Assembly: GCF_028368995.1 (NCBI RefSeq)
Contig: NZ_JAQNDL010000001.1
Location: forward strand, 2,144,001 to 2,208,000
Reading direction: 5' to 3'
DNA: 64,000 nt
Origin: Nannocystis bainbridge
GTDB lineage: Bacteria; Myxococcota_A; Polyangia; Nannocystales; Nannocystaceae
Part shown: positions 1-64,000 of the stretch, one piece after another
Position numbering within the stretch: position 1 is the stretch's first letter
How the letters are laid out: each line of letters begins with the position of its first letter
Program-made: the position numbers and the translations under genes
Notes under the pieces: generated by a model
What the model was told of the DNA's origin: nothing
The model's input: only the letters and a program-made list of their open reading frames with translations
Database searches by the model: none

Positions 1-963
1 CGAGCGCACGCCCTCGATCTTGGCCGCCTTCCACTCGTGCTCGTAGCCGCTCATGGCCGCCTCGTCGCCGCGGTAGAGCATCGTCACCTCGGACACCCCG
101 AGGCCGACCAGCTCGCGCACCGCGTCGACCGCCGTGTTGCCGCCGCCGACCACCACCGCCCGCTTCACCCCGCCGAGGTCGACGCGGCCGAGCTTGAACT
201 TCTCGATGAACGCGACCGCGCCGTCGATGCCCGCCAGCTGTTTGCCGGGGATGTCGAGCACGCGGTCGGCGCCGAGGCCGACGCCGATAAACAGCGCGTC
301 ATGGCGGGCCAGCAGCGCGTCCCAGCCGACGTCGCGGCCGATGTGGACGCCGGACTCGACCGCGATCCCGCCGATGCCGAGCACGTAAGCGACCTCGGCC
401 AGAGCGTCGTCGGCCCGGAGCTTGTAGGGCGCGACGCCGGTGGTGTTGAGCCCGCCGAGCCAGTGGCCGGCGTCGTAGATCGTGCAGGCGTGGCCGCGGC
501 GGCGCAGCTCGTGCGCGGCCGCCAGCGAGGCCGGTCCACCGCCGACGAGCCCGACCGAGCGGCCGCTGGCGGGCCCGGCGGTGAAGTAGCGCCAGTCCTC
601 GGCCAGCGCCGCGTCGGTGACGTAGCGCTGCAGGCGACCGATGGCGATCGGCGGCGCGTCCATCTCGTTGTACACGCAGCCGCCGACGCACAGCACCTCG
701 ACCGGGCACACGCGGGCGCAGCTCATGCCGAAGATGTTGGCGTCGAGGATGGTGCGCGCGGAGCCCTTGAGGTTGCCGGTGGAGATCTTGCGGATGAACT
801 CGGGGATATCGATGGCAGTCGGGCACTTCTGCACGCACGGGGCGTCGGCGCAGTAGAGGCAACGGTTGGCCTCGGCGAGCGCCTGCGCCGGACCGAGCGC
901 GGGCTTGTAGTCGCCGAAGCCAGCCTCGGAGCGGTCCTCTGGGAGGTTGAGCGGATCGACCAT
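1..963 (-). CDS. NAD(P)-dependent oxidoreductase, dihydropyrimidine dehydrogenase subunit A (PreT)/GltD family; 3' end runs off the window
   Basis: Absent from the ORF track because it is truncated. Manual translation from ATG at 963 gives MVDPLNLPEDRSE..EANRCLYCADAPCVQKCPTAIDIPEFIRKI..SCARVCPVEVLCVGGC..VGLVGGGPASLAAA: Fe-S cysteine clusters plus a Rossmann motif. Confidence 0.85.
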   Translation of the reverse strand, partial: MVDPLNLPEDRSEAGFGDYKPALGPAQALAEANRCLYCADAPCVQKCPTAIDIPEFIRKISTGNLKGSARTILDANIFGMSCARVCPVEVLCVGGCVYNEMDAPPIAIGRLQRYVTDAALAEDWRYFTAGPASGRSVGLVGGGPASLAAAHELRRRGHACTIYDAGHWLGGLNTTGVAPYKLRADDALAEVAYVLGIGGIAVESGVHIGRDVGWDALLARHDALFIGVGLGADRVLDIPGKQLAGIDGAVAFIEKFKLGRVDLGGVKRAVVVGGGNTAVDAVRELVGLGVSEVTMLYRGDEAAMSGYEHEWKAAKIEGVRS

Positions 964-1193
964 CGGCCCGCGATCATACACCCGCCCGCACGCCCGCGCG
1001 GCTTTTCTCGCGGCGGGCCCGGTCCGCGTCCAGCGAACGCCGCCGCCGCCGCGCGGGCCGAGCACCGGGCCCTGCGCAGGCGCCCGGGCGACCGGCGCCC
1101 GAAGGGCAGTTCGTGCGCGTCCTGGCAAGTCCTTTGCGGCCAGGCCGCCGCCCGGGGTATGCTCTCCACAAGCCCCAGGCCGCGCGGACGCCC

Positions 1194-1991
1194 ATGAACG
1201 ACACCGTCAAGATGTTCCTGATCTCGCTGATTACGGCCGTTCTGGTCCAGGTGCTGCTGGGGCCGCAGATCCAGCGGATGCAGCAGCAGCAGCACCAGTC
1301 GCCGGTGGCAGTGGCCCCGACGCCGGTGCAGCCGGCCCCGGCCCAGCTGGCGCCGCAAGTCGCGGCCCAGCCGACGGCGCCGGTCGAAACGGCGATCCCG
1401 GCGCCGGAGTTCGTCGGAACGACGATCAAGGACGCCCGCAAGATCGCGGTGTCGCAGAGCATCATCATCATCCAGGACGGCGACCGCGAGGCGCCGGACA
1501 AGTCGCCGGGCGAGATCCTCGAGCAGAACCCGTCCGCCGGGACCATGCTGACCAGCACCCGCGAGATCCGGGTCATCGTCGCCCGCGCCCGCGAGGCCAA
1601 GGTCCCGAACCTGGTCGGCAAGCCGATCGTCGAGGCCAAGTCCACGCTCGAAGGCCTCGGCGTCGAGTTCACCGAGGTGCCGAAGGACTCGAGCAAGACC
1701 CCGGGCACGGTGCTGGGCCAGAAGCCGGCCGCCGGGGTCAAGGTCCAGCCGGGCACCAGCGTCGAGCTGACGATCGCCGCGCTGCCGCTGATCGAGGTCC
1801 CCGCGGTCACCGGCAAGTACCTCAACAAGGCCAAGACGGTGCTCAAGGACTCGGGCCTCGACACCGGCGACGTGAAGCGCGTCGAGCACGAGGAGCACGG
1901 CGAGAACTACGTGCTCAAGCAGGACCCGCCGGCCGGCGCCAAGGTCCCGTTCGGCACGACGATCACCCTCACGGTGGTCGCGCCCAACTGA
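1194..1991 (+). CDS. Membrane-anchored protein with three PASTA domains
   Basis: N-terminal TM (MFLISLITAVLVQVLLG), Q/P linker, then three repeats of the VPNLVG..EA...L...G.V..Q.P.AG..V..G..V.L type. Confidence 0.85.
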   Translation: MNDTVKMFLISLITAVLVQVLLGPQIQRMQQQQHQSPVAVAPTPVQPAPAQLAPQVAAQPTAPVETAIPAPEFVGTTIKDARKIAVSQSIIIIQDGDREAPDKSPGEILEQNPSAGTMLTSTREIRVIVARAREAKVPNLVGKPIVEAKSTLEGLGVEFTEVPKDSSKTPGTVLGQKPAAGVKVQPGTSVELTIAALPLIEVPAVTGKYLNKAKTVLKDSGLDTGDVKRVEHEEHGENYVLKQDPPAGAKVPFGTTITLTVVAPN

Positions 1992-2276
1992 GTTTCTTCT
2001 AAAAGAGACGCCGACCTCCGACGAACCGCCGCCGCGCCTGCGCCGGCGGTTCGCTCGCGACCGGCGGCGGCTCTCCCTGCATCGGCGCGCCGGACCTACG
2101 CGCGCTCCGCCTCGCGCCGGCGCCGGACGAGGCGGGTGTGGCTGGCCCGCGTGCACCCGCCGCCTCACGGGCCATTCGCTGCAGTTCCCTCGCGTCGTCC
2201 CTCGCGCCGGTGCCGCCTGCGGCGAACGGTCGTCCGGCTCGCGCGGGCCGGCGTTTTGCGGTTTACTCCCTCGCGC

Positions 2277-2555
2277 ATGGGCCGGATCGCCGCTCTCGTC
2301 CTCACCCTGGCCGCCGCCTGCGCCGGCGAGCCGGAGGTTCGTACCACTCGCTTCGCCGTCGGCGGCATGGTCTGCCACTCGTGCGAGGAGGGCATCTGCG
2401 CGGCCGTGCGCAAGCTCGACGGCGTCGAGGCCTGCACGGCCGACCACGCCGCCGGCGCCGCCGAGGTCCGCCACGATCCGGCCCGCGCCCCGGCCGCCGC
2501 GATCGCCGAGACGATCACCAAGCTCGGCTACACCGCGACGCCGGCCGCTCCGTGA
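2277..2555 (+). CDS. Heavy-metal-associated (HMA) domain lipoprotein, copper-chaperone-like
   Basis: Lipobox-like LAAAC; GMVCHSC metal-binding motif. Confidence 0.8.
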   Translation: MGRIAALVLTLAAACAGEPEVRTTRFAVGGMVCHSCEEGICAAVRKLDGVEACTADHAAGAAEVRHDPARAPAAAIAETITKLGYTATPAAP

Positions 2556-2646
2556 CCTGTCCTCCGGGGCATGTCCTCCGGGACATGCCCTTCGGGACCT
2601 GCCCTTTCGCACCTGTCCTTACACACCTGGCCTTCACGACATGTCC
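2553..2646. repeat. 14-bp-phased array of the GGACATGTCC-like decamer, 7 units
   Basis: Units start at 2553, 2567, 2581, 2595, 2609, 2623 and 2637; the last unit contains the ATG of the next gene. Confidence 0.9.
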
Positions 2647-3432
2647 TTGCCCTCCGAACTGTGCTGCCCGACCTGCCGCGGACCGCTCGCCGTCGAGGGC
2701 GTCGGCGCTGCTTGCCGCGTGTGTGACCGGCGTTACTCCGGCGACCGCGGCTGGCTCGATTTCCTGCCCGACCTCGGCGCCGCGGGCGACGGCCTCGGCC
2801 CGCGGCTGATGCACAGCCGGGCGCTGGCCCGCGTGTACGAGCGGCTGTGGCGGCCGATGTTCTTCGGCGTGGCGAGCGGCGGCCTGCCTGACTACCGGGC
2901 CGAATTCGAGGCGGTGCTGGCGGCGCTGGCCTCGGCCGAGGGCGGCGCGGTCGTCGACCTCAGCTGCGGCCCCGGCTTCACCGGCCGCCGGCTGGCCGAG
3001 TCGGGCCGGTTCACGCGGGTGTTCGGGCTCGACTGGTCGCTGGCGATGCTGGCGCGCGCGGCCGCCGACAACCGCGGCCTGATGCGGCTCATCCGCAGCG
3101 ACGTCGCCAACCTGCCCTTCAAGACAGCCAGCCTCGCCGGCGCGCACGCGGGCGCCGCCTTCCACATGTGGCCCGACCCGGCCAGCGCGGTCGCCGAGGT
3201 CGCGCGGGTGGTCCGGCCGGGCGGGGCCTTCGTCGCCAGCACCTTCGCCCACACCCGCGGCCTGCGGCGCCGCCTCGAGGTCGCCGCCTCGGCTCTCGGC
3301 CGCTTCCACGTGTTCGAGGTCGATCAATTGCGCGGCATGCTCGGCGCCCACGGCCTCGTCGATTTCGAGTGCGAGCGCCGCGGCTCGCTGATCCTCTTCT
3401 GGGCCCGCCGGGCCGGGGCCGCCGCCGCGTGA
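2641..3432 (+). CDS. Class I SAM-dependent methyltransferase with N-terminal zinc ribbon
   Basis: CPTC..CRVC; VVDLSCGPG motif I; SDVANLPF. Confidence 0.85.
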   Translation: MSLPSELCCPTCRGPLAVEGVGAACRVCDRRYSGDRGWLDFLPDLGAAGDGLGPRLMHSRALARVYERLWRPMFFGVASGGLPDYRAEFEAVLAALASAEGGAVVDLSCGPGFTGRRLAESGRFTRVFGLDWSLAMLARAAADNRGLMRLIRSDVANLPFKTASLAGAHAGAAFHMWPDPASAVAEVARVVRPGGAFVASTFAHTRGLRRRLEVAASALGRFHVFEVDQLRGMLGAHGLVDFECERRGSLILFWARRAGAAAA

Positions 3433-4376
3433 GCCCGCCGGCTTTCGGGGCCGCTCGCGGGATCTCCGAGCACCCGATCCGCGCCGCCGACGGCTGGCGC
3501 CTCTCGGTCCTCGATCTCGAGCCCGCCGGACCGGCGTGGGGCGTCGTCGTCGCCGGCCACGCCATGATGGTCGACCGCCGCACCCTCCTCCGGCGGGGCC
3601 GCCCATGCCTGGCCCGCAGCCTGTGCGACGCCGGTCTGCGGGTGCTCGTGCCCGATCTGCGGGGCCACGGCGCCAGCGGCCCCGAGCCTGCGCGCGGCGG
3701 CGACTGGTCCTACGATCAATTGGTGGAGGACACCGCGGCCTACCTCGATCTGGCCCGCCGGCTCGCGCCCGACCTCCCGCTGGCCACCCTCGGCCACTCG
3801 CTGTTCGGCCACACCACCCTCGCCTGGTGCACCACCGCCGCCGCGCGCGGGATCGCCCCGGCCGCCCACGTCGCCCTGTGCGCCGACTTCTGGCTGCCCG
3901 GCACCGAGGATCGCCGGCTCGTGTGGGCGCTCAAGCGGCTGATCGTGCGCGTGAGCGCCGGCCTGTCGGGCGTGCTCGGCTCGGTGCCGGCGCGGCGCTT
4001 CGGGGTCGGCAGCGCCGACGAGGCCCACACCTACTTCGACGATTTCCGCCGCTGCATCGCCGAAGGCGGCTGGCGGGCCCGCGGCGGCCACGACTACCGG
4101 GCCGGCCTCGCGGGCGTCGATCTGCCGGTCCTGCTGGTCGTCAGCGACGCCGATCGCCTGGCCTCGCCGCGCACCGCGACCCGGCTGTGGTCGCCGTTGC
4201 CGCGGCTCACGACCTGGCGGCTCACGGCCGCCGGGGCCCACGACCACGGCGGCCGCGCCTCGCCCGAGCTGGCCGGCCTCGGCGCGCCGGGTCACATGGC
4301 CACCGTCACCGATCCCGCCAGCGAGCCGCTGTGGCGGGCGATCGCAACCTGGCTCAAGGGTCAGCTGGTCGCCTGA
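3429..4376 (+). CDS. Alpha/beta hydrolase
   Basis: GTG start overlaps the upstream stop; PDLRGHGAS, GHSLFG nucleophile elbow, C-terminal GH. Confidence 0.8.
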   Translation: MSPPAFGAARGISEHPIRAADGWRLSVLDLEPAGPAWGVVVAGHAMMVDRRTLLRRGRPCLARSLCDAGLRVLVPDLRGHGASGPEPARGGDWSYDQLVEDTAAYLDLARRLAPDLPLATLGHSLFGHTTLAWCTTAAARGIAPAAHVALCADFWLPGTEDRRLVWALKRLIVRVSAGLSGVLGSVPARRFGVGSADEAHTYFDDFRRCIAEGGWRARGGHDYRAGLAGVDLPVLLVVSDADRLASPRTATRLWSPLPRLTTWRLTAAGAHDHGGRASPELAGLGAPGHMATVTDPASEPLWRAIATWLKGQLVA

Positions 4377-4404
4377 GCCGGCGCGGCTGTGCTATCCCCG
4401 CCCG

Positions 4405-5499
4405 GTGCTCCCGCGCGACCGCGACGGACGGATCCTCCTGAAGGGCGTGCCCCGGCCGCAGCTGCTGGCGTGGGCCGGCGCGCGAGGCCTGCGCCCGGGC
4501 CAGGCCGACGCGCTGTGGGCCGCGCTCTACCGCAAGCTGCGGTCCGACTTCGCGGTCATGCCCGAGCTCGACCGGGCGGTGCGCGACGGCCTCGCCGCCG
4601 AGACGCGGCTCGACGTGCTCCGCCTCGAGGCCGTCAAGCAGGCCGCCGACGGCACCAGCAAGCTGGTCTTTCAGACAGACGACGGCGCGGCCATCGAGTC
4701 GGTGCTGATCCCGGGCCCCGAGCGGGCCACCCTGTGCGTGTCGAGCCAGATCGGCTGCGCGATGAACTGTCAGTTCTGCCTGACCGCGACCATGGGCCTC
4801 GCGCGCAACCTGTCCGCCGCCGAGATCGTCGACCAACTGGTGCTCGCCCGCCGCCACTTCCCCGACGTGTGGATCTCCAACGTCGTGTTCATGGGCATGG
4901 GCGAGCCGCTGCACAACCTCGACCAGGTGCTGCCGGCGATCGCGTGCATGGTCGACGACCAGGGGCTCGGCCTGTCGCAGCGGCGGGTCACCGTCTCGAC
5001 CTCGGGGCTGGTGCCGCAGATCCGCCGGCTCGTCGCCGAGAGCCCGGCGCAGCTGGCCGTCAGCGTCAACGCCACCACCGACGAGATCCGCGACGCCATC
5101 ATGCCGGTCAACCGCAAGTACCCGCTGGCGGACCTGTTCGCGGCCCTGCGCGAGCTGCCGCTGGCGCGGCGGGCCCGCGTCACCCTCGAGTACGTGCTGC
5201 TGGCCGGCGTCAACGACAGCCTGGAGGACGCCGAGCGGCTGGCCGAGTTGGTCCACGGCTTGCCGTGCAAGCTCAACCTGATCCCGTGGAATCCCCACCC
5301 CGGCAGCGAGTTTCGCCGGCCCGAGCCCGAGCGGGTGGCGGCCTTCAAGGCTCACCTGCAGGCGCGGCGGCTCAACACCTCGATCCGGACCACGCGGGGC
5401 GACGACACCATGGCTGCGTGTGGGCAGCTCGGCCGGGCCCCCGCGGAGGCCCCACGGCGGACCCGGCGCCCCCATGGGCTCCCCGTGATCGCATCCTGA
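4405..5499 (+). CDS. rlmN: 23S rRNA m2A2503 / tRNA m2A37 methyltransferase RlmN (radical SAM)
   Basis: CVSSQIGCAMNCQFC, FMGMGEPL, C-terminal AACGQL. Confidence 0.95.
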   Translation: MLPRDRDGRILLKGVPRPQLLAWAGARGLRPGQADALWAALYRKLRSDFAVMPELDRAVRDGLAAETRLDVLRLEAVKQAADGTSKLVFQTDDGAAIESVLIPGPERATLCVSSQIGCAMNCQFCLTATMGLARNLSAAEIVDQLVLARRHFPDVWISNVVFMGMGEPLHNLDQVLPAIACMVDDQGLGLSQRRVTVSTSGLVPQIRRLVAESPAQLAVSVNATTDEIRDAIMPVNRKYPLADLFAALRELPLARRARVTLEYVLLAGVNDSLEDAERLAELVHGLPCKLNLIPWNPHPGSEFRRPEPERVAAFKAHLQARRLNTSIRTTRGDDTMAACGQLGRAPAEAPRRTRRPHGLPVIAS

Positions 5500-5712
5500 T
5501 CTCTGCCCGCGCTGCGGCGTCGCCGCAGCTCCGCGGGTGGGGTCTGGTACCTTCAGAACACCGTCCCGAGCGGTGAAATCAGCCGCGCGAACGGATTTTC
5601 CTGGCGCTCTCGCGGCTTGCGGCGGGCCACGTCGGTTCCCACGGCCGCAGCTTGTGGGGTACCATGGCTGCAGGCGCGTGAGCGCCGCGTCCTCTCTCGA
5701 GACACGCCCAGG

Positions 5713-6852
5713 ATGTTCGACCCCTTCAAGAAGCTCAAGCTGGCGAGCGCCTTCCTCGGCGTCGCGGAAGACGCCGTACGGGTGGACGCCAACCTCGAGC
5801 TCGGCGACTTGTTCGGCCGCCTCGACATTCGCAGCCTCGGCCTCGACGTCGCCCGCCTCCTCGATCAGGACGGCGTCCGTCCGCTCTACGACAGTAAATA
5901 CTTGCCGCAGCCGGAGCCGCTCGATCGCCTGCACGCCTATGGCGACGGCACGCTCGGCCGCGAGGTCGCCCGCTACCTGCGGGCGCAAAAGCAGCAGCGG
6001 CTCCTGGGCCCGCCGTCGAACTTCGATTACCGCGACCCCGCCGCCTACCTCGCGCTGCGCGTCCGCATGACGCACCCGATCATCCACGTGCTGACCGAGT
6101 ACGACGCCACCCCGCTCGGCGAGCTCGCGGTCCAGTCGTATTACGTCGGTCAGCTCGGCAACCTGATGAGCGGCGTCATGATCAGCTCGGCGCTGCTGCA
6201 GATCACCCGCGACATGCCCGACAAGCTGGGCGACGCGCTGGCGATCCTCGCCGAGGCCTACCAGCGCGGCCAGACCGCCAAGCCGTTCCTCGGCATCGCC
6301 TGGGAGGAGCTGTGGTCGGCCCAGGTGCCGCAGCTGCGCGAGCTCGCCGACCTCGTGCCGCGCAGCTCCAACACCGCCATGCTCGACCTCGACGCTCTGG
6401 CCGAGCCCGAGCCGCCGCCGCCGCCGCGCGTCAACCTCAGCGGCTTCAGCGGCGGCGCAGCCGAGGTCACCCCGCTGCGCAACGCCGTCGCCGCGCCGGC
6501 CGAGAGCCGGGTCGAGCCGCGCGGTCGTCCGGTGTCACAATCGTCGCTGCTGGCCAGCTTCATGGCCCTGGCCGAGCAGGCGCAGGAGCAGGAGAAGCAG
6601 TCGCACGCCCAGCCGCCGCGCACGCCCGAACCCGAGCCGGACGAGGCCGAGGAGCCCGAGCTCGTCGACCCCTCGCCGCGCCACGTCGCCAAGCCGCCGC
6701 CCCCGCCGCTGCGCGTGCAGTCGCAGCCGCTGCCGCAGCCGCAGCCGCCCCGGCCGCCCTCGCGGCCCGTCACGCAGCCGGGCTTCTCGGTCGAGGAGTC
6801 CGACCCGAAGATCATGCCGGCCATGTCGCCGGACGATCCAGACTTCTTCTAG
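5713..6852 (+). CDS. Coq4-like domain protein with long Pro/Glu-rich disordered C-terminus
   Basis: GTLGREVARYL..YLALRVRMTHPIIHVLTEYDATPLGE resembles the Coq4 HDxxH-x11-E region. Confidence 0.6.
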   Translation: MFDPFKKLKLASAFLGVAEDAVRVDANLELGDLFGRLDIRSLGLDVARLLDQDGVRPLYDSKYLPQPEPLDRLHAYGDGTLGREVARYLRAQKQQRLLGPPSNFDYRDPAAYLALRVRMTHPIIHVLTEYDATPLGELAVQSYYVGQLGNLMSGVMISSALLQITRDMPDKLGDALAILAEAYQRGQTAKPFLGIAWEELWSAQVPQLRELADLVPRSSNTAMLDLDALAEPEPPPPPRVNLSGFSGGAAEVTPLRNAVAAPAESRVEPRGRPVSQSSLLASFMALAEQAQEQEKQSHAQPPRTPEPEPDEAEEPELVDPSPRHVAKPPPPPLRVQSQPLPQPQPPRPPSRPVTQPGFSVEESDPKIMPAMSPDDPDFF

Positions 6853-6858
6853 GACCCC

Positions 6859-7176
6859 ATGCCAGCTCGACTTTCGCCCGAAGCCCGCGCCGCCGCCCTC
6901 GCTGCTCTGCCCGGGTGGCGCGAGGTCGAGGGGCGCGACGCCATCACCCGCAACCTCCGCTTCGCCGACTTCGGCGCGGCGTTCGGGTTCATGGCCCAGG
7001 TCGCCCTCGTGGCCGAGAAGATGGACCACCACCCCGAGTGGTTCAACGTCTACAACAAGGTCGACATCACCCTCAGCACGCACGACGCCCACGGCCTGAC
7101 GCGCCTCGACGTCGAGCTCGCCCAGGCGATCGAGCGCATCGCCGGCGCGCTACCCCAGGCGTCGTCGAGCGGTTAG
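6859..7176 (+). CDS. phhB: Pterin-4-alpha-carbinolamine dehydratase
   Basis: [29 protein letters not shown] signature. Confidence 0.95.
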
Positions 7177-7188
7177 GCTGGCGCCGTC

Positions 7189-7608
7189 ATGCGCCGCCTG
7201 CTCCTCGCCCTCGCGCCCGCCGTCGTGCTCGCCTGCAGCGGCGCGGGCGGCACCAGCACCCCGCCCGCCGCCAGGCCAGCGCCCTCGACCGAGCCGGCCG
7301 CCGCCGAGAGTGACAGCGCCAGCTTCGCCGCGCCCCCGGCCGCCGACGAGCCGCCGCGCAACGACCCGGCCCAGACCGACGTCTCGCCCGAGCTCACTGC
7401 GCGGATCAAAGAGAAGTTCGGCGAGCGCTGCCGCTACGAGCGGGCCTGCGGCGAGCTGCTCGGCGTCGACTGCGACTCCGCCGTCGACGGCCCCTACCAC
7501 TACGTCCGCCGCGACTCGCTCGAGCTCGTCAGCCGCTGCGGCGGCGCATGCATGGGCGGCGCCTGCACCGACTGCCCGCCCAAGGCATGGACCTGCCCGA
7601 CCTACTGA
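7189..7608 (+). CDS. Small Cys-rich lipoprotein
   Basis: VVLAC lipobox; Cys-rich C-terminus (CGGACMGGACTDCPP). Confidence 0.7.
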   Translation: MRRLLLALAPAVVLACSGAGGTSTPPAARPAPSTEPAAAESDSASFAAPPAADEPPRNDPAQTDVSPELTARIKEKFGERCRYERACGELLGVDCDSAVDGPYHYVRRDSLELVSRCGGACMGGACTDCPPKAWTCPTY

Positions 7609-7752
7609 CCCGGCGAGCCGCGCGGCCCCGCGTGGCTCGCCCATGGCGTGAACCCGCCCGACCTGCAGGCGGTCTCGCGGCCCCGCGAGCGGCGCGTCCA
7701 TCTTCCCACCCGCCCCGCGATTCTCGCAACGGGCGCCCGCCGCGACGCGTGG

Positions 7753-7860
7753 TCATCTGCCCCTTCGGACCTGCCCCTTCCGACATGCCCATCGGGACAT
7801 GCCCCTTCGGACCTGTCCCATCGGACCTTTTCTATCGGACATGTCCTCGCTGAACTGCCC
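7753..7860. repeat. 14-bp-phased array of the GGACATGTCC-like decamer, 8 units
   Basis: Units start at 7753, 7767, 7781, 7795, 7809, 7823, 7837 and 7851; the array ends 17 bp before the next ATG. Confidence 0.9.
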
Positions 7861-7877
7861 TCACGGAGACCTCGCCC

Positions 7878-8729
7878 ATGTTCGTCCTGCCCCTCGCCGA
7901 GCGCATGATCCGGCGGCGCCTCGTCTCCCTCGGGATCGCCAGCCGGTACCACGCCACGCCGCAGGGGCGGCTGCACTATTATGAGGCCCGCGGCGAGGCT
8001 GAAGCGCCGCCCGTCGTCATCCTCCACGGCTTCGGCGCCAGCGGCAGCAGCTACGGGCGGGTGCTCGCCCTGCTGCGGCGGCGGGTCGGCCAGATCTGGG
8101 TCCCCGAGGCGCCGGCGCACGGGTTCAGCACCAGCGCCAGCGGCCAGCTCACCGTCGACGACGCCTACGCCGCGATGGCGCATTTCCTCGACGCCCGGGT
8201 GCGCGAGCCGGCGATCCTGTTCGGCAACTCGCTCGGGGGCGCGTTCGCCATCCGTTACGCGCTCGAGCAGCCCGACAAGGTCCGCGGCCTGCTGCTGGCC
8301 TCGCCCGCCGGGGCTTTGCTCGACGCCCAGGACTTCGCCGCCCTGACCGGCAGCTTCCGCGTCCGCTCGCTCGGTCAGGCGCGCGATCTCCTCGACCGCC
8401 TCTATCACGAGCCGCCCTGGTACAACACGCTCCTGGCCCCAGACATCCTGCGCCGCTTCGCGCTCGGTCCGCTGCGCCACTGCCTCGAGTCGTTCCGGCC
8501 CGAGCACATGTTTACCGCCGAAGAGCTCGCCGCCCTGCGGCCGCCGACCCTGCTCCTCTGGGGTCGGTCGGAGCGGCTGCTCCCGAGCGCCTCGCTGGAG
8601 TTCTTTCGCCGGGCCGTGCCGGCCCACGTGCGCATCGAGGAGCCGGACGAGTTCGGCCATTGCCCCTATCTCGATCGGCCGCGCGCCGTGGCCGACCGGA
8701 TCGCCGCCTTCGTCGACGAGCTGAGGTGA
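7878..8729 (+). CDS. Alpha/beta hydrolase
   Basis: LHGFG, GNSLGG nucleophile elbow, GHCPY. Confidence 0.85.
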   Translation: MFVLPLAERMIRRRLVSLGIASRYHATPQGRLHYYEARGEAEAPPVVILHGFGASGSSYGRVLALLRRRVGQIWVPEAPAHGFSTSASGQLTVDDAYAAMAHFLDARVREPAILFGNSLGGAFAIRYALEQPDKVRGLLLASPAGALLDAQDFAALTGSFRVRSLGQARDLLDRLYHEPPWYNTLLAPDILRRFALGPLRHCLESFRPEHMFTAEELAALRPPTLLLWGRSERLLPSASLEFFRRAVPAHVRIEEPDEFGHCPYLDRPRAVADRIAAFVDELR

Positions 8730-8847
8730 ACAGCCCGCGACCTGCGCCTGCGGGGTGAGCCGCCGGTGCGGACCTGTCCGAGACTTCCGGTTTCGCCGCG
8801 CCGCAGGCGCCCTCCGGTTCTCCCGCAAGCGGTGCTAAGGTGGCGTC

Positions 8848-9225
8848 GTGGCCCATCCCGGCGTGGTCTTCCTCGACGATGACGAGGATTTGCGCGAGCT
8901 GTTCGTGGACGTCGTCGCCCTGTTCGCCGAGCGCGACTGCTTGACCGTCGGCAGCGTCGACGAGCTGGTCGAGCAGCGCAAGCGCGTGCTCGCGGCGGAG
9001 CTCATCATCCTCGACATCAACCTCGGGCCCGGCCTGCCGAGCGGGCTCGACGCCTACAAGTGGCTGCGCGAGCAGAACTACGGCGGCCGGGTCGTGTTCC
9101 TCACCGGTCATGCCGCCTCGCACCCGCTGGTCGCCGAGGCGCGGCGGCTCGCCGGCGTGCGGGTCTACGAGAAGCCGCTGCCGGTGCCGACCATCGCGCG
9201 GCTGCTCGAGCGGGAGCCGGATTGA
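8848..9225 (+). CDS. Single-domain response regulator (receiver)
   Basis: FLDDD, ILDINL (phospho-acceptor Asp), LTGH, EKP. Confidence 0.85.
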   Translation: MAHPGVVFLDDDEDLRELFVDVVALFAERDCLTVGSVDELVEQRKRVLAAELIILDINLGPGLPSGLDAYKWLREQNYGGRVVFLTGHAASHPLVAEARRLAGVRVYEKPLPVPTIARLLEREPD

Positions 9226-10088
9226 CGACCCGCGGCTTCGCGGCGCTGCACGCCCGTCACGTCTGGCGCGGCACGTTCATCGCCGCGGCGCTCAACGCCT
9301 GCCTCTACCCGCTCGACCTCCTGCGCGGGCGCGACATCGGCCCGGCCCCGTGGTGGCCCGTCCTGGGCTCGAGCGTGATCGGCCTGGCGATCGCCGTCTT
9401 CATCCTCGTCGTCCATCGCCGGCGGCCGCAGAGCGTGCGCTTCGGCTCGGCCCTCTTCATCGTCAACCAGGCCGCCATCCTGCTCGCCGCCCAGCTCATG
9501 GGCCCGCATCAGCTGCAGGACCCGAACCTCATCCCGTTCCAGGTCCACAAGCTCGGCACCTTGACCGTCGCCATCCTCGCCCCCGAGCGCTGGGCCGGCC
9601 TGCTCTGCATCGCCGCGTTCGCGCTGATCCCGTTCTTCCAGTTCTTCCGCCTGGACCCGGGGCAGCAGGCCCGCATCGACACCAGCGAGCCGCTGGTCCT
9701 GCTCGTCTACGGCGCGGTCGCGGCCGTGCTGCTGCTGTACCGCCTGCGCGGCCTCGCCACGGAGCGCGCGCTCGTCCAGGTCCAGACCGAAGCCGCCGAC
9801 GCCCGCCGCACCGCCCGCCTGCTGCTCGCGGTGCGCGACCTCTCGAACACGCCGCTGCAGGTCATCGCGCTCGCCAGCGCCGCCGCGCGCCGCCGCAGCC
9901 CTGGGCTCGGCGAGCCGCTCGACCGCCTCGACCGCGCGCTCGAGCGGCTGCGCGCCCTGCATCAGCCGCTCAAGATGTACGAGGCCGATCTCGAGTGGCG
10001 CCCCGGCGACGAGTCGATCGACGCCGAGGCGGTCCTGGCAGCCGCCGAGTTCGAGGCCCGCGCCCGCCGCTCGAGCAGCTCGCTCTGA
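9222..10088 (+). CDS. Polytopic membrane protein with degenerate His-kinase DHp-like tail
   Basis: TTG start overlaps the receiver stop; about 5-6 hydrophobic segments, then a coiled coil and VRDLSNTPLQVI; no ATP-binding domain. Confidence 0.65.
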   Translation: MTTRGFAALHARHVWRGTFIAAALNACLYPLDLLRGRDIGPAPWWPVLGSSVIGLAIAVFILVVHRRRPQSVRFGSALFIVNQAAILLAAQLMGPHQLQDPNLIPFQVHKLGTLTVAILAPERWAGLLCIAAFALIPFFQFFRLDPGQQARIDTSEPLVLLVYGAVAAVLLLYRLRGLATERALVQVQTEAADARRTARLLLAVRDLSNTPLQVIALASAAARRRSPGLGEPLDRLDRALERLRALHQPLKMYEADLEWRPGDESIDAEAVLAAAEFEARARRSSSSL

Positions 10089-10144
10089 GCCGCACGACCC
10101 GAGCAGCGCGAGGCGTCACGTCGCTCGCGGCGGCGCCGTCGCGC

Positions 10145-10283
10145 GAACATCTCGCGCCGACATGTCCCGTGGGCCATGTCACGAGGATCGCCAGTCGGCG
10201 CTCCCGGGATGTCCGCCAGGACATCTCTCGTCATTCACACGCCAGCGAGACGGACACACCAACCTGTCCGGAAGAACAGATTG
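10145..10283. repeat. Loose cluster of GGACATGTCC-like units in 14-bp pairs
   Basis: Pairs at 10158/10172, 10205/10219 and 10260/10274, between convergent genes. Confidence 0.6.
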
Positions 10284-10284
10284 A

Positions 10285-10467
10285 CCGCACACCCCGCCAA
10301 CGCCGAGCGCCGGCCTTTCGCGCCGGCGCCGGTCACATGTCCCTCGGGACAGCTTGCTACAGCTTGAACTCGATCGTCCGCACACCCCGCAAACGCCGAG
10401 CGCCGGCCTTTCGGGCCGGCGCCGGTCAGCTGTCCCACGGGACAGCTTACTGCAGCTTGAACTCGAT
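10285..10467. repeat. Imperfect 93-bp-period tandem duplication covering the ompA-like 3' end and its downstream hairpin
   Basis: Copies 10285-10374 and 10378-10467 both read ccgcacaccccgc.aacgccgagcgccggcctttcg.gccggcgccggtca..tgtccc.cgggacagctt.ct.cagcttgaactcgat. Confidence 0.85.
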
Positions 10468-11901
10468 GCGGCGGTTCTGCGACTTGCCCTTGGCCGTCTT
10501 GTTGTCGGCGATCGGCTCGTCGGGGCCGGCGCCGCGGGTGGTGATCCGGCCGGCGTCGAGGCCCTTGTCGACCATGTACTGCTTGACCGCGTCAGCGCGC
10601 CGCTTCGAAAGGTCGACGTTGTGGTCGCGGTCGCCGGTGCTGTCGGTGTGGCCGCTGACCTCGACCTTGACGTCGGGGAAGTCCTTCAGGACCTTGACCG
10701 CGTTGTCGAGGGTCGGCCGCGACGTCTTCTTGATCGTGTCCTTGTCGACGTCGAAGAAGATGCCCTTGATCACCCCGGTGAACTTGGTGACCTGCTTCGG
10801 GATCTCGTCGGCGCAGCCGTCGGAGTCCTGGTAGTTGTTCTTCGTCTCCGGGACGTCCGGGCACTTGTCCTCGGCGTCGGGGATGCCGTCCTTGTCGCGG
10901 TCGGGCGGCGGGCAGCCGTCGGGCGCCACGCCCGGGACCTGCGGGCACTGGTCCTTGCTGTCGACGAAGCCGTCGCCGTCGCTGTCCTTCTCCGGGCAGC
11001 CGTCGGGCGCCACGCCCGGCTCCTGCGGGCACGCGTCCTGGCTGTCGAGGAAGCCGTCGCCGTCGCTGTCCGGCTCGGGAGTGGCCAGCGGGCAGCCGTC
11101 GGGCGCCACGCCCGGGGTCGTCGGACACTTGTCGACCTTGTCCTTGTAGCCGTCGCCGTCGCTGTCCGGCTCGGGCGCCGGCGCCGGCTTCTTCTTGTTG
11201 AGGACGAGCGACAGGCCGAGCAGCACCTCGAGGTGGTTGGTGCGGCCGCCGTCGGTCCGGTACTGCGCGGTCGCGTTGTCGCGGACGTCGACGCGCAGCA
11301 GCAGGCGCTCGTTGACGTAGAACTTCACGCCGCCGCCGAAATGGAGCGTCGGGTCGATGTCCTTACCCAGTCCGCTGGTGCCCATCAGGCCGTACCCGAT
11401 GAGGGCGAACGGAGCCACCCGATACGGCAACTGCAAGATACCGTAACCGCGGAACATCCCGATCACCGCGCTCTGATTCGAGGTCGCGGTCTTGGTCGGC
11501 GCCACTCCGCCCTCGATCTCGAGGCCGAGGAACGGCAGCGGGTAGTAACCGAACCGCAGGCCGATGTCGGGCGCGACCGTCTTGTACGGCTGCCAGGTCA
11601 CGCTGGGGTCGCTGGGGTTGTAGAGCTCGTGCTCCTTCGACGGCAGCAGGATGCCGCCGTAGATGCCGAGCTCGAGCTGATGGCGGGTCGGGCGGTGGCG
11701 CTTGATCCACGGCGTGCCGTCGCGGTCGGCCGCGCGCTCCTTCTTCTTCGCCTGCTTCGACGCCTTGGCGTCGGTCGACGCGCCGGCCGGCGAGACGGTC
11801 ACCGAACCGCCCGCTGCCGCGCCGGCGGGCTCGGCCGCGCGCGCGGTCGAGGAGATGGAGAGGGCCACGGCTGCCACGACAGAGGACGAGAATTTGGACA
11901 T
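10447..11901 (-). CDS. OmpA-family outer membrane protein: beta-barrel, 4 thrombospondin type-3 repeats, OmpA peptidoglycan-binding domain
   Basis: Signal peptide from MSKFSSSVVAAVALS; DSDGDG..D..D.CP repeats; SGHTD..NVDLSKRRA..NRRIEF. Confidence 0.92.
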   Translation of the reverse strand: MSKFSSSVVAAVALSISSTARAAEPAGAAAGGSVTVSPAGASTDAKASKQAKKKERAADRDGTPWIKRHRPTRHQLELGIYGGILLPSKEHELYNPSDPSVTWQPYKTVAPDIGLRFGYYPLPFLGLEIEGGVAPTKTATSNQSAVIGMFRGYGILQLPYRVAPFALIGYGLMGTSGLGKDIDPTLHFGGGVKFYVNERLLLRVDVRDNATAQYRTDGGRTNHLEVLLGLSLVLNKKKPAPAPEPDSDGDGYKDKVDKCPTTPGVAPDGCPLATPEPDSDGDGFLDSQDACPQEPGVAPDGCPEKDSDGDGFVDSKDQCPQVPGVAPDGCPPPDRDKDGIPDAEDKCPDVPETKNNYQDSDGCADEIPKQVTKFTGVIKGIFFDVDKDTIKKTSRPTLDNAVKVLKDFPDVKVEVSGHTDSTGDRDHNVDLSKRRADAVKQYMVDKGLDAGRITTRGAGPDEPIADNKTAKGKSQNRRIEFKLQ

Positions 11902-12284
11902 GGTCGAACCCACGCTGAGACGACGACCGTCACGCGAGCGACGGCGACCGGTTTGTACATAAGATCGCGGGCGCTGCCTAGACGAATTGCTCGCGATGCG
12001 ACGACGGCGATCCCACGGATCCGCCACCAACCTCCCCAAACGCGACCTGTACGTTACGCCAGGTTGGCCGCTTTGGGGCTCGTAAACGGGCGTTTTGGCG
12101 GGAATTATTGCGAGCACCTGGGCGCCCGATCCGCGCCCGCCCGCGCCCGCCCGCCCGCCATCTGTATTTTGGGACATGTCGCCAGGGACCCGGGGAGGTC
12201 GTCGTCGCCCCCGGGTTTGCCTGTGCGCGAGCGACGTCGTCGCCACGCTTGACGCCTCGGTACGGCCGCGCTCACCATCCCCGC

Positions 12285-14630
12285 ATGTTTCGAATTGATG
12301 TGCGAACCAGCTTGGTAGGCGGCCTCGGCCTGCTCGCGCTCGAGGGCTGCGGCAACGTGTGCGGCGACGACGGCCTCGTGTGGAATCAGGCCGACAACCC
12401 CGCGTGTCAGCAGGTCACCGCGAGCGTGGGCGACACCGAGACGACCGAGTCGACGACGAACGATCCGACCGACACCGCGCCGACGACGACGACGACCGAC
12501 ACGCCGACGTCGACCATGGGCTCGGGCGAGATGTGGTGCAAGGACGCCGACGGCGACGGCTTCGGCGACCCGACGATGTGTCAGCCGGACATGTTCCCCG
12601 GCTCGGTGCCGAACGCCGACGACTGCGCCGACGACAACGCCGACGCGTTCCCCGGCTCGGCGGAGCTCGACTCGATGACCGCGTGCATGGAGGACGCCGA
12701 CGGCGATGGTTGGGGTGACAGCGATCCGCCCGAGGGCGTCGAGCCTGGCACCGACTGCGCCGACGACAACGCCAACGCGTACCCGGGCGCGGCCGAGATC
12801 GAGTCGATGACGGCCTGTATGGAGGACGCCGACGAGGACGGCTGGGGCGACGACATGCCGCCCGAGGGCGTCACGCCCGGCACCGACTGCAACGACGACA
12901 ACAGCACGATCTTCCCCGGCGCGGCCAAGGACCTGCCGCCCGACCAGTGCACGCAGGACTCCGACGGCGACGGCTCGGGCGACAGCATGCCCGACGACCC
13001 CGACGTCCCGCCGGGCAACGACTGCGCCGACGACGACCCGTTCACCTTCCCCGGCGCCGCGCCCAACGACAGCGCCGAGGCGTGCATGACCGACGCCGAC
13101 GGCGACGACTGGGGCGACGACATGCCGACGGTGCCCGAGGCGGTGCCCGGCACCGACTGCGCCGACGACAACCCGCACGCCTTCCCCGGCTCGGCCGAGA
13201 ACGACTCCGCCAACGCCTGCATGGAGGACGAGGACGGCGACGGCTGGGGCGACGACATGCCGCCCGAGGGCGTCACGCCCGGCACCGACTGCAATGACAC
13301 CGACGCGGCCACCGGCCCCGGCGTGGCCGAGAACGAGGTCGACCCGAACGTGTGCCAGACCGACGGCGACGGCGACGGCTGGGCCGATCCGGACCCGGAC
13401 GACGACGACGCCGTGCCCGGCACCGACTGCGACGACAACGATCCGTTCACCTTCCCCGGCGCCGCGCCCAACGACGACCCGACGGCGTGCATGACCGACG
13501 CCGACGAGGACGACTGGGGCGACATGATGCCGGGCTCCGGCGTCACGCCCGGCACCGACTGCACCGACCGCGACCCGCTCGTGCACGAGAACTGCGCCCG
13601 CTGCGAGCCGAACCAGGTCAAGTGCGTCGACAAGGACCTCCACACCTGCAACGGCGAGGGCTCCGCCGAGAGCGTCGTCACCTGCGACAACGGCTGCGAC
13701 GACGCCGGCCTCAAGTGCTGGGACCCGCTCTCGGTCGAGGCTGGCGACAGCATCTGCGTCGACCTCGGCATGCCGGCCCAGCTGAGCGCCGTGGCCATGG
13801 GCGGCGACGGCGACTACGACTACAGCTGGTCGCCGGCCGCCACCCTGAACGATCCGGCGATCGCCAACCCGGCGGCGACTCCGCTCGGTCCGACCACCTA
13901 CACCATCGACGTCAACGACGGCGAGGGCAACACCGCGTCGGACAGCGTCACCGTCTACCTCAAGAACCAGACGCTGCAGCTCGACCCCGACATCTGCGAC
14001 ACCTACGACTTCCCGGGCGCCGGCGAGGACGCCGATCCCGCGACCAACTGGTCGTGGAACGACAACACGCAGACGCTGTGCCAGACGGTCAACGGCAAGA
14101 GCGCGGCGCTGTTCTGCGGCTGGGACCTCGACAACGCCACCATCACCGGCACCTTCCAGGTCACCGACGACGTCAACGACGACGACTGGATCGGCTTCAT
14201 GTGGGGCCTCCAGAACACCGACCACTACTACCTGTTCTCGTGGAAGCGCATCGGTCAGAACTTCGCCAACTGCGGCGGTCAGCTGCCCGCGGGCATGCAG
14301 GTCAAGGTCATCGACGTCGCCGACCCGATGGTCGCCCCGCAGACCTGCGCCGACCGGCTCCAGCCGGCCGACACCGTCAACTCGAAGCTGCTCGTGCCCG
14401 TCGGCGAGTTCACCACCACCGGCTGGGCCGAGGCCACCGAGTACACCTTCGAGCTGACCCACAAGGCCGGCGGCGAGATGACCATCATCGTCCGCCTCAA
14501 GGCCAACAACAACGTCGTCGCCATGAAGACCTTCATGGACACGACCTACGCCAGCGGCAAGTTCGGCATGTACACCAAGTCGCAGGTCAACGCCTGCTTC
14601 TCCAACTTCGTCGCCAGCTGCGTGCCCTGA
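12285..14630 (+). CDS. Thrombospondin-like lipoprotein: 8 Asp-rich Ca-binding repeats, Cys-rich module, PKD/Ig-like domain, TSP C-terminal-like domain
   Basis: LEGC lipobox; repeats C.DADGDGWGD..PGTDC.DD....FPG.A; C-terminal QTVN..GTF..DDDWIGF..WK..Q..DTTYASGKFG..SQ...FS. Confidence 0.8.
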   Translation: MFRIDVRTSLVGGLGLLALEGCGNVCGDDGLVWNQADNPACQQVTASVGDTETTESTTNDPTDTAPTTTTTDTPTSTMGSGEMWCKDADGDGFGDPTMCQPDMFPGSVPNADDCADDNADAFPGSAELDSMTACMEDADGDGWGDSDPPEGVEPGTDCADDNANAYPGAAEIESMTACMEDADEDGWGDDMPPEGVTPGTDCNDDNSTIFPGAAKDLPPDQCTQDSDGDGSGDSMPDDPDVPPGNDCADDDPFTFPGAAPNDSAEACMTDADGDDWGDDMPTVPEAVPGTDCADDNPHAFPGSAENDSANACMEDEDGDGWGDDMPPEGVTPGTDCNDTDAATGPGVAENEVDPNVCQTDGDGDGWADPDPDDDDAVPGTDCDDNDPFTFPGAAPNDDPTACMTDADEDDWGDMMPGSGVTPGTDCTDRDPLVHENCARCEPNQVKCVDKDLHTCNGEGSAESVVTCDNGCDDAGLKCWDPLSVEAGDSICVDLGMPAQLSAVAMGGDGDYDYSWSPAATLNDPAIANPAATPLGPTTYTIDVNDGEGNTASDSVTVYLKNQTLQLDPDICDTYDFPGAGEDADPATNWSWNDNTQTLCQTVNGKSAALFCGWDLDNATITGTFQVTDDVNDDDWIGFMWGLQNTDHYYLFSWKRIGQNFANCGGQLPAGMQVKVIDVADPMVAPQTCADRLQPADTVNSKLLVPVGEFTTTGWAEATEYTFELTHKAGGEMTIIVRLKANNNVVAMKTFMDTTYASGKFGMYTKSQVNACFSNFVASCVP

Positions 14631-14631
14631 G

Positions 14632-14655
14632 AGACATGTCCTTCGGGACATGACC
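14632..14655. repeat. Two-unit motif pair AGACATGTCC-TTCG-GGACATGACC (can form a C(UUCG)G hairpin)
   Basis: Begins 1 bp after the stop at 14630, between convergent genes. Confidence 0.8.
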
Positions 14656-14699
14656 CGAGAGGCCGCCGCGTCCCCGACGCGGCGGCCTCGCTGCGTGGG

Positions 14700-15866
14700 T
14701 CAGCCCACCGTCAGCGGCAGCGCCCGGCCGTCGGCTTCGACGCGCAAGGCCCAGCGGCGCCCCTCGTCGGCGAGCATCACGATCGCGTGCTGCCCGCGAT
14801 CGAACACCTCGGCCATCGGGTACTCGCCCGCCCCCGTCACGCGGAACACCTCCGGCGCGTGCTCGGCGTCGGTGAGCGTACCGAGCCGCCCGACCAGCGC
14901 CTCCTCCTCGGTCCACAGGCCGAGCACGCGCTCGCCCAGCAGGTGCAGCGCGCCGCCGAGGAAGCGCTCCTCGTCGCCGCGCAGGTGCTCGGTGGCGAAC
15001 GCCTCGGGCCCGGGGACCGTCAGCAGGGTCCACGCCGAACCGCGGTCGTCGCACCAGAACACCCGGCCGACGCCGTCGATGTCGTTGACCTGCAGCGCCA
15101 GGCTCTCGAGCGGCAGCTGCTCGAGCGGCGTCCATCGGCCCGCGCGCACGAACGCCGTCACGAGCAGCGGCGGATCTGCGCCCATCGACACCCCGATCGC
15201 CAAAAAGCCGTCGTCCGAGCCGCCGCGCAGGTGCGCCCAGCACGGGTAATAGTGCTCCTGACCGAACTCGAGCCGACCCAGATCGATGCGCGGCCCCAGC
15301 CCGGTCGCCTCCACCCGTCGCAGCAGCAGCTCGCGCCCGTGGCCCTCCCGGCGCGAGCTGAACAGCCACTCGCCGTGGACCCCCTGGAACTCCTCGCCCG
15401 GCAACCAGTCGGCCAGCGGCGCGCGCGTCACGGCGCCGTCGGGCCGGCCGATCGCCACCAGCGGGCGGTGGTCGGCCTCGACGCCGAGGAACGAGCCATC
15501 GGCCAGCACGCATTCGACCGCCGTGCGCCCGAGCACCGCCGCGATCGGCGGCTGGCCCTCGAGCGGGAGCAACAGCGTCTCCCCGTGAGTCCTACGCTGG
15601 CGCAGCCACCAGCCGGAGGCGCTCGGGATCAGCGCGAACTCGTCGGCCGCGAACTCGTCGGGGTCGCCGAGGCGAAGCTCCCGCACGACCCGCCGCCGCA
15701 CCGGCGCTGTCGGCTCGTCGGCGAACACCAGCAGCGTCGGCGGGGCGAAGAAGAACAGCGCCACCTCGGCCGCGGACCGGCCGACGAGCGGCGGCCTGTC
15801 GGCCTCGATCAAGACCGCGAGCGGCACCGCCTCGCCGCCCGCGTGGAGCATCGGCATCTGGCTCAT
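14700..15866 (-). CDS. Hypothetical protein
   Basis: Long ORF with protein-like composition and host-like codon bias; start taken at MSQMPML. Confidence 0.6.
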   Translation of the reverse strand: MSQMPMLHAGGEAVPLAVLIEADRPPLVGRSAAEVALFFFAPPTLLVFADEPTAPVRRRVVRELRLGDPDEFAADEFALIPSASGWWLRQRRTHGETLLLPLEGQPPIAAVLGRTAVECVLADGSFLGVEADHRPLVAIGRPDGAVTRAPLADWLPGEEFQGVHGEWLFSSRREGHGRELLLRRVEATGLGPRIDLGRLEFGQEHYYPCWAHLRGGSDDGFLAIGVSMGADPPLLVTAFVRAGRWTPLEQLPLESLALQVNDIDGVGRVFWCDDRGSAWTLLTVPGPEAFATEHLRGDEERFLGGALHLLGERVLGLWTEEEALVGRLGTLTDAEHAPEVFRVTGAGEYPMAEVFDRGQHAIVMLADEGRRWALRVEADGRALPLTVG

Positions 15867-15922
15867 GCCGCCGGCATATCGCGCCGCCACCCGCCTGTCG
15901 AGCGTGCACCGCGGCCGACTTC

Positions 15923-15960
15923 GAACATGTCCTTCAGAACATGTCTCGGACACCATGTGA
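15923..15960. repeat. 14-bp-phased array, 3 units
   Basis: GAACATGTCC at 15923, GAACATGTCT at 15937, CACCATGTGA at 15951. Confidence 0.75.
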
Positions 15961-16071
15961 CAGTCGAACCGCAACGACGAGAGGCGCGCAGGCCAGAGCC
16001 TGCGCGCCTCTCAGGATGCGCCTCTCGACGTGAACCTCCCTTCGCTCGGACGCGGGACGGAAGTGGTGCGA

Positions 16072-16483
<412 letters not shown>

Positions 16484-16527
16484 GGCTGAAAGTTCCTCTC
16501 GAGTGAATTCGTGGGGGTCGCGCGCGC

Positions 16528-16968
16528 TCAGGCCGCCTTGACGGTGATCTGCTTCGGCTGCGCCTCGGGGTGCTTGGGCATGGTCACGACCAGGAGCCCG
16601 TTCTTGAGCTCGGCGCTGACCTTGTCCACGTCGATGCGGGCCGGCAGCGCGAAGCTGCGGGAGAAGCGGAGGTCGCCGCGCTCGCGCCGGTGCACCGCGT
16701 AGCCCTTGGGGGCGGTCGCCTTGCGCTCGCCGGTGACGGTCAGGCTCTCCTGCGTGGCCGACAGTTGCAGCTCGGCGTCGGTGAGCCCGGGCACCTCGGC
16801 GACCAGGACGAACGCGTCCTTGGTGTCGCGCAGGCCGGCGCGCGGGAAGGCCAGCGGCTGGCCGCGGCCCTCGGTGTCGGCGTACTCGCGCAGCGCCTGG
16901 TCCATGCGCCGGCGGAGGCTGTCAAAGGTGCGCATTGGGTCGTTGAAGTCCATCCAGTAGCTCAGCAT
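16528..16968 (-). CDS. Hsp20/alpha-crystallin small heat-shock protein
   Basis: AEVPGL..RRERG..FSRSFALP..V.AELKNGLLVVTMPK..PKQI; ACAGGAG RBS upstream of MLSYW. Confidence 0.92.
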   Translation of the reverse strand: MLSYWMDFNDPMRTFDSLRRRMDQALREYADTEGRGQPLAFPRAGLRDTKDAFVLVAEVPGLTDAELQLSATQESLTVTGERKATAPKGYAVHRRERGDLRFSRSFALPARIDVDKVSAELKNGLLVVTMPKHPEAQPKQITVKAA

Positions 16969-17284
16969 GGTCGTGTCTCCTGTGTCGCTCGTCGTCGGTT
17001 TTGGTGGTGCGTTCGAGGCTCCGCCGCGACCATCGGCCGGGCGGGCGCGTGACGGCCCGCCGATCGGTGGTAGCGTGGGTCTGCGCGCCGGAGCCCTCTG
17101 CGGGCTCCCCGGCGGCCTCGGCGGGTCGTCCCGCACCGGCGCTGACAAACTATTGCCGCGTCTCCGAGTGTCAAGGGCGTCGCGAATCGCCGCGTCGTGT
17201 CCGCCTCACGCGCGCCCGACGCCGGCTCGCCCGCGACCCACTGTCACTCGCGACCGGCTGAGCTCGGCGCCAGGGCCGGCGCTG

Positions 17285-20023
17285 TCAGAACTCGAGCCGC
17301 ACGCCGAGCGACGGCAAGATCGGCAGGCCGGTCTGCAGCTGGCGCTGCTGCAGGTTGTACGAGTAGACCCACGCCTCGCCGTTCTGGCGGTTGTAGACGT
17401 TGATGATGTCGAGATAGAAGTTCGCCGTCACGCGCTTGAACGTGAAGCGCTTGTCGACGCGCAGGTCGAGCTGGTGGAACGCCGGCAGCCGCCCGTCGCG
17501 GCCGAACCACGGCTCGTAGCCGTCCTGCACGAACGCGCTGTCGAAGTAGGAGACCGACGGGTTGCCGCTGACGAGGCGGAAGCGGCCGCCGATCTGCCAG
17601 CCGCGCGGCAGCTTGTAGACGGCGAGGATGGTGAGGATGTGCGGCTGGTCGAAGCTGAACGGCCGGTAGTCGGCGCCGGGCCGGGCCTGGATCAGGCTCT
17701 TCATCAAGGTGTAGCTGACCCACCCGAACAGCCGCTTGGTCAGCGCCTTGCGGACCAGCAGCTCCATGCCGAAGATCTGGCCGGTGCCCTGGTTGGCGAA
17801 GTTCTCGAGCCGGATGTCGCCCGAGACCGGGTCGCGCATCAGCACGCTCGAGGAGGTCGAGCGGTCGAACACGTACTTGTAGAATCCGGTGACCTCGGCC
17901 TCGATGCCGACGCTGTCGAACACCTGGGCCACGCCGAGGCTGGTGTGGACCGCCCGCTCGATGCCCGAGCGCGGGTTGCCCCACACCGGCGCGAGGCTGA
18001 TGAGGTCGGGGATCTGGCTGTAGAGGCCGACGCCGCCCTTGACCGCCGTGTTCTCGCCGACCTGCCAGTTGAAGCGCACGCGCGGGTCGACCGTGGCCTT
18101 CTTGATCTGCAGCGCGTAGTAGGTCACGCGCGCGCCGGGGTAGATCGTGAACTTCTCGCCGAGGCCGATCGTCGCCGTGGTGTAGATCGCCGGCGTGGCG
18201 TAGTTCTGGCCGATGTCGGCGACGTTGTAGACGCCGGTGTCGCCGGTCCCGGCCCCCGCCGGCACGCCCGGCGCGCGGGCCCCGATCTCGTAGCGACCGG
18301 CCTGCAGCTCGGTGCCGACGCGGATCGCCGCTCGCTTGCTCAGCTGCCGCGACGCCTCGGCGCGCCAGCTGAACTCGTACTTGGGGAAGTTGAAGGTGAA
18401 GAGCCCGCCGAACGCGCCCGACAGCGACTGGTAGTTGATCGACGGCGTGATCAGGAAGTCCCACGGCCCGTCCTGCTTGCGGTAGACGAGGTCGAGCCGG
18501 TGGAACAGGATCGCCGTGCGCGCCTGGTTCTCCGAGCCCGTCATCGTCTCGTTCGGGCCCTGCGCGATCACCCGCAGGCGGTCGTCCGAGCCGAACCACC
18601 GCACCGACAGCTCGCCGCCGCCGACCGGGTAGTCGAACAGGAACTGATAATCATAGTAGCGCGGCGCCTGCGACAGCCCGAGGCCGATGTCTTTCGGCAG
18701 CGCCGCCTTGAGGATCGCGTCGACGTAGCTGCGGCGGAAGCTGGTGACGAAGCTGCCCTTCTTGATCGGGCCCTCGAGCATGATCCCGGCGTCGAACACG
18801 TCGGCGTCGACGTAGCCGTGGTAGCCGTCGCGTCGGCCCTTGCGCGGGTTGACGTTGATGATGCCGCCGATCGCGTCGCCGAACCGGCTGTCGAAGTTGC
18901 CGGGGATGAAGTCGATCTGCGCGAGGATGTCGGAGTTGAAGGTCGACGACAGGGCCCCGAAGTGGAACAGCTGCGGGATCTCGTGGTAGCCGAGGTACGT
19001 CTTCGAGTCGCCGGGCGCGGCGCCGCGGATGATCAGCAGGCCGAGGCCGAACGGCGCCCGCGCGACGCCGGGGAAGTTCTGCAGCGACTTGAGCGCGTCG
19101 CCCTGCGTGCCCGGCAGGTTGAAGATCTCCTCCGGCGTGATGGTGCGACGCGCGACCTCTTCACGGGCGTCGCGGCGCTGCTTCACCACCGTGCGGAACG
19201 GGTTCGACACCAGCCGCCGGGCGAAGTACTTGACCTCGAGCAGGTCGCCCTTGGCCAGCTCCTCGACCACCTCGTAGCGGTCGAAGCCCTGCGCCAGGGC
19301 GATGATGCGGACCTTGCCGTCGGGCACGCCGCGCAGCTCGAACGAGCCGTCGGGGGCGGTCTCGGCGCGCATGGTCCAGGCCGGTTCGGGCTCGTCGCCG
19401 TAGATCTTTTTGGTGACCTGTCCCACCGGCCAGTCCGGCGGCGCGGGCACCACGAGCACGCTCGCGCCCGACACCGGGACGCGCTGGCCGGCCTCGAGCA
19501 GCACGCCGCGCAGCCGCACCGGACCTGTCCCTTGGGACTGCTGGGCGGGTTCGCCCGCGTCGGTCTCGGGCTCGCCGGCGTCGACCTCGGGCTCGCGGTC
19601 CGCGGGCTCCGGCGGCAGCGGCGGCGGGGCGGCGATGTCGATGCCGACCTTGAGCACCACCTCGATCGGCCGGCCCTTGTAGAGCCCGGGCGTGTAGCGC
19701 AGCTGGGCCACGGCGGACTTGGCGAGCGCGTCGAGCTCGGGGTGCACGCTCTGCACGACCTCGAGCTCTTTCGGCACCCCGTCGACGCCGACCACCAGCT
19801 TGACGACGACCTGTCCCTGCGGCGGCGCGGGCAGGCGGCGCAGATCTTCGGGGTACTCGAGCTCGACGCTGTTCTGCAGCGCCGGCTGGACCAGGTCGGC
19901 CGGGTCCTGCGCACGCGCGGAACCGGCGTGCAGCGCCGCGGCCAGGGTCAGCACCGCGCCCAGGCCGTGCAGGCCGGCGGTCCCGATCCGGAGGCTGGCG
20001 AGGCGGCGAGGTCGCGGGCGCAA
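17285..20023 (-). CDS. TonB-dependent receptor with N-terminal TonB C-terminal-like and carboxypeptidase-regulatory-like domains
   Basis: YPE..QGQVVVKLVVGVDG (TonB_C); plug LPGTQGDALKSLQNFPGV..IIRG; C-terminal LGVRLEF. Start uncertain: TTG at 20023 chosen for the GGAG upstream and the signal peptide ending ARA. Confidence 0.85.
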   Translation of the reverse strand: MRPRPRRLASLRIGTAGLHGLGAVLTLAAALHAGSARAQDPADLVQPALQNSVELEYPEDLRRLPAPPQGQVVVKLVVGVDGVPKELEVVQSVHPELDALAKSAVAQLRYTPGLYKGRPIEVVLKVGIDIAAPPPLPPEPADREPEVDAGEPETDAGEPAQQSQGTGPVRLRGVLLEAGQRVPVSGASVLVVPAPPDWPVGQVTKKIYGDEPEPAWTMRAETAPDGSFELRGVPDGKVRIIALAQGFDRYEVVEELAKGDLLEVKYFARRLVSNPFRTVVKQRRDAREEVARRTITPEEIFNLPGTQGDALKSLQNFPGVARAPFGLGLLIIRGAAPGDSKTYLGYHEIPQLFHFGALSSTFNSDILAQIDFIPGNFDSRFGDAIGGIINVNPRKGRRDGYHGYVDADVFDAGIMLEGPIKKGSFVTSFRRSYVDAILKAALPKDIGLGLSQAPRYYDYQFLFDYPVGGGELSVRWFGSDDRLRVIAQGPNETMTGSENQARTAILFHRLDLVYRKQDGPWDFLITPSINYQSLSGAFGGLFTFNFPKYEFSWRAEASRQLSKRAAIRVGTELQAGRYEIGARAPGVPAGAGTGDTGVYNVADIGQNYATPAIYTTATIGLGEKFTIYPGARVTYYALQIKKATVDPRVRFNWQVGENTAVKGGVGLYSQIPDLISLAPVWGNPRSGIERAVHTSLGVAQVFDSVGIEAEVTGFYKYVFDRSTSSSVLMRDPVSGDIRLENFANQGTGQIFGMELLVRKALTKRLFGWVSYTLMKSLIQARPGADYRPFSFDQPHILTILAVYKLPRGWQIGGRFRLVSGNPSVSYFDSAFVQDGYEPWFGRDGRLPAFHQLDLRVDKRFTFKRVTANFYLDIINVYNRQNGEAWVYSYNLQQRQLQTGLPILPSLGVRLEF

Positions 20024-20286
20024 GCGGCAGGAGCATGCTCCAAGCCCGGCGCCCCTGGCTAGTGCCGCCGAAGCCGGCGCGCGCGGTCTGGCCGGCGTGC
20101 GCACGGCCGGGAAGCCCGGGCCCCACCTCCTGCGTAATGTCTCTTCCCGGGGCTTGCCTCGGCGTCCCACCGGACAATCGTTCCCCTGCGGGGTCGAAAG
20201 CCGCGCCGACGCGGCAAGGCCGCTGGCCCCCGGTGGTACACTCGTAACGGCTCCCTGCGGCCCGTTGGCCGCGCAGCTCCGCTCCC

Positions 20287-22530
20287 ATGCGCTCCTTCGG
20301 CTGGCTTCACTTCACGGACCTCCACCAGGGCCTCGACGCCCAGGGCTGGCTGTGGCCGGGCGTCCGCGAGGTCCTGCTGGCCGACCTCGAGAAGCTGCAC
20401 GCCCGCTGCGGCCCGTGGGACCTGGTCCTGTTCAGCGGCGACCTGACCCAGCGGGGCAGCGCCGCCGAGTTCGCGCGCCTCAACCAAACCCTGCAGCAGC
20501 TGTGGGATCACCTCCGCGCCCTCGGCTCGACCCCCGCGCTGGTGACCGTCCCCGGCAACCACGACCTCATCCGCCCCGACCCGCGCCGCCCCGAGTCGCT
20601 GGTGCTCGGCCGCTGGGACACCTATCCCGAAGTTCAGGTCGAGTTCTGGCGCGACGCCAGCTCGCCCTACCGCGCCCTCGTCGACCAGGCGTTCGCGCCG
20701 TACAGCGACTGGCTCAAGAGCCACCCGTTCGCCGGCCTGCAGCTGCAGCGCGGCATGCTGCCCGGCGACTGCTCGGCGGTGCTGGCCAAGGACGGGCTCA
20801 AGCTCGGCGTCGTCGGCCTCAACAGCGCCTTCTTGCAGCTCGGCGATGGCGACTACACCGGCAAGCTCGCGCTCGACGTCCGCCAGCTGCACGCGGCCTG
20901 CGGCGGCGACGGCCCGGCGTGGGTCAAGGAGTGCGACTTCGCGTTGCTGATGACGCACCACCCGCCGACCTGGCTGCAGGCCAAGGCCCGCGACGAGTTG
21001 GTCGCCGAGATCGCCCCGCCCGGGCGGTTCGTCGCTCACGTCTACGGCCACATGCACGAGCACGCGAGCAGCGTGATCGCCATCGGCGGCGCGCAGGGTC
21101 GGCGCGAGCTCCAGGGCAGCTCGCTGTTCGGCCTCGAGGTCTACGGCGGCAAGGTCGATCGCCGCCACGGCTACACCGCCGCGCGCATCACCGTCGACGA
21201 CAACAACGAGGCGACCTTGCGGCTGTGGCCGCGCGTCGCCAAGAAGCACGCCGCCGGTCACTGGCGCGTCGTCCAGGACCTCGACGCCTTCGAGCTCGGC
21301 GACGATCAGGGCACCCGGCCCGAGCCGCTGCCGCCGCCGCGTCGGCGCACGCCCCCGCCTCCGCCCCCGCCCCCGGTCAACCCGGCCAACCTGGTCGCCA
21401 CCGGACCTGTCCTTTCGGCCAGCACGTCCGGATCGCACCCTTCGATCTCGCAGACCGCCCCGATCCCGCTCGGCGTGATCACCTCGCTGTCGGGCGGCGC
21501 GCCCGGCGACTCGGGCATCTTCTACTCGTCGATCGCCGCCCGCGTGCAGCCACCGGGCGCGCCCTACAACATCAACTGGCACGTCCACCGCGCCGAGGAG
21601 GAGCGCACCGCGCTCAACTACCTCGATCAGCCGGGCGCGCCGGTCGTGCTGTGGGGCCCCGACAAGTTCGGCAAGACCTGGATGTCGCAGTTCTTGACCG
21701 ACATGGTCTACCAGGCCGACGGCGGCGCATGCCGGGTCGTCGCCATCAACCTCGACACCTTCGACTACGAGTCGCGCAGCGACTACGGCAACTTCATCCG
21801 CGAGTTCGCGTTCCAGATCGTCGGCTCGATCGGCGGCCCCGAGGACTGGGTCCCGACCTTGTGGAAGTCGCCGGGCAGCGTCAACCAGAAGCTCGGCCGG
21901 CTGATGCGGGACAACGTGCTGCCGCTGGCGAGCACGCGGGTGATCCTCGCGCTCGACCGCGTCGACGCCGTGTGGGGCCTGCCGTTCAAGGACGACTGGT
22001 TCGGCATGCTGCGCGCGTGGGCCGAGGATCCGCGGCTGGAGAAGCTGCGGCTCGTGCTCGGCATCAGCACCACGCCGCGGCGGTTGATCGAGCGGACCAC
22101 GCAGTCGCCGTTCAACCTGAGCCCGCCGATCGTGCTCGGTGACCTCACGCGCGAGCAGGTCGAGAACCTGTCGCAGCTGTACGGGCTCGACTGGACGCCG
22201 CAGGACTTCGGCGCGCTGATGAGCCTCGTCGGCGGGCACCCCTACCTCGTACGCCTGGCCATGCACAGGGCCAACCTCGCCGGCGGGCTGTCGGCGCGCG
22301 AACTGCTGGCCGAGCCGTCGAACCTGTTCGACGACTTCCTCCAGCGCTACGCGCGGCGCCTCCACCTCCACCCCGAGATGATGGCCGGCGTGAAGCGGCT
22401 GCGCAGCGACGCGCTGGCGGAGCTCGACTCCGACGCCTCGGCCGCGCTCGAGAGCAGCGGCATCGCCGTCGAGGAGAAGGTCGGCTTCTACCGCCTGCGC
22501 TATCGGCTGTACGAGCGGCTGCGGCCATGA
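20287..22530 (+). CDS. Calcineurin-like metallophosphoesterase fused to an AAA-like (AAA_35/STAND-type) P-loop domain
   Basis: Phosphoesterase motifs TDLH, SGDL, GNHD, THHP, GHMH; Pro linker; GPDKFGKT Walker A; LALDRVD Walker B; GGHPYL. Confidence 0.85.
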   Translation: MRSFGWLHFTDLHQGLDAQGWLWPGVREVLLADLEKLHARCGPWDLVLFSGDLTQRGSAAEFARLNQTLQQLWDHLRALGSTPALVTVPGNHDLIRPDPRRPESLVLGRWDTYPEVQVEFWRDASSPYRALVDQAFAPYSDWLKSHPFAGLQLQRGMLPGDCSAVLAKDGLKLGVVGLNSAFLQLGDGDYTGKLALDVRQLHAACGGDGPAWVKECDFALLMTHHPPTWLQAKARDELVAEIAPPGRFVAHVYGHMHEHASSVIAIGGAQGRRELQGSSLFGLEVYGGKVDRRHGYTAARITVDDNNEATLRLWPRVAKKHAAGHWRVVQDLDAFELGDDQGTRPEPLPPPRRRTPPPPPPPPVNPANLVATGPVLSASTSGSHPSISQTAPIPLGVITSLSGGAPGDSGIFYSSIAARVQPPGAPYNINWHVHRAEEERTALNYLDQPGAPVVLWGPDKFGKTWMSQFLTDMVYQADGGACRVVAINLDTFDYESRSDYGNFIREFAFQIVGSIGGPEDWVPTLWKSPGSVNQKLGRLMRDNVLPLASTRVILALDRVDAVWGLPFKDDWFGMLRAWAEDPRLEKLRLVLGISTTPRRLIERTTQSPFNLSPPIVLGDLTREQVENLSQLYGLDWTPQDFGALMSLVGGHPYLVRLAMHRANLAGGLSARELLAEPSNLFDDFLQRYARRLHLHPEMMAGVKRLRSDALAELDSDASAALESSGIAVEEKVGFYRLRYRLYERLRP

Positions 22531-25500
22531 CCCCGCCACATCCGAGCTCGGGCGCGGGTCTCCACGGCGCCCAGTTCCAGGTCGGCGGCGCGGTCCAGGC
22601 CGGCGCCTTTTACATCGAGCGCAAGGCCGACCGCGAGCTGCTCAGCGCGCTGATGCGGGGCGAGTTCTGCTACATCCTCGCCCCGCGGCAGATCGGCAAG
22701 ACCAGCCTGCGCGTGCGCGCGGCCAAGCGGCTGCAGGGCGGCGGCGTCCGCTGCGTCAGCATCGACCTCACCAACATCGGCTCGACGCTGGTCTCGATCG
22801 ACGACTGGTACTTCAGCATCGCCCTCGAGATCGCCGAGGCGATGGGCCTGCCGAGCCCCGAGCTGTTCTGGAGCACCCACCAGAACCTCACCCCCGTCCA
22901 CCGCTGGTACCGCTTCCTCCGCAACGAGCTGCTCGACCGCACCGAGGCGCCGATCGTCGTCTTCATCGACGAGGTCGAGTCGGTGCAGGCGCTGCCGTTC
23001 AGCGCCGACGACTTCTTCGCCTCGATCCGCTCGGCCTTCAACCTGCGGGCCGAGGACCTGGCCTACGAGCGCCTCACCTTCTGCCTCCTCGGCGTCGCCG
23101 CCCCCGCCGACCTGATCTCCAACTCGGTCCGCACCCCGTTCAACATCGGCCGCGAGATCCGCCTCGAGGACTTCTCGCGCGGCGAGCTCGACGCCTTCCG
23201 GCCTGGCCTCGAGGGCCTGGGCGGCAGCCCCGACGCCCTGCTCGACGCCGTGTACGCCTGGACATCTGGCCATCCGTACATGTCCCAAAGGCTATGCGAC
23301 GACCTGGTCCGGCGCGGCCCGGTCAGCGACAAGACCGAGGCCGAGCGGGTCGACGACTCGGCCTACACCCTGTTCCTGCGCAACGGCCGGACCGCCGACG
23401 CCAACCTCGCCTACGCCGAGAAGCGGCTCAACGCCAACGCCTCGCGGGAGCGCTCGCGCGACCTGCTCGACCTCTACCGCCGGCTCCTCAGCGGCGAGCC
23501 GGCGCCGGCCGAGCCGAACAACCCGCTGCAGATCGAGCTGCGCCTGACGGGGCTCGCGGCCGAGGCGCGCGGCGAGCAGGGCGACATCCACCTGCAGGTC
23601 CGCAACCTCGTGTTCGCCGAGGTCTACGACCACAAGTGGCTGCGCGAGCGAGAGAAGGAGCAGCGGCTGGCCGAGTTCGTGGCCCGCTGGGAGGGCAAGG
23701 GCCGCCAGGACGACTACCTGCTGCGCGGCACGGCGCTCGAGGACGCGCTGGCGTGGTCGCACGGGCGCAGCGACCTGACCCTCGGCGACCACGAGTTCCT
23801 GCTCGCCGGCCTCAACTTCGCCCGCCGCGAGGCCGAGGCGCGCCACCGGCTCGAGGAGGCCGCGCGCATGCAGGAACAGGCCCGCCTGGCCGCGCTCGAG
23901 GAGCAGCGCAAGGCCGAGCGCGAGCGCTACCGGGCCGACATCGAGCGAGAGCGGCGCGAGCGGGCCGAGGAGGGCGCCGTCTCGCAGCGGCGCACCATCT
24001 CGATCCTCACCGGCACCGTCGCCACCCTCGGCCTCCTGCTGGCCCTCACCGTGTGGCAGTTCGTGGTCGCCGAGCAGAGCAAGGACCAGCTGTCGCGGAT
24101 CTCCGAGCGTCGCAACGAGGACGCCCGGCTCGACCGCCTCGGCGCCGACGCCCTCCTCTACGCCCAGCAGCCCGGCAAGGAGCGCGACGCCCTGCTGACC
24201 GCGATCAAGGCCGCCGCCGACGCGCTCGCCCGCGACGGCGAGGTCCCGCCGCGCGTCATGCAGGGCCTGGCCGCCGCGGTCGCCACCCCGGTCCAGCGGC
24301 CGCTGGTGCTGCGCCACGCCGAGGCCGTGCACGGGGCCCACTTCTCGCACGACGGCACCCGCGTGCTCACGGCCAGCAAGGACGGCACCGCCCACCTGTG
24401 GGACGCCGTCTCGGGCAAGACGATCCGCGTGCTCGAGCACGCCGCGCCTGTCCTTTCAGCCAGCTTCTCGCGCGACGACACCCGCATCTTCAGCGTCGGC
24501 GCCGACAAGAGCGCGCGGCTGTGGAACGCCGCCACCGGCGACAACCTCGAGGAGTACAAGAACGTCGCCGTCCCGCCGCAGCGGATGATCGCCGGCCTGG
24601 CCGACAACGGCTACAGCGTCTACTTCCTCGGCGTCGACCGCGGCGCCCACCTGGTCGACATCCGCGGCAACAAGGCGCGCGACCTGCCGCGCACCCTCAG
24701 CGGCAACGTCACCGCGATCGCCCTGGCCGACGGCGAGCCGCTGGCGGCCACCGGCGGCAGCGACGGCGTCGTGCGCCTGTGGGACCTCGACACCGGCGAG
24801 CTCCAGATCGAGCTGAAGCGGCACAAGGGCAACGTCGCCGCGGTGCTGCTGTCGCCGCTCGGCGGCCGGCTCGTCAGCGTCGGCGAGGACGGCGACGCCC
24901 GCGTGTGGACCACCGCCGGCGCCGCGGTCGCGACCCTCCAGCACGGCGATCCTGTCCTCGGGGCCAGCTTCTCCGCCAGCGGCGACCGCTTGCTGACGTG
25001 GAGCCTGGCGCGGGCGGTCGTGTGGTCGAGCGCCGGCAAGCAGCTGGCCAGCCTCACCGACCCGCGCGAGCTGCTCAAGCAGGCCGCCTTCTCGCCCGAC
25101 GACCGCCGCGTCGCCACCGTCGGCGCCGGCACCGGCGGCGGCGCGGGCACGGCGGTCAAGCTGTGGGACCCGGTCAAGGGCGAGGTCGCGGCCACCCTCA
25201 CCGGTCACACGGGACAGGTCCTTTCGGTCAGGTTCTCGCTCGACGCCTCGCGCGTGCTGACGACCAGCGAGGACAACACCGCCCGGCTGTGGAACAGCGC
25301 CGGCGGCCAGCCGCTGGCCACCCTCGAGGGTCACACGGCGCCCGTGCTGGCCGCCGAGTTCTCGCCCGACGGCGCCCGGATCCTCACCGTCGGCGGCGAC
25401 AACACCGCGCGGATCTGGGACGGCTCGCTCAACAACGCCGTGCCGACCCTCAAGGGCCACGGCGCCTCGGTGCGGCTGGCCCGCTTCTCGCCCGACGGCA

Positions 25501-26561
25501 GCCGGATCGTCACCACCAGCGACGACAAGACCGCGCGTCTGTGGGACGTCGTCAGCACCCGCAACATCCGCACCCTCGAGGGCCACGGCGGCCCCGTCGT
25601 CGCCGCCGTGTTCGCCGGCGACGGCTCCGGCCGGCTGCTCACCTGGGCCGAGGAGGACTCCAACCTGCGCCTGTGGGACGCCAGCAACGGCGACGAAGTC
25701 GCCGTGCTCGGCCACGCCGGACATGTCCTCGGGGCCAGCTTCTCCCGCGACGGCGCGCGCATCGTCTCGGCCGGCGCCGACGACACCCTGCGCCAGTGGG
25801 ACGCCACCACCGGCGCGGTCGTCGGCGAGCCGTGGCAGGGCACCCGCGGCCAGCAGACCGTCGCCGGCTTCGCCCCCGGCGGCCGCTACGTCGTGCTCGC
25901 CAGCCGCGACAGCAACACCGCCCAGCTGATCGACGTCGAGGCCCAGCGCTTCATCACCGACCTCGTCGGTCACAGCGCCCCGGTCGAGGGCGCCGTGTTC
26001 TCGCCCGACGGCGAGACCGTCGTCACCCTCAGCGCCGACCACACCGCCAAGCTGTGGGTCGCCCGTTACGGCAGCGAGATCGCCACCCTCGACCCTGCCG
26101 CCGGCGCCATCGCCTCGGCCGCGTTCTCGCGCGACGGCGGCCGGCTCGTCCTCGCCACCGCGCGCGACGCCTGGGTGTGGTCGCTCACCGGCCCCGACGA
26201 CCGCCCGCAGGTGCTCGCCACCCTGCTCGGCCACTCCGCCTCGCTGCTCCACGCCACCTTCTCCGTCAACGGTGGGCGCATCGTCACCGCCTCGTCCGAC
26301 AACACCGCCAAGCTGTGGGTCGCCCCCGTCGACTCCTCCAACTACGACTTACTGGCGACGCTGCACGGCCACGCCGCCGCCGTCAACTACGCCGAGTTCT
26401 CGCCCGACGGCCGCAACATCGTCACCGCCGGCCGCGACGGCCGCATCAAGCTGTTCCCGACCTCGGTCGAGGACCTGCTGCGCAAGGCCTGCGACGAGCT
26501 CCGCCCGCACCGCGACGACTACGAGCAGGTCGAGGCCGACTGCCGCCTCGCCGGCGGCTGA
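22527..26561 (+). CDS. AAA-like (AAA_35/STAND-type) NTPase with coiled coil, TM helix and many WD40 repeats
   Basis: YIERKAD..APRQIGKTS, IVVFIDEVE, SGHPY; YLLRG.AL..A..W; TM ILTGTVATLGLLLALTVWQF; repeated GH...V..A.FSPDG.RI.T.S.D.TARLW; ATGA overlap with the upstream gene. Confidence 0.9.
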   Translation: MTPPHPSSGAGLHGAQFQVGGAVQAGAFYIERKADRELLSALMRGEFCYILAPRQIGKTSLRVRAAKRLQGGGVRCVSIDLTNIGSTLVSIDDWYFSIALEIAEAMGLPSPELFWSTHQNLTPVHRWYRFLRNELLDRTEAPIVVFIDEVESVQALPFSADDFFASIRSAFNLRAEDLAYERLTFCLLGVAAPADLISNSVRTPFNIGREIRLEDFSRGELDAFRPGLEGLGGSPDALLDAVYAWTSGHPYMSQRLCDDLVRRGPVSDKTEAERVDDSAYTLFLRNGRTADANLAYAEKRLNANASRERSRDLLDLYRRLLSGEPAPAEPNNPLQIELRLTGLAAEARGEQGDIHLQVRNLVFAEVYDHKWLREREKEQRLAEFVARWEGKGRQDDYLLRGTALEDALAWSHGRSDLTLGDHEFLLAGLNFARREAEARHRLEEAARMQEQARLAALEEQRKAERERYRADIERERRERAEEGAVSQRRTISILTGTVATLGLLLALTVWQFVVAEQSKDQLSRISERRNEDARLDRLGADALLYAQQPGKERDALLTAIKAAADALARDGEVPPRVMQGLAAAVATPVQRPLVLRHAEAVHGAHFSHDGTRVLTASKDGTAHLWDAVSGKTIRVLEHAAPVLSASFSRDDTRIFSVGADKSARLWNAATGDNLEEYKNVAVPPQRMIAGLADNGYSVYFLGVDRGAHLVDIRGNKARDLPRTLSGNVTAIALADGEPLAATGGSDGVVRLWDLDTGELQIELKRHKGNVAAVLLSPLGGRLVSVGEDGDARVWTTAGAAVATLQHGDPVLGASFSASGDRLLTWSLARAVVWSSAGKQLASLTDPRELLKQAAFSPDDRRVATVGAGTGGGAGTAVKLWDPVKGEVAATLTGHTGQVLSVRFSLDASRVLTTSEDNTARLWNSAGGQPLATLEGHTAPVLAAEFSPDGARILTVGGDNTARIWDGSLNNAVPTLKGHGASVRLARFSPDGSRIVTTSDDKTARLWDVVSTRNIRTLEGHGGPVVAAVFAGDGSGRLLTWAEEDSNLRLWDASNGDEVAVLGHAGHVLGASFSRDGARIVSAGADDTLRQWDATTGAVVGEPWQGTRGQQTVAGFAPGGRYVVLASRDSNTAQLIDVEAQRFITDLVGHSAPVEGAVFSPDGETVVTLSADHTAKLWVARYGSEIATLDPAAGAIASAAFSRDGGRLVLATARDAWVWSLTGPDDRPQVLATLLGHSASLLHATFSVNGGRIVTASSDNTAKLWVAPVDSSNYDLLATLHGHAAAVNYAEFSPDGRNIVTAGRDGRIKLFPTSVEDLLRKACDELRPHRDDYEQVEADCRLAGG

Positions 26562-26563
26562 AA

Positions 26564-26632
26564 TCACATGTCCTCGCGGACAGGTCGGTGCCCGCGCGAC
26601 GGCGCGAGTGGCCTGTCCCATCGGCCATGTGC
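26564..26632. repeat. Two 14-bp motif pairs just after the WD40 gene stop
   Basis: TCACATGTCC at 26564 / GGACAGGTCG at 26578; TGGCCTGTCC at 26609 / GGCCATGTGC at 26623. Confidence 0.65.
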
Positions 26633-26902
26633 GCAGCGCCTGGACCCCGCGCCACGCCGCCGACGAGCCCGCGACGATCGTCGCGCGGGACCGACGACAC
26701 CACCAGCGCGCGCTCCTGCGGCCCGCAGCGGAGCGGGCGCTCCACGACATCCTCCCGCGGCTCTGCCTGCGGGTCCGGGCCACCTCGACGGCGCGCCGCG
26801 GCCCGACCTCACCGCGCTGACAGCTCCCCGCGCCGCCTCCGTGAGCGCCGCGCAGGCCGCGGCGGTGGCATCAGCGCGCGTTCTGGGCTATCCCCGGGGC
26901 GC

Positions 26903-28642
26903 ATGCGCCCTCGCCCGCTCGCCCTCGCCGCCCTCGCGCTGACGCTCGCCGGCGGCTGCCTCAAGATCCCGGCCGAGCCCAAGTCCCCGGAGACAGGTCC
27001 CGAAGGACAGGTCGCGACCCTGGCCTGGCCCGGCGCCGCGATCGACAAGCTGTACCGCCCCGGCGAGGTCCGCGTGTACACGATGATGCAGTCCGGCAAG
27101 CCGATCGGCACCTCGTGGGGCCGCTACGAGGGCCCGGTCGACGGCGAACCCGGCCACTTCCGCTTCGCCACCCGCATCGAGCTGCGCCCGCCCGGCCGCG
27201 ACGGCAAGCCGGCCGAGCCGCTGCGCAGCTCCGGCGAGATCGTCGTCGACGCCCGCGGCGACCTGATCCGCGGCTTCGAGCGCAGCAACGCCGCCGAGCT
27301 GGTGTTCGAGCGCAAGGGCGACGCGCTCCACTTCAACTCCGGCCGCGAACGCGACGAGATCACGTACCGCAGCGGCGACGCGTTCATGGCGTTCTCGGCG
27401 ATCTTCCACGAGGAGCTGATGTTCGGCCTGCGCCGCCTCGAGGCCGGCGAGCTGGCGTGGCGCCTGGTCAGCCTGTCGGGCTCGATGCCGACCGAGTGGA
27501 CGGCGACGCTGACGATCCCCGACCCGGCGGCGCCCGGCCGGGCCACGGTCAAGACCAACCTCGGCGAGACGGTCACGCTGCGCGACGGCCGGATCGAGAA
27601 GGTCCAGATCGAGGCCGACGACGTCGAGATCCAGGTGCCGGTGCAGCCGCCGACCTGGCCCGAGTGGCAGATCGCCGGGCCACCTGTCCTCAAGTACAGC
27701 TCGCTCCCGGGCGCCCGATTCACCCGCCGCGAGGTCGAGCTGCCCGGACGGCCCGGCGAGCCCGCGCTGGCCGGCGAGGTCCTGCTGCCGCCCGGTCCGG
27801 GCCCGTTCCCCGCGGCGCTGCTGCTGCCCGGCACCGGCCAGCAGGACCGCTTCGGCTTCGCCGGCCCGCCGCCGGTCGACCTCGGCAGCCACACGATCAC
27901 CGACGCGCTCGCCGAGGCCGGCTTCGCGGTCCTCCGCTTCGACGAGCGCGGCTTCGGCAGCAGCGCCGACGGCCCGATCTCCTACCTCGGCCAGCTCGAG
28001 GACGCCCGCCGCGCGCTGCGGACCCTGCTGGTCCAGGACGAGGTCGACCCCGACCGCGTGGTCCTCGTCGGCCACGGCGAGGGCGGCTGGAAGGCGCTGA
28101 CGCTGGCCGCCGAGGACCCGAGCGTCAAGGCGGTGGCGCTGCTGGCCACGCCCGGCCGCCCGTACGAGCAGATCCTGCGGGCGCAGGGCGAGGCGGCCCT
28201 GCAAGCGGTGCCGCCCCAGCTCCGCGACGACGCCCGCAAGACCCAGAACAAGACGCTGCAAGCGCTGAAGACCGGCCACGGGGTGCCGCCGGAGCTGGCG
28301 GCGCAGGCGCTGTGGGTGCGGGAGATCCTTCAAGTCTCGCCGGAGGCGCTGATCGCCGGCAGCGAGGCGCCGCTGTGGATCGCGCAGGGCAACAAGGACT
28401 TCGAGGTCGACCCGAACCGCGACCCCCAAGAGCTGGTGAAGCTGGCCAAGCGCCGCAAACGCAAGGCCGAGCTGCGCTCGTTCGCCGACCTCGACCACCT
28501 TTTTAAACCCGAGCCCGAGAACTCCAACCCGGCCCGCTACCTCGACGCCGCCCGCACCGTCGACCACGCGTTCCTCGGCCAGCTTACGACCTGGCTGCAA
28601 GGCCAGATCAAGGCCGCGCCCGCCAAACCGCGCGGCAATTGA
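26903..28642 (+). CDS. Lipoprotein with C-terminal alpha/beta hydrolase (S9-like) domain
   Basis: MRPRPLALAALALTLAGGC lipobox; GPGPFPAALLLPG, RFDERG, DLDHLF; GHGEGG at the nucleophile elbow has Gly where Ser is expected. Confidence 0.8.
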   Translation: MRPRPLALAALALTLAGGCLKIPAEPKSPETGPEGQVATLAWPGAAIDKLYRPGEVRVYTMMQSGKPIGTSWGRYEGPVDGEPGHFRFATRIELRPPGRDGKPAEPLRSSGEIVVDARGDLIRGFERSNAAELVFERKGDALHFNSGRERDEITYRSGDAFMAFSAIFHEELMFGLRRLEAGELAWRLVSLSGSMPTEWTATLTIPDPAAPGRATVKTNLGETVTLRDGRIEKVQIEADDVEIQVPVQPPTWPEWQIAGPPVLKYSSLPGARFTRREVELPGRPGEPALAGEVLLPPGPGPFPAALLLPGTGQQDRFGFAGPPPVDLGSHTITDALAEAGFAVLRFDERGFGSSADGPISYLGQLEDARRALRTLLVQDEVDPDRVVLVGHGEGGWKALTLAAEDPSVKAVALLATPGRPYEQILRAQGEAALQAVPPQLRDDARKTQNKTLQALKTGHGVPPELAAQALWVREILQVSPEALIAGSEAPLWIAQGNKDFEVDPNRDPQELVKLAKRRKRKAELRSFADLDHLFKPEPENSNPARYLDAARTVDHAFLGQLTTWLQGQIKAAPAKPRGN

Positions 28643-28743
28643 GCGGGCCCGCGAGGCCGCGCAAGGCAGCCGCGAGGCCCCGCGAGGCCGCGCGAGGCAA
28701 TCGCCCGCCACGGGCCGGCGGCCGACTCTGCGCCGGAGCAGCC

Positions 28744-28823
28744 GAGCATGTCCCCTTTGACATGCACTCGTGGACATGCCCTCGCGGACATGTCCCTTCG
28801 CGCATGCCCTTCAGGCCATGTTT
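28744..28823. repeat. 14-bp-phased array, 6 units
   Basis: Units at 28744, 28758, 28772, 28786, 28800 and 28814, between convergent stops. Confidence 0.9.
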
Positions 28824-28825
28824 TT

Positions 28826-29881
28826 TTAGGAATCCATCAGCGCCGACAGCGTCGCCGGGCGGAACACCCCGCGCTCGGTGATGAACGCGGTCACCAATTC
28901 GGCCGGGGTGACGTCGAAGGCCGGGTTGCGGGCGCCGACGCCGGCCGGGGTCATGCGGCGGCCGCCGTGGAGGTGGACCTCGTTGTGGTCGCGCTCCTCG
29001 ATCGGGATCTCCGCCCCGCTCGCGGTCGCCGGGTCGACCGTCGACCACGGCGCCGCCACGTAGAACGGGATCTGGTGGTAGCGGCACAGCACCGCCACCG
29101 TGTACGTCCCGATCTTGTTGGCGACATCGCCGTTGCGGGCGATCCGGTCGGCGCCGACGATGGCCGCCTGGACCTCGCCGCGGGCCATCAGCGCGCCCGC
29201 CATGTTGTCGGCGATGATGTCGACCGGGATCCCGTCGTGGCGCAGCTCCCACGCGGTCAGCCGCGCGCCCTGCAGCACCGGCCGCGTCTCGTCGGCCAGC
29301 ACCCGCAGCTTCTTGCCGTTCGCGTGGGCCCGCCGGATCACCCCGAGCGCCGTGCCCCAGCCGGCCGTCGCCAGCGCGCCGGTGTTGCAGTGCGTCAGCA
29401 CCGTGCCGACGTCCGGCAGCAGCGGCGCGCCGTGGTCCGCCATCGTCAGGCACGCGCGCAGCTCGTCGTCGACGTAGCGCAGCGCCGCCGCGTGCAGGTG
29501 CCCCCGCACGCCGGCGACCGTCAGCCCGGCCGGGCACTCGACCAGCGCGCCGCGCATGTGGCCGATCGCGTGGAACAGGTTGACCGCCGTCGGCCGCGTC
29601 CGCGCCAGCCGCTCGAACGCCATCAGGCACGACTCGCGGAACATCCCCGCGTCGTCGGAGAACCGCCACGACGACGCCACCAATCCCAGCGCCGCCGCGC
29701 AGCCGATCGCCGGGGCCCCGCGGACCGCCAGCTTCTCGATCGCCTCCGCCACCGCCTCGACGTCGTCGAGGTCGAGCCAGTCCTCGCGCTCGGGCAACGA
29801 GCGCTGGTCGAGCAGGTGCAGCACCCGACCGTCGGGGCTCAGCTTGACCGGACGGAGCATCGCGCTGGATTCGCTGGTCAT
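28826..29881 (-). CDS. mtnA: S-methyl-5-thioribose-1-phosphate isomerase
   Basis: [69 protein letters not shown]. Confidence 0.95.
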
Positions 29882-30940
29882 GTCGTGTCGTCTCCTGGGG
29901 GCGGCGAATGTAGCGCCACCACGAGGAGTTTGTGGACGCGTCGCGGGTCGGTTCGCCCCCGCAGCGCCTGCATGACCCGGCCAATTAGGTACCCCCATAA
30001 CGCCGCCTTTCCCGCGCGATACTGCGCGACCTGCTGCGGGTAACCTCGCAGCACGCCGACGATCGCCGCCGTAAGGGCTGCGTCGTCATCCTCGAGGACC
30101 AGGCCCTCGCGCGCGGCGATCCCCCCCGGGACGCCGCCCTCCACCACCAGAAGATCCAGGATCTGTTGAGCTGCCGGCGCGCTCACCTCAGCGGCCTCGA
30201 GCATACGCACAAGGTCCGCCAGCGCCGCCGGCGCCACCTTCGCCGAACTCAGCTGCTTCGTCGGCACGCGCCGGATCAGCTCGGCCGTCAGCCAGTGACA
30301 CAGCCGTCGCGCCAGCGCCGGCCCGCGCGGACCGAGGCTCGTCAGCGCCGCGTCGAACCAGGCCCCGAGGATCGGCTCGTCGACCAGCAGGCTCGCCTCC
30401 GCCGGCGCCAGCCCGAGCACGCAGTAGCGCACACGTGTCCTTTCGGGCAGCTCCGGCTGACCCTCGCGGGCCCTCGCCATCGCCGCCGGAACGACGCGCC
30501 GCCAGCGGTATTCGAGCTCTGTCTGCTTCACGCGCATCCCCTGCACCGCCGCGCGGGCCACGTCGTCGCGCAGCGTCACCGCGTACCGGCGACCCTGCGG
30601 CGATCCGCGCCTCCTGGCGTTCGACCTCGGCCGTCACGGCCCGCTCGATGAAGTTGAACGAGTTCAGGTCCTCGCTCTCACAGCGCACCCTCGGGGCCGC
30701 GGGGCCGCGGCGCTGCAGCGAGACATTCACGTCGCAGGGCGGCGAACCACCCGCCATCGTGGCGGCGGACACATCGAAGCGCAGCCGCAAGAGACGCGGC
30801 GCCCGCAGCTCCCGCGCAGCCTCCGCAGCGCCGCGGATCACAGGCGCTGTCACGATCCCGAGCAGCGCCGCGCCGGCGCGGCTGGAATCGAGCGAGGGCC
30901 CGGCGAGCACCTCGCCGGCGTCCTCCTCGAGGCGCCCGCG
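29878..30940 (-). pseudogene. gatB: Degenerate, 5'-truncated and frameshifted GatB (Asp/Glu-tRNA amidotransferase B) paralog; C-terminal GatB/YqeY part is open (29878-30579)
   Basis: LEEDAG, SRAGAALLGIVTAP, CDVNVSL and DLNSFNFIERAV in one frame; MRVKQTELEYR, PELP and [23 protein letters not shown] in another; frame switch near 30580. Confidence 0.75.
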
Positions 30941-32422
30941 TCACGGCTCGCGATCGAGCCGCAGCGCGCGCCCCGGCGGACAGATCAGCGCCCACGTCCC
31001 CGCGGAGCCCGGCTCGCCGTCGTCGGGCGCGACCAGGGCGCAGCCGTTCTCTGCGACCGCCTCTGGCCGCGACGCCAGCCGCAACATCCGCGCTCCCTCG
31101 AGGTCGACCGCGAATACCCGATCCTCGATCTCGATCACCCCGGGCTGCCGCGTCTTTTCGTGCGGCGGCATCCGCCGCGACCGCCCCGTCGTCACCTGAT
31201 AGGCGTGGCGGCTCCCGACCAGCCATCCGCGACGATCCTGCCGCACGCTGTGCTCGTCGGGCGGGAGCTCGACCCCGCCGCGATCGAGCTCGAGCGATCC
31301 GTCGGCGAGGTCGATCCGCCCGAGCAGCTCCCGGCCGTCGACCTTCACCCGCGCGGCGCTCCACAGCGCTCCGTCGCGGCCGAGCACCGGCAGCATGAAC
31401 AACTTCTGCAACCCCGCGATCGTCTGCGCCCCACCGATCACCGACCGCAGCTCCCGCACCCCCTCCGGACAGACCAGCGCCGCCGCCACCGCGGCGAATT
31501 CTTGCCTCCACTCGCACCCCACGGGCGCGTCGACGCTCGTCCCGTCGGCGTGCACCACTCCACTGGTCACCCCGAACGTCCCGTACGTGTCCGCTCCGAA
31601 CGGCACCCACGGCTCCCCCGACTCCTCCTCCATCGGCTGCGGCGCCGCCTTGTAGCCCGAGTAGACCCGCGCCCCGCCCGCGTCCGCCAGCACCGCCGCG
31701 GACAGGTCACCCATGCGCGTCGGCGGCACCATGAACGCGTCGTGCCAGTCTCTCCAGTCGATCCACGGCTCGCACGTATGATCGCGCCACGGGAACGTCA
31801 GCGCCCCGTCGCCATCGGTGTCGCGCGGCACCACCAAGAATCGCACCCACCCCGGCGCCCCGGTCGGCTCGGCGCGCCACAGCTTGTACGGCGGCGCCAC
31901 GACCTCGCGCTCGTGCCCGTCGCTCAGCCGGCGGATCACCGCGCGATCCGGATCTGTCCGCAAGTACAGCAGCTCGCCGCCCCACGGATCGAACATCGCC
32001 TGCCGCCCCTGCCCCCAGCAGCGCTGGCGATCGCCGGTCAGGTCGGCTCCACGGGCTGCGAGGTCGTCGAGCGTCCCCGTCTCGCCGTCGAGCAGCCACA
32101 AGTGCTTGCCCGCGAGGGCCACCGCCCAGCGCCCGCGCGGGTCGGTGGCGACGACCTCCTCGATCATGCGCCGCGTCCCCGCGACCGTGTCGTGGAGCAT
32201 CAACAGCGGCGGCACGTCCAGGCCGAGCTTCCTCTTGCTCTCCTCGTCCGTGTACACGTACAGCGCCACGAACCGCGCGTTCGCGCTCATCCACTTGAGC
32301 TCGCCCGGCCGTCGCTCGCCGAGCTCGATCACCTCCGGCTCGCCGGCGATCTCATGCACCATGGGGGCCGGCTTCGCCGTGCACGCCGCCAGCGACAGGG
32401 CCACGATCGTCGTGCGTCGCAT
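30941..32422 (-). CDS. Hypothetical lipoprotein, probable beta-propeller
   Basis: MRRTTIVALSLAAC lipobox; DTDGDGAL loop. Confidence 0.7.
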   Translation of the reverse strand: MRRTTIVALSLAACTAKPAPMVHEIAGEPEVIELGERRPGELKWMSANARFVALYVYTDEESKRKLGLDVPPLLMLHDTVAGTRRMIEEVVATDPRGRWAVALAGKHLWLLDGETGTLDDLAARGADLTGDRQRCWGQGRQAMFDPWGGELLYLRTDPDRAVIRRLSDGHEREVVAPPYKLWRAEPTGAPGWVRFLVVPRDTDGDGALTFPWRDHTCEPWIDWRDWHDAFMVPPTRMGDLSAAVLADAGGARVYSGYKAAPQPMEEESGEPWVPFGADTYGTFGVTSGVVHADGTSVDAPVGCEWRQEFAAVAAALVCPEGVRELRSVIGGAQTIAGLQKLFMLPVLGRDGALWSAARVKVDGRELLGRIDLADGSLELDRGGVELPPDEHSVRQDRRGWLVGSRHAYQVTTGRSRRMPPHEKTRQPGVIEIEDRVFAVDLEGARMLRLASRPEAVAENGCALVAPDDGEPGSAGTWALICPPGRALRLDREP

Positions 32423-32563
32423 TCGCCGTGCAACGCCCGTCGCCCGCTGAAGTTTCCCGCCCCTGCACTCCGCGGCGCCAGGTCGCGCCTGTCCTGCGGC
32501 CCGCGAGCTCAAAAAACAATCGCCGGCCGTGTCGCACGCCCTGCCGAAGCCTGCTGCTCCTTC

Positions 32564-32718
32564 GGGCATGTCCTTTCTGCCATATTCCCAGTGCACCACG
32601 AGCCGTCGGGCGTCCCCTCGCGCGGGCCCGACGCGCGATCACTTGACCTTTCGGACATGTCTCATCAGCCATGTCCACAGGCCCCCGCGTCATGGAACCT
32701 GTCCTCCGGGACATGCGC
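32564..32718. repeat. 14-bp-phased motif clusters
   Basis: Pair at 32564/32578; in-phase series at 32639, 32653, 32667, (32681 lost), 32695 and 32709. Confidence 0.75.
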
Positions 32719-33290
32719 GCACAGGTCGCCGTGCGCGCCCATGCCGAACTCGTCGAGCACCCGCTCGCCGAGCAACCCGCACCGGCCGCGCGCATCCGCC
32801 GGACGTGGCCCTGTCGTCGCGGTCGTCGTGGGCGCGGGCCCGCGGCGATCGTCCCGAGCCGCACCGTGTCGGCGAGCTCACCGGTGGTGAGCGGGGCGAA
32901 CCGGGCGCGGCCTGCGGTCACGAGACGGCGACGACAGCTCGCGGCCCGCGCACCACCCCACGCGCACCCAGCCAGTCGACAACACCCGGCCACAGCCACT
33001 CGCCGCGACCGCAGGGACATCTGCCTGTGGAACCAGCTCCGCAGCCCGCACTCTCCGGCGCATCCTCCGCACCCACGGGCGGAAGCGCCCCGAGCCGCCC
33101 CCGCACCGGCTGCAGCCTCGCCCGGACCGCCCGCTCCGACCGCGGACCCGTCCCCCACGAGAACCGCGCGCCCCAGCGCCTCAGCCGCTCCGGGGCCGGT
33201 CTGGGTGCGCCCGCCTACCACAAGGGGTCGTGGTCGCCGAATCACCCCGCTTCCGTGACTTGGCCGCCGGGCCGCGGTAATTCTGGATCC

Positions 33291-34247
33291 GTGACCGACC
33301 GCTCCGTCGCCTGTCGCCGGCCCGCCGCTCTGGGCCTCGTGCTCGCCGCCGCCATCGCGGCGTGCAGCGGCGTCGACGATCCAGGCGAGCTCGGCGTGGC
33401 CCCGCAGGAGTCGGGCGAGCCGGCGGCCACCTCGCGGCTGGCCCAGATCCGCGTCGTCGTCCAGCCGCCCGGCGAGTTCGCGGGTGACGAGCCGGCGCTC
33501 GAGGTCTCGGCCGTGTTCGCCCAGTACCGCGGCTACGACGAGGCCGCCGCGCGCACCCGCCTCGACCTGCCGCGGCCCCCGGCCGAGCGCATGCGTCCCG
33601 GCCACTGTGCCCCGAGCGACCAGCTGCTGGCCGCCGACGAACCTGTCTCCAAGGACAGCAGCAGCAGCGCGCGCGAGCTGATCTTGCTCGACGCCGGCAA
33701 CCTCGGCGTCACCATCGGCGAGGCCGCGATCGACGTCCCGCTGGCGCTGCTGCCCGACCTGGTGCCCAACATCTCCGGCGTCACCTACACCTACCTGGGC
33801 GACAGCCTGCCTGCCGGTGCCTGGCCGCCGGGCGAGCCGGCCCCGTCCGAGTTGGTCGTCCGCGTCGACGGCGAGGGCGACGAGCTGCCCGGCTTCACCC
33901 TGCGCCCGCGCCTGCCCGAGCCGGCCGCGCTGACCGGCAGCATCGACCGCGGTCGCGACGAGCTGCGCCTCGAGTGGCGCCCCGGCGCCCGCGAGCCGCT
34001 GGTCCTGCGCCTCGCCAGCCTGATCGGCGGCGAGCCGGTCGGCGAGGAGCTGACCTGCGTGACCCATGACGACGGCTCGTTCGTCGCCGACCTCGACGAG
34101 CTGCACGCGCTCGGCCTCGACGCCGGCCCCGGCACCGCCCTGCGCATCGCGGCCACCCGCTCCGGCCGCACCGTGTTCGACGCCGGCGAGTTCGTCGGCG
34201 CCGAAGCCGTCGTCGAGGTCCGCACCGTCACCGTGCTCCCCCCCTGA
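33291..34247 (+). CDS. Hypothetical lipoprotein
   Basis: GTG start; LVLAAAIAAC lipobox; host-like codon bias only from 33291 onward. Confidence 0.7.
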   Translation: MTDRSVACRRPAALGLVLAAAIAACSGVDDPGELGVAPQESGEPAATSRLAQIRVVVQPPGEFAGDEPALEVSAVFAQYRGYDEAAARTRLDLPRPPAERMRPGHCAPSDQLLAADEPVSKDSSSSARELILLDAGNLGVTIGEAAIDVPLALLPDLVPNISGVTYTYLGDSLPAGAWPPGEPAPSELVVRVDGEGDELPGFTLRPRLPEPAALTGSIDRGRDELRLEWRPGAREPLVLRLASLIGGEPVGEELTCVTHDDGSFVADLDELHALGLDAGPGTALRIAATRSGRTVFDAGEFVGAEAVVEVRTVTVLPP

Positions 34248-34273
34248 GCCGCCGGGTCGCTCGAGCGACAGAG

Positions 34274-34353
34274 GGACATGTCCACCCGGACATGTCCCTT
34301 TCGACATTTCTCTCACGACATGTCGATGAAGACATGTCCGATCGGCCATCTCC
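34274..34353. repeat. 14-bp-phased array, 6 units
   Basis: Units at 34274, 34288, 34302, 34316, 34330 and 34344, between convergent stops. Confidence 0.9.
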
Positions 34354-34365
34354 TGGCCCGCGAGC

Positions 34366-35871
34366 TCACCCCGACGCCCGCAGGCGCAGCGCCGCGGCTG
34401 CCTCCTCGCGGTCGTCGAAGTGCAGCTTGGTCGTCCCGACGACTTGATAGTCCTCGTGCCCCTTGCCCGCGATCACCACCACATCCTCGACGCCCGCCTC
34501 CGCGACCGCGCGGGCGATCGCCGCGCGGCGGTCGACCTCCGGCACCACCCGGTCGCGGCGGCTGGCCGGCACGCCGGCCAGCATCTGCGCCACGATCGCC
34601 GCCGGATCTTCCGTGCGCGGGTTGTCGGAGGTCGCGTAGAAGCGATCGGCCAGGGTCGCCGCGAACTCGCCCATCGGCGCCCGCTTGCCTGGATCGCGAT
34701 CGCCGCCGCAGCCCAGCACCACGAACAGCCGGCCGCTGCAGGCCCGCCGCACCGCTTGCAGCGCCCGCGCCACCGCGTCGGGCGTGTGCGCGTAGTCGAC
34801 GAGCACCGTCGGCCCGCGCGCGCCCGCCACCGTCACCCGCTCGAGCCGCCCCGGCGCCCCGCGGCACTCCGCCAGCGCCGCCGCGATCGCCGGCGGCTCC
34901 AGCCCCAGCCCCAGCCCCAGCCCGATCGCCACCAGCAGGTTGTCGAGGTTGAACGCCCCGACCAGCGGCGAGCGCAGCGCCAGCGGCCCCGCCGGCGTGT
35001 CCACGCGCGCCGTCAGACCTGTGCTTTCGGACATCACCGAAGACGCCACGATCTCCGCCCCCGGCAGCCCGCCGCGCGACGCTCGCCACACCTGCGACCC
35101 GGCCGGCGCCGCCGCCAAGAATTGCTGCGCCGCCGGCTGCTCGTCGACCGCCGCCACCACCACCCCGCCGGCCCGCAGGTGCTCTGCCGGCAGCAGGCAC
35201 TTGGCCGCCAGGTACTCGGCCATCGTCGCGTGGAAATCGAGGTGGTCCTGCGAGAAGCTGGTCAGCCCGGCCGCGTCGTAGCGCAGCGGCTTCGCCCGGC
35301 CCTGCGCCAGCGCGTGCGACGACACCTCCATCACCGCGTCGGTCGCCCCGCGCTCGCGCGCCCGCGCCAGCAGCTCCTGCAGCTCGAGCGGGAACGGCGT
35401 GGTGAAGGCCGCCGTCTCCTCGCGGTCGCCGACCCAGTTGCCCGTCGTACCGATCCGCGCGTGCTTGCGCCCCGCGGCCGCCAGCATCGCCGCGACCAGG
35501 AACGTCACCGTCGTCTTGCCGTTGGTCCCCGTCACGCCCGCCAGGCGCAGGTGCTCGCCGGGCTCGCCCCAGGCGCGCGCACACAGCCGCGGCAGCGCGT
35601 CGGCGATCGCCGGCAGCTCGACCCGCGGCTCCGGCTGCGGCGCCGCCAGCCGCCCGCGCTCGACGATCGCCAGCGCCGCGCCTGCCGCCAGCGCCGCCGG
35701 CACGAACGCGTGCCCGTCGTGTGCCAGCCCCGGCACCGCCACGAACGCCGCGCCGGGGACCACCCGCCGCGAATCGACGACCAGCCGCGCGACCGCCGTC
35801 TCCGGCCCGCAGCCGTGGTAGCTCGCGTCTTCACCGGCGAGCAGGGCGCCGAGGCGCAGCGTGTCGGACAT
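34366..35871 (-). CDS. murE: UDP-N-acetylmuramoyl-L-alanyl-D-glutamate--2,6-diaminopimelate ligase
   Basis: DSRRV.PG, GVTGTNGKTT, MEVSSHAL, DHLDFH, VDYAHTPDA, GCGGDRD, DNPR (DAP specificity), AGKGHE. Confidence 0.95.
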   Translation of the reverse strand: MSDTLRLGALLAGEDASYHGCGPETAVARLVVDSRRVVPGAAFVAVPGLAHDGHAFVPAALAAGAALAIVERGRLAAPQPEPRVELPAIADALPRLCARAWGEPGEHLRLAGVTGTNGKTTVTFLVAAMLAAAGRKHARIGTTGNWVGDREETAAFTTPFPLELQELLARARERGATDAVMEVSSHALAQGRAKPLRYDAAGLTSFSQDHLDFHATMAEYLAAKCLLPAEHLRAGGVVVAAVDEQPAAQQFLAAAPAGSQVWRASRGGLPGAEIVASSVMSESTGLTARVDTPAGPLALRSPLVGAFNLDNLLVAIGLGLGLGLEPPAIAAALAECRGAPGRLERVTVAGARGPTVLVDYAHTPDAVARALQAVRRACSGRLFVVLGCGGDRDPGKRAPMGEFAATLADRFYATSDNPRTEDPAAIVAQMLAGVPASRRDRVVPEVDRRAAIARAVAEAGVEDVVVIAGKGHEDYQVVGTTKLHFDDREEAAAALRLRASG

Positions 35872-35949
35872 CGCCCGCAGGCTAGCGCACCCGCGCCCGC
35901 CCGAACAGCACCCCTCCGCCCGCCCGCCCGAGCTTCCGGGGCGCCAGTC

Positions 35950-36348
35950 CTCGCCTGTCCCTTCAGTCAGCTCCTCGCAATGCCCGCTCGCCCGCCCGCC
36001 CGCAGATCCGGCCGCGCTCGCGGACATGCTCGATCGGACATGCCCCGGCGCCGCTGCTCGCCTGTCCTTCAGTCAGCTCCTCGCAGCGCGGCCGAGCGCG
36101 GGAGACGATGCCCAGCCGCGCTCGCACACATGCCCGGCGCCGGTTCTCGCCTGTCCCTTCAGTCGGCTCCTCGCAGCACGGCCGAGCGCGGGAGACGATG
36201 CCCGGCCGCGCTCGCGGACATGCCCGGCGCCGCGCCTCGCCTCGCCCTTCAATCAGCTCCTCGCAATGCCCACGATTCACCCCTCAACGGCCGAACGCGG
36301 GTGGCGAAACCCGGCCGCGCTCAAGGACATGCCCGATCGGACATGCCC
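35950..36348. repeat. Four imperfect 89-107-bp tandem units upstream of murE
   Basis: Units start at 35950, 36057, 36146 and 36236: ctcgcctgtcccttcagtcagctcctcgca-[variable]-ccggccgcgctcgcggacatgc. Confidence 0.85.
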
Positions 36349-36441
36349 CAAGGGGCATGCCATCATGAACATGTCCCCCGCGCCATCTCCCCACATTCGA
36401 TCTCGCTGATTTTTAAAGGACATGTCCCGGAGGACATGCCT
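36325..36441. repeat. 14-bp-phased array, 5+2 units
   Basis: Units at 36325, 36339, 36353, 36367 and 36381, then 36418 and 36432. Confidence 0.88.
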
Positions 36442-36448
36442 TTAATCA

Positions 36449-37402
36449 TCAGCTGCCGCCGGGCGTCTTGACCAGGCGACCGATCCGCAGGTTGGGGATG
36501 AACGCCTCGGTCAGGGCCGCCGGCGTCTGGATCTTCCCGCGCATCGTGTCCTCGAGCCGGCGCGGCACCTCCGGGATCGGGGGCGGCGGCGGCGAGTCGT
36601 CGGCCGGCAACGCCGCCAGCAGCGGCGGCGGCGGCATCGTCAGCTGCGCCGCGGGCATCGGCGGCGGCGGCGGCAGGTCGGTGTACGCGTCGTACTCCTC
36701 GTGTTCCTGTTCGTGCTCGAGCTCGACCTCGAGTTCGCCGGAGATGGCGACCTGCGCCGGGCGGGACCCGAGCACCGGCTGCGCTGGCGCGAACTCGGGG
36801 ACGCGGGCCTGCGGCCGGCTCGGCTCCGCGGGCGCGCTCGCCTGCTCGTCCGCGCGGGCGAAGATCCCCGACTGCGCCGCCAGGTCGAGCTCACCGCGCA
36901 GCGCCGGCACATCGAGCCGCTCGAGCCACGCCCGGTCGACCAGGAACCGGCCGTCGAGCGGCACCAGCGTCAGCGACCCGCGCGTGATGCTGTGGAGCAG
37001 CTTGCCACCTGCGTGGTGTCGCAGGCGACGGCCGAGCTCCGCCACCGCCTCGTCGTCGTCGTCGAGCGCCCGGGTCAACGCCGACAGCACCAGCCCGAGC
37101 ACCTCGCGGGCGCGATCGAACTCGCTCTGGAGCTGCTGCTGCTCGGCGTCGGTGCGGTCGGTTCGCACCACCACCTTGGGCGTCGGCAGCGGCGGCTCGT
37201 GCTGGGCGGCGCGCAGCCGCTGGGCCAGGCCGGCCGCCACCTGCAGCTTCTTGTTCAGCTGGCGAGCCAGGCCCGCCCAGTGGTCACGCTCGTGCTGACC
37301 GGTCGCGACCGCGCTCTCGAGCTCCGCCACTCGCGCTTCGAGCTGTCGGATGTGCAGGACCTTCGCGTCGTAGCGCTGCCAGATATCACCGGAGTCCGTC
37401 AT
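36449..37402 (-). CDS. Hypothetical protein with N-terminal coiled coil and Pro-rich C-terminus
   Basis: MTDSGDIWQRYDAKVLHIRQLEARVAELE heptads; host-like codon usage. Confidence 0.7.
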   Translation of the reverse strand: MTDSGDIWQRYDAKVLHIRQLEARVAELESAVATGQHERDHWAGLARQLNKKLQVAAGLAQRLRAAQHEPPLPTPKVVVRTDRTDAEQQQLQSEFDRAREVLGLVLSALTRALDDDDEAVAELGRRLRHHAGGKLLHSITRGSLTLVPLDGRFLVDRAWLERLDVPALRGELDLAAQSGIFARADEQASAPAEPSRPQARVPEFAPAQPVLGSRPAQVAISGELEVELEHEQEHEEYDAYTDLPPPPPMPAAQLTMPPPPLLAALPADDSPPPPPIPEVPRRLEDTMRGKIQTPAALTEAFIPNLRIGRLVKTPGGS

Positions 37403-37808
37403 CGGCGGGTTCCAAGCATAGTCGGGAATCCCTGCCGACGCGAACCCCCAGCGCCGGGCAGCGACGCCCCTCGACGCAGCGAGACGTAGGTCCGCGTGAG
37501 CCCGCGCCGCGCACCATGGGCGACTGCGACGGCGAACACATGTCCGCCGGAATTCCAGGTCTGCTCCCGCAGCGGCACCCCCTGCGCGATGTACGTCCCC
37601 TGGCAGCCGTCCGGCGTCGCGCTGGCGAGCCGCAGTGGAGCCCGCCGGCGCCGACGATCCTCGCTTCGTCGCCGATGTCGGCGATGTCGAAGTCGGTGAT
37701 CGGTGTCCCATCGTGATCACCGAGCGCGAGCGCGAGGCCGGCGGGATCACGGTCGCCGGCCGCGGCGATCGTATCGGCCGCGATCGCCTCGAGGATGAGC
37801 CGTGTCAT
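37399..37808 (-). pseudogene. Possible frameshifted small hypothetical gene
   Basis: MTRLILEAIAADTIAAAG..ARIVGAGG is protein-like up to about 37640; a second frame continues GTYIAQGVPLREQTWNSGGHVFAVAV to a TGA overlapping the next ATG. Confidence 0.35.
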
Positions 37809-37935
37809 GCCGCCGTCACGTGTGATCTCGGTCGCTGCGCCAGCTTACGCCGGCCGGGCCGCGCAGCCGGACGCCGCGGCGCACGCGCCAGAGGCCCGTT
37901 TCCGCGATCCCTGTCTCTTGCGCCAGGAGCCCGGC

Positions 37936-38751
37936 TCAGGCCGCCTCGGGGGCGGTCTCAGCCGCATCAGGGTTCAGGCGCTGCGCCAGCGCCGGCAGGC
38001 GGCGGTCGGGCACCGCCGTGAACAGGTGGTGCAGGAAATGGAAGCGCACCCCCAGGTAGTTCTCGCGGCCGACCAGCGCGATCCACAGCCACCGCAGCGG
38101 GCGCGGGAACTCGGGCGGATCGACCTGTCCGTAGAGCCATGGCTGATGGACCAGCCACGCGAACACCAGCCAGGCCAGCGCGTTGCCGATCCGGACCACC
38201 AGGTTGTAGGCGATGAAGCCGCGCAGGCCGCCGAGCCACATCAGCGCCGCCCACGTCGCCGCGTGCGTCAGCATGGCCAGCGCCAGGCGCGAGTCGAGGC
38301 CGCGACGTCGCAGGTACCACACCGCCAGCAGCTCCGGCTGGACCAGGCACAGCAGCGCCGCCCGCAGCGGCCCGGTGTCCATCATCTCGCGGTCCGGGTC
38401 GGCCTCGCTGCCCTCCTCGCGGTGGTGCATCACGTGCAGCTCCTCGAGCTGCGGGCGACCGAGATAGATCGGCGACACCACCACCAGCAGCGCCCGCGCC
38501 GGGTGCCAGCGCGCTGCCACCCGCTGGTCGGCGTGCAGCGCCTCGTGCCAGCGGTTGAAGTAGCGCAGGAACAGCACCACCCCCAGCGGGCCGAACAGCC
38601 AGCCCGGCATCACCTCGGCCACGAACGCGAAGTAGCTGGCGTGGAAGGCCAGCGACCACGCCAGCATCGCGTCGTCGTAGCGCGTGCGTGGGTCGCCCGG
38701 AAACACCGCGTTGACCTCTCGCCGCGTCATGCGGAGAGTGCGCGCGGCCAT
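37936..38751 (-). CDS. Fatty-acid-desaturase-like membrane protein
   Basis: His boxes HEALH, HVMHH, HFLHH; TM segments. Confidence 0.75.
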   Translation of the reverse strand: MAARTLRMTRREVNAVFPGDPRTRYDDAMLAWSLAFHASYFAFVAEVMPGWLFGPLGVVLFLRYFNRWHEALHADQRVAARWHPARALLVVVSPIYLGRPQLEELHVMHHREEGSEADPDREMMDTGPLRAALLCLVQPELLAVWYLRRRGLDSRLALAMLTHAATWAALMWLGGLRGFIAYNLVVRIGNALAWLVFAWLVHQPWLYGQVDPPEFPRPLRWLWIALVGRENYLGVRFHFLHHLFTAVPDRRLPALAQRLNPDAAETAPEAA

Positions 38752-39000
38752 CGTCCGGAGGTTTCCCGCCACCACCCCGTGATAGCGATTCCCGCCCCGC
38801 CTCGCAAAGCGCGCTCCGCGACCGACCCTCTCCGCTCGTGGACAGGCGAACGCAGTTCACTCGCGCAGACCGATCGATGCAACTGCAACCGAGGTCTCCC
38901 GGCCTCTTGACGGGCCGCGGCAGTGCCCGGGCCCGAAAGCCCCGGCCCGCCGCCCGGCGCCGGCCCGGGCCAGCCCTGCGCGGGGCGCACCGGGACTTCA

Positions 39001-39052
39001 GGACATGTCCTTGCGGACACCTCGTCCGGGACATGTCCCGGAGGACATGTCC
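39001..39052. repeat. 14-bp-phased array, 4 units (three perfect GGACATGTCC)
   Basis: Units at 39001, 39015, 39029 and 39043, just past the stop of the minus-strand protease gene. Confidence 0.92.
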
Positions 39053-39065
39053 CGCGAGCCAGCCC

Positions 39066-40478
39066 CTAGTTCGGCTTCTTGGCGTAGAACTTGTACGCCC
39101 CGGCGCCGCTGTACGACTGGATCAGCCACGTGTAGTGGCCCGCGGTCCCGTTGTACTTGACGGTCTCGTTGGTCGAGGCCGTCTCGGCCTTGGCGACCAC
39201 CGCCCACGCGCTGCCGTTCCACTTGTAGAGCAGCAGGTCGAAGTCGGTGCCGGCCGGCCCGACCAGGTAGCCCTCGTGCGCGCCCGCGCCGTTGCTCGTG
39301 TAGTAGCTGGCGTTCGGGTGCTGGTCGCTGTCGCCGCTGCCGGACAGCGAGCCGCTGTACTCGGTGCAGCCGGTGCACGGCACGTCCGCCGGCGGCGGCG
39401 GCGGCGGCGGCGGCGGATTGCCCCCGCCCTGGTACGGCGAGCCGCACGTCGCGCTGTACGCCCCGTTCGGCGCGCCCGCGTTGCAGCCGCCGCTCCACGT
39501 GTCGTTCACGCTGCCCGGATTGGTCTGGAAGTTGAAGCACTTGGGCCCCGGGTTCCAGGTGCCGTTGGCGTCGTGGCACGGCGTCAGATCGATCGCCGTC
39601 TGCTGCTCGAACCACGCGATGCCCTTGTGCATCATCGAGTACATGCCGCCGCTGCCGCACGCCCCGCCGTACGAGGTGATGCCGAACACGCGCCATGTCC
39701 CATCGGCCAGCTTGATGAACGCCGGCCCGCCGGAGTCGCCCTGACAGGTGTCCTTGCCGTTGCCGCCGATCGAGATCTCGTCGCCCTGGAACCCGTTGAT
39801 CGTCGTCGTCACCTGGCGCTTCACGCCGTAGGGCCCGTTGTCGGCGTTGCCGAAGCCGACCAGCGTGACCTGCTTGCCGGGCTGCAGGTTGCTCGTCTCG
39901 CAGCCCATCAAGATCGGCACGATCGGCACGTCGGTGACCGGCGTCGAAAGCTTGCACACCGCGAAGTCGTTGCCCGAGCCCGGCTGGCCGCCCGGATAGA
40001 TCTTGCACCACTGCGGCGTGACCGACTTGGCCGCCGCCGTGTACTTCTCGCCGAAGTAGATCTTGTTGTAGCTGGCGCCGCAGTGGGCGGCGTAGATGAC
40101 CACCTGCGGGTCGACCAGCGTGCCCGTGCACGAGCCGCCGAGCTCGACCGTCGACGCCCAGCCGCACACCGGCACCGTCGTGCCGCCGTAGATGGCCTCG
40201 CCGTCCTGCTCGTCCGCCGACGAGAATTCGTCGCTCGCCTCGTCGGCGCCCGGCGCCGGCGGTGGGTCGTCCACGCCCGCGAACAGCTCCGCGTGGCTGA
40301 GGATCTTCGGCTGGCCGGCGTCGGTGAAGTCGGCCTCGGCGACCGCGAGGTCGACGCTGTCGAGCTCGGCGTCGCTCTCGACCTCCGGATCGCATCCGCC
40401 CGCGATCAGCGCGAGCATGGAGAGCGGTGTGAGCAGTACGGTCGAGCGATGCTTCCGGGCAATGAGGCGATGCGTCAT
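39066..40478 (-). CDS. Trypsin-like (S1) serine protease lipoprotein with C-terminal PPC-like domain
   Basis: IAGGC lipobox; IYGG mature start, CTGTLV..YAAHC, NDFA, CQGDSGGP; poly-Pro linker; GTDFDLLLYKW. Confidence 0.92.
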   Translation of the reverse strand: MTHRLIARKHRSTVLLTPLSMLALIAGGCDPEVESDAELDSVDLAVAEADFTDAGQPKILSHAELFAGVDDPPPAPGADEASDEFSSADEQDGEAIYGGTTVPVCGWASTVELGGSCTGTLVDPQVVIYAAHCGASYNKIYFGEKYTAAAKSVTPQWCKIYPGGQPGSGNDFAVCKLSTPVTDVPIVPILMGCETSNLQPGKQVTLVGFGNADNGPYGVKRQVTTTINGFQGDEISIGGNGKDTCQGDSGGPAFIKLADGTWRVFGITSYGGACGSGGMYSMMHKGIAWFEQQTAIDLTPCHDANGTWNPGPKCFNFQTNPGSVNDTWSGGCNAGAPNGAYSATCGSPYQGGGNPPPPPPPPPADVPCTGCTEYSGSLSGSGDSDQHPNASYYTSNGAGAHEGYLVGPAGTDFDLLLYKWNGSAWAVVAKAETASTNETVKYNGTAGHYTWLIQSYSGAGAYKFYAKKPN

Positions 40479-41026
40479 GGCGGCGTCCTTGTCGATGAAC
40501 GTGGTCGATGAATGGGGTCGGTCGATCGCGGCGCGGAGCCGCGGAGCCGGGGCTTCACGCGCCCGGGCGCGCCAGGTCCGAACGTGCCAGTGACACCAAT
40601 TCCTGCCCCCACCTCATTCGGCAGGTACGACTCGGAAACAGGGTATATCGCTGCACAGGCACACGAATCCTAGCTCATCCCTTCGCTATCCCGACCGCCC
40701 ACACTCCGTCAAGAAGAATCGCGGACCGGGCCCATGGCCCCCACATGGGGGCCCACAGCACGCAGCCGCGACCCACAACGATTATTCGGTGTGCGCATCG
40801 GCAATGGCACGGCCGTGCTTCGCGCAGCTCGCTCGATTGCAGCTGCACGAACACCGAACCCGACGTCGCACGACGCGCCCCGCGCAGCGCGCTCGGCGGA
40901 TCCGAGCCGCGCAATGTCGTCACGCCCCCTCGCGCATCCCGCTCCGGCGCGACCGCGGCGAGCCGCGTGATGACGTCATCGCCGCAGCCGCGACATCGCG
41001 CACAGGCATCGACGCGAACCTCCGCG

Positions 41027-42169
41027 CTACACGAAGCGGATCGGGTGCGGCACCGGGGCCGCGAACAGATAGCCCTTGTCGTTCAGCCGCTGCTGCGACA
41101 GCGGCGGCTGCGTATGTCCATGCTCGTCGACCGCGCGCGGCGTGATCGAAAGCTCCCCCGGCGGCGCCTCGAGCTCGAGCTGCCACCACGTGCCCGCGAC
41201 CGGCAGGTCGTCGCCGATCAGCCGGGCCACCCGCGTGAAATTATGCCCGCCGTCGAGGCTGACTTCGACCCTGGCGATCGCGCCGAACGGCGACCACGCG
41301 AGGCCGTAGATCGTTCGCCGCCCGGCCGGCAGCAGCCCCGGCCACGGCATGCAGACGGCGCTGCGGATCACCTGCGTCGTCAGCACCGGCGGCGGCCGCG
41401 GATAGTCGGCGCCGAGCAGCACGTAGTCCTCGGTGTTCGCCGGCACCATCGGCTCGCGCGTCGACACCTCGAGCGCCCCGACCCACTTCACGCTCGCCGC
41501 CCCGATCCACCCCGGCACCACCACCCGCGCCGGAAACCCGTGGTCCATCGGCAACGGCCCGCCGTTCATGCGATAGGCCAGGATCGTATCCTCCATCATC
41601 GCCTTCGCCAGCGGCAGCGGCCGCGCGTAGCCGTCGCCGTCGAGCCCCACCGGCATCACCCACGCCGCCCCGTCGCGCAGGCCCGCCAGGCCCAGCAGAC
41701 GCGCCAGCGGCACCCCCGTCCATGTCGCCACTCCGTACGCCCCGTCGCGCCACGGATCGCCGTCGGCCGCGAACCCGAGCAGTTCGGCGAAGAAGGCCCG
41801 CCCGTTGCCCGCGCATTCGAGGTAGCGCGTGATCGTCCGCGACGGCAGCGTGACCAATTCGTCGTACGTCAGGCTCACCGGCCGTGCCACCGCATCCCCA
41901 TGAATCTCCAGTCGCCACCCCGCCGCCGACAGCCGCGGCGTCGGCCCGTGGTTGCGCACGTAGAAGCGATCGTTCGGCGTGACGAGCTGCCCCGGCGACA
42001 GGCTCTCGAGCCGCGTCTCGGCGTTGTGCGCCCCGTGGCGGATGAACAGCGCGTCCGGCAACGGCTTGACGAGCTCCGACCTGGCCCCGCTCGCCCGGCA
42101 CCCGAGCGCGGCGACCAACCCGCCGCCGCCCGCGAGCGCGAGGAACCGGCGGCGCGAGGATTCGTCCAT
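41027..42169 (-). CDS. Sulfite oxidase family molybdopterin oxidoreductase with Tat signal
   Basis: SRRRFL; FYVRNH; LECAGNGR; WTGVPL; DHGFPAR; SVKW. Confidence 0.9.
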   Translation of the reverse strand: MDESSRRRFLALAGGGGLVAALGCRASGARSELVKPLPDALFIRHGAHNAETRLESLSPGQLVTPNDRFYVRNHGPTPRLSAAGWRLEIHGDAVARPVSLTYDELVTLPSRTITRYLECAGNGRAFFAELLGFAADGDPWRDGAYGVATWTGVPLARLLGLAGLRDGAAWVMPVGLDGDGYARPLPLAKAMMEDTILAYRMNGGPLPMDHGFPARVVVPGWIGAASVKWVGALEVSTREPMVPANTEDYVLLGADYPRPPPVLTTQVIRSAVCMPWPGLLPAGRRTIYGLAWSPFGAIARVEVSLDGGHNFTRVARLIGDDLPVAGTWWQLELEAPPGELSITPRAVDEHGHTQPPLSQQRLNDKGYLFAAPVPHPIRFV

Positions 42170-42404
42170 CCGCACGCCCGCAAGCATGGCCTGCGGCCCC
42201 TGTTTCGCCACCGACCTCTCGCCGACGCCCGCCCCGTGAATGCGCCACGACGCCCCGCGCGGCGACCACGAGCCCGGCGCGGGGCTCGAGCAGCGCCTCG
42301 CCGCCGCTCGCTCGAAGCGCTGCCCGGCTCGCTGCAATCCGGGCAGCTCCCCGACCGAGCGAGCGTCCTCCCGTGATTGCCTCTATACCGAAAGCGAACC
42401 CGAC

Positions 42405-43367
42405 TCAGCCGTTTCGCAGCTGCGGCAGCACCTTCGCCGCGAAATCATCGATGAAGCGCCCCTGCTCGCCGCCCACCTGATGCAGCGACACCAGATCGAT
42501 CCCCAGCTCGGCGTCTTTGGCCAGCCACTCGGCGTGTTGCGAAAGATCGGCCGCCACCCGCACCGGCCCGCGGATCGCCTCCGGCGTCACGAACTCGGCA
42601 GCCGCCTCGAATTGCCCCGGCGTGCGCAGCTCGGCCAGCACCTCGCTGGCGAGCACATTGGTGCGCCACTGCGCCCACGCCTCGTGCAGTGCCGTCGCCT
42701 CGTCGCGCGCGTACGCCAGCTGCACCTTGAGGTGGACCGGCTTGCCGGCGCCGCCGCCCTCGCGGAACGCCTCGATCACCCGCGCGTGCCCCTGGTCCGG
42801 CTGCGCCGCCGTGATCAGCCCATCGGCCCAGCCGCCCAGCCAGCGCGCCGTCGCGGCCGTCATCGCCGCCCCGAACAGCGCCGGCCGCTCGCGCGGTCGC
42901 GTGTAGAGTTGCGCCGCTTCGACCTGCACCAGCCCGCGGTGCGTCACCGTCTCACCGGCCCACAGCGCGCGCATCACCTCCGCGCATTCGCGCAGGCGCT
43001 CGTTGCGGCGCTGCTTGAGCGGCCACGGCTCGCCGGTGATGCCCTCGTTGAGCAGCTCGCCGCTGCCGATCGCCAGCCAGAAGCGCCCGGGGAACAGCTC
43101 GAGCAGCGTCGCCACCGCCTGCGCGTGCACGGCCGGGTGGTAGCGCTGACCCGGCGCCGTCACCACCCCGAAGCCGCACGACGTCGCCTGCAGCGCCGCG
43201 CCGAGCCACGTCCACGCGTGACCGCTGTGGCCCTGGCGCTCGTTCCACGGGTGAAAATGATCCGAGCAGGTCACCGCGTCGAAGCCGGCCGCCTCGGCCC
43301 GCCGCGCCAGCGCCAGCAGCTCGCTCGGCGCAAATTGCTCGTGAGAGCAGTGATACGCCAGCCTCAT
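42405..43367 (-). CDS. LLM-class (luciferase-like) flavin-dependent oxidoreductase
   Basis: YHCSHEQFAP, SDHFHPW, WLGAALQAT, RYHPAV.AQA.ATL, GSGELLNE. Confidence 0.9.
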   Translation of the reverse strand: MRLAYHCSHEQFAPSELLALARRAEAAGFDAVTCSDHFHPWNERQGHSGHAWTWLGAALQATSCGFGVVTAPGQRYHPAVHAQAVATLLELFPGRFWLAIGSGELLNEGITGEPWPLKQRRNERLRECAEVMRALWAGETVTHRGLVQVEAAQLYTRPRERPALFGAAMTAATARWLGGWADGLITAAQPDQGHARVIEAFREGGGAGKPVHLKVQLAYARDEATALHEAWAQWRTNVLASEVLAELRTPGQFEAAAEFVTPEAIRGPVRVAADLSQHAEWLAKDAELGIDLVSLHQVGGEQGRFIDDFAAKVLPQLRNG

Positions 43368-45829
43368 CGCGCCTCCAGGCACTCGCCGAGCTTGCGCGCG
43401 CTGGCCGGCGCGACCGCGAACGTGCGCCGCGCCCCCGGCTGGACCGTCTCCGCCTGCCCGTCGATGCGCACCGTCACCGGGTGCTCCGCGTCGTCGTCGA
43501 CCTGCACCGTCACCCCGTCGTTGCGGACCGTCAGCGACACCCACGCGCAGCGGTGGCGCACGCGGAACGACACGCTCTTCAGCTCGTCCGGCAGCGCCGG
43601 CCGCAGCCACAGCGCCCCGTCGCGCGCCTCGAGCCCGGTGTAACAGCGCTGGAAGATGTCGATCGTGCCCGCCATCGCCCCGAGGTGCACCCCCTCCTCC
43701 GTCGTCCCGCCCTGGATGTCGCCCAGATCGCTGCCCAGCGCCTCGCGCAACATCTGCCACGAGTGCGCCGGATCGCAGCGCGCCAGCACCCACGCGTGGA
43801 CCACCCGGCTCAGCGTCGACCCGTGCGACGTGCGCCGCAAATAATAGCGGGCGTTGACCGCCAGCATCGCGTCGTCCCACGCGTAGCCCAGGCCGGTGAA
43901 GATCGCGCGCAGCTCCTCCGGCGCCAGCAGGTAGAACAGCATCAACACGTCGGCCTGCTTCGACACCTTGTAGCGATTGGCCGTGTCGCCCTCGGCCTCG
44001 AGGATGTTGTCGAGCCGGTGGATGTCGTCGCGGTAGCGGGCGCGGTACAGGTCCCAGTCGAACTCGGCCAGCCGCTCGTAGCCCTCGAATTGACTGATGA
44101 GCCCCTCGCCGTGGAACGGCACGAACATCCGCCGCGTGATGTCCTCCCAGGTCCGCAGCTCGTCGGCGCCGAGCCCCAGCCGGTCCACCAGCAATTGTCG
44201 CGCCCCCTCCGGCAGCAGCGCCAGCGCCTCGCGGGCCCGCAGCAGCGTCCACACCGCCATCACGTTGGTATAGGCGTTGTTGTCGACCCCGGGCCGGGCG
44301 GCCTCGGGGTACGCGTCGTGGAACTCGTCCGGCCCGCCGACCCCGCGGATCACGTAGCGCTCGCGCGCCGGCTCGAACTGCGCCGCGCTGGCCCAGAACC
44401 GCGCCACCTCGACCAGCATCTCGGCCCCGTGCTCGGCCATGAATTCGCGGTCGCCGGTGATCTCGTAATAATGCCAGACGTTGTAGGCCACCGCCGCGCC
44501 GATGTGCCGCTGCAGTCGGCTGTTGTCGGCGATCCACCGGCCCGAGCGCGTGTTCTTGCGCCGCGGCTCGCTGACCTCGCGGCCGTCGCTGGCGCTGCGC
44601 CACGGGAACATCGCCCCGCGCAGCCCGGCCGCCCGCGCCGCGGCCCGCGCCGCCGGCAGGCGCCGGAATCGATAGAGCAGCAGCGAGCGCGCCAGCTCGG
44701 GCAGGCGATACGCGAGCACCGGGAACACGAACAGCTCGTCCCAGAACACGTGCCCGCGATACCCCTCACCGTGCCAGCCACGCCCGGGGATCCCCGCGTC
44801 GAGCCCGATCGTGTGCGGCGAGACCGTCTGCAGGATGTGAAACAGGTGCAGCCGCAGCGTCGTCGTCGTCGATTGCTCGTCCTCGACCTCGACGTCGAAG
44901 CGGTCCCACAGCTCGGCCCACGCCCGCGTGTGCGCCGGCAGCAGCGCCGCGAAGTCCGGGGCCCCGGCGACCGCGCTGGCGGCCGCGTCGAGCGGCTCGC
45001 GGATCGTGCGATCGTGGCGGGCGTACAGCGCGGCGATCTTCTCGAGCGTGACGCTGCCGCCGGTCTCCAGCGCGGCGCAGGTGTGGAGCCCGACCCTGCG
45101 CGCCCCGTCGGCCAGCGGCGCCAGCGGCTCGACCTCGCCGCCCTCGACCAGCACGCGCGTGCGCGTCGCGACCGCGAACTCGAGCCGCGAGCCGCAGGTG
45201 CGAGCCCGCAGCGTCAGCACGCCCGCCCCCGGCGCCGCGACCTCGAATTGCTCGAGGTGCTCGCCGTCGGCCCCGCGGTACTCCTCGGCGTTGGCGTTCG
45301 TCACCTGTCCGTCGAGCCAGGAGCGCAGGCGGACCCGCGCTCCCGCGCCCGCGAGCTCGAGCCGAAGCTGCTGCGCCGCCAGGTGCGGCATGCCGAGGTG
45401 CACCAGCCGCTGCTCGTGCAGCGTCGCGCGCAGGCCGTCGACCTCGAAGCGAATCGTGCGGACCAGCAGGCCGCGCCGCAGATCCAGCTCCTGCCGATAT
45501 TCACGCACGGTCACCCGCTCGGGCGAGAACCAGTCGCCGTCGCCGAGGCCGACGTCGATCCGCAACCAGTTCGGGAGATTGACGAGACCCTCGTGCGCGA
45601 GCGGCTCGCCGTCGACGACGCTGGTCTTGTGATTGTAGAGCCCCGCGCGGTACGTGCCCGGATAGTGCGACTCGCCCGCGACCGCCCACGGGGCCGCCGC
45701 GCGCGTCACGAAATGCCCGTTGCCGAGCGCGCACAGCACCTCGCGCTGGCCCTCGCGCTCGCGCTCGAACGACTCGTAGACGATCGACCACGGCGCCAGC
45801 CGGGCCCCGTCGCGCTCGTGCGGGCTCAA
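43364..45829 (-). CDS. Glycoside hydrolase family 65 (trehalose/maltose phosphorylase or hydrolase)
   Basis: LGNGHF, GEGYRGHVFWDE, GAMFPW, GPDEFH, KQADVLML, HGSTLS, EGVHLGAMAG; TTG start overlaps the ribokinase stop. Confidence 0.9.
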   Translation of the reverse strand: MSPHERDGARLAPWSIVYESFEREREGQREVLCALGNGHFVTRAAAPWAVAGESHYPGTYRAGLYNHKTSVVDGEPLAHEGLVNLPNWLRIDVGLGDGDWFSPERVTVREYRQELDLRRGLLVRTIRFEVDGLRATLHEQRLVHLGMPHLAAQQLRLELAGAGARVRLRSWLDGQVTNANAEEYRGADGEHLEQFEVAAPGAGVLTLRARTCGSRLEFAVATRTRVLVEGGEVEPLAPLADGARRVGLHTCAALETGGSVTLEKIAALYARHDRTIREPLDAAASAVAGAPDFAALLPAHTRAWAELWDRFDVEVEDEQSTTTTLRLHLFHILQTVSPHTIGLDAGIPGRGWHGEGYRGHVFWDELFVFPVLAYRLPELARSLLLYRFRRLPAARAAARAAGLRGAMFPWRSASDGREVSEPRRKNTRSGRWIADNSRLQRHIGAAVAYNVWHYYEITGDREFMAEHGAEMLVEVARFWASAAQFEPARERYVIRGVGGPDEFHDAYPEAARPGVDNNAYTNVMAVWTLLRAREALALLPEGARQLLVDRLGLGADELRTWEDITRRMFVPFHGEGLISQFEGYERLAEFDWDLYRARYRDDIHRLDNILEAEGDTANRYKVSKQADVLMLFYLLAPEELRAIFTGLGYAWDDAMLAVNARYYLRRTSHGSTLSRVVHAWVLARCDPAHSWQMLREALGSDLGDIQGGTTEEGVHLGAMAGTIDIFQRCYTGLEARDGALWLRPALPDELKSVSFRVRHRCAWVSLTVRNDGVTVQVDDDAEHPVTVRIDGQAETVQPGARRTFAVAPASARKLGECLEAR

Positions 45830-46779
45830 GACCGCCGCTCCCGGCCTCCACGCGCCCGCTCGACCGCCCCGCGATCGGGGTACGCCTGCTGCGACCCGTA
45901 GGCCGTCACCGCCAGGCTCGACACCGCCGCCGCGAACTTGACCGCCTGCAGCAGCTCCTGCCGCTCGAGCAGCGCCACCCCGAGCGCCCCCGCGAACGCG
46001 TCGCCCGCCCCCGTCTTGTCGACCACCGGCACCGCCAGCGGCCGCACGATCTCCTGCTGGTCCGCCGTCACCAGCGCCGTCCCGCCGGCGCGCAGCTTGA
46101 CGCACGCGACCGCGACCCCGCGGGCCAGCAGCTGCTCGCCGGCGCGAATCGCATCCTCGTCGGTCTGGACGTCGAGCCCGATGAGCCCGCGCGTCTCCTC
46201 GGGGTTGGGGGTGACGACATCGATCATGGCGTAGAGGTCGTCCTCCATGTTGCCGGCCGGCGACGGATCGAGCACCACCTTGAACCCTCGCTCACGCGCC
46301 GCTTTGGCGGCCGCGCGCACGACGTCGATCGGCACCTCGAGGTCGACGGTCAGCACCGAGCCCGCCGGCGCCGCCGCGATGACCTTCACCACCGCCTCGG
46401 CGTCGCCGGCCTGCCACGCCTCGTTGGCGTTCGCCGCCAGCAGGATGGTCTTGTCGCCGTCGTCGTCCCGCACCACGATCATCGCCAGCGCCGTCGCCTG
46501 CCCGGCGACCCGCTTCACGTGCGAGACGTCGACCCCGACCTCCCGCGGCCCGCGCAGCACCTCGTCGGCGAAATCGTCGTCCCCGACATGACCCAAAAGA
46601 CAGGCATTTACGCCGAGCCTCCGGCCCAGGAACGCGCGATTGGCCGCCTTGCCCCCGCCCGTGCGCAGCAGGTCGCGGACCGGCAACGTCTCGCCCGGCC
46701 CGGGCCAGCGGTCGGCGCGGACCTGCAGGTCGAGGTTGATGCTACCCAGCGCGAGCAACAGCGGTGAATCGTTCGTCAT
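45826..46779 (-). CDS. PfkB-family carbohydrate kinase (ribokinase-like)
   Basis: LGSINLDL, GGKAANRA, TPNPEE, DKTGAGDAF. Confidence 0.9.
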   Translation of the reverse strand: MTNDSPLLLALGSINLDLQVRADRWPGPGETLPVRDLLRTGGGKAANRAFLGRRLGVNACLLGHVGDDDFADEVLRGPREVGVDVSHVKRVAGQATALAMIVVRDDDGDKTILLAANANEAWQAGDAEAVVKVIAAAPAGSVLTVDLEVPIDVVRAAAKAARERGFKVVLDPSPAGNMEDDLYAMIDVVTPNPEETRGLIGLDVQTDEDAIRAGEQLLARGVAVACVKLRAGGTALVTADQQEIVRPLAVPVVDKTGAGDAFAGALGVALLERQELLQAVKFAAAVSSLAVTAYGSQQAYPDRGAVERARGGRERRS

Positions 46780-46826
46780 CGTGAAATCACCACAGGCGAA
46801 CCCCTCGCGGCGCGAGGGAGGGGAGG

Positions 46827-47204
46827 TCAGGCCGGGAACGCGATCGTCGTGATCAGCGCATTCTCGGCCTGCCGCGAATCGAGGCGCGTGTGCTGGACCA
46901 CGATCGGCTGGTCCGACTCGATCACGCACGAGAAATCGGTGCCCAGCGGGATCGGCTCCGGATCGTTCAAATCGTTGAAGCGCACGTGGCGGGTCCGCCG
47001 GGCCGGCACCGTCACCTCGTAGGGCCCGGCCGGCTCGCGGTCGGCGAAGTAAATCGTGAATCGCACGTGGGCGTCGTGGCCCGAGGCGTTGAGGATCGAA
47101 GCCGTCTCGTGGCTCGTCATCTCCGGCTCGGGTCCGTGACTCTCCCGGGGGATGTACCCGTCGGCGATGGCCCAGCGACGATGACCCAGCGGTGTCTCGC
47201 TCAC
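46827..47204 (-). CDS. Anabaena sensory rhodopsin transducer (ASRT) family protein
   Basis: GHRRWAIADGYIP..SHET..LN..FADREP.GPY..VPARRTRHVRFNDL.DPEPIP..VVQHTRLDSRQAENAL; GTG start. Confidence 0.88.
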   Translation of the reverse strand: MSETPLGHRRWAIADGYIPRESHGPEPEMTSHETASILNASGHDAHVRFTIYFADREPAGPYEVTVPARRTRHVRFNDLNDPEPIPLGTDFSCVIESDQPIVVQHTRLDSRQAENALITTIAFPA

Positions 47205-47446
47205 GCAGGCACCGTGAGCGGTGTGCTCGCCCTGCGCAAGCCCGCGGCCGCCACGGCTCGGACCGGCGGGTGCTCCATTCATCCTACACGGCCGAGCCCG
47301 CTGCCGTCGCGGCGAATCCGCGCCTGGCCGCGGCTCCTGCGCGACAATCTCCGCAGCGCGTCCGGGAGCCCGCGTCGTCCCGCCATTCGGCCCGCCTGCG
47401 GTGCGAGCATTGAACGCGCCCTGCCCTTCGCCCAGCCTCGCCGCGC

Positions 47447-48568
47447 ATGACCGCAAAGACACCCAGCAAAAAGGCCCGTTACGCCGTGGTCGGCGCCGGC
47501 AACATCGCCCAGGTCGCAGTGTTGCCGGCCTTCGCCAACGCCGGCGAGAACTCCGAGCTGGTCGCGCTCGTCTCCGGCGACCCGATCAAGCGCGAGGCCC
47601 TGCCCGAGCGCTACGCCAGCATCGAGCACCTCGGCGACTACGACCAATTCGAGGCCGTGCTGCAGCGCGCCGGCGTCGACGCCGTGTTCATCGCCACCCC
47701 CAACACCCACCACCGCGAGTTCACCGAGCGCGCCGCGCGGATCGGCGTCCATGTCCTGTGCGAGAAGCCGATGGCGCCGACCGTCGCCGACTGCGAGGCC
47801 ATGATCGCCGTCTGCCGCGAGCACCGCGTCAAGCTCATGATCGCCTACCGCCTCCACTTCGAGGCCGCCAACCTGCAGGCCATCGAGGCCCTCAAGGACG
47901 GCAAGATCGGCGACCCGCGGATGTTCAGCTCGCTGTTCACCCAGCAGGTCCGGCCCGGCGACATCCGCACCCGCCGCGAGCTGGCCGGCGGCGCCCTCCT
48001 CGACCTCGGCGTCTACCCGATCAACGCCGTGCGCTACCTGTTCCGCGAGGAGCCGACCGAGGTCCTCGCCGCCGTGTCGAGCAGCGGCGACGCCCGCTTC
48101 GACGGCGTCGACGAGACCACCACCGCGATCCTCCGCTTCGCCAGCGGCCGCGTCGCCCAGCTCACCGTCAGCCTCGGCGGCTCGTCGGCCGGCTATTACC
48201 GCGTCGTCGGCACCGAGGGCGACCTCCACGCCGAGCCGATCTACGACTACGAGCAGGGCCTCGAGCTCGCCATCACCACCGAGGGCAAGCGCAGCGAGCA
48301 AAAATTCCCCAAGCGCGATCAGTTCGCCCCCGAGCTGCTCGAGTTCTCGCGCTGCGTGCTCGAGGATCGCGAGCCCGAGCCGTCGGGCGAGGAGGGCCTG
48401 GCCGACCTCCGCGTGGTCGAGGCGATCTTCGAGTCGGCCCGCAGCGGTCGCGCCGTGCAGCTGCCCCCGTGGTCGCGGGCCCAGCGGCCCGACGCCACGC
48501 AGGAGCACAAGAGGCCGCCCGTCGACCCGCCCGAGCCGATCCGCGCCCCCTCGCCGACGATCCGCTGA
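47447..48568 (+). CDS. Gfo/Idh/MocA oxidoreductase (glucose-fructose oxidoreductase-like)
   Basis: VVGAGNIA, HVLCEKPMA, AYRLHFE, GGALLDLGVY. Confidence 0.92.
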   Translation: MTAKTPSKKARYAVVGAGNIAQVAVLPAFANAGENSELVALVSGDPIKREALPERYASIEHLGDYDQFEAVLQRAGVDAVFIATPNTHHREFTERAARIGVHVLCEKPMAPTVADCEAMIAVCREHRVKLMIAYRLHFEAANLQAIEALKDGKIGDPRMFSSLFTQQVRPGDIRTRRELAGGALLDLGVYPINAVRYLFREEPTEVLAAVSSSGDARFDGVDETTTAILRFASGRVAQLTVSLGGSSAGYYRVVGTEGDLHAEPIYDYEQGLELAITTEGKRSEQKFPKRDQFAPELLEFSRCVLEDREPEPSGEEGLADLRVVEAIFESARSGRAVQLPPWSRAQRPDATQEHKRPPVDPPEPIRAPSPTIR

Positions 48569-48688
48569 TTCGTCCGCGACGGCCCCACGCGCGCCTCGCA
48601 GCGCGCCCGGGCCCGCGCGTGCGTCGACGCAGTCCTGCTGGCGGCGCGAGGGCTTGCGCCGCCGGGGCCGACGGCGGTCAATCGCGGC

Positions 48689-50572
48689 ATGCATCGATTC
48701 AGCCTACCCCTCACCGCGGCCGCGCTCGTCCTCGTCGGCTGCGGCGGCGACGACTCCGCCGTGTCCGCCAGCCAGACCGACGGCAGCACCGCGACCGCGA
48801 CGGCCCCCGCGACCGACACCCAGGGCCCCACCTCGACCGAGGCCGCACCGACCTCCTCGACCACCGAGGCCAGCGGCACCGCCGGCGCCAGCGACTCGAC
48901 CACGACGTCCTCCACCACCGCCAGCTCCGACACCACCTCGCCCACCGGCACCGGCGTCGTCACGGCCAGCGACCCCTCCACGAGCACCACCGGCACCACC
49001 CAGCCCTGCCTCTGCGTCCCCGGCGAGCTCGCCGGCTGCGACCGCGACGGCCAGCAGCTCGTGTGTCAGGACGACTGTCAGACCCTCGATCCCGAGCCGT
49101 GCCCCGGCGGCGGCGCCTGCATCGACGGCGCCTGCTCGACCGACCTCTGCAAGCCCGGGCAAAAGGTCTGCGAGGGCGAGGACGCCTACAAAGAATGCAA
49201 CGACCAGGGCGACGGCTGGCAGCCCCCCGTCGATTGCGCGCTCGAGGAGACCTGCGCCGGCGGCCAGTGCCTCTCGCTGTGCAGCCTCGCCGAGGAGACC
49301 CCCAGCTCGGTCGGCTGCTCCTTCTTCGCGGTGCGCCAGGACAACTACGATTACGAGCAGGTCGACTCGCTGGTGGTCGGCAACACCTCCAAGACCAAGA
49401 CCGCCTCCGTCCAGCTCTACTTCACCCCCGACGGCACCAACAACGAGCAGCCCTCCGGCATGCCCGCCAACCTCCTCCCGGGCGTCACCCTCGAGTTCCA
49501 GCTCACCAACCAGCCCTTCATGAAGGTCAGCGCCCTGCGCAAGGGCGGCGTCTACCGCGTCCAGAGCACCATCCCGATCGTCGCCTATCAACATTCGCCG
49601 ATCACCGCCCAGGCCACCAACGACTCGTCGATGCTGCTGCCCGAGCACGCCCTGCGGCAGGACCACGTCATCACCGCCTATGGTGACACCGTCGGCGGCG
49701 AGGACCGCCCCAGCTACTTCAACGTCGTCGCCACCACCGACGGCACCACCGTCCAGTGGACCCCGCCGATCGGCACCGTCGCCGGCGCCGGCGTGCCGGG
49801 CGTCGCCGCCAACCAGACCGGCAGCGTCATGATGAACCGCTTCGACGTCATGCAGGTCCGCGCCCCCAACGACGCCGACCTGTCCGGCACCTTCGTGCAC
49901 GCCGACAAGCCGATCTGGGTCATCGGCGCCGTCAACTGCGCCAACGTCCCCGCCAACGTCTTCTTCTGCGACCACCTCGAGGAGCAGGTCATCCCGCTCG
50001 ACTATTGGGGCAAGCAGTACATCGGCGCCCACTCGCCCAAGCGCGGCTCCGAGAAGCACTACTGGCGCGTCTACGCCGGCGAGGACCAGACCACGATCAC
50101 CACCACCCCGGTCCAGGCCGGCACCCCCTTCGTGCTCAACAAGGGCCAGTGGAAGGAGCTCGTGATCCCCAACAACACCAGCTTCGTGTTCGACGGCGAC
50201 AAGCCGTTCATGCCCGTGCAATACCTCGAGGGCGAGGGCGGCGGCGCCGGCACCGGCGACCCCGCCATGTACCAGATGGTCCCGGTCGAGCAGTTCCTCG
50301 ACCGTTATGCCTTTGTCACCGGCACCGGCTACTCCATCCATTATGCCCAGATCATCCGCCTCGCCGGCAACCCCGACGTCGTCATCGACGGCCAGACCGT
50401 CACCGGCTACTACGCCGTCGGCGGCTACGAGGTCGCCGACTTCCCGATCGACGAGGGCGCCCACCTGGCCGAGAGCGACGCCCCGTTCGGCATCCTCAAC
50501 ATCGGCTACACGCCGGTGACGTCGTACGCGTACCCGGGCGGGCTGAAGCTGAAGATCATCAACCCGCAGTGA
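48689..50572 (+). CDS. Lipoprotein with Thr/Ser linker, Cys-rich repeats and IgGFc-binding-like domain
   Basis: LVGC lipobox; SVGCSF; STIPIVAYQH..NDSSMLLP; DLSGT.V.ADKPI; CDHLEEQ; GDPAM; SYAYPGG. Confidence 0.85.
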   Translation: MHRFSLPLTAAALVLVGCGGDDSAVSASQTDGSTATATAPATDTQGPTSTEAAPTSSTTEASGTAGASDSTTTSSTTASSDTTSPTGTGVVTASDPSTSTTGTTQPCLCVPGELAGCDRDGQQLVCQDDCQTLDPEPCPGGGACIDGACSTDLCKPGQKVCEGEDAYKECNDQGDGWQPPVDCALEETCAGGQCLSLCSLAEETPSSVGCSFFAVRQDNYDYEQVDSLVVGNTSKTKTASVQLYFTPDGTNNEQPSGMPANLLPGVTLEFQLTNQPFMKVSALRKGGVYRVQSTIPIVAYQHSPITAQATNDSSMLLPEHALRQDHVITAYGDTVGGEDRPSYFNVVATTDGTTVQWTPPIGTVAGAGVPGVAANQTGSVMMNRFDVMQVRAPNDADLSGTFVHADKPIWVIGAVNCANVPANVFFCDHLEEQVIPLDYWGKQYIGAHSPKRGSEKHYWRVYAGEDQTTITTTPVQAGTPFVLNKGQWKELVIPNNTSFVFDGDKPFMPVQYLEGEGGGAGTGDPAMYQMVPVEQFLDRYAFVTGTGYSIHYAQIIRLAGNPDVVIDGQTVTGYYAVGGYEVADFPIDEGAHLAESDAPFGILNIGYTPVTSYAYPGGLKLKIINPQ

Positions 50573-50689
50573 CCCGCGCTCGTGTCCCTGCGTGTCGACC
50601 GCGATGAGCAGCCTCGAGCTGCTCGTCGCCATGCTCGAGCTCGGTGCCCTTCTCGATCATGAAGCTCGCCACGAACCGGTACCGGAGCG

Positions 50690-51637
50690 TCACGAGCATA
50701 CCCCGCGCTGCAGTCGGGCCGCGATCGCCTGCAGCGTCGGGGCCAGCTCCGCCGGCTCGAGCAGCGTGAACTCGAGGCCCGCGTGGACGATCAGCGCCGC
50801 CAGCGTCTCGGCCGACTCGGCGCCGATGACGTACACCGCGCTGCTCGCGTCGGACGACTCCAGCAGGCCCGTCCACGGCGGGACGCGCTCGGCGATCTGC
50901 TCCGGCGACCCGTACAGGCGCACCCGCGCCTGGTGCTGGTACGGCGCCACCGCGATCGACCGCGACACGTACGACGCGATGTCCTCCGGCAGTTCGCGCG
51001 GCGTGAATCGGGCCCCGCGGATCAGCTTCGCCGCCACGCGGTCGACCCGGAACGTCCGCAAGCTCTCGCGCCCGAGGTCCCACGCGACCAGGTACCAGAC
51101 CCGGCCGGTGTGCACGAGCCGCAGCGGCTGGACCTGGCGCGTCGTCGACTTCCCGTCCCGGTCGCCGTAATCGAAGCGCAGCTCGACCTCATCGCGGCAA
51201 GCCGCGGCGATCGCCGTCAACGCCCCGAGGTCCGCCGCGGTCCGCCGGTCGAGCAGCGACAGCGTCACCTCCGGCAGCGCGCCCAGGCGACGGCGCAGGC
51301 GCGACGGCAGCAGCTGATCGAGCTTGGCCAGCACGCGCAGCGCCACCGCCTGCAGGTTGGCCACCGTGCCCGCCGCCGCCCCGAGCGCGACGGCCACCGC
51401 CACCGCCTCGTCGTCGTCCAGCAGCAGCGGCGGCGTCCTCGTGCCCGCGCCGAGGCGATAGCCGCCGCCGGGCCCCGAGGACGCCTCGACCGCGTAGCCG
51501 AGCTCGCGCAGTCGATCGACGTCGCGCCGGACCGTGCGCACATCGACCTCGAGCCGCTCGGCCAGCTCGTCGCCCGACCACTCGTGCCGGGCCTGAAGTA
51601 GCGAGAGGAGCCGCAGCACCCGCGTCGAGGCCTTCAC
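50690..51637 (-). CDS. YafY-family HTH-WYL transcriptional regulator
   Basis: RVLRLLSLLQ..LAERLEVDVRTVRRDVDRLRELGY; WYLVAWD..RTFRVDR; GTG start. Confidence 0.93.
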   Translation of the reverse strand: MKASTRVLRLLSLLQARHEWSGDELAERLEVDVRTVRRDVDRLRELGYAVEASSGPGGGYRLGAGTRTPPLLLDDDEAVAVAVALGAAAGTVANLQAVALRVLAKLDQLLPSRLRRRLGALPEVTLSLLDRRTAADLGALTAIAAACRDEVELRFDYGDRDGKSTTRQVQPLRLVHTGRVWYLVAWDLGRESLRTFRVDRVAAKLIRGARFTPRELPEDIASYVSRSIAVAPYQHQARVRLYGSPEQIAERVPPWTGLLESSDASSAVYVIGAESAETLAALIVHAGLEFTLLEPAELAPTLQAIAARLQRGVCS

Positions 51638-51652
51638 CGCGCCAGGATAATC

Positions 51653-51671
51653 GAGGACCGATCCTGTCCTC
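51653..51671. promoter_or_regulatory. Inverted repeat GAGGAC-N7-GTCCTC, candidate operator of the WYL regulator
   Basis: Lies in the 87-bp spacer between the divergent WYL and GFA genes. Confidence 0.5.
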
Positions 51672-51724
51672 AACCCCTGGTATCCCTGGAAGCGCGTCTC
51701 CGACGCGAGAAAGGTTCAAAAAGC

Positions 51725-52159
51725 ATGAGCGACACGACCACGGATGCGGGCGGCGGTTCGAAGCGGACCTACCACGGGAGCTGCGCGTGCCGCAGGGTGC
51801 GCTTCGAGGCGGACATCGACCTCTCGCAGGGCACCGGCAAGTGCAACTGCACGAGCTGCTGGAAGCGGCGCTGGTGGAGCGTCAAGGTCCAGCCGGGCGA
51901 TTTCCGGGCGATGGGCGGCGAGGACGCGCTGAGCAAATACCGCCCGGACGCGACGAGCGGCGGCCACTGCAAGCACTGCGGCGTCACCCCGTACGACTTC
52001 GTCGACGCCGCCGAGTGGAACGAAGGCGCGTACGTCTCGGTCAACATCGCCTGCCTCGACGACCTCGAGCCCGCCGACCTGGTCGCAGCGCCGGTCGTCT
52101 ACATGAACGGCCGCGCCGACGACTGGTGGCACCCGCCCGCCGAGACGCGGCACCTGTGA
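51725..52159 (+). CDS. GFA (CENP-V/glutathione-dependent formaldehyde-activating) family protein
   Basis: YHGSCAC..VRF, CNCTSC, CKHCG, VNIACLD. Confidence 0.92.
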   Translation: MSDTTTDAGGGSKRTYHGSCACRRVRFEADIDLSQGTGKCNCTSCWKRRWWSVKVQPGDFRAMGGEDALSKYRPDATSGGHCKHCGVTPYDFVDAAEWNEGAYVSVNIACLDDLEPADLVAAPVVYMNGRADDWWHPPAETRHL

Positions 52160-52242
52160 ATGGGGCGGGCCCGCGGCTCACGTGGCCGCGCGGGCGGGAT
52201 TCGAGCAAACCGCAAAGATGCTCGTCAGGGCGACCCGCAGTC

Positions 52243-52773
52243 CTACCAGTTCGGCACGAGCACGAACACGGCCGGATTCGCGGGGTCGTACGCGACCTCG
52301 ACCGCCCGGTTCACGAACTCCGCCGCGTCGCTCGCCGTGTCGACCAGCGTCGTGAACGGCGCCACCGGCCCGTTCACCCCCACCGCGAGCCTGAGCTTCG
52401 TCGTGGTCACGCGCTGCGCCTGGACCACCCGCGCCTGGGCCCGCGAGCCACGCTCGAGCAGGCCCTGAATCCTGGCGATCGCCCGGCTGCGCCGGCTCAG
52501 GCCGAGGCGGTTAACCGCCACGGCTGTCGCCACCGCGCCGACCATGACGCCGATCCCGACGAACTGCCAGCTCCACCCATTCGCCGCGTTCTCGCCGCCG
52601 AGCGCCGTCGGCACAGGATCGCGTCCGACGGACTCCATCTCAAAACTCCCGAAAAAGCACAGGGCCCCGCCCACCATCACGCCGAGCAATCCGACCCCGA
52701 TCGCCGCGACGAGCACCAGCGCCCTGGACTGCTCCCGGGAGTCGACGATGCGCGCGGCGAGGACCTCGTTCAT
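52243..52773 (-). CDS. Small membrane protein (two TM helices plus C-terminal beta domain)
   Basis: Two hydrophobic segments; ends VEVAYDPANP. Confidence 0.6.
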   Translation of the reverse strand: MNEVLAARIVDSREQSRALVLVAAIGVGLLGVMVGGALCFFGSFEMESVGRDPVPTALGGENAANGWSWQFVGIGVMVGAVATAVAVNRLGLSRRSRAIARIQGLLERGSRAQARVVQAQRVTTTKLRLAVGVNGPVAPFTTLVDTASDAAEFVNRAVEVAYDPANPAVFVLVPNW

Positions 52774-52849
52774 CGCCGCCAAGTATAACCCGGCGCGAGG
52801 TCCGTGCCCGCGCACGTTCTCGCGCTTCGACCACGCCTGCTCGGCGCGA

Positions 52850-55522
52850 CTACCTTTTCGCCTTCTCCCCTGGCGACTTCGATCCCGACTTCTTCGTAGC
52901 CTTCTTCGTCGGCGACTTCTTCGCAGCCTTCTTCGCCGTCGTCGTCGTCCCCGACTTCTTCGCCCCCGACTTTGTCGACGCCTTCGCGGTCCTCGTCGTC
53001 ACCGACTTTTTGGTTCCCGACGTCTTCTCCCCCGACTTCTTCGCCGTCTTCTTCGCCCCCGACTTCTTCACCGCCTTCGCAGTCTTCGTCGTCCCCGAAT
53101 TCTTCCCGGCCTTCGCGGTTTTCTTCGTCGGCCCTGACCTCTTCGCCGCCTTCTTGGCTCCCGACTTCTTCGTAGTCTTCGCGGTCTTCGTCCCCGATTT
53201 CTTCGCCGCCTTCTTGGCTCCCGACTTCTTCACCGCCTTCGCGGTCTTCTTCCCTGACTTCTCCGCCCCCGCCGGCTTCGCGCTCACACGAACCGGGGGC
53301 TCCTCGCGCTCCGCGAGCTGGCGCAGCTCGAACGAGTCATACGGAAGATCGAAGTCGCCGAAGACCTCCGCGTGATTGACGAAGTTGGGGAATGCGTCGA
53401 CCACATCCGCGCAGGCTCGCAGCGCCCGGCGCTGCACCGGCGACAGCTGCTCGGGCTCGCCGTCCGGAAACAGCACCCCGAACAGCGTCTCCAGCGTCGT
53501 CACCTGCGACAGCGGATCTTGCTCGTGCATCACCGCGATCAAGCCGCCCATGTGCTGTGCCAGCACCTCGTCGGGCAGATGGTCGCGCGCCACCTCGGCC
53601 GCGTCTCCGCGGAAGAACGGCTCCAGCGCCACCATCGCCTCGTCGATCGGCGAACCGTCGATCACGTACGGCTCAATCGCTGCGATCCACGCCGGCGCCG
53701 GCTCCTCCGCGCGCGAGTCGAGCAGCACCGCCAGCAGGAAGCGCACCATCGGGTCGCTCTCGACCGCGAACGCCGCCTCGAACGCCGCCTGCGACGCCTC
53801 CGCGCTGGCCGTCATCCCCAGCCCCATCGCCGCCCGCCCGCGCTCGCCCGGCGTCGCTCCTGCTCGCAGGCGCTGCGCGAAGAACTCGATCGTCTCCCGC
53901 TGCCCGCGCCCCGCGTGCGCCATCAAGAACTCACCCTCGCGCGCCAGCTCCTCGTCCTCGCCGCTCGCCAGCGCCATGAAGCGGGCCAGCGACGGGCGCA
54001 TCGCCGTCATCCACGCCTCGTACGGCTTTCGCGTCTCGGTGATGTACGGCAATTGCAGCACCTGGACCAGGAATTCGATCACTCGCCGCTCCACCGCCGG
54101 CCGCGACCCCTGCAGCGGCAGCATCGTCGCCAGCGCCGTCGCCACCCGATACGTCGCCGGATACACGCTGCCCTGATGCTCGATCTCCGGCCAGATCTGC
54201 CCCAGCGAATACTCCGCGATGGCCGGCTCGTCCGCCAGCACCCCTTTCACGTACAGCGGCAGCGCCTTGCCCGCGCCGAACGCCGTCTCCACCCGCGCCC
54301 ACGAGCCCGGACCCAGGGCCGCCTTCAGCTCCGGCGACACTTCCAGCCGCTCCAACGCCTCCGCAGTGACGTTCTCCTCGTGGGCCTGGTGAAACGCCTC
54401 GCGCACGAACGACGGATCGTCCTGCGTCTGCTCCTCGTCATAGGCGGCGAACCCCGGCAGGAAGCAGCTCCAACCGTCATATTCGTTGAGCGAGTGCTCG
54501 CCGTCCGTCGCCATCGTCAGCTCTGCCGCGCCCGTCGAATCGTGCAGCGTCCACACCCCTTTGCCCCCGCCCGACGACGCATACGAGACCAGCAGCGCGC
54601 CCGACAGCTCGTAGTATTCGACCTTGCGCGGCGGCTGCTCCGGGTCCTCGCCCGATTGCGCCTCGAACACCAGCCTGTCCTCGTAATAGCGGCGCACGTG
54701 GTGCGGCCCGACCTCCTCCATCCGCACCGAGTACAGCCGCTTCCCCGCCGGATCGAAGAACGTCTCCGTGCGATCGTTATCGCCATTGCGGTACAGCGTC
54801 GCGCTGCGGACCGCTGGCGGCTCGGTGTCATCATAATAGAACGACTGCACCAGATCACCGTTCTCCGCCCACCGCCTGGTCATCGACAGCGCACCACTGC
54901 TATAAGTATCCTCCTCGCGCGGCTGCCCCGCGGGCTCGTGCAGGCTGCGCTCCGCGAGAACTCCGTTGCGGTCCCACTGGCGCCGCTCCCCGCGGAGCTC
55001 GCCGGTCCCCATCGCGCTCCGCTGCAGCACCCAGGCGTCCACCTCCGGGTCGTAGAACGCCTCCGCCGGCACGCTCGCCGGCCGCGGCGGCAGCGCTTCG
55101 CCGTCGCGCGCCACAGGCCGCCCCTGCGCGTCGAACGTCCGCTCCGTGGCGATGTAACCGTCGTCGTCGAACTCGCGCTCGATGACCCGCACCGCCTCGC
55201 CAAGGTCCGGGTCCCAGTATTTGTCCTCCGGCGACGGCCCGTCCAGCCGCCTCCACCGCATCAGCCCCGTCCACGCATCTTTTAAAAGATTCTTCGCCCC
55301 GCGCTGCGCCTCCGAGCCGTCCGGATGGAACCGCCGATACTCGAGCCGCTGCGTCCCGTCGCCCCACTCCTCCACGCACTCGACCTCGCCGCTCGCGCGC
55401 CACGAGGTCCACGTCCCGACCCGCCGCCCGGTGGCGTCCTTGGGCCCCGAGTTCCAGACTTCATCCTCCCAGAACGCATCGGCAGGCACATGAGCGGGCT
55501 TCGCGGGGGGGTGCTTCGGCAT
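52850..55522 (-). CDS. Large hypothetical protein: MORN-like repeats, HEAT-like helical region and histone-H1-like Lys/Ala tail
   Basis: G.W..W..SG / F.PDG / WDRNG repeats; WPEIEHQGSVYPAT; tail of KKSG(A/T)KK(T/A)AK repeats. Confidence 0.75.
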   Translation of the reverse strand: MPKHPPAKPAHVPADAFWEDEVWNSGPKDATGRRVGTWTSWRASGEVECVEEWGDGTQRLEYRRFHPDGSEAQRGAKNLLKDAWTGLMRWRRLDGPSPEDKYWDPDLGEAVRVIEREFDDDGYIATERTFDAQGRPVARDGEALPPRPASVPAEAFYDPEVDAWVLQRSAMGTGELRGERRQWDRNGVLAERSLHEPAGQPREEDTYSSGALSMTRRWAENGDLVQSFYYDDTEPPAVRSATLYRNGDNDRTETFFDPAGKRLYSVRMEEVGPHHVRRYYEDRLVFEAQSGEDPEQPPRKVEYYELSGALLVSYASSGGGKGVWTLHDSTGAAELTMATDGEHSLNEYDGWSCFLPGFAAYDEEQTQDDPSFVREAFHQAHEENVTAEALERLEVSPELKAALGPGSWARVETAFGAGKALPLYVKGVLADEPAIAEYSLGQIWPEIEHQGSVYPATYRVATALATMLPLQGSRPAVERRVIEFLVQVLQLPYITETRKPYEAWMTAMRPSLARFMALASGEDEELAREGEFLMAHAGRGQRETIEFFAQRLRAGATPGERGRAAMGLGMTASAEASQAAFEAAFAVESDPMVRFLLAVLLDSRAEEPAPAWIAAIEPYVIDGSPIDEAMVALEPFFRGDAAEVARDHLPDEVLAQHMGGLIAVMHEQDPLSQVTTLETLFGVLFPDGEPEQLSPVQRRALRACADVVDAFPNFVNHAEVFGDFDLPYDSFELRQLAEREEPPVRVSAKPAGAEKSGKKTAKAVKKSGAKKAAKKSGTKTAKTTKKSGAKKAAKRSGPTKKTAKAGKNSGTTKTAKAVKKSGAKKTAKKSGEKTSGTKKSVTTRTAKASTKSGAKKSGTTTTAKKAAKKSPTKKATKKSGSKSPGEKAKR

Positions 55523-55831
55523 GGTGCGCGCGAGGGTGGCCTGCGTCTCATATCGCTGTCAACCCGAGGCGGCACCGAAGCGCTCGTTCGCGCATGCAGC
55601 CTAACATGTCCTTACGGTCATATATCTATGAGGCATCATCTGGCTGGCGCTTGGAGCCCGTACCTCGTCGGCGACAACGACCCTCGTCGTCGCCCGGATC
55701 GTCCGGCCGAAGTTTGGCCGCAAGGGATCTGCGGCTGGCACGAGCAGCTCGCCGGCCTGTGCCCGACCCGACCCGCCGTGAACGGCGGCCCTCGGATCAT
55801 GCTCGGGTCCGAGAGCACGCGGGAAGCTTTG

Positions 55832-57013
55832 TCAAGGGAGCTTCGTAATGCTGCCGGAGACCTGATCGCCCGTCTGATAAAGCTCCAAGCGAGCTGAAGC
55901 AAGCATTGCACCGATGCCCAGATCGCCCAGGCCTGGAACCTTTTGAGTGTCCGCCACCTGAATAGCGAGTTTGTAATGGCGTGGAGCCTCGGGTGCGGAG
56001 TCGAGGTGGCGTTTCACCCTCTCCGGCTGCGTCGTGAGGATTGCCCATCCCCCTTGCTCGTCCGCCCAGGCGTAAAGGTAAACGGCCAGTCCGCCCACAC
56101 CGAACACCGGCTTGCCGCGCTTGGGGGACCGCGCCGGATGTCCCCCGCCCCCTCGGCCCTCGACCAGGCCGACGAGTGAGGCTGCAGCCGCCGGGAGCGT
56201 TCGGACGAGCACCGTTACTGCCAGTCCTTGCCCCGCGTCCTCGACAGCGACGCCGACATCCGTCGTGTTGTCATAAATCGCACGCAGCTCAGGGGGTAGC
56301 CCATTGACGATCGCAGCGAGGGCGTTGGGCCACTGCTCGACCGCGAACAAGATAAGGAGAGTAGAATTTGCGAGGCCGAGAGTGTCAAGCAGCTCAGATA
56401 CCCGCTCAGGGGCGAAGCTCCCCGTCGCCAGCGGAGCGAGGGCGCCGGCCGACGGTGTTCCGACGACATGCGCACACAGCAAAGTCTCGCTACAGAGAGA
56501 CTCGACAGGAAATCGAGTCGGCGCCGGAGTCGGCCACATCCCGGCGATCAACTCGCTCGCTGAGGTTTCCGGCACCCATCGAAATGTTAATATGTTGTCG
56601 CGGGCAGGCTGTCCTACTACGGCCGTGAAGATCCGCTTGGCCTCCCGGAGCTCGCCAAACTGTTCGATAAGGGAGAACCCCTGATCCAACAACCGCACGC
56701 CGTCCACCGGAGACCTCGTCACCAGAGCATCCGCGAGCTCGCTCGCAGAGGTGCTACCCCAATTCAACGCGAGCGCGGAGCCATCGAGGGTAAACTCCAT
56801 TGAGGGCCCTGAACTACCGGCTTGCTGGACCGGTGCGACGAGGCCTTCAGATACGATCGCCATCCGCTGCGAACGTGTCAGGGGATCCAGGAGATCCTCC
56901 GGTCGCAAATGGCTGTGCTTGGGGTATCTAATATCAAATTGATCGTACACCACTTCCGTTTCGTCTACGCGGACGACCAAGGCGCGGTCATCGGCACCGC
57001 CGCAGAAGGCCAT
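55832..57013 (-). CDS. Hypothetical protein with atypical, lower-GC codon usage; may be 5'-truncated
   Basis: 393-aa ORF in a visibly more AT-rich patch, where long chance ORFs are less likely. Confidence 0.55.
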   Translation of the reverse strand: MAFCGGADDRALVVRVDETEVVYDQFDIRYPKHSHLRPEDLLDPLTRSQRMAIVSEGLVAPVQQAGSSGPSMEFTLDGSALALNWGSTSASELADALVTRSPVDGVRLLDQGFSLIEQFGELREAKRIFTAVVGQPARDNILTFRWVPETSASELIAGMWPTPAPTRFPVESLCSETLLCAHVVGTPSAGALAPLATGSFAPERVSELLDTLGLANSTLLILFAVEQWPNALAAIVNGLPPELRAIYDNTTDVGVAVEDAGQGLAVTVLVRTLPAAAASLVGLVEGRGGGGHPARSPKRGKPVFGVGGLAVYLYAWADEQGGWAILTTQPERVKRHLDSAPEAPRHYKLAIQVADTQKVPGLGDLGIGAMLASARLELYQTGDQVSGSITKLP

Positions 57014-57390
57014 TGGAACTCGACCTGGACCTCACCGCGGAGCGGTTCCCATATCTCGGGGCAACCTCGCCGGGACTGGAAATCAACGCCGTGCGCCTGG
57101 TTCTCGTCCCAGACCTCGAGACACCCATCGGCGGCGTCCAGCTCGAGAGCGCCGGCGTCGCGGTCGGGGAAGCACAGGGTCTGACGCCGAACGCGGCGAT
57201 CCTCGGGGGCTTGCCGACGACTCGCTGGGGCGACCTCACGGAGGCGCCTGGCGCCTTCAAGGTAAAGATCGCGGACGGGCAAATCCCCGAGGCCCATCGA
57301 GAGGAGTACACTATCGATGGGATCACTTATCGTCGGTTCAAGGCCGGGTCGGTACGTGACCTGCTCGTCATCGTGCACTTCACCGTGTGA
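57013..57390 (+). pseudogene. Probable C-terminal gene fragment, tentatively Tc-toxin A-like
   Basis: No clear RBS or start; LDLTAERFPY...VRDLLVIVHFTV resembles, from memory, the ends of TcA-related proteins. Confidence 0.3.
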
Positions 57391-57456
57391 GCGTCAGCGC
57401 GCGCAAATCGCGCCCGGACGCTTGCGCGGTTACCCCCTCGCTTGTATAAAAGGAGC

Positions 57457-58368
57457 ATGCGCACGCGCTTTCGAGCCTCCACTGCCTTCCTGCTCGTTGC
57501 AGCTTGCATATTTGCTTGCCAAGACGATTCCTCGGGGACCCCTGGCACGACGACCACGATGACTTCTGGGCCATCGTCGAGTCCGTCTGGGTCGGACAGC
57601 GCGGGCTCTACGACTGACGGCCCCAACACGAGCTTCGGGTCTGGCACCGAAACCGGCGGGTCGAACCCGCACGAAATCTGCCAGCGCTATCTTGCTTGCA
57701 TCGCCGAAGTATCGCCCGGAGGGCTGCCAGAGGCGCAGATGGGCTTCGGCGAGAACGGCTCTTGCTGGCAGGGCAGCGACGCGGAGGCGCAACTCTGCAT
57801 TGATGCCTGCCGGTCGGCGCTTGAGATGTACAACGAGCTGTTCCCCGAAGAGATGACTTGCGCCCAGTGCCACGCCGATTCCGAATGCGATACAACGGCA
57901 GGCGAGGTTTGTTTCTTGGGTAATTGCGCAGTCACCAGCTGCGGGGATGGGGTTGTCGATCCCACCGAGATGTGCGATTCACAGCCAAGCTGCGACGAGG
58001 ACTGCCAGGGGCCTCAACAGTGCAATCCTCTCTCCAATTATCCCTGTCCGGAGTTCGAGGTCTGCTACTTGGACGACCAGCAGCCTGATCTGCTCGACGC
58101 GCATTGTTCACAGGAGTTCAGTGCGGCGGGGCTCGGTCAGTCCTGTGGCTTCGATGTCAGCAGGCGCTGCGTTGATCGAATGGGATGCGTTCCCAAAGAC
58201 TTTGATCCCACCTGCATCGCCCTCGGGGACGACGGGTGTTGCCAGCCGCTATGCGACCTCGGCGTCCCGGAATCATGCGAGATGGGCCGCACGTGCATCG
58301 CTTATCAGGACTACTTCGGCGCCTTTCCCCCAGAACTCGGCTTCCTCGGGGTCTGCGTCCTATCCTAA
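57457..58368 (+). CDS. Cys-rich myxobacterial-type lipoprotein
   Basis: AGGAG RBS; ACIFAC lipobox; S/T linker; CGDGVVDPTEMCD, CNPL, CCQPLCDL, LGVC. Confidence 0.8.
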   Translation: MRTRFRASTAFLLVAACIFACQDDSSGTPGTTTTMTSGPSSSPSGSDSAGSTTDGPNTSFGSGTETGGSNPHEICQRYLACIAEVSPGGLPEAQMGFGENGSCWQGSDAEAQLCIDACRSALEMYNELFPEEMTCAQCHADSECDTTAGEVCFLGNCAVTSCGDGVVDPTEMCDSQPSCDEDCQGPQQCNPLSNYPCPEFEVCYLDDQQPDLLDAHCSQEFSAAGLGQSCGFDVSRRCVDRMGCVPKDFDPTCIALGDDGCCQPLCDLGVPESCEMGRTCIAYQDYFGAFPPELGFLGVCVLS

Positions 58369-58562
58369 GCCAAACGGCACGCCCCCAGAGCTACCCTTTC
58401 CTCATGCCGCGACCACGACCGCCTCGGCGGAAATGACAATCAGCGGCGGGCGGAAGCGGGGGTGGCGTTCAGGGATTCTCGACTCGGTCGAGAGCAGGGA
58501 GATCATGCGAGTTTACGCGTCGACCGGTCGTCCGCTTGCGCGGCCGCAGGGTCGAGGTATTC

Positions 58563-59210
58563 TCAAATGCCCGTGGGGCACGATACTCCGGTGCCACCAA
58601 TCCCACAGTAACCCCCCGGGTTCTTCTCTAAATACTGCTGGTGATAGTCCTCCGCGTAATAGAACGTCGGCGCCGGCAGCACCTCCGTCGTGATCTCGCC
58701 GAAGCCTGCGTCGCGCAGTCGCTTTTGAAAGCCCTCGCGCGACGCCTCGGCCGCGGTCTTCTGCGACTCGCTCGTGTAGTAGATCCCCGAGCGGTACTGC
58801 GTGCCGACGTCGTTGCCCTGGCGCATGCCCTGCGTCGGGTCGTGGTTCTCCCAGAACACCCGCAGCAGCTCCTCGTAGCGGACCCGCTGCGGGTCGAACA
58901 CCACCTGCACCACCTCGTTGTGGCCGGTGCGGCCGCTGCAGACCTCGCGGTAGCTCGGGTTGGGGGTGAAGCCGGCCGCGTAGCCGACCATCGTCGAGAT
59001 CACGCCGGGCACCTGCCAGAACTTGCGCTCGGCGCCCCAGAAGCAGCCCAGGCCGAAGATGGCGATCTCGGCGCCGGCGGGGAACGGCGCGGACATCGGG
59101 CCGCCGAGGACCACGTGCTGCGCGGCGACCGGCATCGCCGTGTCGCGGCCGGGGAGCGCCTCGTGCGGGCGCGGCATCTGAACCTTGTCGGAGGAGGCGA
59201 ACCAGGACAT
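58563..59210 (-). CDS. msrA: Peptide-methionine (S)-S-oxide reductase
   Basis: [59 protein letters not shown]. Confidence 0.97.
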
Positions 59211-59346
59211 CCCTCGCAGGGTGACGCATGGCGAGGGCCGCGGCCAGCGGCGGGCCCGGCCGGCGGCGTGCCCGATCGCGCACACGGTGGCGGGCGCGCG
59301 GTCGGGCGCGCGCGGACGGCTCTGCTATCTTCGCCCCCGCCCCCGC

Positions 59347-60123
59347 ATGTCCACGCTCACCCGCGACCGGCTCGTCACGTCCCTGCAGCAGCTCACCGAA
59401 AGCGGCGGGGCCGACAACCACCTGGTCGTCGCTGCGGGGGACCACTACGTGGTCGTGCACGGCCGCCTGGGCGGGTCGGACCTGGCGGTCGAGGTCGTGT
59501 CGAACTTCTACCTCGGGGCCGCGGCCCAGCTGACCCCGGCGCGGCTGCGGTCGCTCGGCGATCGCGGCTACTTCGAGCGCAGCGGCTTCAACAACCTGTT
59601 CCGCGACGTGCGGCTGGTCGGGGCCGACGCGGCCGGCAAGCTGGCCGACGAGCTGCTGGCCCTGTTCGCCCAGATCTTCGGGGTCGAGGCCGACGCGCCG
59701 GCGACGTTCGACCTGCAGCTCGGCGACCCCGAGCCGACGCGCAACCCCGACCTGGTGCGGGCGATGAAGCAGCTGGCGGTGCGCCGCGACATGGACGCGC
59801 GCCAGCGGGTCTACGTGGCGGTGATGAACGCGACCTTCCTGATGCCCATCAACCCCGCGGGCCGCATCCCTGACGAGCCGCTCGAGGTCGACCGGCTCGG
59901 CAACTTCCCGGTGATCGCGGCCTTCACCGAGGTCGACTCGCTGCGGCTGTGGCAGCCGAAGGGCTGGCCGTTCGCGCTGGTGCCGGGGTCGCGGCTGGTG
60001 CCGATCGCGGTGTCGCGGCGGGTCGGCTCGCTGCTGGTGAACCCGCGCGGCAACGTCGGCGGCGAGCTCTACATCAACGAGCTCGAGTCGATCGAGGGCG
60101 CGCTGCGCCGCCGCAACAACTAG
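59347..60123 (+). CDS. SseB-family domain protein with an additional N-terminal domain
   Basis: C-terminal FLMP..IAAFT..L..W..LLVNP..G motif set. Confidence 0.65.
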   Translation: MSTLTRDRLVTSLQQLTESGGADNHLVVAAGDHYVVVHGRLGGSDLAVEVVSNFYLGAAAQLTPARLRSLGDRGYFERSGFNNLFRDVRLVGADAAGKLADELLALFAQIFGVEADAPATFDLQLGDPEPTRNPDLVRAMKQLAVRRDMDARQRVYVAVMNATFLMPINPAGRIPDEPLEVDRLGNFPVIAAFTEVDSLRLWQPKGWPFALVPGSRLVPIAVSRRVGSLLVNPRGNVGGELYINELESIEGALRRRNN

Positions 60124-60164
60124 CGAGGCACGGCGCCGACGCGGGCGCGGCACGAGGGGGCGCG

Positions 60165-61094
60165 ATGGAGGGCGAGTTCTCGAGCACCACGACCTTGACC
60201 GCGGACGAGCGGCGCGAGCTGTACGCCCGCCGCGACGGTCCCGGGCTGCGCAGGTTCACGGTCCAGCTCGCCCTGCTGGCGGCCTCGGCGGCCGCCGTGG
60301 TCGCGCTCGCCGACGCCGACGCGTGGTGGTTCTGGCCGGCGTTCGCGGCCTACAGCGTACTGCTGGCGTCGATGTTCGCGCCGATGCACGAGGCCGGCCA
60401 CGGCACCGCCTTCGCCAGCAAGCAGCTCAACCGCCGGGTGTTGCAGATCGCCGCGAACCTGTCGCTGCTGCCCCCGACCGCGTTCGTCGCCTTCCACTTC
60501 GAGCACCATCGCAAGACCCACGAGGTCGGCGACCCCGAGATCCCCGGCGGCAACCTCGAGCTGGCGGCCTGGCCCAAGAACCCGATCGCGGCGCTGATCG
60601 TGCTCAGCGGGCTGCCGCTGCTGCTCGGCAAGCTGATCGTGCTGCTCACCCTGGTGGTGCCGCGCGGGCCGCAGTGGTTCGACAAGTGGCTGCCGTGGCT
60701 GCCCGCGGCCCAGCGCCCGGCGACGATCGCCGAGGCGCGGCGGATCCTCGCCGGCCTGGCCGCGCTGGCGCTGCTGGCCTGGCAGGTGTGGCCGCCGCTG
60801 GGCTGGCTGCTGGCCGGCTTGGCCGGCGCGCACGTGGTCCTCGGGCCGTACCTCGCGGCCGAGCACACCGGCATGCCGACCACCGGCGACGTGCTGGCGC
60901 GCACGCGATCGATCCGCAGCAACGCGGTCGTCAGGTGGCTGTTCTGGAACATGCCCTACCACGCCGAGCACCACGGCTGGCCCGCCGTGCCGTTCCACGC
61001 CGTGCCGGCCCTGCACCGCCGCGTCGCGCCCGGGCTGCCGCACCGCTACCGCGGGTACCTGCACGTGTACCTGGCGGCGCTGCGCGGCAGGTGA
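60165..61094 (+). CDS. Fatty acid desaturase family protein
   Basis: His boxes HEAGH, HFEHH, AEH and NMPYHAEHH..PAVPFH. Confidence 0.88.
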   Translation: MEGEFSSTTTLTADERRELYARRDGPGLRRFTVQLALLAASAAAVVALADADAWWFWPAFAAYSVLLASMFAPMHEAGHGTAFASKQLNRRVLQIAANLSLLPPTAFVAFHFEHHRKTHEVGDPEIPGGNLELAAWPKNPIAALIVLSGLPLLLGKLIVLLTLVVPRGPQWFDKWLPWLPAAQRPATIAEARRILAGLAALALLAWQVWPPLGWLLAGLAGAHVVLGPYLAAEHTGMPTTGDVLARTRSIRSNAVVRWLFWNMPYHAEHHGWPAVPFHAVPALHRRVAPGLPHRYRGYLHVYLAALRGR

Positions 61095-61100
61095 CCTCGA

Positions 61101-61400
61101 GGACATGCCCCCTGAGGCATGTCCTAGGAACCATGTCCTATTGAGCATGTCCCGTGAGACATGGGATTCCTCGAGCTCGACCGAGGACGCGTCGACGCCC
61201 GGCCGGCATGTCACCTCGGGTCGTCCGGCGGCTTGCCTCGTGCGACCGCGCGGGCTCGACTGGCGTCACGTGGGCCGCAGCGCGGACGACTCATCGCTTC
61301 CCGGCCGGGTTCTACCGCGCCGCGCCTCGGCGGTCCGCCCGACCGGCCAGCGCTCAGCCTCGTGCTCTGTCTCGAAGAACATGTCCTCACAGACATGCTC
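61101..61400. repeat. 14-bp-phased arrays (5 units and 2 units) between convergent desaturase and ftsI
   Basis: Units at 61101, 61115, 61129, 61143 and 61157; pair at 61377 and 61391. Confidence 0.88.
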
Positions 61401-61409
61401 TCGCAGGCG

Positions 61410-63497
61410 TCACTTCTTCGGCGCGAACGCGACCTGCACGACCTTGCCGCTCTCGACCTGGCCGGGGGTCACGTCTTGCGACACGGCGATGCCGGAGCCC
61501 GAGGCGCGCAGCTCGACGTGGTTGCGGCCGGCGAGGTCGAGCGCCTGCGCCAGCGTGAGGCCGGTGAAGTCGGGCATGCCGGTGGTGACCTTGGGGTGGG
61601 CCGTGCCGCTGCCGCGCTCGTCGGAGCCGGGCAGTGACGGCTCGCCGTCGATCTCGGCGAGCACCCCGAGCGCGGCCTCCATCTGCTTGGCGGCCACCAC
61701 CACCGGCTTCGGCGGCGGCGGCGTCTTGCCGTCGTCGCGCGGCACCCCGAGGTGGGTCATGATCTGCCCGCCGAGGCGGGCGAAGCTGGGGGCCGCGACG
61801 TCGTTGCCGTAGTGGGCGCCCTCGGGCACGTCGACCGACACGAGGATCACCACCCGCGGCGCGCGGGCCGGCAGCGCGCCGATGAAGCTCGAGTAGTACA
61901 TGCCGTCGGCGTAGCCCTTGGTGCCGGCCTTCTGCGCCGTCGAGGTCTTGCCGGCCACCAGGTAACCGGCGACGTGGGCGTTGTTGCCGGTGCCGAGCTC
62001 GGTGTGGACGACGTCCTCGAGCATGCGCATCACGGACTTGGCGGTCGAGCTGCGGACCAGGCGCTCGCCCTCGGGCGCGTGCTCCCACACGCTGCCGCCG
62101 CGGGCGTCGAGGATCTTCTGGACGATGGTGGGGTCGTGATAGACGCCGTCGTTGGCCAGCGCGCCGAAGGCCGCGGTCACCTGCAGCGGCGACGCGGCCA
62201 TGCCCTGGCCGAACGCGATGTTGGCCATCTGGATGTCGGACCACTTCTCCGGCGGCGCCAACAGGCCCGCGGTCGCGCCCGGCAGCTGGACCCCGGGGCG
62301 CTCGCCGAAGTGGAACTTCTTGACCCACTTCGAGAGCGTCTGCTTGCCGAGGCGGTCGGCGATCTTGGTCGTGCAGATGTTCGACGACGCCGCCAGGATC
62401 TCCGTCACCGTCAGCCACTCGGCCGCGTGCGCGTCGTGGATCGTGTTGCGCGGGGTGTACTTCCAGCGGCCCTTCTCGCAGTAGAACGTCTCGTTCTCGC
62501 GCACCGCCCCGAGCTCGAGCGCGGCCGCCACGGTCACCGCCTTGAGCGTCGAGCCGGGCTCGTAGGCGGCCTGCACGGCCAGGTTCTGGGTCTGCTGGGC
62601 CTTCTCGACCGGGTGGTTGGGGTCGAAGGTCGGCCGGTTGGCCAGGGCGAGGATCTCGCCGTTGCGCGGGTCGAGCACCAGGATCGAGGTGCCGACCGGG
62701 TTCCACTGGCGGACGAGGGTGTTGATCTCCTCCTCGACCATCGCCTGGATCGCCGAGTCGATCGTCAGCACCACCGTGTCGCCGCGCGCGACCCCGGGGT
62801 CGGGCACGCCGTCGACCAGCAGCTTCTTGCCGGCCGCGAAGTAGGCCGGCGACAGCGCCTCGCGCCCGCGCAGCTGCATGTCGAGCCCGAGCTCGACGCC
62901 AGCGGTGCCGCTGCCCTGGGCGCCGACGCGGCCGAGCACGTGCGAGGCCAGGAGCCCGCGCGGGTACACGCGCGCGGTCGACGGCTCGAACGACACGCCG
63001 GGGATGCCCTTGGCCTGCAGCGCGGTCACCTGCGCGTCGGACAGGGGCAGGCGCAGCAAGCGATAGGCCTTGTCCTTGGCGATCTCCTCGCGCAGGTAAT
63101 CGGCGCTCTCGTCGGGCTCGAGCTCCAGCACCGCCTCGACGAGCGCCTCCTCGGCCCCGCGCGCGCGCACGAGGCGGGGGTTGATGGCGATCTTGTGTAC
63201 GCGGTCGTCGACCGCCAGCGTCATGAAGTCGCGGTCGACGATCTCGCCGCGGCTGGCCGCCAGCTTGAAGCTACGCAGCTGCTGGCGGTTGCCCTGCTCG
63301 GCGTAGGCCTCGTGCTCGACGGTGGCGAGCCGGGTCGCCTTGACCCCGGCGCCGACCAGCGCCGCGCAGATCGCCGCGCCGACCAGCGACGCGCGCCGCC
63401 CGACCGCCCGCATGTCGCTCGCCATCGGCGCGGGGATCAGGTTCTTGCGCATGGTGTTGCCGCGCTTTTCGGACATGTTCGATCCGCCCTGTCTCAT
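61410..63497 (-). CDS. ftsI: Cell-division peptidoglycan transpeptidase FtsI/PBP3 with C-terminal PASTA domain
   Basis: RGEIVDR, RVYP.G.LASHVLG, EPGSTLK (SxxK), SSN, GKTSTAQ, MPDFTGLTL (PASTA); follows ftsL with an ATGA overlap. Confidence 0.92.
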   Translation of the reverse strand: MRQGGSNMSEKRGNTMRKNLIPAPMASDMRAVGRRASLVGAAICAALVGAGVKATRLATVEHEAYAEQGNRQQLRSFKLAASRGEIVDRDFMTLAVDDRVHKIAINPRLVRARGAEEALVEAVLELEPDESADYLREEIAKDKAYRLLRLPLSDAQVTALQAKGIPGVSFEPSTARVYPRGLLASHVLGRVGAQGSGTAGVELGLDMQLRGREALSPAYFAAGKKLLVDGVPDPGVARGDTVVLTIDSAIQAMVEEEINTLVRQWNPVGTSILVLDPRNGEILALANRPTFDPNHPVEKAQQTQNLAVQAAYEPGSTLKAVTVAAALELGAVRENETFYCEKGRWKYTPRNTIHDAHAAEWLTVTEILAASSNICTTKIADRLGKQTLSKWVKKFHFGERPGVQLPGATAGLLAPPEKWSDIQMANIAFGQGMAASPLQVTAAFGALANDGVYHDPTIVQKILDARGGSVWEHAPEGERLVRSSTAKSVMRMLEDVVHTELGTGNNAHVAGYLVAGKTSTAQKAGTKGYADGMYYSSFIGALPARAPRVVILVSVDVPEGAHYGNDVAAPSFARLGGQIMTHLGVPRDDGKTPPPPKPVVVAAKQMEAALGVLAEIDGEPSLPGSDERGSGTAHPKVTTGMPDFTGLTLAQALDLAGRNHVELRASGSGIAVSQDVTPGQVESGKVVQVAFAPKK

Positions 63498-63522
63498 CCG
63501 CCATGTCCCTTGGGACCGGTCT
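63471..63522. repeat. 14-bp-phased array, 4 units, across the ftsL/ftsI junction
   Basis: GGACATGTTC at 63471, CGCCCTGTCT at 63485, CGCCATGTCC at 63499, GGACCGGTCT at 63513. Confidence 0.7.
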
Positions 63523-63931
63523 GATTGGACTCGTCACGCAGCCGGATCGCCTGCAGCCGGTCCGGCGTGGCCGGCACCATCTGCATGCGCCCGGCCGCCA
63601 CGTCCTCGATGTAGTCCGGGTGGCGCAGGTAGGCCCGCTCGGCCTCGAGCCGACGCTTCTCGTCGAGCAGGCGCCCGTGCTCGGCCGTCAGCTCGGCGAT
63701 GTCGGCCCCGAGCTCGAGCACCCGCGCCCGCGTCCGCACCTGGACCACGCCGGCCGCGGTCATTAGCCCGAGCGCCAGCATCAACACCAGCGGCAGCCCG
63801 GTCGGCCGGCGCGGCGGCGGCGGCGGCAGGCCGTCGTCGGCGCGCTGGAAGCCGTGCTCGAAGTTCGCCGGGGTCGCGCCGCGCCGCCCGTTGCGGCCGC
63901 GCGCGGGCGCGGTGGTGGGCGGCGGCGTCAT
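63494..63931 (-). CDS. ftsL: Cell division protein FtsL
   Basis: Single TM, coiled coil, LRHPDYIEDVAAGRMQMVP; position between rsmH and ftsI. Confidence 0.85.
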   Translation of the reverse strand: MTPPPTTAPARGRNGRRGATPANFEHGFQRADDGLPPPPPRRPTGLPLVLMLALGLMTAAGVVQVRTRARVLELGADIAELTAEHGRLLDEKRRLEAERAYLRHPDYIEDVAAGRMQMVPATPDRLQAIRLRDESNQTGPKGHGG

Positions 63932-64000
63932 GGCAGCGCGCGCTCCACGACGCGCAGCCGGCTGCTGCGGCTGCGCGGGTTGGCGGCCACCTCGGCGTCG
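63928..64000 (-). CDS. rsmH: 16S rRNA m4C1402 methyltransferase RsmH (MraW), C-terminal end only
   Basis: DAEVAANPRSRSSRLRVVER C-terminal signature, directly upstream of ftsL. Confidence 0.85.
   Translation of the reverse strand, partial: DAEVAANPRSRSSRLRVVERALP

Follow-up and report, generated by a model that had tools for sequence, protein, structure and literature searches.

The thrombospondin C-terminal domain (TSP_C) is usually discussed as an invention of the animal extracellular matrix, and the locus described here raises the question of whether a gene of Nannocystis bainbridge that ends in such a domain encodes a bacterial counterpart of the animal thrombospondins or an envelope protein of another kind. 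The gene lies in a window of 64,000 nucleotides, this term meaning the whole stretch of DNA that was analysed, and no tRNA gene was found in these 64 kb. An initial annotation had described it as encoding a bacterial lipoprotein with a thrombospondin-like layout in a multicellular bacterium, and the host is indeed a myxobacterium, of the genus Nannocystis. The reading favoured here, with a probability of roughly 60%, is that of a Nannocystis envelope lipoprotein composed of an anchor, a stalk and a head, whose most likely role is calcium-dependent surface adhesion or recognition. The ORF at 12285-14630 (forward strand) is open, and its ATG start leads into a signal-peptide-like N-terminus (MFRIDVRTSLVGGLGLLALEGC). 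Its parts are the following.

12285..14630, forward strand: whole gene, 781-aa probable lipoprotein with anchor, stalk and head, the stop codon lying inside the coordinates (ORF, translation)
12285..12350, forward strand: signal peptide, closed by the lipobox-like LEGC; Cys22 would be the residue that is lipidated (sequence)
12348..12410, forward strand: conserved membrane-proximal module, CGNVCGDDGLVWNQADNPACQ (alignment A1)
12411..12536, forward strand: low-complexity linker rich in Thr, Ser and Asp (sequence; model pLDDT 31-46 for residues 41-80)
12537..13622, forward strand: stalk of eight Asp/Cys repeats of 44-49 aa (motif scan, Tandem Repeats Finder)
13623..13724, forward strand: Cys-rich knot of 34 aa, 6 of them Cys (short beta-hairpins in the model, pLDDT >90)
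13740..13958, forward strand: Ig/PKD-like beta-sandwich, residues 486-558 (all-beta model, pLDDT >90; sub-threshold Pfam match)
14040..14621, forward strand: head, TSP_C (thrombospondin C-terminal, L-type-lectin-like), residues 586-779 (Pfam, PDB phmmer, Foldseek)
14178..14186, forward strand: DDD motif, D632-D634 (opposite D1001-D1003, the double-Ca site, in the alignment to human TSP-1)

The 781-aa protein belongs to a Nannocystaceae/Polyangia family with the plan anchor, stalk and head, in which the stalk varies in length and the head is exchangeable. Relatives comprise 37 family members from Nannocystis and related bacteria, the best of which is 87% identical over its full length, and the homologue of N. 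pusilla carries the UniRef name "TSP C-terminal domain-containing protein". An NCBIfam search with the 781-aa protein assigned no family, and tblastn against phage records with the head as query gave no match. As such, the gene is an unremarkable representative of a large domain family that automatic annotation already recognises.

Judging from profile matches and a predicted structure, the head is a genuine TSP_C beta-sandwich. Pfam TSP_C (PF05735) matched it at E 3e-19 (70 bits for a cut-off of 25.6, profile positions 3-196 of 198), and a phmmer search of the PDB with the protein returned chains of human TSP-1, TSP-2 and COMP at E 1.6e-13 to 7.5e-11, the HMMER alignment with the human TSP-1 chain 1ux6_A covering query residues 584-779 (E 1.6e-13). 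The C-terminal strings on which the initial annotation had based its assignment to TSP_C all occur in the translation and are collinear with 1ux6_A, and the assignment itself is borne out both by the Pfam profile and by the sequences of solved thrombospondins. AlphaFold2, run with a 123-row alignment that replaced an unusable single-sequence run (residues 469-781, mean pLDDT 36.4), gave a model with pLDDT >89 for residues 441-781. The four best Foldseek matches, 2rhp_A, 1yo8_A, 3fby_A and 1ux6 (E 3.5e-16 to 1.5e-14), are all thrombospondin or COMP structures, aligned with an rmsd of 2.7-4.4 A over 224-236 columns at 21-24% identity. They were followed by AbnA, CBM66, ERGIC-53 and legume lectins (E 4e-7 to 1e-5), so that a generic lectin family, the rival match that had been envisaged, was not better (E >=4e-7) and stood nine orders of magnitude behind the thrombospondin/COMP structures.

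Family and fold are therefore common to the head and to the C-terminal domain of animal thrombospondins and COMP (PF05735; 1UX6, 1YO8, 2RHP, 3FBY), and the DDD motif, already pointed out as a predicted calcium site, is at the aligned position. All 38 family members have it, and across 123 TSP_C proteins the three Asp occupy 115 of 119, 104 of 118 and 118 of 118 filled positions, respectively. In TSP-1, the DDD is a calcium site according to passages in PMC4501361 and PMC6526912, the former also describing EDTA-sensitive trans-interactions between TSP molecules that are mediated by this site. As the animal TSP_C domain showed no binding on an array of 406 glycans, again in passages of PMC4501361, the word "lectin" may mislead.

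The eight Asp/Cys repeats reported in the initial annotation are all found, with D.D.D[GD].[GA]D motifs at residues 87, 137, 181, 225, 270, 315, 360 and 405; Tandem Repeats Finder defined a 132-nt unit in 7.1 copies at 12620-13568. The unit reads C..D.DGDGWGD...PGTDC.DDN...FPGA.E, each with a DxDxDG loop, the strict pattern Dx[DN]xDG occurring in six repeats and being altered in the other two by a D that replaces the final G. Each repeat has two of the 35 cysteines of the protein. Taken with the head, these repeats might be seen as homologous to type-3 repeats and as a calcium wire packed on the L-lectin head, in which case the protein would be a bacterial counterpart bearing the thrombospondin/COMP signature, with implications for how the animal protein arose or was transferred. 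The true TSP_C with its DDD would fit, as would the DxDxDG-type loop and the two Cys per repeat, which are as in type-3 repeats, and Foldseek alignments whose 224-236 columns extend slightly beyond the head alone. However, Pfam TSP_3 (PF02412) was unlisted for the whole protein at E <=1 and for the repeat region at E <=10, a limit to be read with the fact that HMMER filters discard most matches above E ~0.1, whereas the neighbouring gene matched TSP_3 at E 1.8e-11. Compared by BLASTP with the true TSP_3 repeats of that neighbour, the stalk repeats gave an E of only 0.012, confined to the DGDG loop, versus 1e-19 and 33% identity with the array of another locus (L016), which is bona fide PF11617 (E 7.5e-73, 7 stretches). 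Pfam PF11617 itself scored 11 bits on the stalk repeats for a cut-off of 27 (E 0.55, profile positions 1-16 of 30).

On these comparisons, the stalk repeats appear to be of the bacterial MopE-type "putative metal-binding motif" kind and not thrombospondin type-3 repeats, and to represent a divergent relative of PF11617 that falls below scored membership. With the MopE-type PF11617 proteins, which are common in Myxococcota and Bacteroidota, they share the unit DxDGDG(F/Y/W)GD ... P.G.V ... DC.DDN....PGA.E but lack the second motif half, CxDGxDxDCDG.

The thrombospondin-like layout is also broken between the repeats and the head, which are ca. 140 residues apart. This interval is occupied by the Cys knot (residues 447-480), in which C447, C455, C467, C471 and C478 are invariant in alignment A1, and by the Ig/PKD-like domain, for which Pfam K319L-like_PKD gave E 0.0013-0.0022 (18-19 bits for a cut-off of 27) and a PDB sequence search a weak match to 5lxk_A (E 0.35). 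Neither EGF families nor COMP were matched in Pfam over the whole protein at E <=1, no coiled-coil family was matched in Pfam, and no oligomerisation domain was found. In contrast to animal thrombospondins and COMP, the head is thus not preceded by type-3 repeats or EGF and forms the tip of a lipid-anchored bacterial stalk. Furthermore, human TSP-1 scores 53 bits against the head and is outscored by at least 150 listed cluster representatives, labelled as bacterial from their domain architectures, which reach 70 bits or more. The "type-3-repeat plus L-lectin layout" of the initial annotation is accordingly abandoned: the repeats being MopE-type and not type-3, the protein is not regarded as a bacterial thrombospondin, and a counterpart of the thrombospondin/COMP signature is very unlikely. 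It is probably a bacterial stalked adhesin that shares the thrombospondin head domain.

Their resemblance to the "putative metal-binding motif" arrays of PF11617 and the very high Asp and Cys content could also suggest that the repeats are the functional part and sequester or buffer Cu or Ca at the envelope, TSP_C serving only as a scaffold. Such a metal-handling protein is highly improbable, as the PF11617 match is sub-threshold and restricted to the first half of a motif whose family name is itself "putative", and as many members have 0-2 repeats but an invariant and strongly conserved head. Among 54 family members, the number of repeats ranges from 0 to 8 with a median of 3 and the N-module and head are retained; hyper-Cys stalks replace the repeats in some of them. 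Conversely, two paralogues (L005 and L008) have kept the anchor, the N-module and the stalk with a different C-terminal head, neither having TSP_C: the head of L005 gave a weak DUF6923/DUF4394-like Pfam match and that of L008 matched no family. Variable repeat number and swapped heads are expected of a spacer that presents interchangeable heads. Confidence in the AlphaFold2 model of the stalk is patchy (pLDDT 36-91), which is why its rigidity is only conjectured.

At the N-terminus, inspection of the sequence indicates a basic n-region and a hydrophobic core ahead of LEGC, in which Glu at -2 is atypical for a lipobox. A hydrophobic stretch followed by [GAS]-C was seen in 40 of the 46 family sequences inspected; the remaining 6, which have no lipobox-like motif, are truncated or have a mis-called start. 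A lipobox-like signal is present and conserved across the family, and the protein is a putative bacterial lipoprotein. In the N-module, C26, D28, D29, G30, W33 and Q35 are each at least 90% conserved (alignment A1), and C..C.DDG also occurs in L005 and L008 in front of other heads; this element is, by its sequence, a short conserved module with a predicted disulfide.

From this organisation we infer lipidation, outer-membrane sorting, surface exposure, calcium binding and any ligand, as well as the function as an adhesin or matrix protein. The protein would be lipidated at Cys22 and then sorted to the outer membrane, where it would most likely be exposed at the surface. The stalk would owe its stiffness to calcium bound in the DxDxDG loops and to the pair of cysteines in each repeat. 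It would keep the head tens of nanometres off the membrane, and the calcium-loaded DDD tip of the head would bind a ligand, either a protein, possibly a second such head carried by an adjacent cell by analogy with the trans-interactions of thrombospondins, or a polysaccharide. The outcome would be calcium-dependent adhesion or recognition. A similar combination, compared here by description only, is offered by CglD of the gliding machinery of Myxococcus xanthus, a myxobacterial lipoprotein with DxDxDG repeats and a Cys-rich stalk; passages of a preprint (bioRxiv 10.1101/2023.10.19.562135) report that it is surface-exposed, has many DxDxDG repeats matched to COMP and functions in a calcium-dependent manner. 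CglD, however, associates the calcium-repeat part of COMP with a VWA domain, whereas the window protein associates the TSP_C part with MopE-type repeats.

The genomic context raises the possibility of a partner, since the gene is divergent from a neighbour of TraB architecture.

10447..11901, reverse strand: neighbour with signal peptide, outer-membrane beta-barrel, four true TSP_3 repeats and OmpA (Pfam)
11902..12284, no strand: intergenic region of 383 bp between the divergent genes (coordinates)

This neighbour, the likely start of which is the ATG at 11901, matched Pfam OmpA at E 4.3e-24 in addition to TSP_3 (see above), and OMP_b-brl below threshold (E 0.005); a scan of 11900-15000 found no sigma-70-like promoter or terminator-like site. 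Its architecture is that described for TraB in passages of PMC6372800 and PMC12045341, a likeness by which it may be a partner of the lipoprotein. TraA is itself presented in passages of PMC12045341 as lipid-anchored, its distal head being carried by a Cys-rich stalk, and both systems would thus pair a lipid-anchored stalked receptor with a barrel-TSP_3-OmpA protein. The lipoprotein could accordingly play the part of TraA and the neighbour that of TraB, tying it to the cell wall, with the TSP_C head in charge of homotypic cell-cell recognition. Swappable heads and variable stalks recall the variable domain of TraA, and self-binding in trans through the DDD site, as described for animal TSP_C in the passages of PMC4501361, is compatible with this role. 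The gene pair also recurs: a TraB-like neighbour adjoins both the family member of L004, with a head of only 32% identity, and the stalked paralogue with a different head in L008. Three further members agree with an OmpA-family match in source and in the length of the longest contig (6156, 12835 and 250363 bp), which suggests linkage indirectly. On the other hand, such a neighbour is absent within 4-6 kb in L002, L003 and L078, and genes of the OmpA-TSP_3 type are so numerous (4336 matches at E 1e-20 or better) that adjacency could be due to chance. The two genes are divergent and 383 bp apart, whereas all traAB orthologues overlap in an operon according to passages of PMC6372800. The anchor differs as well, the window protein having an N-terminal lipobox and ending in ...FVASCVP with no C-terminal tag, TraA having a C-terminal MYXO-CTERM tag, and so does the head, which is TSP_C with no PA14 match in Pfam instead of the PA14-like head of TraA.

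A TraAB-like receptor is therefore considered unlikely. It is likewise doubtful that the lipoprotein and its TraB-type neighbour form a previously unrecognised TraAB-like recognition system of the Nannocystaceae, with exchangeable heads and homotypic binding of DDD tips across cells. If this were true, the thrombospondin L-lectin domain and its DDD site would have been bacterial adhesion devices before animals existed, and the proposal, in passages of the 2019 superfamily paper (PMC6526912), that the DDD calcium motif first appeared inside the metazoan TSP superfamily would need revision; the words "bacteria" and "prokaryot" are absent from that paper. Complex prediction between the barrel part of the neighbour (residues 23-240, alignment A4) and the N-module, linker and first repeat of the target (residues 23-135, alignment A1) scored 0.00 for a mark of 0.32, which is evidence neither for nor against an interaction.

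Many outer-membrane lipoproteins face the periplasm. Should this one do so, the head and stalk would belong to the architecture of the envelope, possibly touching the periplasmic TSP_3-OmpA part of the neighbour. The periplasm is oxidising and therefore compatible with 35 cysteines, the TSP_3 repeats of TraB-type proteins are located between the barrel and the OmpA domain (passages of PMC12045341), and type-3 repeats touch the L-lectin domain in animal thrombospondins. The situation in L008, where the TraB-like neighbour stands beside a protein without TSP_C, argues against a specific contact between TSP_3 and TSP_C; moreover, TSP_C elsewhere accompanies extracellular modules (RHS, dockerin, PEP-CTERM) and is found in TraN, and a linker followed by as many as eight stalk repeats would seem long for the periplasm. 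A periplasm-facing orientation is thus quite unlikely, and exposure of a stalked adhesin at the surface is preferred.

Database searches recovered TSP_C from 573 clusters (50% identity), and all 138 matches tested were above the Pfam cut-off, many having TSP_C beside bacterial-type domains. RHS repeats occurred alongside in 4 of 41 and 11 of 12 proteins in two sets of matches, other companions being He_PIG/Big_9 Ig-like arrays, dockerin, cohesin and PEP-CTERM, and TSP_C was also detected (47.7 bits) in TraN, a mating adhesin encoded on a Vibrio plasmid; all these are surface or secreted binding proteins. The giant RHS-repeat proteins, a dockerin protein and TraN share the head domain with the window protein, but in them TSP_C is internal or N-terminal among Ig-like arrays, and in the tree a 100/100 branch separates them from the lipoprotein family (see below). 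A word-index search with the head alone and with longer proteins returned the same family and P0191 only, more distant bacterial TSP_C proteins being beyond its reach. A partial literature search found no characterised bacterial TSP_C protein; the matches examined corresponded to the title of Kvansakul 2004 or to type-3 repeats, with the exception of one listing of cellulosomal modules, namely the table of cellulosomal proteins in the Ruminiclostridium cellulolyticum proteome, where TSP_C is among the module types (passages of PMC5256962).

This distribution weakens the relevance that the initial annotation had attributed to the protein for the origin or transfer of the domain, TSP_C being present in hundreds of clusters, many with typically bacterial architectures. 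In a careful tree, 40 lipoprotein-type domains make up one side of the 100/100 branch, and a metazoan-type domain (P0048; 200 bits to human TSP-2) lies outside this family clade; FastTree and a quick IQ-TREE run suggested a place for P0048 among other bacterial domains. However, a position of P0048 next to the lipoprotein clade was not rejected by the AU test either with the quick tree (p 0.768, the constrained tree being 17.5 lnL better) or with the careful tree (p 0.415). A great distance between the family and the animal-type domain is therefore no longer claimed; only the position of P0048 outside the clade is retained. As the family forms a clade of its own without the metazoan-type domain, nothing points to recent exchange with animals. 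It is true that the original definition of the domain comes from animals and that human thrombospondins can be aligned with the head from end to end, yet the human structures are only 21-24% identical, the at least 150 representatives mentioned above are closer, and the scanned TSP_C proteins and the 100/100 branch separating the family from P0048 argue in the same direction. Recent horizontal acquisition of the animal domain by Nannocystis is thus scarcely conceivable.

These data indicate that TSP_C with an intact DDD is abundant in surface architectures of bacterial type and heads a well-defined family of myxobacterial lipoproteins. Two questions thereby become testable, that of the ligand of the DDD tip outside the animal context and that of a descent of the animal domain from a bacterial one. 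Few surface proteins of this genus have been characterised, and the protein enters myxobacterial biology as a candidate for a calcium-dependent adhesin or receptor that may have a TraB-like partner.

A single open reading frame of 781 codons encodes the target protein:

12285-14630, forward strand, probable lipoprotein with eight Asp/Cys repeats (stalk) and a C-terminal domain (head)

A longer version of this frame starts from a TTG at 12108. The ATG at 12285 is favoured because it yields a typical signal peptide (MFRIDVRTSLVGGLGLLALEGC) and because the same start is found in relatives. The head is established as a TSP_C domain, and was correctly spotted as such in the initial annotation: every C-terminal string quoted there is found in the translation, and Pfam assigns residues 586-779 to TSP_C (E 3e-19, profile positions 3-196 of 198) with 70 bits, the curated cut-off being 25.6. 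When the protein was compared with all PDB chains by phmmer, five sequences were matched, four of which are collinear with query residues 582-779 and correspond to human TSP-1 (1ux6_A, E 1.6e-13), TSP-2 (1yo8_A and 2rhp_A, E 4.2e-11) and COMP (3fby_A, E 7.5e-11); the fifth is a weak match to the Ig-like region. The full-length protein was modelled with AlphaFold2 using a 123-row alignment of TSP_C proteins (mean pLDDT 74.4), with values above 89 for residues 441-781 and a patchy stalk (36-91). In a Foldseek search of the PDB with this model, the top four structures were 2rhp_A (E 3.5e-16), 1yo8_A (1.1e-15), 3fby_A (2.4e-15) and 1ux6 (1.5e-14), aligned over 224-236 columns with an rmsd of 2.7-4.4 A and 21-24% identity. 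The alternative considered at the outset was that some generic lectin family would match better; next after the TSP/COMP structures come the AbnA arabinanase (3.9e-7), CBM66 (1.8e-6) and ERGIC-53 together with legume lectins (about 5e-6). Generic lectins thus rank below TSP/COMP and the TSP_C assignment therefore stands.

Within the head, D632-D634 align opposite the DDD motif of TSP-1. These three aspartates are invariant across a 38-member alignment of the family, and among the filled positions of the 123 TSP_C proteins retrieved here they number 115 of 119, 104 of 118 and 118 of 118, respectively. In thrombospondins, the DDD motif and the beta7/beta8 loop are described as mediating EDTA-sensitive trans-interactions between molecules, and the animal domain is reported to show no binding on a 406-glycan array (PMC4501361). 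Binding by the head of the target would depend on DDD.

The eight DxDxDG/Cys-type repeats noticed in the initial annotation are present at residues 85-446 and appear at the DNA level as a 132-nt unit in 7.1 copies, but their likening to the type-3 repeats of thrombospondins did not hold. Pfam detected no TSP_3 in the whole protein (E up to 1) or in the repeat region alone (E up to 10), a range in which HMMER filters drop most matches above about 0.1 and could hide a very weak one. The sole Pfam match of the region is to Cu-binding_MopE (PF11617, a putative metal-binding motif), with E 0.55 and 11 bits over the first 16 of 30 profile positions. BLASTP aligned the repeats with the array of a bona fide PF11617 protein (L016; E 7.5e-73, 7 stretches) at E 1e-19 (composition-adjusted) and 33% identity, versus E 0.012, restricted to the DGDG loop, for the true TSP_3 repeats of the upstream neighbour. 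A scan of species genomes further revealed, in Myxococcota and Bacteroidota, many PF11617-type arrays aligning with residues about 80-440 of the target. What the target repeats and type-3 repeats have in common is the Dx[DN]xDG calcium loop, which is described from many unrelated contexts (PMC3123361). Sequence comparison thus places the kinship of the stalk with PF11617-type arrays and not with type-3 repeats. Since the defining type-3 repeats were searched for and not found, the target belongs to the TSP_C domain family and not to the thrombospondin protein family.

Comparison with relatives establishes both the family of the target and its modular build. A word-index search recovered 37 relatives among 299 candidates, all with a precomputed PF05735. 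The best, from Nannocystis sp. SCPEA4, is 90% identical in the head and 87% over the full length, and one N. pusilla relative is named "TSP C-terminal domain-containing protein" in UniRef. Of 627 pattern-matched stretches in the genome collection, at least 152 code for a relative; 80 of these were kept, giving 78 loci, five of which (L001, L002, L003, L004 and L078) cover the head and derive from Nannocystis, Nannocystaceae, Polyangia and one MAG labelled as a proteobacterium. A lipobox-like signal occurs in 40 of the 46 family sequences inspected, the other six being truncated or mis-started. It is followed by a C..C.DDG...C module, a Ser/Thr-rich linker, the stalk, a Cys knot, an Ig/PKD-like domain (below the Pfam threshold in the target, 18-19 bits versus 27) and the head. 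Stalk repeats number from 0 to 8 (median 3), the target having the maximum, and in a few members they are replaced by hyper-Cys stalks, with for instance 169 Cys in 1369 residues. Four outer members of the lipoprotein clade (P0080, P0098, P0053 and P0165) combine the N-terminal module and a TSP_C head with such an extremely Cys-rich stalk instead of DxDxDG repeats, which recalls the stalk of TraA. Two paralogues share the anchor and the stalk type with the target:

L005 (N. punicea), 5986-7419, forward strand, lipobox, C..C.DDG module and MopE-type stalk with another C-terminal head
L008, 4692-6887, forward strand, lipobox, C..C.DDG module and MopE-type stalk with another C-terminal head

TSP_C is absent from both; the L005 head has weak DUF6923/DUF4394-like Pfam matches and that of L008 was assigned to no family by Pfam. 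The case for an anchor-stalk-head design whose heads can be exchanged rests mainly on this modularity, with its variable stalks and swapped heads. The protein would be lipidated and exposed at the surface of the outer membrane, and calcium may stiffen its stalk. Its closest functional analogues would be myxobacterial surface lipoproteins such as CglD, and the TraA receptor. CglD, for which COMP-like DxDxDG repeats and calcium dependence are described (bioRxiv 10.1101/2023.10.19.562135), resembles the target as a myxobacterial surface lipoprotein with DxDxDG repeats, the surface location of the target being putative, while TraA is a stalked, lipid-anchored receptor of similar design (PMC6372800, PMC12045341).

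One gene is located upstream of the target and divergent from it:

10447-12246, reverse strand, OmpA/TSP_3 gene, listed open reading frame of 599 codons

This frame is probably over-extended: an internal ATG (11901), the likely true start, yields 484 aa beginning with a clean signal peptide (MSKFSSSVVAAVALSISSTA...), and the N. pusilla homologue, 91-92% identical, is of that length too. Pfam places in it an OmpA domain (E 4.3e-24) and four TSP_3 repeats (E 1.8e-11), and matches an outer-membrane barrel weakly (E 0.005). Such a barrel/TSP_3/OmpA architecture has been described for TraB, which acts with TraA in outer-membrane exchange in Myxococcus (PMC6372800, PMC12045341), so that the target and its neighbour might form a TraAB-like pair. 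In L004 a likewise divergent OmpA/TSP_3 gene adjoins the family member, and in L008 it adjoins the paralogue with the swapped head. Three further family members have the source and the length of their longest contig in common with an OmpA-family match, which suggests linkage. No such neighbour was found within the flanks of L002, L003 and L078, L001 being too short to tell. However, OmpA-family genes are extremely numerous (4336 matches at E 1e-20 or better), and traAB orthologues are described as always forming an overlapping operon (PMC6372800) whereas the genes here are divergent. For these two reasons the TraAB-like partnership is retained as a minority hypothesis only. The best relatives of the two genes also differ: the neighbour is closest to N. 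pusilla and N. radixulma (89-92%), its SCPEA4 copy being just 70-71% identical, whereas the target is closest to SCPEA4 (87-90%). This mismatch may reflect paralogy or different genome sampling.

Downstream of the target, the following genes were found, with no evident link to it:

14700-15971, reverse strand (convergent), 423-aa beta-propeller-like protein with no Pfam family
15863-16480 and 16528-17145, reverse strand, two adjacent Hsp20-family genes
17285-20167, reverse strand, 960-aa protein with a TonB_C domain and an outer-membrane beta-barrel match

The ESM Atlas model of the 423-aa protein, from residue 36 on, resembles beta-propeller proteins (TM 0.50-0.59). The first Hsp20 frame overlaps the end of the 14700-15974 frame by about 110 nt, so that one start is probably mis-set.

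TSP_C is widespread beyond this family. When 1.84 billion cluster representatives were searched exhaustively by phmmer with the target head, 573 matched at E up to 1e-3, of which 245 reached 1e-10 or better and 13 reached 1e-30 or better. Each of the best 150 of these 573 scored at least 70 bits, versus 53 bits for human TSP-1, and in the 138 of them covered by the Pfam scan, the other 12 being giant proteins, TSP_C was above the cut-off in every case (41/41, 85/85 and 12/12). Partner domains include He_PIG, Big_9 and Cadherin_5 arrays, Calx-beta, dockerin, cohesin, PASTA and CARDB; RHS repeats accompany TSP_C in 4 of the 41 mid-size proteins and in 11 of the 12 giant ones scanned, and PEP-CTERM does so in 3 of 85 representatives. 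These are of bacterial surface-protein types, and it is because of this domain architecture that the representatives are labelled bacterial. In several giant proteins of 2900-4700 aa (P0052, P0066, P0068, P0079 and others), TSP_C occurs together with He_PIG/Big_9 arrays, and RHS repeats lie at the C terminus; the domain apparently recurs as a module in surface proteins resembling polymorphic toxins. Among plasmids, tblastn with the head returned 13 records (11 Vibrio and 2 Alteromonas), including an annotated conjugal mating adhesin in which TSP_C (47.7 bits, residues 716-892) precedes the F_T4SS_TraN domain:

L079, Vibrio vulnificus IncC-type plasmid NZ_AP026554.1, 362-4684, forward strand, TraN

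The phylogeny of the domain was reconstructed from 198 domains of 191 proteins, cut with an HMM built from the 123-row alignment. With FastTree, all 54 rows having the C.DDG lipoprotein signature fell inside one 74-row clade (SH-like support 94), the remaining rows of which are mostly fragments. A more careful IQ-TREE analysis (LG+C20+F+G4) was based on 70 sampled rows, namely 11 of the core clade (the query and 10 random), 29 of the outer clade, 26 random other bacterial and 4 eukaryote-like; a branch with 100/100 support sets the 40 lipoprotein-type domains apart from the remaining 30 rows. The careful tree places P0048, the sole metazoan-type sequence included, on a long branch beyond the lipoprotein clade, although AU tests did not reject its attachment beside that clade (p 0.768 on a quick tree; p 0.415 on the careful tree, lnL 3.45 lower). 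This 749-aa protein has three tandem TSP_C domains (Pfam 673 bits), matches human TSP-2 with about 200 bits and has no detected type-3 repeats; the domain is of metazoan type and the architecture unusual. As far as one such proxy can tell, the trees show no trace of a recent exchange between animals and Nannocystis.

In the literature, TSP_C is among the module types defined in the legend of a cellulosomal-protein table, in a proteome study of Ruminiclostridium cellulolyticum (PMC5256962). With TraN, this indicates that the presence of the domain in bacteria is known at the annotation level; our literature search found no functional study of a bacterial TSP_C. The head of the target is a real domain in an uncharacterised bacterial architecture, within a large bacterial domain family that is already auto-annotated.

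Follow-up and report, generated by a model that had tools for sequence, protein, structure and literature searches.

Arrays and in-gene sites of the window

The window (the whole stretch of 64,000 nucleotides of Nannocystis bainbridge DNA that was analysed) carries the word TGTCC-N4-GGACA, a hyper-abundant, dyad-symmetric sequence with the fuller half-site [AG][CG][AC]TGTCC that is found in Nannocystis and its close relatives. Gene models were our own calls, based on codon log-likelihood, and 35 of the 45 predicted proteins had a Pfam match at E ≤ 1e-5 (counted from the domain table). The word occurs in two forms: arrays with a 14-bp period, located mostly just 3' of genes, and isolated sites within genes, present in every reading frame.

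Two of the arrays begin directly after a stop codon, namely about seven units with a 14-bp period at 2556..2650 (gene 2277-2555(+)) and the array at 61095..61161 (gene 60165-61094(+)); a further unit pair, at 61368-61395, is situated next to the stop codon of gene 61410-63476(-). About six units at 7757..7846 are placed between two plus-strand genes, five units followed by a T run (28749..28818) are flanked by convergent genes, and an array with an exact dimer (34274..34348) occupies the convergent interval between gene 33339-34247 and murE. The array at 39000..39061 ends within a few bases of a trypsin-like gene's stop codon; the position of the array is kept in three other species, with varying unit number and spacers. 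Further units (36320..36440) are found downstream of gene 36449-37402(-), adjoining a 90-bp repeat that is present in 2.5 tandem copies at 36038-36265. Array density was 4.3 per kb in convergent, 1.1 in tandem and 0.45 in divergent spacers, and the distance to the stop codon was at most 5 nt in 38 of 144 cases (median 19.5 nt). RNA folding predicted strong hairpins for the arrays relative to shuffles (z -3.4 to -5.3). In tandem intergenic regions, some spacers were biased on the sense strand (CTCG 22 vs CGAG 7, TTCG 10 vs CGAA 2, TCCG 6 vs 1).

All 11 exact sites of the window were intergenic, and its coding sequence contained 0 exact, 14 one-mismatch and 24 exactly-two-mismatch sites. The first-pass annotation had placed the same word inside coding regions, which holds for versions with one or two mismatches but not for exact sites; the eight codon strings it had quoted were all recovered at their coordinates, on both strands, in different frames and within well-supported genes. 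The TonB_C/outer-membrane barrel gene 17285-19954(-) contains two one-mismatch sites, at 19419..19432 (TGTCCCACCGGCCA; sense codons GGA CAG GTC) and 19526..19539 (sense codons GGG ACA GGT CCG). Gene 20287-22530(+), with Metallophos and AAA_35 domains, has another in its linker (CCT GTC CTT TCG GCC; 21408..21421). In gene 22527-26561(+), three degenerate units (1, 2 and 2 mismatches; 23251..23294) coincide with the conserved 'GHPY' peptide of AAA_35 and comprise five A/T-ending codons and a rare AGG in 12 codons. WD40-repeat sequence harbours a two-mismatch site at 24449..24462 (peptide PVLSASFS), a one-mismatch site at 24953..24966 (PVLGASFS), two adjacent units with two mismatches each at 25203..25230 (GGA CAG GTC CTT TCG GTC AGG) and a one-mismatch site at 25724..25737 (GGA CAT GTC CTC GGG GCC). 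The corresponding examples, 24444, 24953, 25212 and 25719, are not independent, because they have the WD40-repeat peptide H-x-x-x-V-L-[SG]-[AV] in common.

Gene 26903-28642(+) has two adjacent units (2 and 1 mismatches; 26982..27009) just past its lipoprotein signal peptide and a one-mismatch site at 27685..27698. Sites with one mismatch were likewise detected in gene 29878-30579(-), which scored weakly and has a GatB_Yqey domain (30436..30449), in gene 30941-32404(-) (31955..31968), in the trypsin-like gene 39066-40418(-) (39696..39709; the surrounding 38 nt that were inspected are identical across four species) and in the final codons of gene 63494-63931(-) (63504..63517). In three orthologs, the one-mismatch site at 33644..33657 (CCT GTC TCC AAG GAC A; gene 33339-34247(+)) is followed 15 nt further downstream by another in-frame copy, where the present sequence shows a 12-nt alignment gap. 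In murE (34366-35871(-)), the site at 35020..35033 has one mismatch here and is exact in N. pusilla, its right arm reading GCACA/GAACA/AGACA/GGACA across four species. The site at 46589..46602 in the PfkB-family kinase gene 45826-46779(-) has two mismatches here and one in three orthologs (GCATGTCT-N4-GGACATGTC), with differing spacers.

Abundance, codon usage and conservation of in-gene sites

Within the coding sequence of the window, the 14 sites with at most one mismatch compare with 2.25 expected from a plain synonymous shuffle and 1.37 from a dinucleotide-preserving one; none of 500 shuffles reached 14 under either null, and the excess was limited to this class. The pooled relatives' set comprised 75 related loci, which had been chosen for carrying an array dimer, with 1.08 Mb of Nannocystaceae coding sequence. 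Here, 83 exact sites at least 45 nt from gene ends were counted (about 6-7 of them apparently orthologous or paralogous duplicates), against 4.2 expected and a maximum of 8 in 100 dinucleotide-preserving synonymous shuffles, an excess of ~20-fold. One-mismatch sites numbered 184 vs 56 and two-mismatch sites 449 vs 434 in the same shuffles. Permutation of codon order gave an expectation of only 0.48 exact sites (~170-fold excess), so a bias towards the word is already present in the peptides. Enrichment was evident in each of the three frames (53 vs 3.0, 25 vs 1.0 and 6 vs 0.18) and in every cultured species sampled. It was restricted to the N4 spacing (83 vs 4.5, with at most one site at any other spacing from 0 to 15), the half-sites were not enriched singly (TGTCC 613 vs 439, GGACA 997 vs 1087), and among 1024 dyads of the form w-N4-rc(w) the word was the sole outlier in coding sequence (runner-up, 50 vs 30). 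The sites are distributed over 63 genes of many families; for 55 of the 83, GC3 was at least 0.88 in both 24-codon flanks, and hand mapping placed 27 within their protein's best Pfam stretch.

In a reference-genome scan, 75 of 78 loci with array dimers belonged to Nannocystis and relatives, and the word is restricted to a single genus or family of the phylum Myxococcota, with exact sites at ~0.05-0.28 per kb (about one per 4-20 kb). Nannocystis genomes contain thousands of copies, and those within genes are kept even though they force A/T-ending codons that are otherwise avoided. Against a baseline of 4.9% A/T at third positions (window and 75 related loci), third positions left free by the pattern had 26% A/T in the 4-nt spacer of exact sites and 40% in that of one-mismatch sites, 28-29% at flank positions -2..0, ~12% at -14..-9 and 5-6% beyond 15 nt. 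The extra A/T of the flanks sits at the discrete positions -2, -7 and -13, in a 14-nt register, and looks like the ghost of a neighbouring unit. The coincidence of rare codons with the motif that had been reported earlier is real at pattern-free positions, but it is partly built in, because the word itself contains A/T. Moreover, 10 of the 49 clusters of A/T-ending codons in the window overlap a site with at most two mismatches (1.0% of coding sequence), and the word therefore accounts for only some of the rare-codon runs, roughly one in five.

Where third positions in the arms of sites with at most one mismatch carry A/T, orthologs had the identical base in 88 of 94 cases (94%), compared with 2295 of 5758 (40%) for background A/T third positions, in 83 directed comparisons that are not independent of each other; for spacer positions, the count was 30 of 35. 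The in-gene sites arise by point substitutions, both synonymous and amino-acid-changing, and not by mobile insertion: orthologs differ at them by substitutions, and the murE site region aligns gap-free to solved MurE structures. The sole length change seen was the 12-15-nt in-frame tandem copy at 33644. Together, the shuffle excess, the GC3 dip and the ortholog conservation, three of the checks that the first-pass annotation had proposed, support its idea of a nucleic-acid-level signal that overrides codon bias in the manner of HIP1 or DNA-uptake sequences.

Readings of the word

On sequence evidence, we give an even chance to the reading that the word is a dyad-symmetric, sequence-specific site that is maintained by selection and whose DNA duplex is probably bound by a putative dimeric protein, and thus a genomic word like HIP1 or DUS. 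It would be read as sequence and not as a mere hairpin, the most likely reader being a putative symmetric (homodimeric) protein that would contact two 5-bp half-sites, one fixed spacer apart, on duplex DNA. Purifying selection for predicted binding would keep the sites, and the protein could serve in nucleoid shaping (as proposed for HIP1), self-DNA marking, DNA uptake or the guiding of modification. The gene-end arrays would additionally form long RNA hairpins once transcribed. The preference of arrays for gene 3' ends, their strong predicted RNA hairpins and the strand-biased spacers of tandem intergenic regions were counted against this reading. So was a mutation or repair bias specific to context, which may equally underlie the depletion of C at position 1.

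These same features would fit a hairpin in RNA or single-stranded DNA as the functional form, an explanation we consider unlikely. Arrays would then be transcript 3'-end or terminator hairpins, in-gene copies would act in mRNA (stability, processing or ribosome pausing), and a hairpin-specific factor would impose the stem sequence. The frequent abutment of arrays on stop codons, the T run after 28749-28818, the stable YNCG type of several sense spacers and the A/T enrichment of spacers at free third positions also accord with it. However, compensatory double changes were not enriched in coding sites (28 vs 28.8 expected), and no compensation was found at the most variable pair of array units, 3-12 (95 vs 117.7). 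Changes that keep a wobble pair were not commoner than the mirror-image changes (T3>C 19 vs A12>G 8; C5>T 25 vs G10>A 17), and pair-breaking C.A variants were as enriched as wobble-keeping ones. The flanks of the half-sites showed no excess of Watson-Crick pairing (38 of 94 vs 41.1 expected) and vary independently, while the loop length is strictly 4. C at position 1 was specifically depleted (6 vs 21.9), T being found in its stead. Stable tetraloops were not commoner on the sense strand of coding sequence (43 sense vs 52 antisense), and the intergenic class test was not significant (41 vs 28, p = 0.15). A conserved stem with a free loop is, in addition, the reverse of what is typical for most hairpin-binding proteins. 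Two single in-gene sites of the window that were folded did no better than shuffles (z 0.0 and -1.9), and conserved isolated sites are spread evenly along gene length; the earlier argument against a purely terminator role was therefore reasonable. Since the arms are palindromic, sense RNA carries the same word. From the lack of compensatory changes and wobble asymmetry, the independent flanks and the strict N4, we infer a signal at the DNA rather than the RNA level; recognition of RNA or single-stranded DNA is disfavoured.

It is also rather improbable that neutral molecular drive, and not selection for site function, builds and keeps the word, be it through a sequence-specific bias of repair or conversion (as in very-short-patch repair), through context-dependent change of C to T at CGTCC, or, as for DUS/USS, through preferential uptake and recombination of DNA that bears the word. 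Such drive is suggested by the 3.6-fold depletion of C at position 1, with T in its place (6 vs 21.9), by the T carried by ~91% (53 of 58) of frame-2 sites vs 4.9% A/T at third positions genome-wide, by the restriction of the word to one genus or family and by a ComEC-type competence gene in one locus. The frames of lowest coding cost hold the most sites, as described for uptake sequences (PMC2817400). On the other hand, one-mismatch variants are for the most part not drained but enriched, 2- to 12-fold, sites with T and with C at position 1 already exceed expectation when pooled, and the strict dyad, whose half-sites alone are not enriched, is unlike known uptake sequences. The ortholog conservation of 94% vs 40% also speaks against drive, although persistent drive could mimic it; in the HIP1 study, such conservation was taken as evidence for selection over biased repair (PMC5861425). 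The alternative offered by the first-pass annotation, in which a bound protein or base modification shifts local mutation or repair and the surroundings drift to A/T, appears very improbable. Free third-position A/T is indeed raised up to ~14 nt from the site, but at discrete positions whose 14-nt register matches a partial neighbouring unit, and the A/T bases of arms and spacers are retained across species (88 of 94 and 30 of 35, respectively) instead of varying. Scarcely credible is an origin of the in-gene matches as by-products of protein repeats or paralogy (WD40 'H..V.S..FS', AAA_35 'GHPY') or of chance and mis-called genes. Four or five window examples do lie on one WD40-repeat peptide, two of them with 21 identical nucleotides in common, but shuffles that keep the amino acids still leave 14 vs 1.4-2.3 and 83 vs 4.2, the 83 sites span 63 genes, and the strict N4 and unique-outlier status need no null model.

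Comparison with known repeats and operators

A close known counterpart of the word is HIP1 (GCGATCGC) of cyanobacteria, described as an over-represented palindrome within and between ORFs that is conserved beyond background and for which a DNA-level or nucleoid role has been proposed (PMC5861425), as has a link to orphan methyltransferases (PMC4390886). Both are clade-restricted, over-represented palindromes, in genes and between them, that are conserved across genomes. HIP1 is a contiguous 8-mer from a different phylum, whereas the Nannocystis word is bipartite (a 5-N4-5 dyad), its spacer is free but leans towards A/T, its density is lower (about one exact site per 4-20 kb) and, unlike HIP1, it forms head-to-tail 14-bp arrays at gene ends.

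Uptake sequences are reported to occur often in coding DNA, in certain frames and certain peptides (PMC2817400). The DUS of Neisseriaceae and USS of Pasteurellaceae resemble the Nannocystis word in being specific to a genus or family, present in hundreds to thousands of copies and frequent in coding sequence. DUS also form inverted pairs downstream of genes. DUS and USS are, however, asymmetric single words enriched alone, whereas the Nannocystis word is enriched only as a fixed-spacing dyad; to our knowledge, neither competence nor biased uptake is known for Nannocystis.

REP/BIME elements and RAYT-mobilised REPINs likewise form short palindromic intergenic clusters, mostly at gene 3' ends, with a conserved stem. 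REPs are extragenic, imperfect palindromes of 20-40 nt that spread as DNA copies, whereas the Nannocystis word has a 14-bp unit, head-to-tail arrays and conserved in-gene sites made by substitution. Rickettsia palindromic elements share the presence of palindromic repeats in protein-coding genes that are left intact, yet they are inserted DNA adding residues, unlike the gap-free MurE alignment and the substitutions between orthologs seen here. Operators of 5-N4-5 dimeric factors, of which FNR-type boxes are an example (cited as a lead only), have the same two inverted 5-bp half-sites around a strict 4-bp spacer of free sequence. A genome has tens to hundreds of such operators, located in promoters, whereas the Nannocystis word has thousands of copies, is rarest in divergent promoter spacers and forms abutting arrays.

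Occurrence of the dyad in the window

The window has a G+C content of 72%, and a gene model based on codon log-likelihoods placed 45 genes in it, whose GC3 mostly lies at 0.92-0.98. By hand count, 35 of them gave Pfam matches at E ≤ 1e-5, with families including WD40, AAA_35, thrombospondin-type repeats, MurE and class B PBP. Exact copies of the dyad TGTCC-N4-GGACA were found 11 times, compared to 0.06 expected from dinucleotide shuffles. All 11 were intergenic and formed part of arrays in which 14-bp units (CATG[TC]CC-nnnn-GGA) follow one another head to tail; these arrays usually started at most a few bases from a stop codon. No exact dyad was present anywhere in positions 39048-64000.

The codon strings quoted by the first-pass annotation as copies of the site embedded in genes were all recovered within genes, on both strands and in differing frames. 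This confirms the observation. None of them is an exact copy, each carrying one or two mismatches to the ten fixed bases, and four to five of them fall on one WD40-repeat peptide and are not independent. At 23251-23294, three units coincide with the conserved GHPY motif of AAA_35, and the Pfam AAA_35 match (residues 25-260 of the protein encoded) covers most of this stretch. Two adjacent genes that overlap by 4 bp resemble a STAND-type pair. The first (20287-22530) combines Metallophos with AAA_35; in the second (22527-26561; 1344 aa), AAA_35 precedes a coiled-coil-like stretch and over 14 WD40 repeats.

Excess and specificity of the dyad in coding sequence

When codons were shuffled synonymously within each gene, 2.25 sites with at most one mismatch were expected in the coding sequences (CDS) of the window and 14 were observed. 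A stricter shuffle that also preserved dinucleotides gave an expectation of 1.37, and under either null none of 500 shuffles reached 14. Sites with two mismatches showed no excess over the shuffle expectation in window CDS. An agnostic k-mer scan of window CDS placed ACCTGTC/GACAGGT first (17 vs 5.3) and GGACAGG/CCTGTCC seventh (16 vs 5.0) among the enriched 7-mers.

Species-representative genomes were scanned for the array dimer GGACATGTCC-N4-GGACATGTCC, which yielded 78 loci. All except three came from Nannocystis species (N. pusilla, N. exedens, N. punicea, N. radixulma and sp. RBIL2), from Nannocystis or Nannocystaceae MAGs or, in one case, from a 'Myxococcales' MAG; the other three were isolated matches in unrelated bacteria, without further sites. 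Exact-site density outside the seed arrays was 0.05-0.28 per kb. The 75 loci of relatives were annotated with the gene model used for the window, and the resulting 905 CDS (1.08 Mb) were pooled, using positions at least 45 nt from gene ends. The excess extended to these CDS, with 83 exact sites against 4.2 expected (maximum of 8 in 100 shuffles) and 184 one-mismatch sites against 56, two-mismatch sites being close to expectation (449 vs 434). It was present in every cultured species sampled. Permutation of codon order gave an expectation of only 0.48 exact sites in the pooled CDS, which indicates that the encoded peptides themselves are biased towards the word. All three reading frames contributed: 53 sites against 3.0 expected in frame 2 (xxT GTC Cnn nnG GAC Axx), 25 against 1.0 in frame 1 and 6 against 0.18 in frame 0. 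Exact sites in the pooled data totalled 94 for CDS and 217 for intergenic regions, the latter number being inflated by the seed dimers that had selected the loci. About six to seven of the 83 sites look like orthologous or paralogous duplicates.

The coding context of these sites is convincing, since GC3 was at least 0.88 in both flanks for 55 of the 83, and 27 were placed by hand mapping within the Pfam stretch that was the best for the protein concerned; these stretches include amidase, protein kinase, Mur ligase, GH77, GH92 and histidine-kinase ATPase domains. Along the genes, the sites were spread evenly, without positional bias.

Controls internal to the data, and independent of any null model, showed that the enriched entity is the dyad at one fixed spacing. 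When spacings of 0-15 were scanned in pooled CDS, N4 alone was enriched (83 vs 4.5), and every other spacing gave at most one site. The half-sites alone were not enriched (TGTCC, 613 vs 439 expected; GGACA, 997 vs 1087 expected). Among the 1024 dyads of the form w-N4-rc(w) in CDS, TGTCC-N4-GGACA was the sole outlier, the runner-up standing at 50 vs 30. At position 1 of the CDS sites, C was depleted, with T in its place. Unlike most other one-mismatch variants of the word, which were enriched in pooled CDS, CGTCC-N4-GGACA, a single transition away, fell 3.6-fold short of expectation (6 vs 21.9). Either T is strongly selected for at this position, or C may be turned into T at a CpG by a context-specific process.

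Rare codons, ortholog conservation and RNA pairing

The coincidence of the word with rare codons was borne out by a dip in GC3 at the sites. Relative to a baseline of 4.9% A/T at third codon positions, those third positions in the spacer that are free of the pattern carried 26-40% A/T, and those at positions -2 to 0 carried 28-29%. The proportion was about 12% out to -14 and fell back to 5-6% more than 15 nt from the site. Peaks at -2, -7 and -13 followed the 14-nt register, and the flank consensus [AG][CG][AC]TGTCC corresponds to the end of a neighbouring unit. Within the window, sites with up to two mismatches, covering 1.0% of CDS, overlapped 10 of the 49 clusters of A/T-ending codons. A practical consequence is that gene prediction and codon-usage analysis will encounter local runs of rare codons that do not indicate foreign DNA; synthetic recoding of Nannocystis genes, such as those of natural-product clusters, would erase or create sites.

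Three loci of relatives (L018, L066 and L020, the last from N. pusilla Na p29) are syntenic orthologs of window positions 30.3-49.5 kb, with 84-91% identity; none of the loci came from the genome of the window itself. In 83 directed, non-independent comparisons across all orthologous locus pairs, A/T third positions in the arms of sites with at most one mismatch were kept in 88 of 94 cases, compared to a background of 2295/5758, and those in the spacer in 30 of 35. This conservation, together with the A/T profile at free third positions, led us to reject the alternative raised in the first-pass annotation, a mutational footprint that makes the surroundings of the site AT-richer. Its main proposal, a word acting at the nucleic-acid level and overriding codon choice, is supported by the shuffle excess, the GC3 dip and the ortholog conservation.

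In murE (34366-35871, minus strand), the left part ATGTCC-GAAA was kept in four species, with the right arm reading GCACA, GAACA, AGACA or GGACA (residue S, R, K or R, respectively). The site in the PfkB-family kinase gene (45826-46779, minus strand) reads GCATGTCT-N4-GGACATGTC in three species, with TTTG, CTTG and CCTG as spacers, and has drifted to two mismatches in the window. For the site in the trypsin-like gene (39066-40418, minus strand), the 38 nt shown were identical in all four species. Species differences at these three sites are substitutions, and the region of the MurE site aligned without gaps to the sequences of solved MurE structures in the PDB, so the sites do not represent insertions. 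In Rickettsia-type in-frame palindromic insertions (RPE), the site consists of inserted residues absent from homologs. An RPE-like origin is ruled out by the same gapless alignment and the substitutions between orthologs.

Orthologous arrays kept their position and arms and differed in unit number and spacers. In the gene at 33339-34247 (plus strand), the site at 33644 is accompanied by a second in-frame copy 15 nt downstream in all three orthologous loci. This tandem copy of the site (33644-33657 in the window) has a 15-nt rather than a 14-nt period (peptide PVSKD-TVSKD) and is missing from the window, which shows a 12-nt alignment gap instead. Slippage within the gene seems to be limited to steps that preserve the frame. 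Gene calls in L020 are fragmented in comparison to L018 and L066, with murE called from about residue 100 onwards, which suggests frameshift errors in the assembly or real pseudogenes and reduces the CDS sampled from that genome. Intergenic tandem repeats were found at 10285-10467 (93 bp, 2.0 copies, each combining a GC-rich hairpin-like stretch with a single dyad unit) and 36038-36265 (90 bp, 2.5 copies, each with the left half-site CCTGTCC). Upstream of murE in L066 (about 4320-5060), longer units stand in tandem with one exact dyad each. The word thus also travels within larger repeat units.

Some observations pull towards a function as a terminator or structured RNA. The density of arrays and exact single sites was highest in convergent spacers (137 in 32.2 kb), roughly tenfold that in divergent ones (35 in 78.2 kb), and intermediate in tandem spacers (148 in 139.3 kb). 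Folding of arrays predicted long hairpins (z of -3.4 to -5.3), because two junction palindromes pair. Given this 3'-end preference and the predicted hairpins, arrays may also act as RNA 3'-end hairpins. A stable hairpin at the 3' end was predicted for arrays only, and neither compensatory nor wobble pairing was detected. Compensatory double changes were not enriched in CDS sites (28 vs 28.8 expected), and at pair 3-12, the most variable in array units, non-consensus Watson-Crick combinations were fewer than expected (95 vs 117.7). Changes that keep a G.U pair on the sense strand showed no wobble asymmetry relative to the mirror-image changes (T3>C 19 vs A12>G 8; C5>T 25 vs G10>A 17). Bases flanking the two half-sites varied independently (38/94 paired vs 41.1 expected). 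A few spacers were strand-biased in tandem intergenic regions, and stable tetraloop classes showed no significant preference for the sense strand either there or in CDS, with 41 vs 28 in intergenic regions (p = 0.15) and 43 sense vs 52 antisense in CDS. At gathering score, Rfam gave no match in the whole window. No structure was predicted for two isolated in-CDS sites of the window, and this result, together with the even spread along genes, means that isolated in-CDS sites need another explanation. The outcome of the pairing tests and the strict spacing bear the hallmark of a pair of half-sites recognised by sequence, from which we infer a putative symmetric protein on duplex DNA.

Relation to other genomic words

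To our knowledge, hyper-abundant words that override codon choice are known from few clades, namely HIP1 from cyanobacteria and uptake sequences (DUS/USS) from Neisseriaceae and Pasteurellaceae. HIP1-like words are further characterised by periodic spacing along the chromosome (10-90 kb), and a link to orphan methyltransferases has been proposed for HIP1. HIP1 is the closest analogue of the Nannocystis word, which shares its strong excess, its presence within and between ORFs and its conservation between orthologs. HIP1 is a contiguous palindromic 8-mer (GCGATCGC), whereas the Nannocystis word is a bipartite 5-N4-5 dyad and hence analogous to HIP1 without being identical to it. One study describes HIP1 as a palindrome that occurs in excess and is conserved both inside and between ORFs, favours selection over biased repair, reports a proposed role in chromosome or nucleoid structure and mentions twenty years of work without an established function (PMC5861425). 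With uptake sequences, which are present in coding regions in a frame-dependent manner (PMC2817400), the word has in common its clade restriction and its frame-dependent coding presence. Uptake sequences are asymmetric single words, whereas in Nannocystis only the N4 dyad is enriched and the half-sites are not. Competent cells preferentially take up DNA that bears DUS or USS. REP/BIME elements are extragenic and associated with a RAYT (IS200/IS605-like) gene. Both they and the Nannocystis word cluster at 3' ends, but the latter is not restricted to extragenic DNA, as 83 exact copies are located far inside CDS, 27 of them within the best Pfam stretch. No RAYT gene was found among the Pfam matches of the window.

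TGTCC-N4-GGACA is a new bipartite, array-forming variant of the class of genomic words attributed to selection, distributed across Nannocystis and close relatives; a search of the literature outside subscription journals returned no description of it. As a tentative account, to which we give less than an even chance, Nannocystis could possess a HIP1-type system of its own, evolved independently of the cyanobacterial one. In such a system, an abundant, genus-specific homodimeric protein would read the word at thousands of positions on the 11-13 Mb chromosome, and selection for these contacts would suffice to change synonymous codons as well as some amino acids. The strict spacer of the dyad points to a dimeric reader. 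As the site is bipartite, spacing-strict and clustered in arrays, the putative protein should be easily fished out with an oligonucleotide. If the proposal is true, capture of the reader would make the old question of the purpose of genomic words directly testable. The Nannocystis word is a second, unrelated case and offers an independent system, in a genus of myxobacteria whose genomes are very large.

Several further genes of the window were noted. Two eukaryote-like thrombospondin modules are encoded at 10447-11802 and 12312-14630; one protein belongs to the OmpA family and has TSP type-3 repeats, and the other (772 aa) contains many DxDxDGWGD-type repeats and a C-terminal Pfam TSP_C domain (E 3e-19). 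The ASRT family (Anabaena sensory rhodopsin transducer) is represented by a gene at 46827-47204 (E 5e-55), which lies within a sugar-metabolism cluster comprising GH65, the PfkB-family kinase and a GFO/IDH/MocA oxidoreductase, and this cluster is kept in three other Nannocystis species. In region 55523-58562, the GC content is lower (63-68%), codon-bias gene calls are weak or absent, and exact dyads are missing, with a single one-mismatch dyad at 55607; the region may be a recent acquisition. The neighbouring gene (52850-55522) encodes an 890-aa protein without Pfam match; its end is a long repeat tail rich in Lys, Ala, Ser, Gly and Thr (AKKSGAKKTAKK...), encoded by tandem DNA repeats of 27-102 bp at 52877-53267 and reminiscent of histone-H1-like tails.

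Follow-up and report, generated by a model that had tools for sequence, protein, structure and literature searches.

The nearest published logic to that of the gene pair analyzed here is found in the nSTAND2 counter-invader operon (Kaur, Iyer, Burroughs and Aravind 2021, eLife, PMC8195603, section 15), which consists of two genes with a STAND NTPase core in both products. In one of the two modules the NTP-binding motifs are eroded; this module bears variable effectors, and assembly into a hetero-multimer has been predicted (PMC8195603). As far as that section describes nSTAND2, our pair has in common with it the two-gene operon, the two NTPase cores and the eroded partner bearing variable effectors. 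The NTPase families differ, being AAA_35 in our pair and one nearer CR-ATPases and Dap3 in nSTAND2, and the nSTAND2 effectors are given as GT4 or HEPN (PMC8195603). Further, the description in section 15 mentions neither a TM helix nor an extracytoplasmic repeat sensor. Erosion also takes a different form: in the AAA_35 pair it mainly hits the Walker B glutamate and the P-loop is kept, whereas for nSTAND2 the NTP-binding motifs are described there as eroded.

The single-chain STAND/NLR-like proteins of bacteria, namely Avs, bNACHT and the STAND-FGS proteins with a NACHT, MNS or nSTAND1 core (PMC8195603, section 7), have a swappable effector at the N-terminus, which can be a calcineurin-type metallophosphoesterase (MPE), a NOD in the middle and a repeat or lectin sensor at the C-terminus, and resemble our pair in these parts. 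In our pair, however, effector and sensor are on separate chains that both have a NOD, and NOD and sensor are set apart by a TM helix. Calcineurin-type phosphoesterases are listed as conflict-system effectors by Kaur et al. (PMC7159879; PMC8195603, section 7), with a predicted nucleotide phosphodiesterase activity (PMC7159879). In the account of Dore et al. (2024, PNAS, PMC10907252), STAND-type conflict systems are proposed to be capable of watching the periplasm via TM-anchored sensor domains: the DGR-diversified STAND/CLec sensors have a predicted periplasmic orientation, and PF00149 occurs in the domain list of the target proteins. The systems in that account are single chains, of NACHT or nSTAND1 type, whose sensors are CLec domains, and paired AAA_35 modules are not described in it. 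For AAA_35 itself, we would guess that it corresponds to the 'MNS (Npun2340/2341)' clade.

Domains and motifs of the two genes

The pair is located in a 64,000-nucleotide stretch of the Nannocystis bainbridge genome, here called the window (Table 1). Gene 1 encodes an MPE, followed by a disordered linker and an A-type AAA_35 NOD, and gene 2 a B-type AAA_35 NOD, a long helix, a TM helix and a WD40 array. As GC3 is 0.96 in gene 1 and 0.93 in gene 2, in a genome of ~72% GC, both ORFs are coding frames. The ATGA overlap named in the original prediction is present, and so are the related P-loop modules, with an AAA_35 Pfam match in each gene and the noted motifs at residues 607 (SPFN) and 650 (GHPY) of gene 1 and 203 (TPFN) and 248 (GHPY) of gene 2.

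Table 1. Features of the gene pair, in window coordinates.
Feature	Position	Strand	Basis
Gene 1 (A subunit), 747 aa, ATG start	20287..22530	+	ORF list, Pfam, orthologues aligned over residues 1-747
Calcineurin-like metallophosphoesterase domain, aa 1-345	20287..21321	+	Pfam PF00149, invariant motifs, fold match
Pro-rich linker, aa 354-418, predicted disordered	21346..21540	+	pLDDT below 50 over 354-418
A-type AAA_35 module (NBD, lid, winged helix), aa 430-743	21574..22515	+	Pfam, fold matches
Gene 1 Walker A GPDKFGKT, aa 457-464	21655..21678	+	motif position
Gene 1 altered Walker B LALDRVD, aa 554-560	21946..21966	+	motif position
ATGA, gene 2 start codon overlapping gene 1 stop codon	22527..22530	+	sequence
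Gene 2 (B subunit), 1344 aa, ATG start	22527..26561	+	ORF list, Pfam, orthologues
B-type AAA_35 match, aa 25-260	22599..23306	+	Pfam E 2.6e-23
Gene 2 Walker A APRQIGKT, aa 52-59	22680..22703	+	motif position
Gene 2 Walker B VFIDEVE, aa 145-151	22959..22979	+	motif position
Long helix leading into membrane, aa 419-479	23781..23963	+	AF2 secondary structure
Transmembrane helix, aa 489-516	23991..24074	+	hydropathy
WD40 beta-propeller array, about aa 595-1310	24309..26456	+	Pfam WD40 3.2e-92, blade spacing

The Pfam match of the A-type module has an E-value of 1.8e-46 (159 bits vs a cut-off of 27); in gene 2, the modelled NOD including the winged helix extends to about residue 390 (AF2, pLDDT 89.4). 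Gene 1 combines an intact Walker A with an altered Walker B, where Arg 558 follows the Asp at the site of the catalytic Glu, and gene 2 has both motifs intact, all as predicted. The asymmetry recurs in the alignment, where Walker B reads 'DE' in 15/15 B rows and the second residue is acidic in 3/13 A rows. GK[TS] is retained by 12 of 13 A-type sequences, the remaining one having lost the Walker A lysine, and G57 and K58 of Walker A and D148 of Walker B are invariant in 23 B-type sequences. A quick tree sets A and B apart by one split, with weak support (SH-aLRT 72). Judging from the models, both modules share the fold of ORC/Cdc6 and STAND NODs. For the A module, the matches include 2qen (Z 21.9), ORC2 (18.6), NRC4 (17.5) and CED-4 (17.4), and Foldseek matches of the B model are ORC1/Cdc6, the archaeal ATPases 2qen and 2fna, MalT, Apaf-1, CED-4, Avs3 and Sr35. 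Avs4, too, is among the fold matches of the AAA_35 modules.

The MPE, which had been called intact, is matched by Pfam Metallophos over residues 7-258 (E 1.3e-13). Its five metal-binding motifs are all invariant in 16 aligned homologues (D11, H13, D52, N91, H92, H224, H255, H257), and the GNHD motif stands at 90. The domain is a member of the effector clade already published for conflict systems. Among its closest relatives (45-58% identity) are fusions with EAD1/7/8, bDLD1, SAVED, TIR and NACHT, as well as with a dynamin-like GTPase, NB-ARC-TPR and kinase-FGE, and the same Nannocystis genome encodes an MPE-NACHT-FGE-sulfatase protein. By far the best structural match is B. subtilis YydB from the YydD-YydB integrative model (9a6c_B; Z 29.6, rmsd 3.9 Å, 317 residues), which is also modelled in complex with a partner protein; a literature search on YydB/YydD found nothing on function among the papers it listed. 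SMPDL3A, Rv0805 and purple acid phosphatase match at Z about 20-21, as does Lmo2642, with GpdQ (Z 18.5) and Mre11 (Z 16.6-16.8) lower down. Since the fold is nearer to YydB, Rv0805 and SMPDL3A than to Mre11, the 'nuclease or phosphoesterase' of the original prediction narrows to a likelier nucleotide phosphodiesterase and a less likely nuclease.

In gene 2, hydropathy shows a single hydrophobic stretch, in line with the one TM helix proposed, and in gene 1 none. The helix occurs at the equivalent place in 23/23 sufficiently long homologues and 12/12 further ones. What had been described as a coiled coil stands as a predicted long helix, and as a possible coiled coil only. The long WD40 array is borne out, with roughly 17 blades by motif spacing and matches to many WD40 and β-propeller models. 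By the logic of the topology, it would be extracytoplasmic, facing the periplasm. It is the fastest-diverging part of the gene pair: identities in the MPE, A-AAA, B-AAA and WD40 parts are 73, 75, 71 and 51% at locus L005, 64, 66, 60 and 42% at L009, and 59, 67, 64 and 34% at L015.

Conservation, partner swapping and fused forms

The two genes form a conserved unit, contrary to the first of the refuting cases named with the prediction: in 24 of 24 loci having downstream DNA, the MPE-AAA_35 gene is directly followed by a gene-2-type AAA_35 gene. These loci include some from Nannocystaceae, Plesiocystis and other Myxococcota and one from a cyanobacterial MAG, and for 18 of the 24 the 4-nt overlap of start and stop codon was computed. 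The pairing is not a chance one: orthologues at 55-97% identity retain both genes and the overlap. The distribution is patchy, with 13 of 301 Myxococcota genomes, including this one, matching at E<=1e-10. A divergent TonB_C/OMP gene is present at all 21 Nannocystaceae loci (L001-L021) and an HSP20 gene at 15 of these, a synteny more in keeping with a chromosomal gene passed on vertically than with a mobile defence island.

In PADLOC, the AAA_35 NTPase modules of the two genes are covered by no model, and the Avs models match neither protein at E<=0.01; gene 1 weakly matches the 'Effector, Endonuclease' model PDLC00736 (4.4e-07). Searches with 16 neighbouring window proteins gave no convincing defence match, the matches including an OmpA with similarity to ZorB and a single weak match to LmuA. 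The lack of a PADLOC model for the NTPase modules supports the view of the system as undescribed, whereas the two-gene STAND logic described for nSTAND2 and the published MPE effector clade (PMC8195603) qualify it.

The neighbourhood survey also showed the effector swapping anticipated for the first gene. In other Myxococcota, an A-type partner lies beside the B-type gene at 8 of 13 loci: SIR2_2-AAA_35 at three and, at one each, Trypsin_2-AAA_35, MPE, Pkinase-TIR-AAA_35 (divergent orientation), an unknown N-terminus with AAA_16/35, and a short ATPase. At the other five loci there is none, and three B-like proteins from these are without the Walker B Glu. Database-wide, TIR, CHAT, Pkinase, Trans_reg_C, HTH and cyclase domains were also found ahead of the A-type module, and wider searches add caspase. 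B-type C-termini vary behind the constant TM helix, including WD40, TPR (cyanobacterial), kinase, MFS-like, CHASE2 and short tails. A second pair in the same genome consists of a SIR2 protein with a degenerate P-loop, then AAA_35-Pkinase-TM-TPR, with a GTGA overlap; the SIR2 of sister pairs matches the PADLOC ThsA and LmuA models.

Among the best 70 representatives in an A+B profile search, 22 combine A-type and B-type modules in a single chain (11 with the A-B order of the operon), and 27 are B-B tandem fusions. Examples of fusions are Trypsin-TIR-A-B-TM, TIR-A-B-DZR-TM-FGE-sulfatase and caspase-A-B. In the quick tree, A and B clades mirror one another, e.g. in three SIR2 pairs.

A candidate split receptor-effector and its alternatives

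The reading we favour, with a probability of about 0.55, is that of an NLR-like receptor-effector system of conflict type, split over two chains and crossing the membrane; it builds on the observed architecture, pair conservation, effector and sensor swapping, fused forms, folds and motif states. The build of the pair is probably that of the NLR immune receptors of animals and plants, except that it is two-chained and membrane-spanning. In paired plant NLRs and NAIP/NLRC4-type hetero-oligomers, a sensing and an executing NLR share labour and co-assemble. Both are soluble and cytoplasmic, from the NB-ARC or NACHT families, and the comparison is meant as an analogy of logic only.

The B chain would be the receptor, its catalytically complete cytoplasmic NOD tied via the long helix and the TM helix to periplasmic WD40 blades. 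The A chain would be the output, its NOD, with a P-loop but without the Walker B glutamate, being flexibly linked to an active-looking MPE. A ligand that is in the periplasm or reaches it would bind or cluster the propellers, and the signal would travel via the TM helix and the long helix; B NODs would then bind ATP, oligomerise and recruit A NODs by like-with-like contacts. The MPE domains, gathered and activated in this way, would cut nucleotides or messengers derived from them, with nucleic acid a less likely substrate, and so change the state of the cell. Among the findings, it is the fused single-chain forms that speak for A-B binding in a putative hetero-oligomer.

The main rival, which we regard as possible but clearly less probable, is ordinary transmembrane signalling, where the periplasmic propeller would sense an environmental, envelope or developmental cue and the NOD pair would activate a phosphodiesterase of cyclic or other nucleotides, tuning second messengers in e.g. 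motility, predation or fruiting-body formation. Several observations speak for it and against a conflict role: the locus is syntenic and apparently vertically kept across Nannocystaceae, the 16 window neighbours gave no convincing defence match in PADLOC, and A-type modules also bear wHTH, HTH and cyclase outputs, so that suicide effectors are not the only outputs found on the scaffold. The nearness of the MPE fold to SMPDL3A and the cNMP phosphodiesterases Rv0805 and Lmo2642, and the CHASE2 domains on B types, point the same way. Known STAND-type phage sensors are cytoplasmic, in contrast to the presumably outward-facing sensor here, which also weighs against a conflict role. Signalling accounts less well for the conflict-typical architectures of the nearest MPE relatives (EADs, bDLD1, SAVED, TIR, NACHT), for the SIR2, TIR, trypsin and caspase domains on sister pairs, for the ThsA and LmuA matches of the sister-pair SIR2, for the fast-evolving sensor and patchy distribution, and for one genome having two pairs with different effectors and sensors.

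It is unlikely that, within the architecture we favour, the MPE is an Mre11/SbcD-type nuclease degrading DNA or RNA once activated. Besides the weak endonuclease-model match, phmmer against PDB gave faint Mre11/SbcD matches (E 0.35-0.67) and Mre11 is among the fold matches, but it is outranked there by YydB, SMPDL3A, Rv0805, purple acid phosphatase and GpdQ; a nuclease capping or DNA-binding domain was not found in the Pfam search, and the activity predicted by Kaur et al. (PMC7159879) is that of a nucleotide phosphodiesterase.

Very improbable is separate action, with A and B each homo-oligomerising and their adjacency being an old tandem duplication kept by chance or co-regulation: the B-type genes without an A-type neighbour (5/13) and the frequent B-B fusions would suit it, but the partner is kept at all MPE-type loci, as is the overlap for translational coupling in its conserved form, A lacks a sensor and B an effector, the two occur fused in single chains, and the A and B clades mirror one another. 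Against the reading we favour stand the five B-type loci without an A-type neighbour, with their three B-like proteins lacking the Walker B Glu, and the weak support of 72 for the A/B split.

If the pair does act as a split receptor-effector, the outcome for the cell would most likely be growth arrest or suicide of the conflict type.

The gene pair and its conservation

The two-gene feature and its pairing are real. GC3 is 0.96 in the first and 0.93 in the second reading frame, in a window of about 72% GC, and the genes share an ATGA overlap. Both products exceed the gathering cut-off of 27 bits for the Pfam family AAA_35 (PF14516): gene 1, the A chain, with 159 bits over model positions 11-326 of 331, and gene 2, the B chain, with 82.8 bits over positions 9-243. 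Gene 2 additionally matches many WD40 and β-propeller models. All motifs named in the original prediction lie in the two proteins where it had placed them. PDB sequence searches with both proteins gave nothing useful (best E-values 0.18 and 0.62). The closest relatives of the window are Nannocystis species, and the gene 1 orthologues of N. punicea, N. exedens, N. pusilla and N. radixulma are 94-97% identical.

Features of the window and of two related loci in the same genome (window positions in nucleotides unless a locus is named; motifs by residue)
Feature	Position (strand)	Residues	Content
Adjacent OmpA and thrombospondin-type genes	10447-14630		OmpA protein with thrombospondin type 3 repeats; 840-aa protein with thrombospondin C-terminal-like domain
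TonB_C/OMP gene	17285-20170 (-)	TonB_C 103-175	961 aa; TonB_C, CarboxypepD_reg-like, OMP β-barrel
Root-metagenome contig ends	20280-20281
Gene 1 (A chain)	20287-22530 (+)	Metallophos 7-258; AAA_35 430-743	747 aa
Gene 1 motifs		90; 457; 554; 607; 650	GNHD; Walker A GPDKFGKT; LALDRVD; SPFN; GHPY
Gene overlap	22527-22530		ATGA
Gene 2 (B chain)	22527-26561 (+)	AAA_35 25-260	1344 aa
Gene 2 motifs		52; 145; 203; 248	Walker A; VFIDEVE; TPFN; GHPY
Gene 2 sole hydrophobic segment		489-516	TM helix
Gene 2 tail past last blade	about 26484-26549	1320-1341	C1323, C1340
Open reading frame convergent with gene 2	26888-28777 (-)		629 aa
Open reading frame	39066-40613 (-)	159-314	515 aa; weak PADLOC LmuA match, 2.5e-06
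L080, first gene	10623-13106 (-) of G000:C1:2838000-2856000		SIR2_2, degenerate P-loop
L080, second gene	7177-10626 (-) of G000:C1:2838000-2856000	TM 864-891	AAA_35-Pkinase-TM-TPR
L112	2994-7169 (-) of G000:C2:1756000-1769000		1,391 aa; MPE-NACHT-FGE-sulfatase

A promoter scan found 0 sigma-70-like sites, and the terminator-like sites (3 against 1.7 expected, all on the minus strand) are uninformative. In the search for expression, look-alike sequence came from metagenome libraries only, with word shares of at most 0.29. Contigs from three RNA-labelled root-metagenome runs of one study cover both genes at about 90-99% likeness, and one of 410 nt spans the gene junction; they stem from relatives and may include DNA carry-over. 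The contig ends just upstream of gene 1 probably mark the point where similarity drops.

An alignment of 16 MPE-AAA_35 proteins, in which a calcineurin-like metallophosphoesterase (MPE) precedes the A-type module, was scanned against one genome per species from 185,579 species; of the 388 stretches that matched, 340 code for a relative, and the analysis retained 79 loci. MPE and A-type AAA_35 module occur together in 26 of them (tblastn, four domain queries). After leaving out two loci whose sequence ends before any downstream DNA (L008, L036), a gene-2-type AAA_35 module was found by tblastn directly downstream in 24 of 24. This partner carries WD40 repeats in 19 Nannocystaceae and related loci and in Plesiocystis (L050), and a TPR tail in a cyanobacterial MAG (L027); it is likewise present in other Myxococcota (L033, L035, L077), with short unassigned tails in L033 and L077. 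Since the partner follows in every such locus, the joint conservation on which the original prediction had staked its coupling of the two genes is borne out. By computation, start and stop codons overlap by 4 nt in 18 of the 24 loci, and the remaining computable junctions have gaps of 173, 81 and 2 nt and one overlap of 10 nt. The junction is not computable in N. exedens (L004) and N. pusilla (L010) because gene 1 is out of frame there, within the Pro-rich linker (about 8040-8250 in locus coordinates); both are long-read assemblies, and the break could reflect assembly indels or real frameshifts.

The pair is surrounded by genes with ordinary envelope and housekeeping functions, for OmpA/TSP3 and TSP_C proteins, HSP20, the TonB_C/OMP protein, an IF-2B-family protein and a Mur ligase. 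Searches of 16 neighbours with PADLOC gave no convincing defence match. The TonB_C/OMP gene, divergent from gene 1 and 116 bp away, adjoins the pair in 21 of 21 Nannocystaceae loci (57-97% identity) and HSP20 does so in 15 of 21; neither accompanies the distant loci. Its absence from all distant pairs led us to reject the TonB_C/OMP protein as a third component for now, and its position may reflect plain synteny or a family-specific third component. On the other side of the pair, the 629-aa reading frame has no Pfam or PADLOC match and is found in six close Nannocystis loci only (81-88% identity). The thrombospondin modules upstream are eukaryote-like adhesion modules, here in a myxobacterium.

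Two related NTPase modules, one of them eroded

An AlphaFold2 model of gene 2 residues 1-480, computed from 23 B-type sequences (pLDDT 89.4, pTM 0.80), consists of an α/β nucleotide-binding domain, a helical lid, a winged-helix-like unit and a long helix (419-479) running to the TM segment. In Foldseek it matched ORC1/Cdc6, the archaeal ATPases 2qen and 2fna (TM-scores normalised to the target 0.60 and 0.58), MalT, Apaf-1, CED-4, Avs3 and Sr35. Gene 1 was modelled from the alignment of 16 MPE-AAA_35 proteins (pLDDT 80.1, residues 354-418 disordered) and compared by Foldseek and VIA-align. Its AAA part superimposes best on 2qen (Z 21.9, 303 residues, rmsd 3.6), followed by 2fna (20.8), ORC2 (18.6), NRC4 (17.5), CED-4 (17.4) and RPP1 (16.8); Avs3/4 are among the fold matches of the two models taken together. 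Judged by the fold matches of both modelled modules, AAA_35 is an ORC/Cdc6-STAND-type nucleotide-binding oligomerisation module (NOD), with P-loop NBD, helical lid and winged helix. As the nearest folds are ORC/Cdc6 and the archaeal ATPases, the family may fall inside STAND proper or beside it.

The B module has intact GKT and DE motifs, whereas the A module keeps GKT but has DR. In an alignment of 13 A-type and 15 B-type modules, the Walker B DE is present in 15 of 15 B rows, while the second residue is acidic in only 3 of 13 A rows (DD, DE, DD), the others having DR, DL, DH, ER or EN. GK[ST] is kept in 12 of 13 A rows, the exception being the myxococcal locus L033 (GGTS). Among the 23 B-type rows D148 is invariant, and the Walker B glutamate is missing in L110 and in three partner-less B-like proteins (L107, L108, L109). 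All 28 A and B rows share one arginine, R168 in gene 2 and R576 in gene 1. In a quick maximum-likelihood tree a single split parts A from B with weak support (SH-aLRT 72), the B group having 88-93; three SIR2 pairs cluster together on both the A and the B side.

A profile of the 28 modules was run against 1.84 billion cluster representatives (50% identity) and matched 27,131 of them at E ≤ 0.001, 13,945 at E ≤ 1e-10 and 8,359 at E ≤ 1e-30. The best 70 matches were classified with separate A and B HMMs built in this analysis: 11 proteins have A then B in one chain, 11 have B then A, one has A-A, 27 have two or three full B-type modules, 13 have one B with short partial repeats and 7 a single B, with the proviso that the labels depend on small HMMs and that the B-B class may conceal more subtypes. 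Fused architectures, determined with Pfam for 12 of the best 70, include Trypsin-TIR-A-B-TM, TIR-A-B-DZR-TM-FGE-sulfatase, caspase-A-B and B-B-TM-TPR-PD40, so the full effector-NOD-sensor order is present in single-chain fusions. The single-chain A-B forms share the module order of the operon and provide our best evidence that the A and B modules act jointly.

Exchangeable effectors and sensors

In the pair, the effector-NOD-repeat sensor logic is spread over two chains, with effector and NOD on gene 1 and NOD, TM helix and WD40 array on gene 2. The metal-binding motifs of the MPE (DxH, GD, GNH(D/E), H, GHxH) are all present, and D11, H13, G51, D52, G90, N91, H92, D93, H224, G254, H255 and H257 are invariant in 16 sequences. 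With Z 29.6 (317 residues, rmsd 3.9), the modelled domain is most similar to YydB of B. subtilis, as present in the YydD-YydB model 9a6c; the papers listed by a literature search gave no function for it. Well below this are the matches to SMPDL3A, Rv0805, purple acid phosphatases and Lmo2642 (Z about 20-21), GpdQ (18.5) and Mre11 (16.6-16.8). The MPE thus looks more like the phosphodiesterase/nucleotidase group than the Mre11 nucleases, within a shared fold that leaves the substrate unfixed.

Relatives with 45-58% identity in the MPE carry TIR, NB-ARC with TPR, Pkinase with FGE-sulfatase, bDLD1 with SAVED, NACHT, a dynamin-like GTPase, EAD1, EAD7 and EAD8; distant MPE-AAA_35 orthologues, compared over their whole length, have a lower identity of 35-41%. 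By these close fusions to EADs, bDLD1, TIR, SAVED and NACHT, the domain ranks with the calcineurin-type effectors of conflict systems. The same genome encodes a further MPE (L112; 41% identity to that of gene 1) ahead of NACHT and FGE-sulfatase domains, and thus has the same effector on a classical single-chain STAND protein. The published account of GAP1-N1 systems names a calcineurin-superfamily phosphoesterase as their commonest effector and predicts it to be a nucleotide phosphodiesterase (Kaur et al. 2020, PMC7159879), and a calcineurin-type phosphoesterase is listed as an effector on STAND-FGS and TRADD-N proteins (Kaur et al. 2021, PMC8195603). Matches to the NCBIfam anti-phage phosphoesterases DS8 and DS9_1 (36.2 and 34.4 bits) fall far under the cut-offs of 420 and 790.

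About 410-550 residues into gene-2-type proteins lies a strongly hydrophobic helix, both in 23 of 23 homologues long enough and in 12 of 12 further Myxococcota homologues. When the 15 residues to either side of it are compared, the N side has more K+R in 16 of the 23 homologues, as many in 6 and fewer in 1. Since the NOD requires cytoplasmic ATP and the chain has a single TM helix, the C-terminal WD40 array should be extracytoplasmic. It diverges faster than the other domains: identities of MPE, A-AAA, B-AAA and WD40 are 73, 75, 71 and 51% in the Nannocystaceae locus L005, 64, 66, 60 and 42% in L009, and 59, 67, 64 and 34% in L015. The two cysteines of the tail past the last blade are 17 residues apart, and one may speculate that they form a disulfide if the tail is periplasmic. 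Besides WD40, the helix is followed by TPR (L027) or short unassigned tails (L033, L077) and, in wider searches, by Pkinase, MFS-like regions, CHASE2 or nothing recognisable.

In a search of 301 Myxococcota genomes, the window's own included, with gene 2 residues 1-480, 13 genomes matched at E ≤ 1e-10, and we annotated the genes beside the matches in 13 loci other than the window locus. An A-type NTPase gene adjoins the B-type gene in 8 of these loci: MPE-AAA_35 in one (the same record as L033), Trypsin_2-AAA_35 in one, SIR2_2-AAA_35 in three, a divergently oriented Pkinase-TIR-AAA_35 in one, AAA_16/AAA_35 with a 450-residue unknown N-terminus in one and a 372-residue ATPase in one; such a neighbour is absent in five (L099, L107, L108, L109, L111). 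A search with the A-type module alone scored 8,000 candidates, of which 1,630 reached E ≤ 1e-5, and in the 120 matches listed of these the module is preceded by MPE, Trypsin_2, Pkinase, TIR, SIR2_2, CHAT, Trans_reg_C, HTH, PF26355 or, once, a cyclase; GGDEF does not occur in these 120. The effector swapping that the original prediction had suggested looking for on the first gene is therefore found, with SIR2, TIR and trypsin at sister loci and caspase in the fused form.

A second AAA_35 pair (L080) lies in the same genome, its genes overlapping by GTGA. Over the NOD, its AAA_35-Pkinase-TM-TPR protein shares 29% identity with gene 2 (E 8e-23). BLASTP gave no significant match between its SIR2 protein and gene 1 (best E 1.8); the P-loop region of the SIR2 protein was recognised by eye and motif search only, and in the tree this protein has a very long branch.

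A proposed split receptor-effector pair and its place among NLR-like systems

To our knowledge, the bacterial NLR-like immune proteins so far studied (Avs, bNACHT) are soluble single-chain proteins that sense phage proteins in the cytoplasm. In contrast, the Nannocystis pair puts effector and sensor on two chains, each with a NOD, and its sensor is predicted to lie across the membrane. Among published systems, the nSTAND2 two-gene operon comes closest in its logic; it is described as having a STAND module in both genes, the eroded one bearing GT4 or HEPN effectors, with a predicted toroidal hetero-multimer (PMC8195603, section 15). The likeness is one of logic only, two STAND-type modules of which the eroded one bears the effector; the pair differs in its NTPase family, AAA_35, and, from nSTAND2 as described there, in its putative TM-separated extracytoplasmic sensor. 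Pfam scans gave AAA_35, AAA_16, AAA_22, ATPase_2 and weak nSTAND3 in one homologue, never nSTAND2, but the library may lack an nSTAND2 model. Periplasm-facing sensors are among the predictions for some DGR-diversified STAND/CLec proteins (PMC10907252).

Our literature search for PF14516 and AAA_35 found no description of a pair of this type, only a passing mention of AAA_35 as a sigma-factor accessory domain, and a 2026 STAND preprint (10.64898/2026.01.04.697583) gave no match for AAA_35, metallophosphatase or two-gene. AAA_35 is absent from the searched supplement files of Kaur 2021 and Kaur 2020, though further figure source-data files could still list such loci; in these supplements Nannocystis and Plesiocystis appear in organism lists only. 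Section 7 of PMC8195603 names an 'MNS (Npun2340/2341)' clade, which, as a guess, may be AAA_35.

The original prediction had tied novelty to a lack of defence-model hits, and in PADLOC-DB v2.0.0 only the MPE (PDC-S60 1.4e-10; Effector 4.4e-07) and the WD40 part of the pair found matches, with nothing over either AAA_35 module or over the modules of five sister proteins; detection that relies on these models would therefore miss such loci. Matches on the sister proteins are at effector level, the SIR2 domains hitting ThsA, LmuA and Ago-associated models, the kinase PD-T4-6 and the trypsin Avs1b.

We infer that the pair belongs with the known STAND/NLR-like conflict systems that have swappable effectors and sensors. 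B would be a membrane receptor and A its effector arm, so that the two chains, between which the NOD is duplicated, would make up one split NLR. When the propellers, presumed to face outward, bind a ligand or cluster, a signal might run through TM segment and long helix, upon which the ATP-competent B NODs would oligomerise and recruit A NODs, which probably bind nucleotide and hydrolyse it poorly; the MPE domains so gathered would be switched on. We assign a probability of roughly 0.55 to such a conflict-type receptor-effector pair, because of the partner domains of the MPE, the SIR2, TIR, trypsin and caspase domains on sister systems, the fast-evolving sensor, the patchy distribution and the fact that one genome has two pairs with different effectors. 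Ordinary second-messenger signalling across the membrane, the main rival, appears unlikely to us; in its favour are the synteny in which the pair is kept, the lack of defence genes beside it, the presumed outward orientation of the sensor, the regulatory outputs that this scaffold also carries and the resemblance of the MPE fold to cNMP phosphodiesterases.

A wider generalisation, doubtful but possible as one joint claim, is that AAA_35 A/B pairs are widespread bacterial outside-in NLR-like receptors: an ATP-competent, membrane-spanning B with fast-evolving WD40, TPR, FGE or CHASE2 domains would sense periplasmic or surface ligands, co-assemble with a catalytically eroded A and fire death-type effectors (MPE, SIR2, TIR, caspase, trypsin). 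The family is large, as the representatives matched by the joint profile at E ≤ 1e-10 attest. If the generalisation is true, social bacteria such as myxobacteria and filamentous cyanobacteria would have a receptor for immunity or kin surveillance that notices an attack while the cytoplasm is still unbreached. If the mechanism holds, the pair would offer a tractable model for hetero-NOD assembly from one active and one eroded module, for the passage of a signal across the membrane into a NOD, and for what a predatory social bacterium watches in its periplasm.
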